A stretch of DNA of 64,000 bases from Octopus vulgaris (lineage: Eukaryota), in assembly GCA_951406725.2 (NCBI GenBank), contig OX597819.1:90272001-90336000 (forward strand), read 5' to 3'. Shown one piece after another: positions 1 to 64,000 of this stretch. Each line of letters opens with the position of its first letter. The stretch's first letter is position 1. The translations under genes and the position numbers were made by a program. The notes under the pieces are model-generated. The model was not told the origin of the DNA and searched no databases. It saw nothing but the letters and a program-made list of their open reading frames with translations.

Positions 1-1108
1 GTCTTGTAACCTTTTCAATAGTTTTGACCCTGTCAGTTATTCACACTGCGTTCCTTTTTGTTTGTTTGTGTGCATGTGTGTGGGTTAGTGTGTGTGTACA
101 TATACACGCATCTATGTATGTAGTGATATGATCAGAAAGATAGCGTTCGAGTATACAGGGGTGCTAGAAAGAAATTAGATAACATTATATGTAATGATAC
201 CAGTGGTACCTGCCCTTGATATAGAAACAAAGATTGGAATAGGATACAAAGAACTTGTGACGAAGCAAACAGAGTGAACACATGGTATAAAACTGAAAAA
301 TATCAAGGAGTGATGTTTGTAGATGTCACAGCCCATGGAGAACTCACCCGTAGATTTAGAAAAGCTCTGAAGGAGACCAAACTCAACATTAAGATTGTTG
401 AAAAGCCAGCAAATTCCATCAGATCACAACTATGTAGGATGTACTCCTTTGAGAATACCATATGTGCCAATGATAACTGCATGGTATGTAGGATTAGCCC
501 TGGTATTAACTGTAGAACTAGAAATGTAGTTTACTGCATCAGATGCATAGAAGGTGCTTGTAAAGACATGAACATGGCATACATAGGAGAGACATCTAGG
601 AGCATTGCAGAATGACTAAATGAACATTTGAGACAATATGACAACAAAAGACAGTCATCCATACTCTACCAACATGGAGGCAACCTGGGTCAACTTAACA
701 TCCGCATCTTATCCACACACACATTCAGACATGCACACACAATGAGACAGAGGTACACACACACATATACAAACACACATACATAAAAACACACAAATAC
801 CGACACGCAAACACATAAATATGCAGAATACATACATACAAATGTAGACACATACATAAATACATGCATACACACACATATGCATGTATATGCACACACA
901 CACACACACACACACTAAGCCACACACATGCACACAAACAAACAAAAAGGAATGCAGTGTGAATAATGGACAGTCAAAACTAATGAAAAGGTTGCAAGAC
1001 GCAATGAAAATTTTAGAAAAAGGAAAGAAATAAGTGGAAATTTTACCAGTGAGAGTGTTAAATTTATAAGGTACTAAAAGAGAAGGACTCTCCTTAGACA
1101 CAACAGTA
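1..1108 (+). mobile_element. Penelope-like element (PLE) 3' remnant: GIY-YIG endonuclease pseudogene with an inverted copy of its 3' terminal region
   Basis: ORF 274-615 contains CxxxxCxxC...C-RTRNVVYCIRC...YIGETSRSIAE*LNEH (GIY-YIG with Cys-rich linker; TGA at 613-615 probably from CGA). Bases ~1-97 are the reverse complement of ~905-1000, the inverted pseudo-LTR arrangement typical of PLEs. Confidence 0.85.
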
Positions 1109-1130
1109 TATATATATATATATATATATA

Positions 1131-1541
1131 GGCGCAGGAGTGGCTGTGTGGTAAGTAGCTTGCTTACCAACCGCATGGTTCCGGGTTCAGTCCCACTGCG
1201 TGGCACCTTGGGGAAGTGTCTTCTACTATAGCCTTGGGCCGACCAAAGCCTTGTGAGTGGATTTGGTAGACAGAAACTGAAAGAAGCCCGTCACATATAT
1301 GTATATATATATATATATATGTGCGTGTGTGTTTGTGTATCTGTGTTTGTCCCCCTAGCATTGCTTGACAACCGATGCTGGTGTGTTTATGTCCCCGTCA
1401 CTTATCAGTTTGGCAAAAGAGACCAATAGAATAAGTACTGGGCTTACAAAGAATAAGTCCCGGGGTCAAGTTGCTCAACTAAAGGCGGTGCTCCAGCATG
1501 GCCGCAGTCAAATGATTGAAACAAGTAAAAGAGTAAAAGAA
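1131..1541 (+). mobile_element. tRNA-derived SINE, family A (octopus OK/OR-like; head, internal TA/TG microsatellite, tail ending AAAAGAGTAAAAGA)
   Basis: A-box-like TGGCTGTGTGG, B-box-like GGTTCAGTCCC, central GGCACCTTGGGNAAGTGTCTT. More than 12 further full or partial copies in the window. Confidence 0.85.
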
Positions 1542-1587
1542 TATATATACACAGACACATATATATATACATACATGTATATATATG

Positions 1588-1627
<40 letters not shown>

Positions 1628-1683
1628 TGAGTGTGTGTATCTATATAATCAATGTCTCTAATTAATCCTCTCTATTCAACATT

Positions 1684-1714
1684 TCTCTGAGGAAGGTTTT
1701 TCCAAAACATTGGG
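1684..1714 (+). ncRNA. Degenerate minimal hammerhead ribozyme motif
   Basis: CTGAGGA-AGG-TTTTT-CC-AAAAC-ATTG. Restoring two CpG transitions gives CC-GAAAC-GTTG. Confidence 0.45.
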
Positions 1715-2699
1715 TTTTTCCACTCCCTATGGTATTTTCACTGTACTCTTCCTATGGAGTTTACTATGTAATGTAAGTCTTGCTGAACAGACCAAAACCA
1801 TCTTCATTGGGGTCAGTTTGATCATGTGTGTGTTTGTGTTTGTGTGTGTACTCTTGTCTGCACATACACATGTATGCATGTGTGTATGTTTGTGTACTGG
1901 GTTATTTGTTTATCTCTAAATATACATGACCCTTTTACACTATTACATCTTTGTATATTTTTTTGTTTCTGTATTTAACTTGTATCTGTTTGTATTAATG
2001 GATGTGCATATCTGTTTTCTAGATGTAATTCTAAAATATTCAAAGGCTTGGCATTGGCTGAAAGGCTGACCCAAACAAAACACACCTTTGCACTGTCTCT
2101 GTCGCCTTCCCCTTCGCCTTTTTAGCCTTTTCCTATAACTCCTTCTTTCTTTCTTTCTTTAGCTACTTCTCTGCCTTTGCTTCCTCTCTTTTGTTTGTTT
2201 TTCTCTCTCTATTTCTCCCTGCCTTTTGCTCTCCATTTACTTCCCTCTCAACATGCATATAAAAAGTCTTGCCATCTATCCAAATTCAGGCATTTGATCT
2301 ATGTTCTGTGTAACATATTACAAGAAATTGTTCCCCTGATGATGTATTGTTGTTCAGCATCCAACTATATTTGGAACATCCAATGCAGAGTTTGCAAGTA
2401 ACCACAATGGAGAAATGTACATTGACAGCAAATCATATAAACTTGTGTTTATCATATTTTTTCCTACATTTGCTTTGTACAACATAACCTCTAATACTAC
2501 TAAAATACTACTAATACTACTAAACCACACTTCTATGCTGGAAGCGGTCTGGCTCATGATACTCAATGAAGAGTTCTAAACTTGCAAGTAATAGTTATGA
2601 ATCTAACTGAACATATGTTTGTGTGTGTGTGTGTGTGTGTATGTATGTGTGTGTGTGTGTGTATCTTTATGTTCAGTTATAGTAAAAACAATTTTACAT

Positions 2700-2737
2700 A
2701 AATCTGATAGGTTACTCTATATTTTTGTAGAGTACAA

Positions 2738-2772
<35 letters not shown>

Positions 2773-3336
2773 TTTTTGTTATATTATTAAATTTATTATC
2801 TTCATTAATTGAATTAAATTTTATCTTATTTTCATTTTTATTTTTATTTATATTTTTATTTTTTATTCCAATATTAAATGTATTATTTACATCATCAAAA
2901 TACCTATTATTATTAGGACGATAGATACCTAAATAAAATTTATCATAATTTAGATAATTAGGTTTATCATTATAAAAATCATTTATATTATACTCTTTCA
3001 AATTATAATTATGTTTACAAATATTAAAGAATTTAATATTATTATTACATTCTCCTCATGCAGGACTTTATTATAAGGTGTATGTTTATTAAAAATCTCT
3101 AAATTATAAGAAAGTAATGATATTCTTTTACATACATTATTTATCAACGATTTTTTTCACAGAAGGTGGATGATTACTATAAGCATTAATATATCTGAGA
3201 TTTTCATTAATTTTATGGAATGGTTGGGTTTTACCCGTTATTAAATTAAAATTAACATTATAGTTCTCATTATAAATAGTAATACTTAAACCATATCTTT
3301 TAAAGAAATTATAACCATCCAGTAATATACTGCTTG

Positions 3337-3340
<4 letters not shown>
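2700..3340 (-). mobile_element. AT-rich Penelope-like RT remnant
   Basis: Minus ORF 3137-3409 contains PFHKINENLRYINAYSNHPPSVKK, matching the PLE RT thumb motif Y-[IL]-x-x-x-S-N-H-P-P. Confidence 0.65.
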
Positions 3341-3374
<34 letters not shown>

Positions 3375-3375
<1 letters not shown>

Positions 3376-3796
3376 GATGGGTTGCCCCTGGGAGCTCCTC
3401 AATGCTCATGACCTGGCCCTCATAGTAGAATCACTACCAGAACTAGAAAAGAAATTTTGTGTGTGGAAGCTAGGTTTAGAATCAAAAGGCCTTAGAATCA
3501 ATGTAACAAAGACCAAAGTTCTAGTAAGTAGGAAGGCAAACTCATCACACACCCCTTTTGGTAAGTGGCCCTGCTCGATCTGTAGAAAAGGTGTAGGTAG
3601 AAACTCCATAAGATGTACCCAGTGTAAGCTATGAACATATAAGAGGTGCAGCAACATCAAAGGAAAATTAACTGAGAAGATAGCTTTTGTGTGCGGCAGA
3701 TGCACAGGAGCAATATACACCACAGATACTCAGAAAACAGATTCCATCACATTGCAGGGGGAGAAACTAGAAGTAGTTGATAGTTTCCACTACCTT
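3375..3796 (+). mobile_element. RTE-clade LINE RT fragment with embedded PHD-like finger
   Basis: GCPWELLNAHDLAL (degenerate LYADDL)...KGLRINVTKTKVL...KWPCSICRKGVGRNSIRCTQCKL*TYKRCS...FVCGRC; premature stop at 3632-3634. Confidence 0.9.
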
Positions 3797-4440
3797 CTCC
3801 ATAATGAATTAATCTTGTTCACAATAATACTCTATTGGAATATTTTAGTTCATAACTTTTAATAATATTAAAGTCTTTAACCTAGGGATTAAATTAAAGG
3901 TTTTGCTTCTTTATATATATATATATATTTCCTTATTTTTTATTCCTTATCATATCATGAGGCAAGTTAAACTTTTAGTTTTTAGGTTTTTTTTAGGAAT
4001 TTGACCTGAGGAGTGACTGCTTTTGGAAGTAAAATCATTTTTCCATTCTAATGAACTTGGATATGGTTTGCTTATATGATTTTATATAGTCCTAATGCAG
4101 CCATGAAATGCGCGTAGTCGGTGTACATGTACTTACTTTTATACATGTACTTTTATACATTGTATTATTGTTTATTGTTCAATTTATACTTTATTTGATT
4201 TTAGATTAATAATTTTATGATGAATATTTCTTTGTATGGTATTCACTATGATTTTAAAAGTATTTGCTCTTATATATTATATGATTGTATTAATCTTACT
4301 GTTCAATATTATATATTATTAAAATTTTAGATTAGTATTTTGTATGGTATATGTCTCACAGCATGGTTTTGGACAGGTTCTTCATTGACTGAGTTGTGGA
4401 ATGGTGGTTCATCTTTAAATTAGTTTTATATATATATATA

Positions 4441-5716
4441 TTGGGTCATCCCAAAAATAATGTGTTTTTTTTATACTTCTTTTATTTTTCAAAATTAAGA
4501 AAAACAAATTTCTTTTTTAATCTAAAATATATTCTCCTTCATTTTCTACAATGCTCTTCCATCTATCTGGTAGACTTGCAAGGCCCCTCTTCCAAAATTC
4601 ATCTGTCCGTGATGAAAAATACTCCTCCAGTACTGTTCTGACCTTGTCAACAGAATTAATATTTTTTCTGTCCAAATGATTTTGAAGACTGCGGAATAAA
4701 TGATAATCAGATGGGGCAATGTCCAGTGAATATGGTGGGTGGGACATCGTTTCCCATTCAAACTGCTTCATCCTTTGGAATGTCATCCTCACTGTATGTG
4801 GCTGAGTATTATCCTAATGGAAGCACACCTTTCATCTTGAAAGCAAAGATGGTCATTTTTCTTTTAGCTCTGGCTTAAGCTGCTTGCAGTAGATCTCCCT
4901 TGTTATTGTTTGGTTGGCGTTTGAAAGTTCAAGTGGGCTAAACATTTCATATCCCACCAAACAAATAACAACATCTTACATGGGTGAAGACCTTCTTTAG
5001 CCTGGGGTGCTGGTGTTTCTCCTTTCCCTGTCCACTGTCTTTGGCACTTGGCATTTTTATAGAGAACCCATTTCTTGTCTTCAGTCACTATCCAGTCCAA
5101 AAAAGGTTCATTCATGAGACATGGCTGCAAAGAAGATCACACATTCACTCTCTGCACACAATTAGACTCAGAACATTTGTGAGGAACCCACAATTTGCTG
5201 ACTTTTCCAGGTGTTGATATATGACCAAATCCAAGCTTCTCTGCTAGTTCCTCAACAATTACGATGGGATTTTGTTCCACCAGGGTTTGCAGGATGTTCT
5301 TGATTTCTACAGACCTTCCACGATGAGGCTTCTCTTCTAGGCTGTAGTTTCTGGCTCATAATTTCTGGAACCACTGTTGACACTGGCTTACACTTATTTT
5401 CCAATCCCCATATACTGCATTAATATTCCTCACACTTTCCATTGCATTGTTGCCTTTATTGAACTCATAAAGCAAAATATGCTGAATATGTTCCTTTGTC
5501 ACTTCCATTATTGCTTTGAAAAAATAACTGTTAAAATTGAACTACACTCTTCAAAACTTGCACTAAGAATAAGATTACGGTAAGATTACTACCTGCTTTT
5601 ATAGCAAGTTGATGCAGGTGGTTTGTGATGCAGGGATAAACTACCTGCATCATATATATGTATGTATATGTACATACATACATATGTATATACATATATA
5701 TATATCTATATACATA

Positions 5717-5762
<46 letters not shown>

Positions 5763-5852
5763 CATATACATACATATATATGTATGTATATGCCCCTCCG
5801 ACTTTTAGTTCAAGCAATTGAAAAAAAACTCATTATTTATGGGCTGATCCAA
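4441..5852 (-). mobile_element. Full-length decayed mariner (Tc1/mariner) DNA transposon
   Basis: TIRs TTGGGTCATCCCAAAAATAATGTGTTTTTT (4441-4470) and AAAAAAAACTCATTATTTATGGGCTGATCCAA (5821-5852), TA on both sides. About 140 bp of microsatellite sits inside at ~5652-5790. Confidence 0.93.
4517..5508 (-). pseudogene. Mariner transposase pseudogene
   Basis: Starts MEVTKEHIQHILLYEFNKG at 5508; WIVTEDKKWVLY (TGDEKW motif); HPPYSLDIAPSDYHLFRSLQNHL; ends EGEYILD*. Multiple frameshifts and stops. Confidence 0.92.
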
Positions 5853-6021
5853 TATATATATAAGTATATGTGTGTGTGTGTACAAAGTATGAGAATTTAG
5901 TTCACAGGTGATCTGAACAATTAGGTACGTTAGGTTAGTGCTGTAACAAACTACTGGGGCTCCAAGGTTATAGCCGAGGTGGTAATTATGGAGCCATTGC
6001 AGATTTCCAATGCAGTGAATA

Positions 6022-6574
6022 TATAATTGTTAAGCATTAAGGCAAGGCAAACATCTCAAGTCATATACAATACTAGCAGTATCGCCCGGCGTTGCTCGGG
6101 TTTGTAAGGGAAATAACTATATAAGCATTTTTAGAGATGTAAAGTATAATAGCCATCTCAATATGGCTAACCACAAAGGTGGGGTGTTACTGTAGCTTTT
6201 TACGTTCTGAGATTTAATAATAAATTTTTAAAGAGTTACTTCCCCTATATATGCCAAAAAATGCATTAAAAATGTGAAAAATTGATGGTAATTTTTTTTT
6301 TAAATCGTAGACTCATCGTAGACGCGCGCTAATACCCAGAAGGGCTCGATATGAATCACGACTATAAGATACCCGGTTTTGGTTAAACTGCACTGCAAAA
6401 TGTGGGAGTAGTTAGGAATCTAAATCGTAGGAGACAGACAGCACACAACCTCTCTTTTATATATAAAGATTACTTCTTCCTGTAAGATTTTGAATTTCTT
6501 CCTATAATAATATTGTATTTGACTTGAGATGTTTGCCTTGCCTTAATGTTTACTGTCCTGTTTAACAATTGTAT
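6022..6574. mobile_element. Hairpin/MITE-like inverted repeat interrupted by a Helitron
   Basis: CATTAAGGCAAGGCAAACATCTCAAGTCATATACAATA (6035-6072) pairs with TATTGTATTTGACTTGAGATGTTTGCCTTGCCTTAATG (6511-6548). Pairing continues once 6073-6469 is removed. Confidence 0.75.
6073..6469 (-). mobile_element. Non-autonomous Helitron (397 bp)
   Basis: Minus strand begins 5'-TC(TTTATATATAAAAGAG) and ends CCCGAGCAACGCCGGG hairpin + CGATACTG-CTAG-3'. Inserted between A and T with no TSD; CpG-rich, so probably young. Confidence 0.92.
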
Positions 6575-6744
6575 GTATGTATGTATATGTATGTAAATAC
6601 TTCACTTAGGCATAGCAAGTCTGATAACCTGGTGTTGAACTCAGTATACGTATGGTCAAGAACACAATGTTATATGAGTATGGAGTGGTAAAAGAAAACA
6701 AAGAGATGACCTGGAAAAACCAACTGTTATGTAAAGAACTCCAT

Positions 6745-6821
6745 TAGCTTACAGCTGTTTCTCCTATAAAATGTGGTGGACTTTTAGTTGAGATAACATT
6801 TTATAGCTTCATCAGATCCTT
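6745..6821 (-). ncRNA. Type I minimal hammerhead ribozyme, intact core
   Basis: Minus strand: CTGATGA-AG-CTATAAAATG...CATTTTATAG-GA-GAAAC-AGCT-GTA. Stem II has 10 bp and stem/loop III is the palindrome ACAGCTGT; stem I has one mismatch. Confidence 0.75.
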
Positions 6822-6953
6822 GAATATGAAGTGTACTTTATTTGAAAAAGTTACATTTTCAGAACATACAGGTACATGAGTGAGAAAATTTATGTTGATG
6901 GATAGGGAAAGTTTTATCCCAAGGTAGGAAAAAATAAAGTGCATTTAGTTTTC

Positions 6954-7036
6954 AAGGCTCTTATGAAGCTATAGGATGATATCCTGATACTCAGTTAAGA
7001 GTCCACCACATCTTATTGCAGAAACAACTGTAAGCT
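6954..7036 (+). ncRNA. Degenerate hammerhead, inverted partner of 6745-6821
   Basis: GGCT-CTTATGA (core G to T)-AGCTATAGG...GAAAC-AACT-GTA-AGCT. Part of inverted repeat 6691-6845 / 6931-7090. Confidence 0.65.
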
Positions 7037-7088
7037 AATGAAGTTCATTATGTAATATTTGGTTTTTCTAGTGTCATCTTTTTTGTTT

Positions 7089-7210
7089 TGTGTGTGTGTG
7101 TGTGTATATATATATATAGATAGATAGATAGATAGATAGTTAGATGTATTAGTGTGTGCATATATATGTATATATATATATATGTGTGTGTGTGTGTGCA
7201 TATATATGTA

Positions 7211-7266
<56 letters not shown>

Positions 7267-7276
7267 CATATGTGTG

Positions 7277-7312
<36 letters not shown>

Positions 7313-7585
7313 TATGTGTGTATATATGTGTGTGTGTGTGTGTGCATATGTGTGTATATGTGTGTGTGTGTGTGCATATGTGTGTATATATATGTGTGTG
7401 TGTGTGTGTGTGTGCATATGTGTGTATATATATGTGTGTGTGTGTGTGTGTGTGCATATATATGTATATATATGCCTATATTTGTGTGCATATATATGAA
7501 TGTATATGCCTATATTTGTCTGTATATATTTGCATATATATATATATATAGATTGATAGACGAATATATTTGTGTGTGCGCGCAC
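7089..7585. repeat. Compound (TG)n/(TA)n microsatellite with recurring GCATATGTGTGTATA units
   Basis: Visible directly; source of the spurious HT/YI/CV ORFs. Confidence 0.95.
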
Positions 7586-9339
7586 ATATCTTTAGCTACT
7601 TTTTAAACTTTAGGTTTGTTTGTACACACATGCATATATTCACATCTCCATCTGTTATTGCATGTACTCACACATACATATACACATGTATTTGCTAGTA
7701 TTGTGTAAAATTTGTGAGCTTACAAATAAATGCTTATTTAAATAAAAAGAAAGCTCTCTGTGTGCATCTGTGTGCACACGCATGTTTGTGTGTATATCTA
7801 TACATGTCTATTTATCAATCGATTAACCATGTCACCTCCTTAAAAAGTGGATTTAAGTTATTTTTGTGTATTTCTCTTGTAACTTTTAACTTTGAAAGAA
7901 AGAATCATGGAATATTTATGCTATGAATTTTGGTATCTTAAGATGAAAGAATGGAAAGGAATAACAACAAGGAACTATACCTAGAAGCTAAGATTAGATA
8001 GATGGTTTATCTAGTTGATAGAGAAGCACTGAGTATGTTATCTGTTGAGATGATAAGAAACATAATTCCTTTTAAGTTGAAATATAAGAACATCACAATG
8101 AAAATCAATATGTCGATGGAATAAAGTTTGTCTGTCTGAAATGATAAGGGTGCACTTGCCTTCATAGACAAAAAAAAAGAGACGAGACAAAAGTATTGTT
8201 GTAAGAAATTCTTGCACAAATGTATAACTAAGATAGCAAAGTCCTTTACTCTGTGAAGTCATAAGTGTTCATTTGTAGAAGTTGTTTATGACAGAGTGGG
8301 GAAAGCATTTCAGAGCATAAACATAAGGACGACTATGAAACATCTCAGGAATTGTTGTTGTGAAGTTGGATAGTCAAAATGCTTCTTTTTTTTTTACGTT
8401 TTCACCTTTTTGTTACCATATTTCTGGTGAAAAAAAAAGACAAAAAAAAATACTGCTTTCGTCTCTATTAATTTTCAAAGATATGAGACACACTCTGTGA
8501 AATGGTTGGTACTAAGAAGAGCATCTAACTCTTGCCAGCTCCTGTCAGACCATTCTAGCATGGAAAACAGACATTAAATGATGATGCCACCACCACCAAT
8601 GCCACTGCTGCTGCCAACAACAACTTTAGTAAAATATCGGTCATTATTAAACTCTTGCTTGGAACATTAGTTAAGATACAAATTTAATGGAAGGTTTTAA
8701 TACATACCAATTTAAACAAAGAGATTTTAACATAGAACAAGGGGCAGTTGGTCTGGTATCAAAACAATTAGACTATCAGATTTTTATGAAAGATAAGGAT
8801 GATAAATGACCACCTGAGAAGTTACAGCTGCAACATGAAATGTTCTAAAGTTATTAGACAGTCTTGAAAAGCATAAAAAGAGTCAAAGGAGCTAAGGCAT
8901 CTATTAAATAACAATTTCAGTGTCTGAATGAAAATACTGCAAATAATAGGTGAAGTGCAAAAAGTATGGTTAGAATTACCTGTTAACTCGTTGTAAATTA
9001 ATGTATAGCTGGGTATAAATACATTGAATTTCACAATAAATTTAGTCTTAAGTCATCTTAGTATTACTGAAGCAGTAGCAAATGAATTAAGTATTTGGTA
9101 GTCATAGCAGAATTTGTTGACAGACTATGAATAAAGTGTGACTTTTGTAAGTGCTTCAATGAAACCTAAGACACTAGTAATCAGGAGGCCTCAGAGTTCA
9201 CAGTTATTTAGTTATATAATGTATATAGATATAGGTACATATGTGTATATAAGTCTATGTACTCTATAATTCATCAGTAGAACACAACTGAAACCTTGAA
9301 ATTCCCAGCACCAGGTTTCCAAATCTATAATGACCATCC

Positions 9340-9545
9340 CTTGTGTGGCTCTGATATATATGACATTGCCAAAATTATTGCAAAGACTAGAATTCTTCTC
9401 TTGAGCCCGGAAATATTCCAGCTCTTATCAGTTGCTAACCCTCTACAAAGCTCGACAATGGGCTAGAATGGATAGTTATAGGAATAGTGTTGTTGCTATG
9501 CACACAAGCATCATAGACCACATCTACAAGAAGACCATTTTCCCA
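9340..9545 (+). mobile_element. Old CR1/L2-like LINE RT remnant
   Basis: One frame reads RKYSSSYQLLTLYKARQWARMD, resembling the L-x-x-LYK-x-x-x-RP-x-x-EY motif. Confidence 0.4.
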
Positions 9546-10555
9546 GAGGTAAAAATGAGTTTACATAGGGTCAGTACTCTTAACTAGAAAAAAGCAAAAT
9601 TACTGAAACATCAATGACCATTCAAAACCTTCAAAATGTGGGAGAGGAACGCCTTACACCCCCGAGTTGGAAACAGTGGGGAAAATTCATTGATAGCCTA
9701 TGCTTCTTAGGAAGTAAAGTGCTTAAGTAAGTAAAGTGAATGTATTTCTCATAATAAAGGGTAGGTTATTTTACTCTACAGGACAGTAAAATATAAACCT
9801 TAGATTTTGGAATATTGTGCAAGGAATAACCTCTAACTAGACTTAAAACTTGACATATCAAGGATGCAGAATCTGTTGGTTGCTTTTGAGTGCTCAGTCA
9901 AGGTATAAGCCAATTAGACAGATTTGTTCTAATTGAACCCTGTACCTACACTCAAGCAGAAGACACTATGATGAAATTTTAGTATATCATTGTGGCTAAC
10001 GATGTAACCTCAAGTCTTCAATGCTTTTTGTCTGGGTCTAGCATACTACACAAAGCATAAAACATCAATCTTCAGTACTTGCAGAGTAGAGGACCCCACT
10101 GACAATTCTCTAATTGGACCCTGCACTTCCTATTGCCAGCCCTGCAGAACTGACAGGATTTTCTGCAACGTTGACTTTTTGCAGCTGGTTTGCTTCAATC
10201 TGAACTTTTCCCTCTAGACATTTTAATAATCCCTTGAATATTGTTTTATCATTTCACTCCAGCCATTTAAAATGGATAACCAGTGGATAATTACTTTTTA
10301 ATAGAAGGAAGAAATTTTATTACTTCTATAATGCAAAAAGCAAAGCAGTGATGTTGTTATTGCTGTTTCATCCCCAAGCAGACCTATCATCACAGGTTAC
10401 AGACACTTCACTCAGGACCATCTTGTCTTCTGTTTAGATCTAGTGTACTTACATTATCTAATGTGTCCTTTTTTTAAAGGTAGGATGTGATTTGAAATTA
10501 AGCTACCATTTTTGGTAAGTTGAGCAACCACACGAAAAAAGAAAAAAGTAAAAAA

Positions 10556-10885
10556 CCCTTCGGTCATGAATGATTATGGGATTGCACCTAGGAAGTTCCT
10601 CTCTGAGATACAAGTCCGGGCAAGGTTATTTATAGAAGACCAGTAGTCACCCATGCATACCGGCCTCTGCTCTCCACACCACCAATGTTATCCTAGGGAA
10701 AGGCAAAGGACAATACGGCTTAGCACCTGTGACATCACAACTCATTTCTACAACTGAGTGAACTGGAGCAACATGAAATAAAGTGTCTTGCTCAAGAACA
10801 CAACACACAGCCCAGTCCAGGAATCAAACTCACTATCTCATGATTGTGAGCCTGGTGCTCTAACCACTGAGCCCTGTGTCTTCAC
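10556..10885 (-). mobile_element. tRNA-derived SINE, family B (GTGTTGTGTTCTTGAGCAAGACAC central domain)
   Basis: Same sequence as the copies at ~38018-38346 (+) and 54892-55229 (-); head GGCTCAGTGGTTAGAGC. Confidence 0.85.
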
Positions 10886-11582
10886 TGAAAGCGACTACAT
10901 TGAGCCTCCATTATTCCTAAATTTAGAGAGGAGTGACGAAGGGAGGTAGTGTGTGTGTGTGAAAATTAACGAGTTTAATTCGAAGGTTATTTGGCTATTG
11001 GTCAAAAAAACTCATGTTTTACTTTTAAATTTTAGCAACAGAGTTTTGAACTCTATGCTTTCAGTAAGGTGTTACAGGTTGAAGATTTGATTCACATTGA
11101 AAGCATGATTAAAGAACTTCAATAGAAGTTTGAATCTTGGGAGACTGAGAAGAAAAAAGATCAGTCTGAGATTGGAAAGATACGTTGATCTAGATTGAAA
11201 AGAAATAGGTCCCAAGATGTTGATGCAGAAAGTAATGAAATGTTTGAGATAACTAATAAGCTTAAGGGAGGAAAAAAACAGTATAGTATCATTTTCTCTA
11301 TTGCACAGCCACAATTTATCTCTCATTTTATTCATCTATCTACTTCTTCATTGTAATAGCTATATTTGACTATTTCACAGTAAACTGTTTTGAAAAGTAG
11401 TTTGTATTTTAACATCATCAAAACAACATGAAGGTAACTTTTATTTCTCTTTTTAAAGTGAGAAGTGTATCAGCCTTAAACTTTTGTTTTACAAGTATAA
11501 ATATGGAGTAATGTTGAGTAATATTCTCATAGAAGAGATAGTAATTCCTTCTTACTTCTTTTTATTATTTTAATTATGTAAG

Positions 11583-11912
11583 CACAGGCATGGCTGTGTG
11601 GTTACAAAACTTGCTTCCCAACTGTGTGGTCTTGGGTTCAATCCTACTTCACAGCACCTTTGGCATGTACCTTCTACTATACCCACAAACCAAACAAAGC
11701 CTTCTGACTTGATTTGGTTGACAGAAACTGAGAGAAGGTGGCGAGCTGGCAGAAACATTAGCATGCCGGACAAAATGCTTAGCAGTATTTCGTCTGCTGT
11801 TACATTCTGAGTTCAAATACCACCGAGGTTGGCTTTGCCTTTCATCTTTTTTTGTCCCCTCTATGTTTAGCCCCTTGTGGGCAATAAAGAAATAAGAAAC
11901 TGAAAGAAGTCC
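11583..11912 (+). mobile_element. Family A SINE with a family C SINE nested inside
   Basis: Family C (GGCGAGCTGGCAGAA...GCCTTTCATC, Meta-domain-like) at ~11738-11894, flanked by duplicated AGAAACTGA(G/A)AGAAG. Confidence 0.75.
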
Positions 11913-11915
11913 ATT

Positions 11916-12425
<510 letters not shown>

Positions 12426-13412
12426 CCCTTGTATTGATATCATGTGGTGGTCATGAAATGAATATGTTGTTCCTTCCCAGCCTTCAGTGAAAAATATGTC
12501 TGGCCATGAGAAATGTTTTTTTATTTGGGTTCATGATAGGAAGGGCATGTGATTGTTGAAAATCTGCCTCAACAAATTTCGTTGGACCCATGTAGGCTAG
12601 GAAAAGTGGATGTTAAATGGTAATGATTACAGCGACAACATCTATGCCACATTTTAAAGAATGTCTGCAGACTGACCCTTTCAAAACATGTCTACAACCC
12701 TTTATTGTGTTGAATTTTCTCTGCCACTTTTATCTGTACAGCAACATACTCTGATGATAAAGGCTTAAGTAGAAAGTTTTAATTTAATCATAGATGTTTA
12801 CTGGTTACCTATGCTAATAGTGATTGTTACTATTATTATGAACTTTTTGGAATAGAGTTAAGTTTCCTACAAGTTGGCTCTATCACAAAAATGCGTTTTA
12901 AAATTGTATGTATGTCATAATTTCTAGCTTTCTTTATAAAACTATAAAGTTTCGTTCATAAATAAGAAACAGTTTACAGAACAGAAGTAAATTTTTTGAA
13001 AGTTTGGTCTGTTTAGATAGCTTTCTGGATGTTGTAAAGGATTTAGAGATTGAACATATTGTACCCATCCAAAAGAAATCATACTGTTTAATCCTTTTGA
13101 TACCAGTTCACCTGAGAATATTCTTGGTTCTGTTATATAAACTTCCTATTTTAAAGTAATCTAAATTTAAAACTTCCATCAACATTTCACATTAATTTAT
13201 GTTCCAAACACCAGATTTATAATAACAGTTACTTTACTAAATTCTTCAATATGAGAAAGAAGCCATAGTTTACGTAGCAGAGATGGTGTTGCTCAATAAT
13301 AATGGGGCAAAACAGGTTGACACAACAGAGGGTCCCCTTAAGATCAAGCTGAATAATCAGATACTCTTTAAGAATCCAAGAGAAGCACAATGTTGTAGCT
13401 TTAGCCAGCTAT

Positions 13413-14331
13413 ATCATCATCATCATCATTTAACGTCCGCCTTTCATGCTAGCATGGGTTGGACGATTTTGACTGAGGGTGGGCAAACCAGAAGGCCACA
13501 CCAGGCTCCAATCTTGATCTGGCAGAGTTTCTACAGCTGGATGCCCTTCCTAACGCCAACCACTCTAAGAGTGTAGTGGGTGCTTTTTACATGCCTCCGG
13601 CACGGGGCCAGTCAGGCAGTACTGGCAATGACCTCGCTCGAATCTTTTTACACATGCCAGCAGCACAGGTGCCAGTAAGGCGACGTTGGTAATAATCACG
13701 CTTGAATGGTGCCCTTTTACGTGCCACCGGCACAGAGCCAGTTGGCTGCTCTGGCAATGATCACACTCGGATGGTGCTCGTGGCACCCTACTAGCACCAG
13801 TAAAGTGACACTGGCAATGATCACACTCGGATGGTGCTCGTGGCACCCTACTAGCACCAGTAAAGCGACACTGGTAATGATCACACTCGAATGGTGCCCT
13901 TTTATTTGCCACTGGCATGGAAGCCGGTTAGCCGCTCTGTCAACGATCACCCTCGTATAGTGCTCTTTGCACCCCGCTAGCATGGATGCCAGTCGTCGAA
14001 TTTGATTTTGATTTCACTTGCCTCAACAGGTCTTCGCAAGCAGAGTTTAGTGACCAAAGAAGGAAAAGGTACGCATAAGTGGGCTGGTTACGCTCCTGGC
14101 ATAGGCCACATGTTATGGTCTCATTTCATAGGCTGCAGGTTATGGTCTCATTTGGCTTGCCGGGTCTTCTCAAGCACAGCATATTTCCAAAAGTCTCGGT
14201 TGCTTGTCATTTCCTTGGTGAGGCCTAATGTTTGAAGGTCATGCTTCACCACTTCATCCCAGGTCTTCCTGGGCCTACCTCTTCCACAGGTTCCCTCAAC
14301 CGCTAGGGTGTGGCACTTTTTCACACAGCTA
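13413..14331 (-). mobile_element. RTE LINE 3' end (ORF C-terminus, repeat-containing 3' UTR, (GAT)n tail)
   Basis: VEGTCGRGRPRKTWDEVVKHDLQTLGLT...WKYAVLEKTRQAK*; tail ...GGACGTTAAATGATGATG. 60-bp tandem units at 13751-13870. Appears nested in a TTAA-type MITE (~13089-14412). Confidence 0.9.
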
Positions 14332-14730
14332 TATATAGTGATTAAAAGAAGCAATGCTGTACAAAATTAGGTGTTGTATGTTAACAGAGATCTGGTTACA
14401 AAAGGGTTGTTAAATTCCTGTCTTAAGTGGTTTTCTCTTTGGGGGTTGGATTTTGTCCAAAACCTATGTAAATAAATTGAGGTCTTTTCAATGAAATGCT
14501 ACTACAATCAATAGAGAAACTATAGTATATTGAAAAAAGATGTTTGTAAATTGGAAAATAGATCACTTCAATCAATTAACATGAAACGTTATTAGCCGTG
14601 TTCCAAAACTATCTAACTATATACAAGTACTCTTTGATGTGAAACTAAATAGACAAATAAAATGGGTCAAAGTAACTCTTCTACCAATATGCTGCAATAG
14701 TTTTAAATCCTGATTTCTTTATTTTATTTA

Positions 14731-14762
<32 letters not shown>

Positions 14763-14789
14763 TTGTGTGTGTGTATACATGTATGTATG

Positions 14790-14845
<56 letters not shown>

Positions 14846-14951
14846 AAGATGTGATCAGACAGATTTTAATTAACTACGATTCTTCAAATGAAGGAATGGT
14901 AATTGTTGTCATATAACAAACATCTTCAACTTTTTTCATTTCATATATATA

Positions 14952-15015
<64 letters not shown>

Positions 15016-15114
15016 CATGGGGGGGTTGTGTTTTTTGTATAAATATGTATATGTAGAGATGTACATGTATATCGTTATGTACATATATGTATGTATATGT
15101 ATATACATGTGTAG

Positions 15115-16576
15115 TAGGGTGGAAACAACACATTCATCAAAAGAACATTCATGGAGAACACACTGGTTGAAAACATACTGTTCAAAAGATAAAGTGACCA
15201 AAATATAGTTGTTGAAAGTGAAATTAGCCAAAATATATATTCATAGAAAAACAGATTGGTCAAAAGACAAATTGATCAAAAGCATATTATAAGATGAGAA
15301 CATGACAGTGAAGTTGCCAGTATATAATAAGGATAATTCCTTATCTCAGAAATTCAAGCAAAATTTAAAAGAATAAACATGAATGTTCTAACTTCTTTAC
15401 TGGTCATAGCCATAATAATTGCTAACAGTGGCACACAACTATTATAGCAATGAGTAATCAAATAGCCCTCTGTCAAAAGTAATGCTTATTTATTCACATT
15501 GTTTTGAATTAATCATGCATTATCTTGTAGCTTGTATTTTTAGAATGACATTACAGGGTAGGTGTAAGAGGCTAGATATGGCCAGTTTGAACATAAAACA
15601 TGCAGAATTTTTGGACCAGATATGGCTGGTTTATAATGCTAAAGGGTTAGACCTGCCAAATAATTTGAGTGATATTTAATTCATTGACCCATGAAAGATG
15701 ACAGGCATTGTTGACAATGGTTGGATTTGATCTCAGAATCAAATGCCACAAACTATTTCGTTCCATGCTCTATGAGTTCATTACCCATTGATCTTGAATT
15801 ATTATTTACAACAGAATCACATGACCAGAACAGTTCCATGGATACTGGTACTTGATCGATACTTAAGCAGTCAAAATCAATTAATTCAGCATGTTTTTCT
15901 GAAAGACACGCATGATTTATTGATGTGAATGACCTACCTAATGCTTTGATTGATACTTAATTCATTAACCATGAAAGATGACAAGCAAAGCTGACAATGA
16001 CTGGATTTGATCACAAAAGCTAGGTCCCACAGACTGAGTTCATTGACCATCACTCATCATCCTTGTAATAATTGTTTCCAACAGAAGTACAAAACCAGAA
16101 TAATTTTATGGATACCAGTACTTGACTGACACTTAAACAGTCAAAATCAATTAATCCAGCATGTTTTTCTGAAAGACTTTTACGATTTTGTGACATGAAT
16201 GTCCATATTTAATGGCTATCACAAACATCTTCCTAAGCCAGACATCAAATTTGTAGTTTATACATAATCTATTTATTCTAATTTACATAGAAACAATTTC
16301 CAAAGTTTAAGACATTAAAATATATGACATTTCATTTAAATATCAATAAATGATTGCACTATGTTTTGTATATTTCTATAACTATTTCTTTGAAAAGTAT
16401 TGAAATTTCAATTGATATTACACCTTTTCTTTAACTAATGTGTTCTTAATCAGTATGTGTTTCGGTCAATTTGTCTTCTACAAACATCTCTTTCCACTAC
16501 TTTGCCTTTGGGTCAATATACTTTCAATCAATGAATGTGATGAATGTGCTTTTGACAAATATGTTCCAAGAGCCTA
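15115..16576. mobile_element. Old foldback-like element with inverted arms made of ~15-bp subrepeats
   Basis: 15115-15305 (e.g. GGTCAAAAGACAAATTGATCAAAAGCATATT) is a diverged reverse complement of 16430-16576 (e.g. GTATGTGTTTCGGTCAATTTGTCTTCTACAAAC). Confidence 0.5.
15664..16204 (+). repeat. Diverged tandem duplication, ~270-bp unit
   Basis: 15664-15934 vs 15946-16204 share CATGAAAGATGACA and CAGTCAAAATCAATTAAT(T/C)CAGCATGTTTTTCTGAAAGAC. Confidence 0.85.
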
Positions 16577-16658
16577 TTTCCGCATATGTATCTGTGTATA
16601 CACACATGTACTTATATATGTGTGTATATACTATGTATATATAATATGTGTGTGTGTT

Positions 16659-16694
<36 letters not shown>

Positions 16695-16719
16695 TTTCAG
16701 ACACATTTTTCCCACCACT

Positions 16720-16782
<63 letters not shown>

Positions 16783-17054
16783 ATACATACATATATATAT
16801 GGTTCAAATGTACAGAAGACAAAAGACAGAGACAGTGAGGGAATAACAAGCAGGTGTATTAGTTTGATACTCAGTAAAAATGGGAAAGCCTTTGACATTG
16901 TGTGTCAATGCTCTTTGACAGAAAGGGATAAGAGGTAAAAATGGGGAGAGAGAGAGAGAGAGAAAATGTGTCGGTTTTAGCGGTTCCTCATGTTGAGATA
17001 ACTGGAAGAAAGATTATATATATACACACAAAAGGTAGGTATAGTGGTTTACTC

Positions 17055-17202
17055 TTAGCTAAGGTATCTCTCTTGCTGTTGCCTCACCAGGATGACTTGC
17101 ATCTGTGGTACCTCTTTCAGGCCTAAAACCAAACTGCATTTCATCAAGTCTGACTCTATTCTTGGTCAATTGTGCTATGATCCCCTCCGTGGCTTTCATA
17201 GC
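17055..17202 (-). mobile_element. RTE RT fragment
   Basis: NRVRLDEMQFGFRPERGTTDA motif. Confidence 0.8.
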
Positions 17203-17643
17203 CTGTGTGTGTGTGTTTGTATGTGTGTGTGTGTGTGTGTGTGTGATGCTTGTCACTATATGAATGAAATGGTGATGATATTGATAACCCTTAGTAATAT
17301 TATCATTGGTCACTCTGCACTTCCAAATCCTCTGGTATATTAAAATCTCTTACCTGAAAACATGTACAGGTTAGCAAGAGCAAGAGCATTCAGCTGCATA
17401 TCTTACTTGAGATGACTCCTGAACTAAGTTCTGCATGCATGAAAAAAAGCAAGTGTACAAATGAACTAAATGTACATGCATGTGTGTGTGTGCATGTGTG
17501 TATGTGTGTGTAATCTGCTGATTACAACAAATTTATAATTGCAACATGTATGGAGCAAGTTTCATATTATCTATGTAATACTCTGCTGGCTTGCAGAGTC
17601 ATTTTCACAGCCTGTGGTTTTGTTATTCCAAGAAAAACCATAA

Positions 17644-17687
<44 letters not shown>

Positions 17688-17845
17688 CATTATGTACATG
17701 TGTATATACACACATATATAGATATGTATGTATGTCTGTGCATGTAGCCTTTATGTTTCTTTCTTTAACAGCCTATTTGTCTGTCTGTTAGCATTTCCCC
17801 AGAACTTTTTCACTCTCCATTCACTTCAAATACATTTTTCCCACC

Positions 17846-17895
<50 letters not shown>

Positions 17896-17999
17896 CATAC
17901 ACATACACACTCACCTACACATCACTTCAATATTTATTTCATTTTATTTATATATATATTCTATAAATGTTTCTGGTTATTCACTACCCTGTGACATTG

Positions 18000-18180
18000 T
18001 GAAGCCATTTATTAAGATTTCCAGACTCATTTTGAATGTATATTTTTCACATATCCATTTGTATAATATGTATTTGCTTCATTCTATGTGTTGCTGTTGT
18101 GTTTTGATGAAGGAAACATTACTCTTACCAATAAAAGACACATTGATTTTCACCTGAAAATGTTTTGCAACACAATAATA
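18000..18180 (+). mobile_element. PLE 3' remnant (GIY-YIG C-terminus plus degenerate HHR)
   Basis: EA..FIKISRLILN-like frame at 18001-18036, then GTGTT-TTGATGA-AGG...CCT-GAAA...AACAC (18099-18173). Confidence 0.45.
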
Positions 18181-18754
18181 CTTCAAAGTTCTAAATAAAT
18201 ATTTAAAAAAAACAACTCTAAATATTTTACTTTTTATTTATTATTCATTCTTTTTGTTATATATTAATCATTTAAAAAAGAAAATTAAATATCTTACCCA
18301 CTTCTCTTGCCCTACCCATTCAACATCCCACCCAGAATCTAATTTCCGCGGGCAATCAATGAATGTAACTATTTCATCTTTATTAATGTCTTAAATCAAA
18401 ATTTTACATTCTTTTGTGGAATATTTTGTTATTGTGTTAACAAATACCTTATTGGAATTGTTTCCCCTAAATATTAAATTTATTGCTAGCATATGATTTT
18501 GTTTATATGCTTTAGTTCAGAGAAGGAAGTGTAGTACAATGAATGTTTTGCAAGGCCATTTTGGTTACAGGCAGGAGAAAACCACTCCCTCTAACCAGTC
18601 TGAGTTGTTATTATAGAAAGTAATATATCAAAGTGCTATTTATTCTTAGGGGAGAGATCTGGTCAAAGTCTTCCTAAAAATTCCACCTCTTCTAAAGGTA
18701 CCCAAGGACCAGATGGTGGGATTTTACCAAGCTATGAATTAAATTTCTCTCTCC

Positions 18755-18799
<45 letters not shown>

Positions 18800-18803
<4 letters not shown>

Positions 18804-19640
18804 TGTCATACCTCCAAGCCTTCCTGTCTCTCACACACAACTTTATCTGGTCAGTTTTTCTGAAGTCAGCTGTTAAAGGCCAAAGAGTATTGTCCTTCTC
18901 TTCCTTTCAGCTCCCCAATTGTCACTAAGTGTTCAGGGTTTTTTTCTTCTCATACTGTATCCTATTAATTGAACCTGTTGTTTCCTTACATTGATGGGAA
19001 ACCTGGTGATCTTTGCTTCTTTAAAGACCTCAATGTTTGTCACTCAAATCATATAAAACATACTTAACATTCTTCTAAAAGAACCATATTGCTGCAACAC
19101 TGATAAACCTTTGTAGTTTTCTATTGGGATTAAGTCTACTACCCCAAAACAATATCCATCTGAATGGCTTCAACATAGCCAGACATGGATAAAGGCAAAG
19201 CCATCAGAAGCTGCAGTCCAGATCCCACTCCTAGAAATTAAGTGTAAACTTGTTTAATTTCTGAATGCTAAATAATCTTTTGTAAGACATGTTTCAGTTA
19301 ATACACTATATGGTTTTGCCAGTCAATGTTGAAACCAAGGTCTATTGTCTATAGCCTGCCACATTGCTTAATCCAATACAATTGCAAACAGGTAAGGTGC
19401 AAGCATGTCTTCTTGTAGCATCCCAGCTAGCATTTAAAAGAACTCCATTTCTCTATCAGATGCCAACAAACAAGCTTTAGTCTTCTCATAAGCCTTTGCA
19501 ATGGCAAGAACTAATACTTCTGGAATGCTATATGCTTGAAGGATCTTTAACATTTTGTCATGGTGGATGCTGCCAAAGTCCACAAAAGTTATAATGGCAT
19601 GTGACTGTCTTGATTTAACTCCTTCAGAGCTAAGATCTGA
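18800..19640 (-). mobile_element. RTEX-like LINE RT remnant
   Basis: Minus frame FVDFGSIHHDKMLKILQAYSIPEVLVLAIAKAYEKTKA...AGMLQEDMLAPYLFAIVLD (degenerate GVLQGDTLAPYLF). Confidence 0.75.
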
Positions 19641-19716
19641 GATGTGGATCTCCCTGGTATAAATTTATTTTGATTTGATAACCAGATGGTGGTATTTAAC
19701 CAAGCTGCGAATTAAG

Positions 19717-19773
<57 letters not shown>

Positions 19774-19774
19774 G

Positions 19775-21134
19775 ATCAAAATAAAAACATGATGCGAAGG
19801 ATTCAGCGGTACATATGTTTCGGGCCTTTATTAGACAGATTTATAACAATGCATAATGTATGTCTGTGGCCTTCTTCAGCCGCGCACAACAGCTTCCACA
19901 AGGACATGTGTTACATCAAAAATTCTTGGTTAGGGATGCAAATCCTCCCATTCGCGTACGACATAATGCGGCAGCAGCATAGAATTGAAGCGTCCATCTC
20001 TTTCTTCTCTCAATGTAGGATGAGGAAAAATGGATGTTGAAGTAATGTAAATAAATAAATACATGTATATACGTGAAGATGGAGGGGCGAGAATTCAGGA
20101 CGAGGGATAAAAAATGTATAAAAAGTGTAAGTATAGAAAAATATAAAAATGTAGAGCATAAAGATATAAAGAGATATAAGGAGATGTAAAGGGGGTATAA
20201 AGAATATAAAGAAATATAAAGAAATATAAATAAATGTAAAGGCATAAGGTTATAAAGTAAAAATAGAAATAGAAATAAAAATAAAAGTAAAAAAACATGA
20301 TAAAAATGTAACAAACTATAAAAAAATATAAAGATAAGGGATGTAAAGAGGTTAAGGACCAAGCATGGTGGTCAGGAGATTGATAAAATTTAGTTGTAGA
20401 ATTGTCAGTAAATCAACAGTTTCGTCTGGGGACCTAATGCGTTGTAAATCAGAGCTGTTGAGCGTTTAATCTGGTTCCTTGAATTATTTGGACTTCTAGT
20501 ACATACATACCAACATGGATACATACACCCATATACACGCGTACATATACGCCTCCAAGCCTATAAGCATACACACGCACTCGCGTGTAAACATGCATAT
20601 AAACACACACACACCCACACGCACGTGCGTACACATACATACATACAACAGAATATCCGCATGTATACACGGACACTATACGTGTACACACTCACATGTA
20701 CATACGCGCGCCCATCCCTACATACACACACGCATATGCCCACGCTTCCAGGTCTAGATATAAGATATTAAAGGATGTATATAAGAGCACATGTAAGGAA
20801 TCACGTCTATGCGTGCACGCACACACGGCTGTGTGTACGTATGTGCGTGCACACATACACCTACACACACACACAGAGACATATGGGTATAGCTATAAGA
20901 TATCAAAATATGCATGTACATATATGTATGTATGCGTATACATACGTACACGGACGCTCGTATAGTCAAAAGTAGATCTATAGGTAAGTAAATAAACATA
21001 TATAGAGATGTAAAGCGATAAGTTAGAGGTAAGAATGAGGGTAAGGGTAAAAATTAGAAATAAAAGTAAGAAATATAGTATAAAATAAGAAATACAATGT
21101 AATAGTTAGAAATGAAATATAAAAATTATAAAAA
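19775..21134 (-). mobile_element. ~1.36-kb non-coding, CpG-rich, HHR-bearing insertion (non-autonomous PLE/retrozyme-like)
   Basis: Flanked by (TA)n-AAATTG on both sides (ending 19774 and 21160). Contains an intact HHR, two purine-rich tracts and a CpG-rich alternating purine-pyrimidine tract. Confidence 0.55.
19806..19883 (-). ncRNA. Type I minimal hammerhead ribozyme, intact
   Basis: Minus strand: GCGG-CTGAAGA-A-GGCC...GGCC-C-GAAAC-ATAT-GTA-CCGC. Stem I GCGG/CCGC, stem II GGCC/GGCC, palindromic stem/loop III ACATATGT, GUA cleavage triplet. Confidence 0.85.
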
Positions 21135-21756
21135 TATATATATATATATATATAAAATTGTATGATTATTGCTCATTTCTTGTAAACATTACTGGGAAAA
21201 TGAACATTTTCTAGTAGAAGTGAACACTTTCTGGAAGAAATGAATGCTTTACGGTATATTAGAAGCAGGTGAAACGTCTAAAGAGTGTTCACAGGCTGAC
21301 AATGTCACAAGAATGACTAAAACAGTCTTCCTGTCATGGTAGTTGGAAATCATGTTCTTGAGAGTCCACATTCTCAAGAATCGGGTTTCACACATATCTT
21401 ATTTCCTTAATTTCTCTTAATAGTGTACAGGCATGTCCCCTGCATCCTTCCCCAGCTGAATGTTCCTAATCTTGTGGACTCTTGTGTGCTGGTGCCATGT
21501 AAAATGCACCCATGCTGGTGCCATGAAAACTCGCGCATGCCAGTGCTGCATAAAAGTACCCAGTATACTCTGTAAAGTGGTTGGCATTAGGAAGGGCATC
21601 CAGTCATAGAAACCATGCCAAAACAGACATGGAACCTGGGCAGCTCTTCAGTTGGCTAGCTCTTGTCAAACTGTCCTACCCATTCCAGCATGGAAAAATG
21701 GACGTTAAATGATGATGAGGATGATTGTGATGATGATGATGATGATAGTGGTATCA

Positions 21757-21991
21757 CAATGTAGGACTAAGAAAGCGAAAAGTACAATGTAGGGCTGGGA
21801 GAAAAGAGACACATTGTAGGAGTAGGATAAGGAAATGCACGTTGTAAGACTGGAAAAAGAGGGAGAATATTCTAAAGCAGGGAGAAGAGGGAGCACATGT
21901 AGGGCTAGGAGAAGAACTGTACATTAGAGAACTGGGAGAAGTAGGAGCCCTCTGTCAGACTGGAAGAAGGGGCCTGCTCATTGTAGGACTG
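21757..21991 (+). repeat. Degenerate ~28-bp minisatellite
   Basis: About 8 units similar to ACA(A/T)TGTAGG(A/G)CTGGGAGAAGAGGG. Confidence 0.65.
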
Positions 21992-23255
21992 ACCAAGGAT
22001 GTTGAATATCCTGGCACCATCCTTGTCTGAATATTGAGAATCAAAATTGCCATCAATATTTCTGTCATTTCAGCAGTGACTGAAATTCCTACAATCCAAT
22101 TTGAATTTTAGCCCCAAATCCCTTTACAAGAAGATTAAATCCTTTATCAGTTTAGTTTTCTATATTTTACTTCCCATCCTTAACCAGCACATTGTATACT
22201 CTTGGTAAACATATCCTATTTTCCTCTTAAATTTCTCCCTTTGTGAATACATATCAACTGATGTGAATATTTGTTAGGAAGCATTTATGAATATAAAACT
22301 AAATCTAAATCCTAAATCTGCCTCAATCTAAGCAAAGGTTCTCACCTGCTATCCTCACAGGTTATGTTTATGTGATGTATTTACATGTTATGATCACATT
22401 AAAGTTTTATTCAGAGCAATATAAAGACATAGATTATCAATATCTGTATCTGTACAAGAGCTACAATTAAAGTGAAATGATGTAAAATAAATGTAAACTG
22501 AATTTCAATAGAATGTAATTCCTTTTGTAATTCTCACGAAATGTTTTTATGAAAATATGAAATAGCTTTGTAATCTTATTCTTTGATTATATATAAATGG
22601 AACCTTCTGGATTTTAATCTGTGATAAAAGCATTACCAAATGAAATAGCTTTATTTGTCACGACAAAATCTATTTCTAATCTTCCTAGAATATTTTGATC
22701 CAATTAGTCTTCCTTTTCTTCTACTTTCTTCTTTCTCCTCTTTTTTTCTTCTTATCTCCCTCCACTTCTATTTTTTTATCCTTTTCTCTTTTACTAAATT
22801 TATTTCTATTTTTTTTCTTTTTCTTCCTCTTCATTTATTTTTTTTATTTTTCATAGTTCTTTCAAGAGTATTATCATAATTTTTTCTAATTTTGGTACAA
22901 GCCAGCAATTTTAGGAAAGGGTGAGGAAATCGATTACATCAACTCCAGTACATAACTGGTACTTATTTTATCAGCCTCAAAAGGATGATAAGCAAGGTTG
23001 ACCGTGACAGAATTTGAACTCAGAATGTGAAGAGACAGAAGGAATGCCAACAGTATTATCATAGTAAATGCATTTTTACAGTAAATAGTTTAATCTCTCT
23101 AAGTTCTAAGTTTCAATTCCATAGGCTGAACTAGAATGCTCAAAGTTTCAGAGAACCAGTTATATCGTATAAGAGAATTATATTGCACTAACCATCAAGA
23201 TTTTAGCAATTTCTTGGATAGGCATTAAGGTATTGGAAATACATAATTATACATG

Positions 23256-23313
<58 letters not shown>

Positions 23314-24001
23314 GACTGCAGCCATGCTGAAGAGTTTTAGTTAAATGAATTGAGCCAAGCCAAACCATCCCTGCCCCGCAATAATTATGTTTTTGTAAGC
23401 CTGGTATTTGTTCTATCAGTCTCTTTTGCCAAACTGCTAAGCCATGGAGATGTAAACACACAAACACCAGTTGTCAAGCACTGGTGGGAAACAAATACAG
23501 ACTCGAAGACATACACACACACACACGTGTATGTGATAATGGCATGAAATTGTAATGATCTTTTGGGCATTGACTGATGAGGAATTAGTTGCGAATTTTC
23601 CATTTGTTATGTCTTTGTTAAATCCTTGAAATATGTGTGTACACACACACACAATGGCTTCTTTCAGTTTCTGTCTGCGACGTCAACTCACAAGGCCGAA
23701 GGCTATAGTAGGAGATACGTGCCCAGGGTGTTATGTAGCGGCACTGAACCCAGAACCATGTAGTTTGGAAGCGAACTTCTTACCACATAGCCATGGCTGC
23801 ACCCAGTACACTCTGTAAAGAGAGTGGTATCAGGAAGTGCATCCAGCCATAGAAACCAAGCCAAATCAGACTGGAACATAATGCAGCATTCCTCCTTTCC
23901 AGCTCTAGTCAAGCTGTCCAACCCATGCCAGCATAGAAAATGGACGATAAAGGATGATGATGATGTGTGTGTATGTATATACATATATGTATGTATGTAT
24001 T

Positions 24002-24041
<40 letters not shown>

Positions 24042-24263
24042 GGCATGGCTGTGTGATAACAAGCTTGCTTCCCAACCATATGGTCCCAGATTCAGTCCCA
24101 CTGCATGGCACCTTAGGTAAGTGTCTTCTACTATAGCCTCAGGCTGACCAAAGCCTTGTGAGTGAATTTGGTAGACAGAAACTGAAAGAAGCCTATCATA
24201 TCTCTCTCTCTCTCTCTCTCTCTACATATATATATATATATAAAGGTTCAGTAAATTGTATTG

Positions 24264-24866
24264 AACCTTCAAATTTTAATATGCTAGACCACTGGTGTTA
24301 AATTGATGTTAATTAAATTAATATCCAATTTTTCACCCTCATTTTAAATTTAAATTAATACGTTCTCTAAACAACAAAAGCCACTGCAGTAAATTATTTT
24401 CTGCAGTATTATTTCCGGTAATTTAGCACACCAAAACAAAGACTTTTGAAAAATAACCACAAGTGTAATAGGTAGAACTAGATACATGTGCAACCTCATG
24501 CAGACGTCTCGTGTATAGTTCTGAAAATTATATTTGTATTGCCGATCATACTGAAGGTCTACGGACAAATTGCGTAAGTAAAATTACGTAATCTGTTAAT
24601 AATGAAACATGTTTGTGATTAATCTATATTTTTGTTACTTTTCATTTGTCTTGCTCGCTTACGTTCTGGTGTTTGCTAAATTTTCTTGAGAACATTTCTT
24701 AGTGGTAAGACCATAGTGGATCTACTTCTAGCATAAGAGTTGTCCACATAGTGATCATCCCTCTCATATGTATATAATATAATTTACTAAACCTTCAGAT
24801 TTTAATATGCTAGACCACTGGTGTTAAATTGATGTTAATTAACTTAATATCCAATTTTTCATCCTC
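24264..24866 (+). repeat. ~77-bp direct repeats enclosing ~450 bp
   Basis: AACCTTCA(A/G)ATTTTAATATGCTAGACCACTGGTGTTAAATTGATGTTAATTAA...TTTTTCA(C/T)CCTC at 24264-24340 and 24790-24866. Confidence 0.9.
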
Positions 24867-24932
24867 GGCCATGCTTTTTATGTGCCACCGACACAGGTGC
24901 CAAACGAGGCTGGCAAACGGCCATATATATAT

Positions 24933-25976
24933 ATCATCATCATCATCATCATCATCGTTTAACGTCCGCTTTCCGCGCTAGCACGGGTTGGACGGTTTGA
25001 CCGGGTCTGGGAAGCCAGGGGCCGCACCAGGCTCCAGTCTGAATCTGGCAGAGTTTCTACGGCTGGATGCCCTTCCTAACGCCAACCACTCCGTGAGTGG
25101 ATTGGGTGCTTTTACGTGCCACCTGCACAGGGGCCGGAGGGTCCGGCATCGTCACGATCGGTTCGAGCATTTTAACGTGTCAGCGGCACGGGGGCAACGA
25201 GGTCCGGGGTACTTTGGGGATCTGGGGTACTTAGAATGAGTAGGGGGTATGTGGAATTGCTGCAGAAAGCAGCCCAGGTCTTTGTAGTCACAGCATTTAT
25301 CGTCACTGAGTAAGGAAGGGTTGGTGTAGGTTCCTAAGAAATAAAGACATTCGTTATCGTCACTGAGTAACGTTATTAGGTAGAGGAAAGAATACAGATA
25401 TTCTAGAGTTGAGTTGGGGAGGGGGGGCCAGTTGAGGTGGGTAATATAGGGGAGCAACCAGTGGGGAAGGTTGGGGTAAGGAGGAACGATGGCAGGAAGG
25501 GTTGGTGTAGGTTCCTAAGAAATAAAAACGTAGGATATTACGAGGCGGGAGGGTGCTAAAGGGGGATAGTCGGAATGAAGCAGTGTCCGGAGGAAGCGTA
25601 AGATCGGTGGGCAGTTGATGAGCTATGGCGCTAGCAGCTTGTCTTTTCACAGTGAAAGCATATGAGGAGAAGGGGTAGTGGGGGGAGGAGGAGGGAGTAG
25701 GGCTTACCCGGTGTAGATGAGTAAGGCGTATCCGGTGTAGATGGTGAGGACAGGGTATACTGGTATTGGTGGTGGGGGGTGAGGAACAGTGTTCACCAGT
25801 ATTGGTGGTGTTGGCGGTGAGAACAGTGTTCACCGGTATTGGTGGTGGGGGTGAGAACAGTGTTCATCGGTATTGGTGGTGGGGGTGGGGGGCGGGCGCA
25901 CCGCCACTGGCGGAAAGATGGCTGAAAGATGGCTGAAAGATGGGAAGAGATGGGAAGAGATGGGATTACGGCTAGG
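24933..25976 (-). mobile_element. Young GC/CpG-rich non-autonomous element with RTE 3' tail and internal minisatellites
   Basis: RTE-type tail at 24933-25150. ~35-bp units (GTATTGGTGGTG...AACAGTGTTCAC) at ~25760-25890. Body is homologous to 36530-37041. Confidence 0.7.
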
Positions 25977-25994
25977 TATATATATAAATTTATA

Positions 25995-26041
<47 letters not shown>

Positions 26042-26086
26042 CAACCCATGCTAGCATGAAAAACGGACGCTAAACGATGATGATGA

Positions 26087-26120
<34 letters not shown>

Positions 26121-26865
26121 TAATGTATGTGTGTGTCTGTGTTTGTCTCCCTGCCATCGTTTGACAACCAATTTTGATATAGTTGCATTCCCACAACTTA
26201 GTGGTTCAGCAAAAGCAATCAATAGAATAAGTTCTTGGCCTACAAAGAATAAGTCCTTGAGTTGGTTCATTCAATTAAAGGTGCTGCTCCAGCATAGCCA
26301 CAGTCAAATGACTGAAACAAGTAAAAGAGTAAATAAATAGATAGATAAATAGACAGACAGACAGACAGACAGATTGATTATAACATTTCTGAATATAGTA
26401 GTCCTGAATTTTACTAACTACTTGTGTTTTTACATAATGTTGTTTCTTTGTTGTTCTTGTGGCAAATCAAGAAAATGTTTGTAAAAATGTTAAAGAGTCT
26501 GACAAAACATCTTGTAGCATTTATTCTAGTTCTTTATGTTCTGAGTTCAAACCCTGCTATAATCTATGCGATAGATCCAGCTTTCAGTTGTGTCTATTGT
26601 GAAAATGGTGTTGAATAATGTATGAGAATGTGAGCATAGTCTTTGTGAATGGGCCTGCTCTGAGTATGTCCCTGTAGATCTGAGTTCAAATGTCTCTGAC
26701 CTGAACTTTGTCTTTTATCCTTTTGAAGTTGATGAAATGAATACTAGTTGAGTATTGGGGTTGATATAATCGACAAGCCTCATCCAACCGAAATTTCAGA
26801 TTTTGTACCTACAGTAGAATGAATTTTATTGTTATTATTTTATTATTATTATTATTATTATTATT

Positions 26866-27415
26866 GAGTGAGCAAGCAGTGCATACCATCAAAGTGACAT
26901 TGGGATAAAATGTACAAAGCCCAGTATACCCATCATGACTACCCATCTGATAAGAGTACACCAGGCACGTGCATCAGAACAATATGTGTGCAATACGGTG
27001 ATCTCATATCAAGATAAACAGCAGCACATGACCTTGCAGGTGGGGCCCAAGTTAGAATTTTCTTCAGGTCAACTAGTCCATCCAACTCAAAAGGTCCCTG
27101 ATTAAGGGTTGTTTGAGGATGTTGAACAAAACACCCATGTTTCCAAAAGTGAATTACCCAAACCCCAAAGAATCCCTCTCAATACATGGCTATGATGTTC
27201 CCCAACTACTTCTGCTCATGATCAGAGATGCACATATCGTCAGCCACTAAGGGACTGGTTAAGGTCAAACAACTGACAAGCAAATGTGTGGTATTGAGCT
27301 GAATATTTGCTGTAGCCCATCTTTTATACCAAGCCAAAACAATGTACATGATAACACTTCCAATCAGTTAAGATCAGAAGTCATGAGAGCCACTGCCTGG
27401 TACTGCATCAGGCAT
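26866..27415 (-). mobile_element. 550-bp non-coding element embedded in an (ATT)n microsatellite
   Basis: (ATT)n abuts both ends; no ORF, TIR or tRNA head recognised. Confidence 0.55.
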
Positions 27416-27492
27416 TTATTATTATTATTATTATTATCATTATTATTATTATTATTATTTTCATCATCATCATCATCATCATTATCATCATC

Positions 27493-27524
<32 letters not shown>

Positions 27525-28100
27525 TGCTGCTGCTACTACTACTACTCTCACTACTATCACCACCATCATAATCTCCCATACAGTCATCATCTATGTTGTC
27601 TCCCCATCTCCCATCAATGACCAAGATCTAGAAAGTAAATTTTATGTAATTTAACGTAATTCAATTTAATTTTCCATCAGATTTATCAGTAGAAAATGAA
27701 GAATTTCCCTTCAAATTTTTATATTTCCGTACCAGTGAAACTTTCTGTCGCTTCTCCTTCAACATTTTTCTTTACTTTTTCTTTCATTTTATTATTTTGT
27801 CTTTTTGCCATATGATGTCAATAAAGCATGCCCTGTCATTTCACTTACATTACACATAGCTGCAGATATTGGTGGACTGCATGTATTGGGACATGAAATA
27901 TATATGTATTTAAAACATTGAATGTCTTGCTTTACAGAAAAATATGTACTGATTTATTTAATGCTTTTTTTTTTTAATCTAGAAAATTCCCTCCAGTTTT
28001 ACTTGTCTTTTTCTCTCATTCATTTTTTTTCTTGTATGTACTTTCGCTTTTACTTTTCCCAATGAAATGTGTATGTGTCTATGTGTGTGTGTGTGTAAAT

Positions 28101-28232
28101 TATACTTTTACAAGAAGGATGACAGTAATGTGACCTTGAAGTTTCGCCCAGCTAGGCCTCCTCAGATGGTCTGACAAAAGCTGGTAGGTCGAAACTTCAA
28201 ATTACTGTCGCCCATCTTCTAATAAAAGTATA
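28101..28232. ncRNA. Fold-back of two back-to-back hammerhead motifs (minus core intact, plus core inactivated)
   Basis: Minus: CTGAGGA-G-GCCT-AGCT-GGGC-GAAAC-TTCAAG-GTC (28165-28132). Plus: CTGACAA...GAAAC-TTCAA with GGTCAC missing (28171-28200). Outer arms TATACTTTTA / TAAAAGTATA. Confidence 0.75.
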
Positions 28233-28466
28233 GTAAATATGTACTCAACAAAAAAATTATTGAGTGATTCTTAAATTCAGTGTTAAATTGATTTTATTAT
28301 AACTCAACAAAAAAACAAACATTAATATATATATATATATATATACATACATACATACATACATATGTAAATATTTCTGTGTGTATCTGTATGTGTATGC
28401 ATCTCTCTCTCTCTCTCTCTCTCATACATACATATATATATGTATATATGTGTGTGTGTGTGTATG

Positions 28467-28502
<36 letters not shown>

Positions 28503-28626
28503 GTATGTATGTATGTATAAGCATGCACACATACATGTCCATTCATACATATGTTTCTCTATGCTTTTCCCATTAATATTGGTTTGATGCTATATTTAGT
28601 TTTCATTGTAATTTCATTAATTTCAG

Positions 28627-28658
28627 TGGTCCTAAACGTGACAGTGGCGTCATTATTG
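28627..28658 (+). CDS. CPNE: Copine (CPNE5/8/9-like) microexon, 32 nt, (x)GPKRDSGVII(V)
   Basis: Acceptor TTTCATTAATTTCAG, donor GTAAGT; retains CpGs; phase 2 to phase 1; joins in frame with 63379-63407 to give a G-x-I-I-[LV]-x-A-E-E-L-x-x-C-[KR] copine linker motif. Confidence 0.72.
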
Positions 28659-28889
28659 GTAAGTGACTTTTTTTTTCGCTTCGTACAGCTTTTCGCTTCC
28701 TAATTTACTTACATGAAATATCTTTTTAAAAATTCATTTCTTATCGAATTTAAGAATCCATCTTCACATATTTTTTAATTCAATTATTATAGTTTAATAT
28801 TTTGCTACAACATTATGGTTATTTTGTAATAAGTCTTTTTTTTCCTTGTAACTTTCATAACTTTATTCAACCCTCACAATTTATTCCTA

Positions 28890-29965
28890 ACTCCAGCTGC
28901 CATGACCAACCCGTAGATGATGGCTTGTGGGTGGATGTTATCCACCTTGACTCCGCAAAAGCCTTTAACTCTGTGTCACACAGACAACTTATGGCAAAGC
29001 TCTCTGAAACAGACATAAAGGTTAATCTTTATAATTGGTTGAAGTCTTTCATACTTAGTTGAAAAGAGTTACTCACAGTACTGGGACACGCTTCTGCACC
29101 TTATGCAATGCCAGGGATTTGTTTTTTGTCCCCTCTTATTTGTTTCATACATTAAAGAAATAGATGCCTGTGTTAAAATATGCAGATGGTTTTAAGTTGT
29201 GCCCAAGGTAAAAAGAATGGATACTATACATAATAGATTTTTCTTGCAATCTGGACTAAGCACAATACAATGCAGCAATGGATTGCTGACTACCAAATTA
29301 AGATGGCTGTAGACAGGTGCATCACTATGTATTTTGGGAGGAAACTTATCTGCTCCCTCCACAACACTAATCTTAAGAAGTCTGCTGGTGAGCATGACCT
29401 ATGAATTATTGTTTACAATGATCTATGTTAAACAAGCTATATTTCTAAAATCACCAAAAAGGCCAAAGGTATCTAAGCATCATTCAGTAAGACTTTTGTC
29501 AGTAATTCACCAGTTATGTATTTAAAGCTGTATATGGATATGGTGCATCCACTCTTACAGTTTGCATCTTATATCAGAAACCCCCATCTTGTCCAGAATA
29601 TCGATCTACTGGGAGCTGTACAGAGACATACAGTCAAACAAATGCCTCTGTCAATCACTAACCATATTTTGAATGTATTACTTCTCTGGGCACAGTTTCA
29701 GCATCTAGTTATTGACTTGTTAGAAACCCACAAGATTATCCACCATCCTTCCAACAACTTCAGTTGCCTTTTTTAATTCAGTATCTCTACCACCTGTAAA
29801 GATGTATATAAAATCAAAACAGTGCAGCACCCATGACTTTTGAGGGCATTTTTTCACACCTAGAATTGTTGAGGCATAGAATAAATTGCTCGCATCAATT
29901 GCTAGCTTCAGGACACTGCACCTTTCAAAGTTTCAATGCTTCCCAAAATTCACCAACACTACTAC
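28890..29965 (+). mobile_element. CR1-type LINE RT pseudogene (3' portion)
   Basis: VDVIHLDSAKAFNSVSHRQLMAKL and LKLYMDMVHPLLQFASYIRNPHLVQNIDLLGAVQR (degenerate LYxxxVRPxLEY...W-N-P...LExVQR). Confidence 0.85.
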
Positions 29966-30049
29966 TAACATGCCTATGCACCCTTTCCTCTTTATGACTC
30001 CTTAAATGTTCACTTTTCTATCTTTTTTGTGCTTTATTCTGTGCACATA

Positions 30050-30461
30050 CTCTTTTACTCTTTTCAGTCATTTGACTGTGGCCATGCTGGAGCACCACCT
30101 TTAGTCGAGCAAATCGATCCCAGGACTTATTCTTTGTAAGCCTAGTACTTATTCTATCGGTTTCTTTTTGCTGAACTGCTATGTTACAGGGACATAAACA
30201 CACCAGTATTGGCTGTCAAGCGATATTGGGGGAACAAACACAGACACACAAACATATACACACATACATTTATATACACATATATTTACACATATATATG
30301 TGTGTGTGTGTATGTTTCCATCTACAAAATCCACTCACAAGCCTTTGGTCAGCCCGAGGCTATAGTAGAAGACGCTTGCTCAAGGTGCCACCCAGTGGGA
30401 TTGAACCCAGGACCATGTGGTTCGTAAGCAAGTTACTTACCACACAGCTGCTCCTATGCCT
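30050..30461 (-). mobile_element. Family A SINE, full length
   Basis: Reverse complement of the 1131-1541 pattern. Confidence 0.85.
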
Positions 30462-31198
30462 ATACTTCTAACCTTCAACACTGGCTTTCTTTACTTGGCA
30501 ACTAGTGTTGGTTCAGTAGTGTACTCATGACTTCACAGTTCAGCAGAAGAGATGGATATAGTAAGTGACAGACTTAAAACAAATTAGAACTATGGTCGAT
30601 TTCTTTAACTATATTCTTCAAGGTGATGTCCTTGCATAGCTACACTCCAATGACTGTAACAAGTAAAAAGAAAAATTTTATTTTAAATGAGAGTGATTGT
30701 TAAAAGCAGAGACATTTATTGTTCAAATATAACATTATGCTACAATGAGATAAATGCTTTTAGTCTCTAAAATCTATTTTAAAATCTAATTACAACTCAA
30801 TATTAGGCTAAATTCAGAATGCATTGAAAGATTTGGGTCTTCAAACACGTGACATATATTTCAATTAGAAAAGGTGTCTTTTGGGGAGAATTTTAGCTAG
30901 TGTATAAGTCTGTCCTGATTTCAGATAAATTCATTTTCTAATTTTTTTTTTTTAAATAAAAGAGGTGTCTGATAGATATTGACATTGTAAATAATGATTA
31001 CAGCTTGCTCACATTTAAAGAAATTTCTGTGTTGTGTTAATGGCAGCCTCGTGTCTAAACATTGGCTCTCAGAAATACAGATGATCATTAGGTCTAAGTC
31101 ATGGGCTTGTCATTAACACTTTTATAATTGCTTTCTCTTATAAGAAAGGTGTAATTGTTGTGTAGGTCAGTCCTGATTTATCATCACTTGCATGGCCA

Positions 31199-31433
31199 TT
31201 AACCCTCTAACTGCAAAATTAAATTTCACAATTATTTCAGTAATAATGCTAAAAATCTACCAAAAATTAGAATTGATGTTTTCTGCAATAAACTTGACAT
31301 AACTCAACAAAAAATAATTTCAAACATGACATTCCTTAACAAAAGATGGATTGGTTTAATAAACCTACTTTTCACAGTTGAGAGTAATGAAATTTTGAAT
31401 AGAGAGATCTAATTTCTGCAATAACAGTGTTAA
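31199..31433. mobile_element. TTAA-flanked MITE (piggyBac-like)
   Basis: TTAACCCTCTAACTGCAAAATT at the left end and AATTTCTGCAATAACAGTGTTAA at the right end are imperfect inverted termini. Confidence 0.45.
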
Positions 31434-33200
31434 TCATGTATTAAAGTTTGCTTTGCAACTACAACATTCCATGTTTGATTCCACTGGAAAACATCTTGAG
31501 CCAGTGTTTACTATTATGATTGTAGTCCAAGAAAGACAGTTCTGCAATTTCTTGCTAAACAACCTTCACAAATGATTTGTTTATAGAGATCAAATGTGTG
31601 TATGTGCTGTACATTAGCTCACCCTCCATCAAATTGGTGTTGTCTAAATGTGTTGAAGTGATCACAGAGTAACATGAGATGAAGTGTTTTGCTCAAGAAC
31701 AGCACCTAGCCCAGAAATTTAAACTACAATCTTGTGATTGTGAGAGCAACACCTTAACCACTAGGCCATGCACATTTGTGTTTACTACAAAAGTGTTAGG
31801 TTAACCTTTATCGTGTTGGTGAAATTTAGTAAATGGTAAAATGTGCAAAATCCTGTTGTATGTATGTATGTATGTATCCATCCATCCATCTATTCATCAT
31901 TCATTTATTGGTTTTATATTGATAACATAACAGCAAGAAAACAGAAAAAAAAAGTAGGGGTGGTTTAACAAAGTTCTTTGTTAGATTTGTTCTGCCTCAA
32001 GTTACTCTCACCATCAGCATTGCAGTGAACTAGTGATTGGTTTGTTAGAAACTCTTAACCTATGATGTCATGGTTCAATAATTGCAACAAAATATTTTTT
32101 TAAATATGTGTTCCAGCCATGGCCAGTCAATGTTTTTATCAGGCACAGTACACTAACCAACTCATTACCCAGTGTATGTCTTTTTTTTTTCTAAGACTGA
32201 TGGGTGTGATTTGAGGAACGTTTGGCTGTTATTTCTAGCAAATCAAGCGGCTTCAAATAAGTTCTGTCATTGGATTGTCAGAAAAATTTGTTGCAGTGTC
32301 TTTATTTTGGAAATTACTTCAGATGTGTTTCTGTTTAGTATCGGCCAAATTTTTTTCATGAATAGTCAATGGGGCTAGTAAGATGCTAAACAACTCAGAA
32401 TCATGTCTTGACCGTAAGCCTTACAGTCATTATATCAATTACCCTCAATTTACCTTGGTAAAATTAGAGATAAGTGGTTAATAGAGGTAGAGATGGGATT
32501 TAGCTGTAAAATCACTTGTTCCAAAAGATTAATACACAAAGTTTTCGGTTTTAATATTGTATTCTAGTTTAGAAAATGAACATTAAAGATATCTTAAGAA
32601 GTCTTGATTATGAAAGCTGATTATGGTTTCTGAAAAGAAATATTAATTATAAAGAGTTCTCTGATGAAACCAACAAAATTAAACTTAATGAAAATAGTAG
32701 ACCTACTACAAAGAAATGTATACTCATTGTTCTATTCTTGTATTGGTTTCAATTTTCAGGACGGAATTGATTGAGGTAGATTTTCTAATTTAGATGTGCT
32801 TCCCATTGCCAGTCTTCACCTGTTTCCAAGCAATGTTATATTTTCATACAGCTAGACATGTTTTTCATGACAGACAAGAAATTAACAACCTTGCTTGTAT
32901 AATGGTAATGCTTAACCATCACATAATGCCTAAATAAGGGTCCATACAAGCACACACACAAGCTTACACACACACATACATCATACATGCAACATAGTTT
33001 TTTCAGTTTCTGTCTACCAAATCCAACACAAAGTTTTGGTCACCCTGGCACTATAGTAGAAGGTTTTCTACAGAAATTATTTCCAGCACTGATTTTTTGT
33101 TACAATGTTTCATATCCAAGATGTCAGAAGTAAACAAACAATGAAAAGAGCAAGATTCTTAATCACCCATCCACATCTGCACCTACATACATGTGTATAT

Positions 33201-33719
33201 AGGCACAAGCATGGCTGTGTAGTAAGTAGCTTGCTTCCCAAGCACATGGTTCTGAGTTCAGTCCTACTGTGTGGCACCTTGGGCAAGTGTGGAACTATGG
33301 CCTCAGGTCATCCAAAACTTTGTGAGTGGATTTTGGTAGACAGAAACTGAAAGAAGCCCAATGTATATATATATATACAGCTGTAGAAACTCTGCCAGAT
33401 CAAGATTGGAGCCTGGTACAGCCATCTGGTTCGCCAGTCCTCAGTCAAATCGTCCAACCCATGCTACCATGGAAAGTGGACGTTAAATGATGATGATGAT
33501 GATATTTGTGTGTGTGTCTATGTTTGTCCCCTCTCCACCACTTGACAACTGATGCTGATGTGTTTACATCCCTGTAACTTAGTGGTTTGGTAAGAGATTG
33601 ATTGAATAAGTACTAGGCTTAGAAAGAATAAGTCTTGGGGTCACTTTCTACATCTAAGACCCTTTAAGGTGGTGCTCCAGCATAGCCCTAGTCAAATGAC
33701 TGAAGCAAGTAAAAGAATA
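33201..33719 (+). mobile_element. Family A SINE with an RTE-tail fragment inserted in its internal microsatellite
   Basis: Head 33201-33360, RTE tail 33378-33503, family A tail 33515-33719. Confidence 0.75.
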
Positions 33720-35261
33720 TGTATATATATAATCCTTTAGGGTGTACATATTTTTGAATCATTTGAAAATTAATATTTCGTTCATATCTTTGAAAATGTT
33801 TATTGTTTTGTGTTCCAAATTTATATAATGTTTGCATGAATAATATATTTAATTCAGTATAAATTTCAATTGATTTCCTTTGATATTATCAGATTAATGG
33901 CAATTTTACTGAAATTTTTGGAGTGTACATACATCTGTGAGATACTGTATACATCCATCCATACATACATACATACATACATGCATGCATACATGTATAG
34001 ATAGATGCATGCATGGATGGATGCATGCATGCATGGAGAGGAAATTAGTCAGAAGAAATTGTTACACCCAATTCCTGGCCTGTGGTCAATACCTGCAAGG
34101 AAAATATAGATAGAGAGAGAACCAATAAATAGACTTCCATCTAAATCCCTACCACAGAGCAAATTTTACTAAAAGCAACTAAGGACTGGGTGATGTATTG
34201 AACTGAATTATGTATATTTGGCCTACCTCACAATTAGGGAAAGTGGTATTGAGTATGGAGTAAAAAGTGTGTTCAAAATGCAATTGAGTTAACTGGGAAT
34301 CAAAATTGGCTAGCCAATTCCACTTACAGAGCATTTACTCTGACTGTATGGTATTTGAACACCATTAGTGTTACCTCTTTTTCTTTAGTAGTTCTCTCTT
34401 GCGTATATAAAAAGTTAAAATGGATTAAAGAGAAAATTAATCTACTTTCCGTGTTAACATGCACTGACTAGTCTACAAATTTTGTTGTTTTACATTTGAA
34501 TTTCCTTTTGCATGTACATTACAGTGTAATTCAAGTGGATGTCCATTTTGTTTCTTGGGTTTTTTTAACTATATGTGTATAGGCACAGGTGTGGCTGGGT
34601 AGGTAAAAGGTTTGCTTCCCAATCACATGTTTTCAGGTTCAGTTCTGCTGCATAGCATCTTAGACAAATGTTTCTTCTACTATAACCCTGGGCCAATCAA
34701 TGCCTTGTGAGTGGTAGGCCAAAAATGCCAATATCACCACACAGTCCTCCCTCTCCTTTATCATTACCATTGCATTCCCTCTTTCCATCACCTTCTATTC
34801 CTCCCTACCAAATACACACAGAACTGCCCACATACCCCAGTCACCCTTTTGATTAGTAAAAATTAATCAACATCCTTCGGTTATAAATTCATTACTTTCA
34901 ATGTTAGTACCAAATCACCAGAAGAAATGAACACATGAACTATGACCTGCCCGATGTCCATGGATACTATGGACTGTAATCATCCTAGGAATATGGCCTA
35001 TGATCATAAGAAGCATGTGATTTGCGGAAATGCGCATAGTGATACATTAAAATATTTATAAATTCCATTGATGGATTATTATTATTATTACTATATTTAT
35101 CATACATTATATCAGCACAGCTTGGTACAAACCCATAAAACTGCTATTGCAAGTTGGTATCATTAGGTTGTAACTGATATAATAAAATAAGAGCTTTTAT
35201 ATGCCTACTCAAAAACATTCCCCATAAATGAACTTAAAGGAGATATATATATATATATATT

Positions 35262-35745
35262 GTGACCAAGACCTTTGGTGATATGCTCTGCTTAAGAGGA
35301 CTTGTCGAGCCAAGTGCACCCATGTTGGTGGCACATAAAAAAAAGCAACCTTCGAATGTTGGGCCTCATGGAGGCAAAGTGGCTGAGTACCTTTCGAGTG
35401 TTGAGCCTCACAGAGGTAAAGTAGCTGATTTCCTTTCAAGCTTTGGGCCTCATGGAGGCAATGACCAAGACCTTTGGCATTATGTTGTGCTTGAGAAGAC
35501 CCATCAAGCTGAGAAAAATCGCAGTCATAGCAGCTACTGGTGTTACACAAATAGCACCTGTGCCGGTGGCACGTAAAAGCACCCATTACACTTTCGAAGT
35601 GGTCAACATTAGGAAGGGAATCCAGCCATAGAAAACCATGCCAAATCAGACTGGATCCTGGCGCAGCCTTCCAGTGTGCCAGCCCAGTCAAACCATCCAA
35701 CTCATGCCAGCATGGGCAACGGACATTAAATAATGACGATAATTA
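35262..35745 (+). mobile_element. RTE 3' end with ~41-bp tandem repeats derived from the ORF C-terminus
   Basis: Three copies similar to CTTCGA(A/G)TGTTG(G/A)GCCTCA(T/C)(G/A)GAGG(C/T)AAAGT at 35350-35460, followed by the RTE tail. Confidence 0.75.
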
Positions 35746-35806
35746 TGATGATTATATATATATATATATATATAAAACACAAAAGTGGTGGGGTTCCAAC
35801 ACATTT

Positions 35807-35849
<43 letters not shown>

Positions 35850-35873
35850 CATACATACATACATACATACATG

Positions 35874-35911
<38 letters not shown>

Positions 35912-36079
35912 TATATCATGTGATCAGCCAGGCCATCAAATGTTATACATCACTAATCATAATGCATTTAGAATCATTTTTAGTCTTCAGATGATGCCAG
36001 CCTGCTGGCTTGGTGAGCAGGTCAACTTTCTGCCTGGTGAGAAAGCCAGTCCATCACAGCATTACCCTTTTACAACTGC

Positions 36080-36326
36080 ATCCCGTGCACAGATAAGTTT
36101 GAATGCCTATTTCCACTCCTAGACTGATCATACATGTTTCTCTATCTATCTAACTATTTTATCTGATTTCTATCTATTTTGTCTGATTTGTTCATTTCTC
36201 CACTCGTCTGCGATCGACCTTCGTGTATTCGCCATATTGAAACCTGTTTCCTTTAATACACTTCCGCCTTCTCCAAAAATCCCTCTTCCGGACAACTTTT
36301 TACTTAAAAGGCAACCCACAACATGT

Positions 36327-36375
<49 letters not shown>

Positions 36376-37041
36376 CATCTACCAGCTATATAATCCCGTG
36401 CACAGATAAGTTTGAATGCCTATTTCCACTCCTAGACTGATCATACATGTTTCTCTATCTATCTAACTATTTTATCTGATTTCTATCTATTTTGTCTGAT
36501 TTGTTCATTTCTCCTCTCGTCTATGATCGACCTTCGTGTATCGCGGTGCACCCGCCCTGCCCACCCCCACCACCAATACCGGATATCTCTATTTTTGCTC
36601 CATCTATACCGGATGTCGCTTCTCCCACCACCATTATAGGTGTCTACTCTTCGAACCCCCCTCTTCAATACGCTATTTCACCATGCATTACCCCTCTCTT
36701 GATATCCTACGTTCTACTTGCCTACAACCTGTCATCATTTCTCTGAACCACCCCTCCCCACTGGTGCTCCCCTATATTCCTGCACCCCCCCCCCCACATA
36801 AAAAGCACCATCCGAACATGGCCGATGCCAGACCCCTCTGGCACCTGTGCAGGTGGCACGTAAAAAGCACCCACTACACTTGCGGAGTGGTTGGCGTTAG
36901 GAAGGGCATCCAGCTGTAGAAACACTGCCAGACCAGACTAGAGCCTGGGGCAGTCCCTAGCTCCCCAGACCCCGGTCGAAACCGTCCAACCCGTGCTAGC
37001 GCGGAAAACGGACGTTAAACGATGATGATGATGATGATGAT
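36080..37041 (+). mobile_element. Young RTE-tailed non-autonomous element with a 149-bp 5' duplication
   Basis: 36080-36228 and 36393-36541 differ at about 3 positions. Body matches 24933-25976; tail ends GGACGTTAAACGATGATG. Confidence 0.7.
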
Positions 37042-37269
37042 GGACTAGAGCAATGTGAAATGAAGTGTTTTTGCTCAAGAACACAACATGCAGCTTGATC
37101 CAGGAATACAACTCCCTAACCACTAGGCCATGTGCCTTCACTGTGTGTGTGTGTGTGTGTATGTATTAAAATACATTAAAATATTTATAAATTCCATCTT
37201 TGAATTATTATTATTGTTATTATTTGTATTATTATTATTATTAGTAGTAGTAGTAGTAGTAGTATCATA

Positions 37270-37652
37270 GATGTCACACAGTATACAATATCATGAGGTT
37301 GTTGAGGATATTGTATCTGCAGGGGGTTTGTACTGTTTGTCAAGTCACAACAAGGCCCTCAGTCAGACTGTACTTTGCGCAATATGCATGCTGTTCCAAG
37401 TAGTGCCGACTTTTGCAATACATCTAGATTGTAGGGTATCTCTTAGGTTTTCAGAAGTTTTTTGCAGATTGGATGGTATTGAACCCAATGCTCCGATGAC
37501 AATAGGGATAACCTTTATGTTTAACTCTTGTAGCTGCACATCTTAGTGATCTCAGTTCTCGGGTCTCTATATTTATCAATTTTTTCCCTTTCATGATATG
37601 TTGATTTCCTGGTACTGCTACATCGATTATTAGGCATTCTTTGTCCCTACTG
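37270..37652 (-). mobile_element. R4/Dong-like non-LTR retrotransposon 3' remnant (restriction-like endonuclease)
   Basis: Minus translation CLIIDVAVPGNQHI...IDKYRD..TEITKM...KVIPIVIGALGSIP...LQKSALLGTACILRKV. (ATT)n/(AGT)n repeats on both sides. Confidence 0.85.
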
Positions 37653-37949
37653 AATTATTGTTATTATTATTATTATCATCATCATCATCATCATCATTAT
37701 ATAAGGCGGAATCATTAGCTTGCCAAACAAAATGTTTAGAGGCATTTTGTCCATCTTTATGTTCTCAGTTCAAATTCTGCTGAGGTCACCATCATTGCAA
37801 GCAATGTCCTTCACTTTGTCTGTCTTTACATTCTGAGTTCAACTTTGCCTTTCATCCTTTTGGGGCAGTAAATCAAGTACCAGTTGAGCACTTGTGTCAA
37901 TGTAATCAACTAGTCCCCTTCTCCAAAATTTCTGGCCTTGTGCCTATAG

Positions 37950-37988
<39 letters not shown>

Positions 37989-38017
37989 TGTATGTATCTG
38001 TGGCTCAGTGGTTAGGC

Positions 38018-38346
38018 ATGTGGCTCAGTGGTTAGAGCGTCGAGCTTACGATCGTGAGGTTGTGAGCTTGAATCCCGGACCGGGCTGCGTGTTGTGTTCT
38101 TGAGCAAGACACTTTATTTCACGTTGCTCCAGTTCACTCAGCTGTAGAAATGAGTTGCGACGTCACAGGTGCCAAGCTGTATCGGCCCTTGCCTTTCCCT
38201 TGGACAACATCGGTGATGTGGAGAGGGGAGGCCGGTATGCATGGGCGACTGCTGGTCTTCCATAAAACAACCTTGCCCAGACTTGTGCCTCAGAGGGTAA
38301 CTCTCTAGGTGCAAACCCATGGTCAGTGTCTGACCGAAGGGGGTCA
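38018..38346 (+). mobile_element. Family B SINE, young (CpG-rich)
   Basis: TGGCTCAGTGGTTAGAGCGTCG...GAATCCCGGACC; the first ~16 nt are duplicated at 37999-38015. Confidence 0.88.
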
Positions 38347-39539
38347 CCATGTATCTGTATATGCTACTGTCTCCTTTCCTTGACATCTCATGATAGTTGT
38401 AAATGAGTGTCATCATGCATGCAATGTCCTTCATTTCCAATCTTCCATGAAAACATGACTGGATTAGGGTAATCATTATCTTACTTGGAAACAGATTAGA
38501 GTTGGCAACAGGAAGGGCATCCAACCATAGAAAATTTATCTCACCAAATTCTATCCAACCCATGCAAGAATAGAAAAGAGAACATTAAATTATGATGATG
38601 TATCCTTGCACCAGACAGAAGTCAAATCCATTTTTATTGTTTTCTTATATAATAAACAATGATTCATTAATCCAGAAGCTTAATTGATCAGTTTTATCCA
38701 CATTCTTATATTATAAGAAATACCATTTGTTTTAACTTATATGTACACACACACATACACAATGAACATCTTTAAGTTTCTGTCTACCAAACACATTCAC
38801 AAGGCTTTGATCAGCCTGGGGCTATAGTAGAAGACATTTGCCCATGGTGTTACACACTGGAACTGAACCTGAAACTACATGGTTAGGAAGAAGAAGTAAG
38901 CTTCTTAACAACATACCCACATCAGCACCTATGTTATTTAATCAATAAGTACAAATGAGCAACTTTTTATCAGTCTCATATTAGTTGTGAATCTGAGACA
39001 TTTCTGGAATCTTTAATTAACCCAACTACTCTAACACAACTGTACTACTACAACCACTACCAACACCAACACCATCTCTTCTACTACTGATTAGGAGGGA
39101 ACTCCACATGTGAAACATGTTAAGTCTAAACTTCTTTGATGTCGTATTTATTAGACTCTGCTTATATCTTTATATATTGATTATTACATAATTGTTAATT
39201 ACAAACAGCATAAAGAGGAAGAAAATAATGTTCATCCCTCCTATTAATAAATTATTCTTATTTTCATTAATAATAATAAAAATAAAAGCAAACCATCATT
39301 TAACTGTATATCTCCCTTCAGCTTCATCATCCTTAGTTATAGACTTATCAGTTATGTATGAGTATGTATGTCCTTGCATGCATGCACATAGACACACATA
39401 TGTGAATATATATTGTTTAAATGGAATGCGTTTCCAATAATGGTGAAACAGTTAACTTAATACTCTAATAATATATATTTACTCAGCATAATTTATTGAG
39501 GACTCTTCTTTGAGCATTATACCATGTCATTCATAATAA

Positions 39540-39720
39540 CAATTTCAGAAGCTTTACATATATAACCATATGACTACAAACATGCTGTTTGTGAAATTTT
39601 TCATTCTCTGGACTTTTATGTTTTTCTTTCTGATGAAGAGCTATGCTCAAAATGTTAAAAACCTACTCTTCATTCTACTTTTCCAAAGCATTAAACTAAT
39701 ACATTCCATCCTCTTGTTGT
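39540..39720 (+). mobile_element. PLE 3' remnant with degenerate HHR
   Basis: ISEALHI (GIY-YIG end) at ~39542-39562. CTGATGA-A-GAGC-TAT-GCTC-AAAATGTTA (39630-39657) equals GAAACGTTA after two CpG transitions. Confidence 0.6.
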
Positions 39721-39784
39721 TTTGTTTTTAGCTGTTTTTAATGTTCAATTGTTTGTTCAAGTTTTAATATTCAATTTGACTATA

Positions 39785-41330
39785 TCATCATCATCAGCAT
39801 CATCAGCATCGTTTAACATCTGCTTTCCATGCTAGCATGGGTTGGATGGTTTAACTGAGGACTGGCAAGCCAGGAGGATGCACCAGGCTCCAATCTGTTC
39901 TACCGCTAGATGCCCTTCCTAACACCAACATCTCCAAGAGTGTAGTGGGTGCTTTTCATGTGCTATCAGCACAGGAGCCAGTCAGGCAGCACTAGCATCA
40001 ACCACGCTTGAATGGTGCTTTTTATGTGTTACCAGCACAACAGCCGGTCAGGTAGCACTGGCATCAGCTATGCTCAATTGATGCTTTTCTGTGCCAGCCA
40101 GGCAGCACTAGCATCGTCCACAACTAGGATTTCACTTGACTCAACAGGTCTTCTCAAGCACAGCATATTGCACGACAATTGAAGGGTACTTTTAAACAGG
40201 CCAGTTATGCAACACTGGCATCAGCCATGGCTACGCTCCCACTTGGCTTGCCAGGTTTTCTCAAGCACAGCATATCTCCAAAGGTCTTGGTCACTTGTCA
40301 TTACCTCAGTGAGGCCCAACATTCAAAGGTCATGCTTCACCACCTCATCCCATGTCTTCCTGGATCCTACCTTTTCCACAGGTTCCTTCCACTGTTAGGG
40401 TGTAATACTTCTTCAAACAGCTGTCCTCATTCATACGCAGCACATGACCATACCAATGCACTTGTCTCTCTTGCACTCCACATCTGATGCTTCTTATCTC
40501 CAACTTCCCTTTCAGGGTGCTTACACTCTGTTGTGTATGCACACTGACATTACACATCCAGCAGAGCACACTAGTTTCCTTTCTTTCAAGCCTACACATG
40601 TCCTCAGCAGTCACAGACCTTGTTTCACTGCCATGTGGCATGGCTGTTTATACACATGCATCATACAGTCTACCTTTTACGCTGAGTGAGAGGCCTTTTC
40701 TTACCAACAATAATTATTATTGTAGAAGCTACGCTCTCAGAGCATCCACACCAGCTACTGACTTACTCACCTAGGTAACAGAAGTTATCAACTACTTCTA
40801 TTTTTCCCCCAGGCATGTAATAGAATCTGTTTTCTGTACATCTTCAGTGTTTATTGCCCCTGTGCATCTGCCAAACACAAAAACTATCTTCCTGGTTAAC
40901 CTTCCTTTGATATTGCTGCACCTCTTGTGTGTCCATAGTTATGTTTCCGAGTACATCTTTTTCTACAGATTGATCAGGGCCATCTACCTGAAGGGATCTG
41001 TGATTTGTCTTCCTTTCTACTTACTAAGACTTTGGTTTTTGCTAGATTGACTCTAAGGCTGTTCTATTCTAGATCTTGCTTCCACACCTGAAACATCTTC
41101 TCTAGATCTGGTAGTAACTCGGCTATTAGAGCAAGGTCATCAGCATAGAGGAGCTCACAGGAGCAGTTTGTCTTGAATTCATCTGTTATTGTCTGGAGGA
41201 CTATGATGAACAAGAGGGGGCTGAGGACTGATCCTTAGTGAACCACTACTATCTGGAATGCTTCACTATACTCATTGCCAACCCTCACCTTACTGGCAGC
41301 ATCCCTGCACATGGCTTGTACATCAGATCT
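39785..41330 (-). mobile_element. 5'-truncated RTE LINE (RT with YADD, PHD-like finger, C-terminus, 3' UTR)
   Basis: GSVLSPLLFIIVLQ...LLYADDL (TATGCTGATGAC at 41136-41147); HKRCSNIKGRLT..IVFVFGRC; RQVHWYGHVLRMNEDSC; (GAT)n tail. Confidence 0.9.
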
Positions 41331-42707
41331 ACTTTTTATTGATAGTTGCAATGGTTGAGTTTCTGGTAAAAGATAGGTTGATAACTTGAGGTCTCTTTTT
41401 TCCACTTGAAAGGAAATATGCAAATCATTTCCAAATTATGGTTCTAATCAGTTTAAGTAAAAATTATATTATGAAAAAAATTGAACAACATTCCAACAAA
41501 ACTATAAACCTTTTAATTTAACATTATCAGACAACATACTAACAAAACTGGAGACTTTTCATCTAACATTGTTAATATTGAATTATAACTTTGTGAATAG
41601 AATTCTACAATTTTATTAAAAACATTTTCTTGGAGAATTTGACTTGGTAAAGATCTCAATATGCACTTTGAAAATGAAATATGTAAGTGGAACAGTAAAA
41701 ATATGCAAGACTATTTAAAAAGTGTTGTGTGAATTCCAGTGTTGGAATGATGTTTCTTTGTTATAAGTCTGCTCTGTCTTTAAAGGAAGAATTCACAGAA
41801 TAACTAGAGAAAGATACCATATACACATAGTTTATATATATATATATATATATATGTAATTATGTTTGTATGCATGCATACATAAATATAAACAAATATA
41901 TTACTTTTATAACCCAAATTCCCTTCTTTCTCTGCCTTTTATTTTGTTTTATTCGCAGAAATCAGTGATATTGTACTGTTACAAATACTCCATTCCTAAT
42001 GTTCTCTTAGCATCAATATTAGTGTTGCTTTCTTATGAGTACAATACTGTCTTTCATTTGCTATCAATCTAAAATGAAGTAATCAAAATGGATTTGGTCT
42101 GCAAACACTGAGTAATTTGTCACTAATATCTTAAATGCTTTTGTCAGAGCAAGGAAATTGAAAGTACTTGAGGGCAATAATTTATTTCTAATTTTCGTTC
42201 ATTGAAAATTTTCTCCAAATTATGTTTGTGAGATTTCTTAATTTGGACCATTTTCTTTCATTTTGTTTTTGAGATTTTAGTAATAGATGATTTTTATATT
42301 TTTGATTTTTGGTTTATCTTTTTTCATCTTCCATTTGTTTTTACTGTTTATTTTTTATCATTCTGAGGAAACTTCATATCATATTCAAATTAAGAGAGTT
42401 AAATTATACTTTAGAATAATTGCAATTTGACTTTCAGAAAATATCTTAGAGTGGATATGTTTTGTTTGTTTTTAAATTTATTATTATAATAGTTTTATCA
42501 AAGCAGAGAGAATATAATGTGCTATATTTCTTTTAGCCAAATGTTATAAAAAAGGTCTGCATGCATACACTACATACATATATGATGGGCTTTTTTCAAT
42601 TACTGTCTACCAAATTCTCTCACAAGGCTTTGTTTATTTAAAACTCTTCAAACTCTGTATGGCACTGTCCCATGATTGAAAGAAAAAAAAAGATTAACAT
42701 ACATGTG

Positions 42708-42744
<37 letters not shown>

Positions 42745-43494
42745 AATAGGGGAGAGCTAGATATGCTCAGTATAGAAAACACATAATAGTGCTCAAATGA
42801 TTTTGGTCTTTAGCTCTGAATTCTTCATCCAGGACTTGGTCCATGGCATCAAAAGGGGCTATAAAAGAGATCCAAGATAAGCTGATATGGAAATACAATG
42901 CAGGTAAACACAATTAGGCTTGACACATATAAATATACATGTGCACACACACATACACACACACATACACACACATATTCAGAAAGATAAACACATACAT
43001 ACATATAAAGAAGGCACTAGAGATCGATATTGATTAAGAAAATAAAAGTCCAGATGTAAATTATTTCAAGTGTAGAATACTCAATGAATGGTGAAGTCAT
43101 ATAAAATATAAATACTGAAAAGAATTGGAATGTTGTCTCTAAAATCATTAAAATAATGTACAGACTTTAAAATTACAGAAAAATTAGCTGTCACATTGAT
43201 TATAAAATGTGATCAGAAATAAATATATTTTAAGGACTTTGAAACCTAATTTTTGATATTTAGATATTTTTTGATACTTTTGATTAAAAAGAAAATATGG
43301 GTTTTCATTTTGGAACCTACATTGCTCATAGAAATAGGTATAAACAGATCTATGGTAAGTTTAACAATGCATTTCAAACCATACTTCATACAAATTCCTT
43401 GCTTACAAGTATTCTTGCTTCATTATTTACCAGTTAAAGACAGAGATGAAACATCCTGAATTTCTCGTAATTTTTCCTGTATCATCTTAATTAA

Positions 43495-43960
43495 TAACCC
43501 TTTCTACTGAAGGCACAAAGCTTGAAATTTTGCAGTGGGGAGGAGGGTTAAGTCAATTACATCAAGCCCAGTGTTTCAGTGGTACATAATATATCAACTC
43601 CAAAAGGATGAAAGGCAGAGTCGACCTCGGCAGAATGAACATAACAGCAGACAAAATACCACTAAGCATTTTGCCCGGCATGCTAACGATTCTGCCAGCT
43701 TGCCACCTTACCTTAATAATATATGTATATTCAACCCATAATATATGTATATTTGCCAGAAGGCGGCAAGCTGGTAGAATTGTTAGCACACCGGGCGAAA
43801 TGCTTAATGGTATTTTGTCTACTGCTACATTCTGAGTTCAAATTCCACCAAAGTTAACTTTGCCTTTCATCCTTTTGGGGGTCGATGTAATCAACTTAAT
43901 CCATTTGTCTGTCCTTGTTTGTCCCCTCTATGTTTAGCCCCTTGTGGACAATAAAGAATT
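43495..43960. mobile_element. Two family C (Meta-like) SINEs, head-to-head
   Basis: Minus copy ~43495-43709, plus copy ~43760-43960. AATATATGTATATTCAACCCA is duplicated at 43718-43738 and 43962-43982. Confidence 0.8.
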
Positions 43961-46565
43961 AAATATATGTATATTCAACCCAGTAGTTCCTTCATATTGA
44001 TAACCTTCTTTTAGGATTCACTTATATGTACCTCCTTGTAACTTGAAATTATGCTTTGACACATCTTCTTCACCACCTTCTCTCTCTCTATCTATCTCTA
44101 TCTCTCTCTCTCCTTTTCTAATTGGGGTCACCATGTATCTCCTCTACTGCAAGGCACCTATTTCTGTCCCTCTATGATACCCTAGCTGCTCATCACCTGG
44201 CACAAAGCTTCCTCCTTCAATATTACTACCCATGCCCATTCATTTGAGGGCTCTTGTTCCCTAGATCAACCTTGATTGAGCAGATTTAGGATGAAAAGCA
44301 TTCCTAGCTATGACCATCCCATCTTTTCAAAACTATGTCTTGGACTGCATTACCTAAAGTGTACTGCCATTTCCCGAATCAGTGAGATTTAAGGGATATT
44401 TTACTGCTATTTCCTTAATAGGTTAATTGTCCCATATTGGTGTTAATGGTGATCTTACTACTGTTGATGTTGCAACTTGTTTCATTTCTTAAACTAAACA
44501 TTATTTAAATTCCAGTAGATATCAGTTTACATCTGAGAGAGCTTCTCTCCTAATTTCTCCCTGGCTGCATCTTGCCTCTCTTTTTCATTAATGCCAGAAA
44601 CATAGAGATCGTGCTTTTGGGTATGCCTTCAATCTCAGGCTGTAGTGTACACACACATGCATGTGCACACACATGCATGTGCACACACACACACACACAC
44701 ACTCTCTCTATGAATGAGCACCACTTTGCCATGGCAAGTGTCCTCTTCAAATGCAATTCCCAGGTATTGCTGTGTAGATAAGAATCTTGCTTTGCAACTA
44801 CATGATCTCCGGTTAAGTGCTACTGTATGGCACCTTGGGCAAGTGTCTTCTACTATATAGCCCTAGGCTAAACAATACCTTGTGAGTAAATTTGGTAGAT
44901 AAAAAGCATCCAGTCCGACTGTTAAGTGATTGGCATTTGGAAGGGCATTCAGCTGTAAAAACCATTCCAAAACTGATCTCACTTGTGCTCATGCCATGGA
45001 AAAAGCACTCAGTCCACTCTGCTGGGTGTTTGGTGCTGGGGCACTGCTACGAAGAACTTTTTATTTTTTTATAAGCCTGCTACTTATTCTATCATTTTTT
45101 TTTTGCCAATTGTCTAAGTTACAGGGTTGTAAACACACCAACACCAGTTGTCAAGCAATGGTGGGGGACAAACATGGACATAAAGGAACACACACACACA
45201 TACACATATATTCAGTGGGCTGCTTTCTGTCTACCAAATCCACTTACAAGGCTTTGGTCAGCCCAAGTTTATAGTAGAAGACACTTGCCCAAGGTGCTTA
45301 TGCTGTGGAACTGAACCCAAAACCATGTGGTTAGGAAGTAACCTTCTTACCTCACAGCCACGCCTGGTCTCTGATACTGAACAGCTAGGTTACAGAGATA
45401 TAAACAAACACACACAAACACACTTTATATACATTTGTGTGTGTGCGTGTGTGTTTGTTTGTTTGTTTAAGGTCCTGTGACTTAACATCAGAGAACAACA
45501 AAATATATACCTAACTTAAATATTAAGTATCGAGCTAGATTTTTTTTATGAAAAATCATTTTAAGGTGGTGCTCCAGCATGGCTGTAATCCAATGACTAA
45601 AACAAGTAAAAGATAAAAGCTAATCCTAACATTAGGTACCAAACTAAATAAAGGTAGTTATACATTCCTTCTGTCACCAACTCAACTATTTGGTATGTAT
45701 TATGTCATGAGACTTAATAGTGCATTTGTAATTAAACAGTAATGTCTAAAAATAAACTGAACTTTACTGAAGAACTTTTCCAAAGTTTTGACAACATTAT
45801 GGTAATTACTAAACTAGAAATGATTCTCATTATATATTTTTGTTATATATTACTTCTTGTTATAAATTACTTTTTTGTTTTAAATTTTAGATCAGAATAT
45901 TCAACTATGCTAAAAATGTAATAGCTCTAGCTATAAAGATATTTAATTTCTTTTAAAATACTCAGTAATTCTAACAGATTTGCTTTTATCATATTCTAAT
46001 TTCTTTCCTTTGCTTTTTTTTCTTGGTGGAAAATTTGAACATTTGCATATTATCACAAAATGGTAAGCAAAGGAAACTGATAGAGCATTGTGGATATTTT
46101 AAATGGTATCAAGCATGATATTGATGTGTCTTGGTATATGTCATTGTTTGATAGGATAGTTTCTCAACAAATCAACCAAATCAAAAAGTGGCTTACCTAA
46201 TTTAAATTATATGTTGGAAACCTGTCAGCTATCATCATCATCATCATCATCATCATATACAAACCATGATCTGTTCATTTCAATCTAAAGGTTATAATGT
46301 TTCCCCACCACCACCACCACCACCATCTCATTACACTAGTTAAATTTCAGCCTCCTTATTGGCAGAACCATTTAAGTTAAGATCGATATTCCAGCTCTTT
46401 GGATAAATAAATAACCCACATCAAACAGCAGAGAAAAGCAAAAGTAATAGCTACTTCTTTATTCTTTTTTTTTTTTTTTAATGGGCTTGGCACTTTAGCA
46501 AAGATGTCTTTTAATGTACTTTCATTCTTTATGCATTTTTATTCTGAACTAATGTCTTCCCAATA

Positions 46566-46621
<56 letters not shown>

Positions 46622-47203
46622 TATATGTGTGTATGTGTTTGTGTGTGTGTTAAATGTCTGCACGAGATTATGTGCACACAAACACTCACACACACATACA
46701 CACACACACACACACATGTGCATTTGAAAGGCCACATACAAATTTACAAATCAGTACAATTCTGAATATGCATTTGACTGTTTATATATCTGTCTGTCCA
46801 TTCATGTATGTATGTGTGTGTGTCTAGTGTATTCATATATGTAGTTGTATATCTGTATTCATAAAAATGTATCAGAGGCACATGTATCATATGTGTATGT
46901 GTATAATTATATATGTATTTAATGTTTAGTAGAGGATATTATATCTATATACATACATACATACGTACGTACACATACACATGCATGAGGATATATTTAG
47001 GTTTATAAATATGGAAAGAATCTCAGAAGACCGCCTATTTAATTAATTATTCTTAAAGTATTAGATTGGGTTTTTTTTGTTGTTGCTTTTTTATTTAAGG
47101 GATGAATAATAACACATTCAGTTCAGTTGATCCTTGTTTTGTCATGAAATATTAGATCAACATTTGCAAAATACAAACTAAGTCCAAATTAGATAGTATA
47201 AAG

Positions 47204-47554
47204 CGGTGGGGTTTCAACCATTTTTTTATCTGTGGACATTTTTGATTATTATTTTATTCTGGTGGACCCCCATAGCCATTCAATATTTTAAAACTAGTTT
47301 CACAGATACTTCTTTCAAAATTCCTATTTTATTTTTCACACATTAACTTGTGTAAGTTGAACTATGTAAAATGTTAGAGAAGGAAACCAAGCTGTTTCTT
47401 GCAATACTTACCAAAACATACATCTAAAGCAAAATTTTTTCAGGGGCCCTTAAAGTACTGTTGTGGATCCCCAATTTACTATTTCGTTGCATGGACCCCC
47501 AAAAATCTTATATGAACCTTCAGGGGCCATATGAGCCCTGGTTGAGAATCACTG
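47204..47554. mobile_element. hAT-type MITE
   Basis: TIRs similar to CAGTGGTTCTCAACC (CGGTGGGGTTTCAACC / GGTTGAGAATCACTG); 8-bp flanks GTATAAAG / GTTTTAAG. Confidence 0.75.
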
Positions 47555-48624
47555 GTTTTAAGCAATTTTTTCTACTAGTCTTCCACAGTACTTTGGCAAT
47601 ACTTATGCATGCTTTGCAAGATTATCTCAATTTATAACCATGTCCTATAATAGAATAAGAACATTAATAAAATTTCAAAAATTAACCTACTAAAAGTTTA
47701 ACTATTAATGCTACCACAACTTAAATTATACTATTTAACCATTGCTATTGTTAAGATGTTGAAACATTGTAATGCACCAAGTATGTGTGGAAGATTACAT
47801 CTGTCAATTTTGTGACTCTGATTATTTACAGCTTTGATTTTAACTTAGATTTTAACTTTGATTATAACTTAGGTTCATTCATCCTCATTATCATCATCAT
47901 TTAACGTCCGCCTTCCATGCTGGTATGGGTGGGATGGTTTGACAAGAACCTGCCAGGTAGAAGCCTGCACCAGACTTCTGTAACTGTTTTGGCAGGATTT
48001 TTACAGCTAGATGCCCTTCCTAACACTAACCACTCAGCAGAGTGAACTTAATGCTTTTTAGTTGGCACCTGCACCTGCAGACAGGGTCACTAAGTACTTG
48101 CAAGATAAAGAGAAAAAAGCTCTTTCGAGGGGCAAGAGAGCATTGGAGGAGGTGATCTTGTGTCAGATGATGAAAAGTTATAGTGAGGCAGAGAGATGGA
48201 AACAGGGGTCTTGCTGTATAGGAGGTACAAGGTTACCCAGCTGAGGAGAGAGAGAGAGAGCAGAAATGAAGACAGAGACAGGTGCGCTGCTGCAAAGGAA
48301 ATACATGGTTACCCAACCTGAGGGAAGTGAAGGAGAAGAAGAGAGACAGACAGCAGGATAGAGATGGTGGCAAAGTGCCAGGCATATGCAATGATACAGT
48401 GAGACAGGGTGTGGGTGGAACATGCAGTTGGAAGCTAGTGGATGGCAATGATACAGTGGCAGAGGGCCAAGAGACAGGATTGAGGAGTGGGAGGTAAACC
48501 TAGTACTTGACATGGAAATGTGGGGAAGAGAAAAGATGTAGTTTGGTTTGTTGTGGTAGAGTGTGTGAGAAGTTTTTTTGTTATGTGTAGGTGAGACACT
48601 TCTAGAAATCAGTTTTGCTGATGT

Positions 48625-49015
48625 GGGCAGGCCTTCTCAAGTACTTCATATCACCAGACATCTCAGTCCAGTGTCATTTTCTCTGTGAGGCCCAACATCC
48701 TGAGATTGGACCTTACCACCTCATCCCACATCTTCCTGGGTCTCCCTCTTCTGCAGGTACCCTCTACTTTCAGTGATCGGCACTTCTTTATGCAGCTGTC
48801 CTCATTCAGACACATCTCATATCCAAACCAACTTAGTCTTCTCTCTTGCATGCTACATTTGATTCCTCTTATGCCCAACTTTTCTCTCAATACATTTGCA
48901 CTTTGTTGTACATGCACACTGACATTGCATACTCAACAGAGCATACTACCTTCCTTTCTCTCCAGTCTACACATGTCTTCTGCATTCAGAGCCCATGTCT
49001 CACTAACATGGAGTT
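48625..49015 (-). mobile_element. RTE ORF C-terminal fragment
   Basis: LREKLGIRGIKCSMQERRLSWFGY...VEGTCRRGRPRKMWDEVVRSNL. Confidence 0.85.
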
Positions 49016-49631
49016 ATATCTTTTTAACTTGTTCATATTGATCATCCCCATGCTGAGCAACAAAGTTACTTTCTTGATAACATTATTTAAATATCAGTTT
49101 CAAATTTTGGTACAAGGCCTGCAAATTTGGGGGAGTGAGTAAGTCAATTACATTGACCCCAGTACTCAGCAGGTAATTATGTTATTGACCTCAAAAGGTT
49201 GAAAGGCAAAGCAAAGTCAACCTAGGCAGAATTTGAACTCAAACCATAAAGTCAGACAAAATGTTACTAAGCATTTTGGCTCATGTGCTAACAAAATGCA
49301 CCCACCTTAACATTACTTAAATATTAGAAATATTTTATTTTCTTCAATCATTCACTTATTTCCCATTATTCTTTGGTAATTCCAACACTTTTCTTTTACT
49401 GTATCTGCATAGCTAAAGCCAAAGTACATTCTTATGAATGCTGACATTAGTTGTGGACAGGTTGAAAATAGTTTAAATCCTTAACTCCTATAACTTTGTC
49501 CACATTTATTCTAACGGTCTCACATAATTGGCACATTCTGTATCTAGCTTGTCTTGACTTTGTTCCAGCTATTGTGTTTGCTGAAGCTAAGTAATACTTT
49601 ATCATCTCAAAACACATTATTAACTCTCCTC

Positions 49632-49844
49632 TAAGGCAGCGAGCTGGCAGAATCATTAGCATACCAGGCAAAATACTTAGCAGTATTTCATCTGTCTTTA
49701 TAGTCTGAGTTCAAATTCCACTGAAGTCAACTTTGCCTTTCATCCTTTCAGGGTCTATAAATTAAGTACCAGTGAAACACTGGTGTCAGTGTAATCAACT
49801 AGTCCCTCTCCCAAAATTTCGGGCCTTGTGCCTTAGTAGCAAGG
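49632..49844 (+). mobile_element. Family C SINE with 16-bp TSD
   Basis: ATTATTAACTCTCCTC at 49616-49631 and 49845-49860; central GCCTTTCATCCTTTCAGGGTCTATAAATTAAGTACCAG. Confidence 0.9.
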
Positions 49845-50504
49845 ATTATTAACTCTCCTCATATCTCCTCACCAGTACCAATGCATAAGTTTTATCTTCT
49901 ATGTATTTAATTCTTGGTCACTTTCTCAACTGATTTATACCTTACTTTACTAGTTCACATCACCTACTCTGTACTTCTTCAAAATTTTGTGTTTTTCACC
50001 AGTTACCACAGATTCTCCATGGTTTCTTTACACTGCTGCAAGTTCAGAAATTTTTTATGGAATGAAAATATTTCTATCAGCTGTGTCAACAATGCTCATT
50101 GTCATTTCTTAATCTTTTTGTTACCATATTTCTGTTGAAATACATTTCTTTTGTTCCACTTATATTTTGAAAACAATGGAAATTTTTGTAAAAATGCTGT
50201 CATTGTCAAGCTATTGCTTGGAACATAAATCAATATGAAATTTTGATAAAAGATTTAATCTAAGTCATTTTAAAATAGGATGTTTGTATCATAGAACCAG
50301 TCTTCTGGTGAATTAGTGACAAAAGGGTTACACATATTTCTTGCTGTTAAAAACAAATGTTTTTACAGGATTTTTTTTAAATTTCTACTGAAGTCTAAAA
50401 TATTTAATAGGATTGCATAACTGTAATTTCTAATTTATTTTATTTGCAACGTCTTCATATTTTGAAGAAAAATATTTCTGACTTTCTATAAGGACAAATT
50501 TCCA

Positions 50505-50700
50505 TTAACCCTTTTGTTACCATATTTCTGTTAAAATGTAGTCATTATTTCAATTAAATTTGAAAATGTGGAAGAATGCATTAAAATAACTTTATTATTA
50601 AGCTGTTGTTTGAAACATAAATTAGCATGAAATTTTGATGGGAGGAATATCAAGACATAATAACAGATGTTATTGCTAGGATTGTAGCAAATAGGGTTGA
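50505..50700. mobile_element. piggyBac-like MITE family (TTAACCCTT...AAGGGTTAA)
   Basis: Related copies at ~8400-8780, 13089-13250, 50109-50331 and 56507-56711. Confidence 0.6.
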
Positions 50701-52388
50701 TGATGCTAGTTAATGTGACAAAAACTAGTTACACTGAATTATAGTATCTCTGGAAGTAAGATAATAAAATTCTAACCACATAATCATAAGCTACAGCTAT
50801 TGTCACACTGAGAGAACCGCAATTACCTTGCTTGCCTCTGTTTCACTGACAGTTGATACCACTCCTACACTATGGTCAAGTGAAAGCATCCCCAGGACTA
50901 TTTCCACAGTGTAAGGCCTTCTCATATCTAAATGTGTTAGATATGACTTTACACAAATATATTTTATTCATTCAACACTGCTTCATGTGACTATTTATTT
51001 AATTATTGCTTGACCAAACCCTCTGCATATCAGCATATGTACCATATTCTGTTCTAGTAAGAATGAATTTGCTCTTATCAAGCCGTGAAAAACAGATTTG
51101 ATGTTCATAGGTGATAAAGTGAAAGGACAGAAACACATGCGTCTCATGATCCAATATCATTCACAGTCCAGTATGTGCTTTCACACAGGTCTAAGAAGAG
51201 AATTTTCTCCCAGGACTATTTCCACAGTGGAAGGTTGTCTTCCAAATGCACTTGAACATATTATGTATGACCTTACTCTACTAAAATTTTTAGCATTGTC
51301 ATGTGACCATTGACTGATGCTTATTTTGTCAACACCAGAAAAATTTAAAGTAAAAACCACCTTGGTGAGATCTAAACGTAACATAAAGGGATGTAACTAA
51401 ATACCACAAGGAATTTTATCTGCCTTCTTTTATTCCACCATAAACCATCCTACAGGAGTGTGTGTAGATTCAATAGAAGGCTAAAATTGTTTTATTAATA
51501 TAGATATGTCCAAACATATGAACACTATTCCATTTGTACTACCATGAAAATAACAATGAAAAAGTGTTTCAAAATCTCTTATTTACATTTTGATTGTTAC
51601 CATATCATACTGTTTAATTAATCTCATGTTCTATCTGTCTAATGTAGTGGTGTTCTGACAGTGAAACATCTTACAGTAGACCTATACTATAATCTATACA
51701 TTATCAATCAATATTTGTGTTCGTCATCACCATCACTGGTCTAGTGTTTATTTTCCTATATTGGCAGTGTTTAGACAGGTCTGTAACAAAACATATTCCT
51801 TCCACACATCTTCTACCTTGCATTATCTATTCTTCTTCAACACTGACATCAGTTTTGTGTTTGTTGGCAATATTTAGACAGTTCTATAAAACATATCTCT
51901 TCTACATATTGTCATATTATCTGTAAAGTATAACTCCCTGCCTCACCCCATACTGTATCTTTTGTTGTTATCTATTCTATTTAGGATGCACTGCCAATGC
52001 ACTTTTATGCCATTACTATTTCTGTATTTTCTACAGTATTTATGTACATAATATTTCTTTTATCTCCTTTAACCTATTGTGTCATAGTGGTGCCACATAT
52101 GATATTTGACATCAAATAATGTTATCTTGAACTGATTGGACTACTAGAGTTCATTACTCTCCAAACTAAGCCATATGCTTGGTACTACAACAAGCCACCA
52201 ATATATAAAAATAATATAAACCCAAGAATATATTATAAAAAAAGGACACTATAATTCTTACAAAAACACTAATCAACAGAATTATAATTCTTTATCACAG
52301 AGTTTGAATTAAAACAATCAACATTCTAATTAATAGAAATATTTATATTTCTAAGTCTCTCTAAAGGAGACTATGGCAGCAGTACTGG

Positions 52389-52614
52389 ATATTGATAGTT
52401 ATCGCCAAGCTAACATGGCAGTCCAGAAAAATAGGATAAATGCTGCCGTTGATTAGCTCCAAGAGGCCATCGCCTCTAGCTAGCTATGTGATACATGAAC
52501 CTGTGTCAATTATAACATGTTCGAAGGTTATAATGGACACATGGAGCTAATCAATGGCAGCATTCGTCCTATTTTTCTGGACTGCCATGTTAGCTTGGCG
52601 ATAGCTATTAATAT
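52389..52614. mobile_element. MITE-like fold-back with ~73-bp inverted arms and an internal hairpin
   Basis: 52389-52461 vs 52542-52614 are near-perfect reverse complements; internal hairpin TGTGTCAATTATAAC / GTTATAATGGACACA. Confidence 0.85.
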
Positions 52615-53881
52615 TCTAATTAATGAAAACCCTAAAGAAAAAAACTCTTACCAATACCCTATCAAAAAGTAAAAATCACTTTAATCTATGAATTTCAATG
52701 TTATTATTTCACTCTTGTGGTAAAACTTGTCAATTCTACAATTCACATATTTCTTACAGCTGTGAACTGTACCTCCTTATTTATGCATGACTAACTGACA
52801 CATTGAATGCTAAGTGACTTTGGAAGATATACACTTGAGATAGGCCTTTACACTATCAACCTGTCATCCAGTATATTGACATTCCAGCAACTCAGTCAGT
52901 TGTTAATCTACATACTGCAAATATTTAACAACAGGCCAGCCCAGATTGAACAGCTTTGTAATCACAGGCATTCCACCTCTTATTAAGTGTACACAAGACT
53001 ACTTTCTGCAATGTGTTCTTTGCTTTTAAAGACAGTAGCATATAATTTGTGTAAGACTAGCTACTATTTCTTATAGGTTGAGTAACCATGTAGATGCTCC
53101 CTCATTGGTTTGTGTTATTGTGTATTATCAGTTAAAAAAATGTAGCATTGGTTTTACAAAGCAAATAATATAATGTTCAGTACAATGTATATTGATATCT
53201 ATCACATGCTACTGACGTCATCTCAAATGATAATGGTGATATAAGGTCACACATTTTGGGGAGGATATCATTGATTACATTATTCCCAGTATTTGATTGA
53301 TAGTAATAGTCTTTCTTTCTACTATAGGCACAAGACCTGAAATTTTGTGGGGAGCTAGCTAGTTAATTACATAGAACCCAGTGCTCCACTGGTGCTTATT
53401 TCATCAACCCCCAAAAAGATGAAAGGCAAGTTGACCTTAGTGAGATTTGAATTCAGAACATAAAGACAGACGAAATGCTGCTAAGCATTTTGTCCAGCAG
53501 ACTAACAGTTTTGCTACTTACCACCTTCCATGATTAACAGTAATATTAATTTCAAACTTTAGCACAAGGCCAGCAATTTCAAGGATGTCCATGCTTGTTT
53601 TTAAACTTTTAGTTAGCCGTTGTTTCATATGTTCTTTGTATTATAAAGCTTTCCTTTCAAAAGTCTCAAGTTACTCTGGTGATTGAAAAATATTGGGTGT
53701 GTATATAATACATGATGCCTGGAAGCCAGGGAAATATATCCTGTCTATCAAATGTGATACTAAGCTTGGGCAAAGGGTTAAAATATCAAGCTTATTAATA
53801 CAAAACAGTACTGCTTGCCACTGATTGTACTTACTAACTCCATTTGCTCTAGTAATGATATTTTAATTCTATTTTAAAGAC

Positions 53882-54123
53882 TTATTGCCTCTGCTTTAGC
53901 AAAGGCAGAGGTATTGTTTTCAGTTGTGTTTGTTTGTTTGTCCGTGGACAAGATATCTCAAGAACCACTGGATGGATTCGGATGAAACTTTCAGAGATGT
54001 TTGGTCTTATGACTACCACAAACTGATTAGATTTTGGGATCAATCTGGTACCAGACAAGAATAATTCTGGGTTATTTTCCGTGTTTTTTACTTAATTTTT
54101 GAGAGCAGTCAGGTTCATTTTAG
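53882..54123 (+). mobile_element. Helentron-associated (HINE/DINE-1-like) element, 5' part
   Basis: TTATTGCCTCTGCTT-TAGCA-AAGGCAGAGGTA 5' hairpin, (GTTT)n tract, then GGATGGATTCGGATGAAACTTT core. Confidence 0.65.
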
Positions 54124-54891
54124 TGAGATCAAACCAGGAATTGTGTGGTTCCAAAGCAAGCCTCCTAATCAGACAGCTATACTGGTTAAACAATATTATT
54201 TTAGGAAAGAGTATGAGAACTTACTGCCTTTATAAGTCTACCTTTCTTTGAAGCATTCGTAATGAAAATGAGGTAAAAAAATACTCAGTTGTAATCAAGA
54301 ATTAAAGCTTAATTTCTGATTCAATATGTCTAGAACTTACTGCCTTTCTACAGTGCCCACCAATGTTTTCATAATAAAAAAGAAGCAGCTACAAGTGATA
54401 ACATAATCTTTTTCACTCTAGGCACAAGGCCCGAAATTTTGGGGGAGGGGCCCAGTTGATTAGATCGACCCCAGTACACAACTGCTATTTAATTTATCAA
54501 CCCCAAAAGGATGAAAGGCAAAGTCAACCTCAGCAGAATTTGAATTCAGAACATAAAAACAGATAAAATACTGCTAAGTATTTTGCCCGGCATGCTAACA
54601 TTTCTGCCATCTCGCTGCCTTACATGTGTTAATATAATGCCATGCTAACCATGATGAGGTTTGGTACCAAATGCTGAATCTTTCTATTTTGATTGCAAAT
54701 AATTCTCTTGCAATTTGGATTGATTGAACCAGCTAAACTTAATGTGTGTGAAAAATAACAGCAGTTTTTATAGCTGCTATAGTTACAGAAACATAAGAAT
54801 AATACATCATGGAAACCCAACATATTTCTACAGCAAGAACTAATGCACATTCCTGATGAGCTATGTGTTAGCATTCTCTATGAATTGTTAT

Positions 54892-55229
54892 CTGAGACCC
54901 CTTCGGTCACGACACAGACCATGGGATTGCACCTAGAAAGTTACCCTCCCAGGCACAGTCCGGGCAAGGTTGTTTATGGAAGACCAGCAGTCGCCCATGC
55001 ATACCAGCCTCCCCTCTCTACGCCACCTGTGTTATCTAAGGGAAAGGCAACGGCTGATACAGCTTGGCACCTGTGACGTTGCAACTCATTTCTACAGCTG
55101 AGTGAACTGGAGCAACGTGAAATAAAGTGTCTTGCTCAAGAACACAACACACAGCCTGGTCCGGGATTCAAGCTCACAACCTCACGATCATAAGCTCAAC
55201 GCTCTAACCACTGAGCCATGCGCCTTCAC
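54892..55229 (-). mobile_element. Family B SINE with 12-bp TSD
   Basis: ATGAATTGTTAT at 54880-54891 and 55230-55241. Confidence 0.9.
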
Positions 55230-58200
55230 ATGAATTGTTATAGAATTATAATAATGACAATGATTAAGATGATTGTGTTAGTTATAGCAGTAGCAACAAC
55301 AACAACTATAATATTCGAATATAACATTTACTGCTTCTGGGTTCAATCCCACTGCATGGTACTTCAGGCCAGTATCTTCTGCTATTGCCCTAGGCTGACC
55401 AAAGCCTTGTGAGTGAATTTCATAGACAGAATCTGATAGAAACCCATCGTGTGTGTGTGTGTGTGTGTGTATTTGTGCCTCCTTGTCTTGAAATCATATG
55501 ATGGTTGTAAAATGATTGTTACTCTCATACAAGCAGTGTCATTCATTTCCAATATTCTACAAAAACATGTCTGACTATGGGGAAATATTACCTTGTTTAG
55601 AAACAAGTGAGGGTTAGCGAAAGGAAAGGCATCTGGCTGTAGAAAATCTACCCCAGTACTCTGCCCAACCCTTGTAAGCATAGAAAAGTAGACATTAAAA
55701 TGATGATGATGATGATGATGATTTCTTCATACTGACCAATACAAAATTTGTCAGTGCCCCAGTGAAGGAACTGCTACATGGTTGCTGAGCCTGCTAGAAA
55801 TAACAATGTAATATCCCTCAGATCACACACTAGCACCTTTTTTAAAGGCAGTAAAATGTGATATTAGACTGCTACTTTTTTTCTTTTTCTTTTTATAAGA
55901 AAGGGAATATTACACAATATACTTTTAGATATACTATTTAAAGAAAACTATGGGCGTGATAATCGTCAGAACAGCACCTTCTACTATATGTGTGTACACA
56001 CACACACATACACACACACACACATATGCATGCACACATACATATATATATATATACACATACAATGGGCTTCTTTCAGTTTCCTTCTACCAAATCTACT
56101 CACAAGGATTTATCAGCTCAAGGCTATAGTAGATGACACTTGCTTGAGATACCATGTGATGGGACTGAACCTGAAACCATGTGGTTGAGAAGCACACATT
56201 TTACCTCACAGTGATGCCAGTATGTCTGTATTAATATATTATTGTGGACTGGACACATACATAAGGTATCCAGTGTGTCAGTCTTAATCATACATTTGTT
56301 CAGTGTTGTAATTGCTATAATTGGCATGTCTTTTGCCATTTTAAAGACATCAGCTGGTTAAGTAACTTCATTGAAACACTTTAATCTACTCTTATTATGA
56401 TAACAGTAACAAAGGGTTTTTTTTTTTTTAGACAAGTTATCTCCTCACATTCAGAAAACAGAAAATTTAGATGTAATGTTAATAATTTTTCCAAAGACAT
56501 CAGTGGTTAACCCTTTTGTTTAGCCTGTCTAACATCTCTGGTTCTATGATACAAATGCACTGTTTCAAAGTGATCTAAATTAAAACTTTCCATAAAAATT
56601 CCTTGTTAATTTATATTCCAAATGCCTGCTTAATAACGACAAATTTATTTTGCTAAATTCTAAAATATTTTCAAAATTAATTGAAACAAAGGCAGGTAAC
56701 AAAACGGTTAAAGTAAAACTGTTCCATCAAGGGTGTTATTATTGCTGTGGCACTGATTTTTATTATGGTTTATAGGAACCTTATGAACAGTCTCAAGAAG
56801 TTTGAAATGTAGCTTGATAATGTAAGATATTGAGGTGAATTTCTTGACTCTAAAAAAAGCCTTTTTTTTCTTTTTTCTTTCACATAGCAAGATGCTAAAG
56901 AAGGGCATTAAATAATTAAGGTTTATTGCATCTTGATATTTAGCAATCTGATACTGGCAGAACAACAATGAAATGCTGAATAAATGAAAGAAATTATAAT
57001 CCTTTCTCCTCTAGATACAGTGCTTGAAATTTTGGTCGTTGGGTAGTCAATTAGTCAACTGGTATTTATTTTATCAACTCTACAAAGGATGAAAGACAAA
57101 GTCGACCTCAGTGGAATTTGAACTCAGAACTTAAATCTGGACAAAGTGTTGCTAAGCATTTTGTCTGTTGTACTAACAATTCTGCCAACAAAGGGTTATA
57201 ATAATAATAATAATCCTAATTGTTAGATTAACTATTAATTTTAAATATCAATTTTCCACTTAAGCATGGAAGCATCTTAATAAAAACAAATGTGTAGCAA
57301 AAAATATAAACTTTGCTAATACAACCTTTATAGAAATTTACCTTTGCAGTTTTAGTTTTTTAAGGTTTTCTTTTCACCATTTACCATTTGAAAGAATTCC
57401 CTGAATATCTTGTGGCAGTGTTCTTTCACTCCAAGCACTTAACATAATTGAACTTGAAGAATTTGTTGTGCTGTAATCATCCATAGTCCATCATAATCTT
57501 AAACAAGTTAATCAAATCATCCTATTTCCTGAAGCACTATGTGCCTGGTTTATTATTCAGACACGAAATAAAATTGCATTTTGTCAGTTACTCTGTAAAT
57601 GCCTTATGAAAATATTTCCTCTTACAGTCACAAGTTCAACCTCCAGCATTAATCTCTTAAAATATCCTCTCTCATGCACATCGCATAATGGTATCATAAA
57701 AGATAGCGTGTTAGGAGAATAGAAGAAGAATTCTTTACAGGGTGTCAGTCAAATGCAAGCTTAAAGTTGAAACAGTTTAAAATTTCTATAAATGGGGATA
57801 TGATCTGACTGTAGGTCATGTTGAAGTCAATTCGTTTCATTAAGAGGCTTCAGAAAACATTGTCCATTTGATATCAAGGATTTCTTTTTACATAACCTGA
57901 GTTACTGTTATTTATTCTTATAAAGTTATATTGAATTACACTCATTTAGACAATCATGATTTATCTTGATCTAGGATATAAAAAAAGAAGACCAAACACC
58001 GGTGTGACTCTGTGATTAGAAGTTTGTTTCCCAATCATATAGTTCTGGGTTCAGTCCCATTGCATGGCACCTTGGGCAAGTATCTTTGACTACAGTCCCA
58101 AGCCGGCCGAAGGCTTGTGAATGGATTTGACAAACTGAATGAAATTCATTGAAGTTCATCGTATGTATTTGTGCCCCTGACTAGCTCCCATGCTGGTGAC

Positions 58201-58828
58201 ATGTAAAAAGCACACATTACGCCCTTGGAGTGGTTGGCATTAGGAAGGGCATCCAGCTGTAGAAACCTTGCCGGATCAGATTGAAGCATGATACAATCTA
58301 TTGGCTGGCCAGTCCTCAGTCAAACCGTCCAACCCATACCAGCATGGAAAACAGATGTTAAACGATGATAATGATGATGATACATAGGTGGAGGGGGAGG
58401 AGTTACTGCCTCCTTGCTTTGGCATCACATGAGGATTGTAAACAAGTGTTACTATCATACAAGAAGTGTCTTTCATTTCCAGTCTTCTAAAACAACTTTG
58501 GTTACAGGGAAATATTACCTTACTTGCAAACAGGTGAGAGTTGGCAACAGGAAAGGCAAGTGACAATAAAAAAATCCATTTCAACAAATTTGTTTCACCC
58601 ATGCAAGCATAGAAAAGTGGACGTTGAAACAATAATGATGATGATGATGATAATGACCATTTTATAATGGTGCTATTCTAAAACTACCAGATGATAACTT
58701 GGAAACTTACTATAAGCCTTAAATAGCGTAGTTCCATTGATAATTTGATAATTTTTCGTGAATAAGATGGTTACTGAAAACATCCAACAAAGGAGAGTTA
58801 GCAGTCTTCACACATAAATGTAAATATG

Positions 58829-59211
58829 GTTAGCACTCTGTCGGTTACAACGATGAGGGTTCCAGTTGATCCGATCAATGGAACAGCCTGCTCATGAAAT
58901 TAATGTGCAAGTGGCTGAGCACTCCACAGACACATGTACCCTTAATGTAGTTCTCAAGGAGATTCAGCGTGACACAGAGTGTGACAAGGCTGGCCCTTTG
59001 AAATACAGGTACAACAAAAATAGGAAGAAAGAGTGAGAGAAAGTTGTGGTGAAAGAGTACAGCAGGGTTCGCCACCATCCACTGCCAGAGCCTTGTGGAA
59101 CTTTAGGTGTTTTCACTCAATAAACACTCACAACGCTCAGTCTGGGAATCGAAACCGCAATCCTACGACTGCGAGTCCACTGCCCTAACCACTGGGCCAT
59201 TGCACCTCCAC
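58829..59211 (-). mobile_element. tRNA-derived SINE, family D1 (possibly Ceph-SINE-related)
   Basis: Head GGAGGTGCAATGGCCCAGTGGTTAGGGCAG...GGTTTCGATTCCC; approximate TSD AAAT(G/A)TAAATAT. Confidence 0.75.
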
Positions 59212-59254
59212 AAATATAAATATACCGATGCATCAATTGCAAGATGATCAAAAG

Positions 59255-59495
59255 TAATGGTTTTCAACCAGGCTTGTGGGCCATATGGCCATTTTGTTGC
59301 TAAAATTTATGTGCAATAAATTGGTTATAATTCTACAGTGCACAAAATATTTTTTTTATACAGTTCCTAATAATATTTAATTATAAAAATACAGCAGGAT
59401 TTTTCTTTTAATATACATTGAATGGTTATGAAGGTCCAGTAAAGTAAAATAGGAATCAAAGGGGTCCATAAGCAAAAAATTGTTGGGAACCACTG
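59255..59495. mobile_element. hAT-type MITE, same family as 47204-47554 in opposite orientation
   Basis: TAATGGTTTTCAACC / GTTGGGAACCACTG termini; 8-bp flanks ATCAAAAG / ATCTTAAG. Confidence 0.7.
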
Positions 59496-59703
59496 ATCTT
59501 AAGTATGACCTTCTCCATTGTGATGTACTTTATGACAATCTGGAAAGGACTGACTACCAATTAGAAGACTGAAAAACATGGCAAATATGCATGTGCTTTC
59601 ATTCAAGCTGTCCAAATCCTTCTAAACTTCCAGAGAAAAATTACTTACATACTGGAACTTTCTAAATAACTGCTACAATTTTCAAATAATTAAAATTATA
59701 TAT

Positions 59704-60050
59704 TGTTGGCATCCTTTTGTCTCGGGAGACAATGGAGTTGCGCATAAACTAATCCAGTCTAGTTTTTACATTTCATGTCCTCTCCAGTTTTGCGCAGGCC
59801 TGGGCTAGATGTAACAAAATCCTGGGTAGCCCAATCATCAGGTTTCCTCTCTCGATCTTGCTGACATAATCCAAGAGAATGCAGAGCATTACGTTTGGCA
59901 CCAGCTTGGTTGCAGGAGCTGCCGGAAGAGTGTCGAGTCGAACACTAAACTGCCTATGGGGCTCCACTCCAGATTTTTGTGAAGGTTGTCTCCATTGTGT
60001 AACCCTGGATAGGGGCCCACACTGGGTACTGTCAGCCGGAGCCAGCTAAA
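59704..60050. mobile_element. GC-richer interspersed repeat, possibly LINE-UTR- or SINE-derived
   Basis: Abrupt composition shift; TTGGCATCC..TGTCTCGGGAGACAATGGAG and CGTTTGGCACCAGCTTGG motifs look retroposon-like. Family not identified. Confidence 0.4.
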
Positions 60051-60264
60051 AAGATAGCTAAGAGTGATATTTCAAAGCCCAGCTTCAGGAACTTAAAATT
60101 TTATATATAGTGTGTTGTTAAGATCAACTACATTTCTTGTATCATCATTCATGATTTGACAACCTCTATCTACATTTAATTTATTTCCCTTTATTGTTGG
60201 ATATAATTTGTCAAATCCATGTTCGTATGAAAAATGGATGTTGAAAGAAGCTGATACTGCTGCT

Positions 60265-60620
60265 TTGTTTGTCTGTTTGTTGAGCGCCTGGGAGAAGTCC
60301 AAGACATGGTCCTTTGCTGTTCGTAAGACCCACAGAAGAGAAAGCAGGTCAACCCCCGACACAGAGAGCATCGATGGATGAATGCGCATCCAGGCTCAGC
60401 AGTTGCGTAGGAAGTTAGGGACAAGAAACAGGAAGAAAGAGTGAGAGAAAGTTGGAGCGAAAGAGTACAACAGGAGTCGTCACCACCCCCTGCCAGAACC
60501 TCATGGAGCTTTAGGTGTTTTTGCTCAATAAACACACACACAACACCCAGTCTGGGAATCGAAACCATGATTCTCAGATCGCAAGTCCACTGCCCTAACC
60601 ACTGGGCCATTGTGCCTCCT
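60265..60620 (-). mobile_element. tRNA-derived SINE, family D2 (same head as D1, different tail)
   Basis: 60430-60620 aligns with 59020-59210; sequences are unrelated beyond CTCTTTCTTCCT. Confidence 0.8.
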
Positions 60621-60669
60621 GCTACTGCTGCTGATGATGATGGCAACTACAATGACAACAATTATTGTT

Positions 60670-60965
60670 GTTGTTGTTGTTATATGCTATTTTGCAGGTG
60701 ATGTTGTCTTATGGTTTGGTGAAAGTAAATCACCTCAAATCTCAAAAATCTTTCCTTGGATTCTTGCAGAATACAAGACACCACTCTTCTACTAGTGAAC
60801 AAAGTGTGTCTCAGTTCCATTATCATCAGCCTCTTGGGTAGCAGTTTGGACGTCAAGCCAAGTGCACCAATTGCCACTGGAACAACTGTTACCTCTCTCT
60901 TCCCCAATCCCTTAATTTTTCTTGTTTGACCCTGAAATTTTGAAATTTTCTCCATTTCTTTTGTA
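60670..60965 (-). mobile_element. Second, older R4/Dong-like RLE remnant
   Basis: REVTVVPVAIGALGLTSKLL motif; ends in an (AAC)n/(AAT)n tail. Confidence 0.6.
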
Positions 60966-63178
60966 ACCACACTATTATCATATGATATTGCAGAGTCTAT
61001 GAGCTTACAATTTTTTTTTCCCCATTTGGTCCTCTACAATCATATTTGGTCTCCGTGTTTCAATAATATGGTTAGTTTTATGCAGAAATCCCATAAAATC
61101 GTGTTATTAATCACCATCACTGCCTCTAACTCATACCACTTTTATGTCACTTTAAATCTACTCATGCCTTCTTTTACCAATATTGTCACATCTACACTTG
61201 GTAAATTTTTTTGTGTTAGCTTACATAAGAGATGGTTATATTTTGATCTCTTTTTGAATTTAGAAATTCCTCAAGTTTTCTTTTTTATGTTTGCTGTGAA
61301 TTATGACATGTGTGTTCCCTTAACCTTAAGTTTTTTTCTTTTCTCTATATTAACTCTGTAAGGCTCAAAACTTAGTCTATACCTTTTCTTTGTTATGTGT
61401 GTAAAGTGCCATGTTTATGTGTGTGCATGTATGTATGTATAGATACATGTGTGTATTCATAAATATACACATACACACACATTTATGAATTTATGTTGCA
61501 AGATTCCTGATGTGAAGTCATGTGTTGAAACAGATATTGTTTATTTCAGGATGGTCATTTTTTTTTTTGCCAAATAAGCACACACCCTTTATATTTGTTC
61601 TTCACTCATTTATTACTATTCTTATTTTAACTCATGTCCATTGTCTGGAAATCTTTCGTCACACATTTGTAAGTTCCTCAGTGACACTTTCCATCACTAA
61701 TCCTTACCTATTTTTAAATATGGTAAAACTTCCCCATGACCAGACACGTCTTGGAAGATAGGAAATGAAGGATACTGCTTGCATGACAGTGACACTTGTT
61801 TACTACTACCACATGATCTCAAGTCAAGAAGACAGAGATGCACTCACACAAATATGCATACATGCACCCAACCAACACACACACACATACATACATTTTT
61901 AAATATACTTGGGCTTTTTTCAACTTTTGTCTACCAGATTCACTCACAAAGCTTTGGTCAACCTGGGGCTATAGTAGAAAACATTTACCCAAGGTGTCAA
62001 ACTGTGGGATTGAACCCAAAATCAAGTGGTTGAGAAGCAAACTTTTTACAACACAACTAAACCTGTGCTTGTTGAATAAATACACATGCTCCTTTTTATA
62101 ACTCAACTGTTAGAAGTAAGGTCATTTGGTTAAATAAGAGAATTTATCTAATGTATAAACTAAACCACGCATGTAGATCATCATCATCATCATCGTTTAA
62201 CGTCCGCTTTCCATGCTGGCATGGGTTGGACGATTTGACTGAGGACTGGCGAACCAGATGGCTGCACCAGACTCTAATCCGATCTGACAGAGTTTCTACA
62301 GCTGGATGCCCTTCCTGACACCAACCACTTCGAGACTGTAGTGGGTGCTTTTACGTGCCACCAGCATGAAGGCCAGTCAAGTGGTACTGGCAACGGCAAC
62401 GCTCAAATGGTGCTTTTTATGTTCCACCTGCACAGGAGCCAGTCCAGTGGCACTGACAACAACCTCGCTCGAATGTTTTTTTTCAAGTGCCTCCAGCACA
62501 AATGCCAGTAAGGCGACGCAGGTACATCATGTAAAAATGGATATAAACAGTAAAAGAAATATCATCAATAATATCTGGCACTGATGACTGAGCATTAACA
62601 ATTCTTTTATACTAAAGTGTATTTTGATCTACTCAAAAACCATTTCTTTGAAACTATAAAAACTGCTTAGTGAGCTGCAAGTTTTCAGGCAAACTATCAT
62701 AAAATATTCAATTTCATAGATTTGTTTTATTACTGTATTTTCTGGCATACAAGTCAACTTAGTATATAGTACAAACATTCAAATGGCTTCACTATCTTTC
62801 CAAATCCTGCTGCATTTCACATGGAATGTTTGGTCTTTCAAAGTTGTTATGGTGCAGAAGTTGACTACTTTTTTTTTTTGCTGGGGCTGTAAATTTTGGT
62901 CTGAAAAATTTGACTTGTAAGCTCGAAAATATGATAATTCTTTCATTTTGAAACTGATACTCTGATTTATGACATTTTTTTTCATTTTGACGAGTGTTAT
63001 CCTTATTAGATTGTAGCTAAAATTATTTGGCTCAGGGGTCTAAATTCAAACACAGAGATTTCTGTACACTGATTGGATTATAATGTTTGAAATAAAAGTG
63101 CAAATGTAGCTAACAATTTACTAGTCTATTATACAGTTATAACTTCAGGTTATTTATTTCAATTCTGAAACTGAACAC

Positions 63179-63209
<31 letters not shown>

Positions 63210-63378
63210 TCTCTTCTGAAGACAAGTCCATGATGGAAATAGAATCCTAAATTGACTATGACTTATGAAATCGAGGGGAAAAAAATTAACAAAAAATAAA
63301 AACTAATTCCTATAAAATCACCTTAAAAGTGATTCTCCTGAGACACAAAATAAACATATTTTATTTTTTTTATTGCAG

Positions 63379-63407
63379 TTAATGCGGAAGAATTATCTTC
63401 ATGTAAA
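63379..63407 (+). CDS. CPNE: Copine (CPNE5/8/9-like) microexon, 29 nt, (V)NAEELSSCK
   Basis: Acceptor TTATTTTTTTTATTGCAG, donor GTAAGT; phase 1 to phase 0; AEELxxC[KR] is the copine inter-C2 linker motif. Confidence 0.75.
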
Positions 63408-64000
63408 GTAAGTATTAAAATTTCTATTTTATGAAAGAGAAATACTTCATTTCTGTAATTTCTTTTTAAGTTTTACCTTATATGGATATGCTGGTATGAG
63501 ATTAAGCAGTCAAGAGCTTGGAACATTTTATGTCGGGTATAAAATAACTGATGTTGAATGATTTTCTCAGTAATATGACAAAATATACCTTTGATTTTGA
63601 CAGGCTGGTAGTAATTGATTGAAATTATTCTTAAAATAACTTGCAATATGAGAAAAATTAGAGTTAGTAGTATGTGAAGGAAAATGGAGAAAGAAAGAAG
63701 AAAGAAGAAAATAATTTGTATTTGACACCAATGAACTACTTAGAATATGTAAAATGTATTTCAGTGTTGATAAATAGATTATAATGCTCAGAAATGTGTA
63801 TTAAATTTTATATCTTTAGTTTATCCCAAATAAGACTTACAATAATAATTTTTGGGGTGGAATTACTTTTTAATTTCTTGAAAATAATTTTTTTCTTTGA
63901 GAGTTACTGAAACTTAACACTACATTTTTGATTTCTTTTTCTAACTAAGAGACAAGTTTAAATTCATTTGAGGGTATTTTGTTTTTATTTCTCTTTTTCT

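Follow-up and report, generated by a model that had tools for sequence, protein, structure and literature searches.

The window analysed here, 64,000 nt of the Octopus vulgaris genome, holds two very short segments that read as parts of a copine gene and lie 34.7 kb apart. This raises the question of whether they are genuine coding exons and, if so, whether the intron between them is peculiar to the octopus lineage and turns the pair into a switch for nonsense-mediated decay (NMD), as the initial annotation proposed.

The 32-nt and 29-nt exons are real, and both are already part of public octopus gene models. Their borders, phases and the 34,720-nt intron are as originally described (Table 1). 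The first exon follows the acceptor tttcag and the second ttgcag, both acceptors being T-rich, and each exon is followed by a gtaagt donor. When the two are joined, the reading frame gives GPKRDSGVIIVNAEELSSCK, and together they encode residues 126 to 146. As a chance control, the window contains 20 copies of GTAAGT on the plus strand and 17 on the minus strand; a pyrimidine-rich YAG lies 20 to 40 nt upstream of three of the former and none of the latter, and two of these three are the exons in question. Short copine queries match the window at E<0.01 at these two sites only, with no alternative or duplicated copies of either exon within the window at that threshold.

Table 1. Features of the copine gene in and around the window (positions 1 to 64000 are those of the window; G000:C6 positions are genomic)
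Feature	Position	Strand	Basis or remark
3' portion of the 29.9-kb intron that separates the optional 45-nt exon from the 32-nt exon	1..28626	+	gene model
32-nt coding exon, phase 2 to 1: last base of His126, GPKRDSGVII, first base of Val137	28627..28658	+	gene model; cephalopod proteins, 15/15
34,720-nt GT-AG intron, phase 1, within the Val137 codon	28659..63378	+	same position in paralog B and in loci of coral, bryozoan and annelid type
29-nt coding exon, phase 1 to 0: remainder of Val137, NAEELSSCK	63379..63407	+	gene model; next-exon splice in 3/4 runs
5' part of the 951-nt intron before the first C2B exon	63408..64000	+	gene model, contig joints
Optional 45-nt exon	G000:C6:90270694-90270738	+	1.3 kb upstream of the window
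DFLG exon	G000:C6:90255639	+	flanking copine exon
LDKKDFFGKSDP exon, first C2B exon	G000:C6:90336359-90336462	+	just beyond the window

The splicing is also as proposed. A 20-exon model with GT-AG sites, which includes the expected flanking copine exons on the plus strand, yields an exact translation of residues 25 to 558 of the annotated O. vulgaris protein (P0132). The joined peptide is found in all 15 of the 17 examined cephalopod proteins that cover the site, 7 of which are known solely from Logan contigs of 2 to 6 kb. The evidence for the junction between the two exons comes from annotated and transcript-derived proteins. The 29-nt exon is joined GT..AG to the next exon, skipping 951 nt, in contigs of three of four runs (three studies); these runs were taken to be RNA by guess only, and the contigs of the remaining run, X9, stop short of the joint.

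The gene encodes a copine-8-like protein of the CPNE5/8/9 type, two of whose coding exons fall within the window. Copines are known for calcium-dependent phospholipid binding (PMC10968396). The octopus protein matches PF00168 in two stretches and PF07002 over its full length above the cut-off, and the sequence of the BON1 structure matches it across residues 17 to 531. It shares this C2-C2-vWA layout with the vertebrate copine-8 of Salmo (P0192), to which it is 65% identical over 535 residues and with which it falls in the same clade. It groups with vertebrate CPNE5/8/9 and not with CPNE2 (support 0.93), and octopus paralogs C and D join CPNE2 (0.85), in a FastTree-only tree rooted on a choanoflagellate copine, from which CPNE4/6/7 were left out and whose deep nodes are weak. 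The subfamily originally assigned is thus upheld, whereas the label "linker exon" proves loose: the exons span residues 126 to 146, as given above, and the linkers between C2A and C2B in copines comprise only 3 to 6 residues (PMC10968396).

There are no Rfam matches in the window, so no nested RNA gene was found. Eight stop-to-stop frames of at least 170 aa occur in the window, mostly simple repeats, and just one of them, of 177 aa, lies inside the 34,720-nt intron. A search for recursive splice sites returned one weak candidate in this intron and one on the opposite strand, that is, no signal. The intron at the same position measures 0.1 to 1.4 kb in other animals and 2.9 kb in octopus paralog B. 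Its growth to 34.7 kb probably reflects a widespread lengthening of introns across this 2.8-Gb genome.

Whether the intron is an octopus novelty can be judged from other copine loci. Octopus paralog B (on C11) has 32-nt and 29-nt exons with identical phases. Metagenome assemblies supplied 80 animal loci, 55 of them scorable (in 22 the exon was not found and 3 lay too close to a contig end). In 36 of the 55, the x-A/S-E-E block is preceded at a distance of exactly 2 nt by an AG with T-rich DNA upstream (T fraction, 0.55 versus 0.20). The same phase-1 intron, between exons of 32 (or 35) and 29 nt, is present in these 36 loci, which are not independent of each other, about 28 being annelid-like, and whose taxa were assigned by sequence only. 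Both exons could be called in 23 loci (19 distinct pairs). The intron-bearing loci include stony-coral-, bryozoan-, annelid- and bivalve-like ones: L090 and L096 nest among stony-coral copines (best named matches, Porites with 89% and Oculina with 86%), and the bryozoan Watersipora groups with L079 and L105. In Lineus and in Watersipora, two named isoforms are distinguished by a single residue exactly at this junction, which matches the tandem acceptors seen in the loci. A scan of prokaryote genomes gave one match, by chance (L151).

The intron is therefore not absent from outgroups, and the lineage-specific split suggested in the initial annotation does not hold; that annotation had itself stated that a wide occurrence of the intron among bilaterians would take away its novelty. 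An intron gain in octopus or cephalopods, favoured by nothing besides the contrast with one fish-like locus, is rejected and retains practically no credibility, given the coral-, bryozoan-, annelid- and bivalve-like loci and the intron implied by the nemertean and bryozoan isoforms.

The unsplit state does exist. A fish-like CPNE8-like locus (L076) has a single 64-nt exon of phase 2 to 0, as the initial annotation described for vertebrates, in the place where invertebrates have 32(35)+29 nt; its outer phases and the neighbouring introns are like those of the octopus gene. The vertebrate state is read from this one locus and from background on vertebrate copines. A further 13 scorable metagenome loci have no intron nearby and may be transcripts or intron-poor genes. 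Six genomic loci lack the intron: L076; L109, perhaps of chordate type though with weak support (0.69); and L073, L078, L080 and L081, which form one invertebrate group. These six leave room for separate gains in several invertebrate lineages at one G|G-like proto-splice site, with the unsplit vertebrate exon as the ancestral state, and the gene models of Capitella (P0031) and Trichoplax (P0168) are irregular at the site, the latter giving no clear state. Such gains, however, would have to hit the exact same base in corals as well as in each of the two lophotrochozoan paralog groups. Moreover, the unsplit invertebrate group also lacks the next intron, which both fish-like and coral-like loci have, indicating that this group loses introns. 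We regard separate gains as very improbable.

The presence of the intron in coral-, bryozoan- and annelid-like loci and in paralog B instead suggests an origin before cnidarians and bilaterians parted, followed by loss toward vertebrates. The intron would have been present in the cnidarian-bilaterian ancestor and would have disappeared in chordates or only in vertebrates, and independently in one invertebrate group. Very probably, then, these are two CPNE5/8/9-type coding exons that belong to every normal mRNA of the gene, divided by an ancestral intron that was kept in octopus and lost in vertebrates.

In the proposed NMD switch, copine levels would be tuned by leaving out either exon, or the pair, in a regulated way. 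Small exons flanking introns of 30 to 35 kb are plausible targets of skipping, and the Octopus bimaculoides model P0001 begins just past the 29-nt exon. Skipping is predicted to bring a stop after residue 126 (32-nt exon), 149 (29-nt exon) or 169 (both), at distances of 1,060, 994 and 902 nt, respectively, from the last junction downstream and thus beyond the 50 nt used to recognize splicing-coupled NMD (AS-NMD). However, skipping shifts the frame for 15 of the 19 internal exons of the gene, and an early stop follows for 14 of these 15 non-3n exons, so this property is nothing special to the two exons. Both have GTAAGT donors, and the length of the pair is unchanged from coral to octopus, within a conserved protein core. 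Among the best joints listed for the next exon, besides which there are 47 weaker ones, the sole GT-AG joint comes from the 29-nt exon (three of four runs). No skipped form occurs among the joints listed, in contigs of the four runs, which drop rare variants, or in the limited protein data, such collections being blind to frameshifted skip forms. The switch is thus unsupported, and we consider regulated skipping very unlikely.

Neural microexons under SRRM3/4 control have a UGC enhancer a short distance ahead of their acceptor. In octopus, TGC is found at -39 of the 32-nt exon, and for the 29-nt exon only within the acceptor (six other small exons served as the control). The octopus exons resemble these microexons in being short and in lying in a gene that has long introns and encodes a calcium-dependent membrane protein, but the latter measure 3 to 27 nt (PMC13174390, PMC8378409) and are mostly frame preserving with weak sites, whereas the octopus exons are longer than 27 nt, non-3n, provided with strong sites and present in corals. 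They also resemble the constitutive microexons of mouse, which have strong splice signals (PMC7821500): they are short, have consensus donors and are found in all proteins seen, although only the 29-nt exon falls within the 30-nt limit of that study. The GTAAGT donors and T-rich acceptors would likewise probably ensure constitutive inclusion in octopus.

Variation is seen next to the pair. The junction before the 32-nt exon carries an optional in-frame insert in cephalopods as well as in a nemertean (Lineus), a tick (Ornithodoros) and a fish (CPNE9), and the octopus protein has isoforms of 558 and 573 residues; in paralog B, the one weak 60-nt candidate for such an exon was unsupported and was rejected. 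In the other copine subfamily (CPNE1/2/3 type), an intron lies one base upstream, in the same codon. This offset, together with the tandem acceptors of some species, resembles near intron pairs and intron sliding, which were described for orthologues within Drosophila with shifts of 3n favoured (PMC2891723), but the copine offset is of 1 nt and separates ancient paralog subfamilies. It is conceivable, if rather doubtful, that this junction is a bilaterian-old splicing hotspot, at which cephalopods, nemertean, tick and teleost each have an unrelated, Gly-ended in-frame insert of 7 to 22 residues near the C2A end that would adjust how copine binds membranes or partners, depending on tissue and probably in a neural setting, and that the offset between CPNE5/8/9- and CPNE2-type genes is a frozen single-base slide predating the cnidarian-bilaterian split.

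A literature search matched no related work on octopus copine or on copine intron-position phylogeny. Among the matches listed for CPNE5 neural splicing, no title concerns this exon, and the main text of a bioRxiv preprint on octopus microexons does not mention copine or CPNE, although its supplements could list the gene. The role of alternative splicing in copine function is called unclear in a 2024 review (PMC10968396, section 2.1). If the optional insert is indeed tissue regulated in four phyla, it would offer a testable handle on that role. That a single lineage drops an old intron is nothing unusual, and as it stands the finding carries little weight. Nevertheless, the copine intron can be used as a marker of copine gene history, and it cautions against taking the vertebrate gene as the ancestral yardstick.

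Both short exons of the window gene are present at the positions assigned to them in the initial annotation, with the expected splice borders (see the table). They lie 34,720 nt apart, their joined frame reads GPKRDSGVIIVNAEELSSCK, and they account for two of the three acceptor-paired GTAAGT sites in the window; a GTAAGT with such an acceptor 20 to 40 nt upstream is found at 3 of 20 sites on the plus strand and 0 of 17 on the minus strand. The window spans G000:C6:90272001-90336000. Copine-domain exons follow on the same strand 40 to 52 kb beyond the window, and a homologue search with one of them retrieves octopus copine-8 proteins. Residues 25 to 558 of the annotated Octopus vulgaris copine-8 (P0132, CAI9724562.1) are the exact translation of 20 mapped exons with GT-AG borders; exon 1 was not found in 130 kb upstream. 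The protein carries a pair of C2 domains plus a copine vWA domain, and its identity to salmon copine-8 is 65%. Long as it is, the 34.7-kb intron is exceeded by one of 45.0 kb elsewhere in the gene. The exon pair encodes residues 126 to 146, which C2 topology and an alignment with BON1 suggest to be the last C2A strand and a short linker. Linker lengths also enter this placement: a 2024 review (PMC10968396) gives 3 to 6 residues between copine C2A and C2B.

Coordinates of the exons and paralogs discussed
Feature	Position	Strand	Remarks
32-nt exon, window	28627-28658	+	T-rich YAG before, GTAAGT after
29-nt exon, window	63379-63407	+	T-rich YAG before, GTAAGT after
Optional 45-nt exon	G000:C6:90270694-90270738 (L018:8694-8738)		In-frame, phase 2 to 2; 1.3 kb before window
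Paralog B, 32-nt exon	C11:3200899		
Paralog B, 29-nt exon	ends before C11:3203838		
Paralogs C and D	G000:C20:42389636 and 56032893 region		

The 29-nt exon is spliced to the next exon, the first of C2B, in contigs of three of four runs (presumed RNA) from three studies. The junction between the 32- and 29-nt exons is backed by cephalopod proteins: the joined peptide is present in all 15 that span the site (17 examined). These come from O. vulgaris, O. sinensis, O. bimaculoides and Argonauta, from another named pair of cephalopod type, probably Sepia, and from 7 Logan-only sequences. Rare frameshifted forms would escape both the contigs and the proteins. In run X1, low-depth contigs extend from the 29-nt exon and from the next exon into the 951 nt of intron that separate them (L051:384-753 and 1021-1388); they could represent unspliced RNA, intron retention or DNA. 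The intron after the first C2B exon carries a dispersed repeat (L051:1810-2045), very abundant in all four runs examined.

Skipping shifts the frame, as the initial annotation proposed, with predicted stops after residue 126 (32-nt exon skipped), 149 (29-nt exon) or 169 (both), about 900 to 1060 nt before the last junction. Its further suggestion, that this could act as an NMD switch, is unsupported. Among the mapped internal exons, 15 of 19 are non-3n and 14 of these give such stops when skipped, so that frame breaking is the normal state of this gene. Both donors are GTAAGT, and strong splice sites mark constitutive mouse microexons, whereas neural ones have weak sites and preserve the frame (PMC7821500). 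Either octopus exon is longer than 27 nt, the upper bound applied to neural microexons (PMC13174390, PMC8378409). No skipped form of either exon was seen in contigs of four runs or in cephalopod proteins.

An optional insert precedes the 32-nt exon. The 573-residue isoforms of O. sinensis and O. bimaculoides carry 15 extra residues there, and isoform pairs differ at the same junction in another cephalopod (P0123/P0124, +14), the nemertean Lineus (+7), the tick Ornithodoros (+17) and the teleost Coregonus CPNE9 (+22). The insert is seen as an exon in DNA for octopus, and from isoform pairs in the other species. The inserts are mutually unlike, save for a final Gly, and none was found in the coral, anemone, bivalve and gastropod clusters examined. 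How splicing affects copines is called unclear in section 2.1 of the 2024 review (PMC10968396).

The proposed lineage-specific split is not borne out. Paralog B, the second octopus CPNE5/8/9-type gene, has the same exon pair in the same phases, and coral- and bryozoan-type as well as annelid- and bivalve-like loci share the split. Metagenome contigs were scanned with the next exon, and the best 80 of at least 118 confirmed loci were used. The x-A/S-E-E block can be placed in 55 of them, of which 36 show an AG precisely two bases ahead of it and a T-rich stretch upstream, against 2 of the 19 others. The two exons could be called in 23 loci (19 distinct pairs), always as 32 or 35 plus 29 nt, with an intron of 101 to 1364 nt. 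Judged from their best named hits together with a FastTree tree, L089, L090, L096 and L120 are of stony-coral type (Porites 89%, Oculina 86%), L079, L105 and L119 of bryozoan type, L138 bivalve-like, and 28 annelid-like in two paralog groups (support with Capitella 0.90 and 0.89, the tree including some of the 28). The loci are non-independent samples. Two near-identical coral-type loci, L120 (4402-4430) and L090 (7422-7590), differ in that L120 has the split intron without L090's next intron, which possibly reflects a mixed DNA/RNA assembly. Tandem NAGNAG acceptors at the 29-nt exon, adding one residue, are found in L079, L082, L083, L098, L105, L107 and L108 and not in octopus; the one-residue differences they produce match those between named RefSeq isoforms of Lineus (IILVTAEE, IIFTAEE) and Watersipora (IVAVSSEE, IVVSSEE), in agreement with an intron at this place.

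Six genomic loci are without the split intron. The fish-like L076 has a single 64-nt exon, as the initial annotation gave for vertebrates, the vertebrate state being taken from this one locus and general background; L109 has a single 61-nt exon, and L073, L078, L080 and L081 also lack the next intron. In L073 (2930-3161) and in L080 (3842-4057) the vWA YxILLILTDG exon occurs in two tandem versions, which look like mutually exclusive exons.

Paralogs C and D group with vertebrate CPNE2. Their 75-nt exon ends in phase 0 directly before the codon that the intron of A (the window gene) and B splits in phase 1, and Xenopus CPNE2 proteins P0260 and P0261 differ by a 25-residue block, placing a vertebrate CPNE2 intron at that phase-0 position. 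The CPNE2-type intron therefore lies one base upstream of the CPNE5/8/9-type one. Either a slide by one base or two gains at the same site would account for this offset; because it is not a multiple of three, the intron-migration criteria in PMC2891723 do not decide between them. In the product of an intron-poor gene (G000:C6:109403468-109408057, minus strand), a copine vWA domain is combined with a hydrophobic stretch at the N terminus; its listed frames show no C2 domain, and it may be an RGLG-like protein.

Public gene models already include both short exons; no paper on the intron history or the insert was found in a search covering few subscription papers, and bioRxiv comparative-splicing supplements may list the gene. 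The exon pair is real and ordinary. In the simplest history suggested by these sequences, the split intron would have a single origin and have been present by the cnidarian-bilaterian ancestor, with later loss in the vertebrate line and, besides, in the group of L073, L078, L080 and L081.
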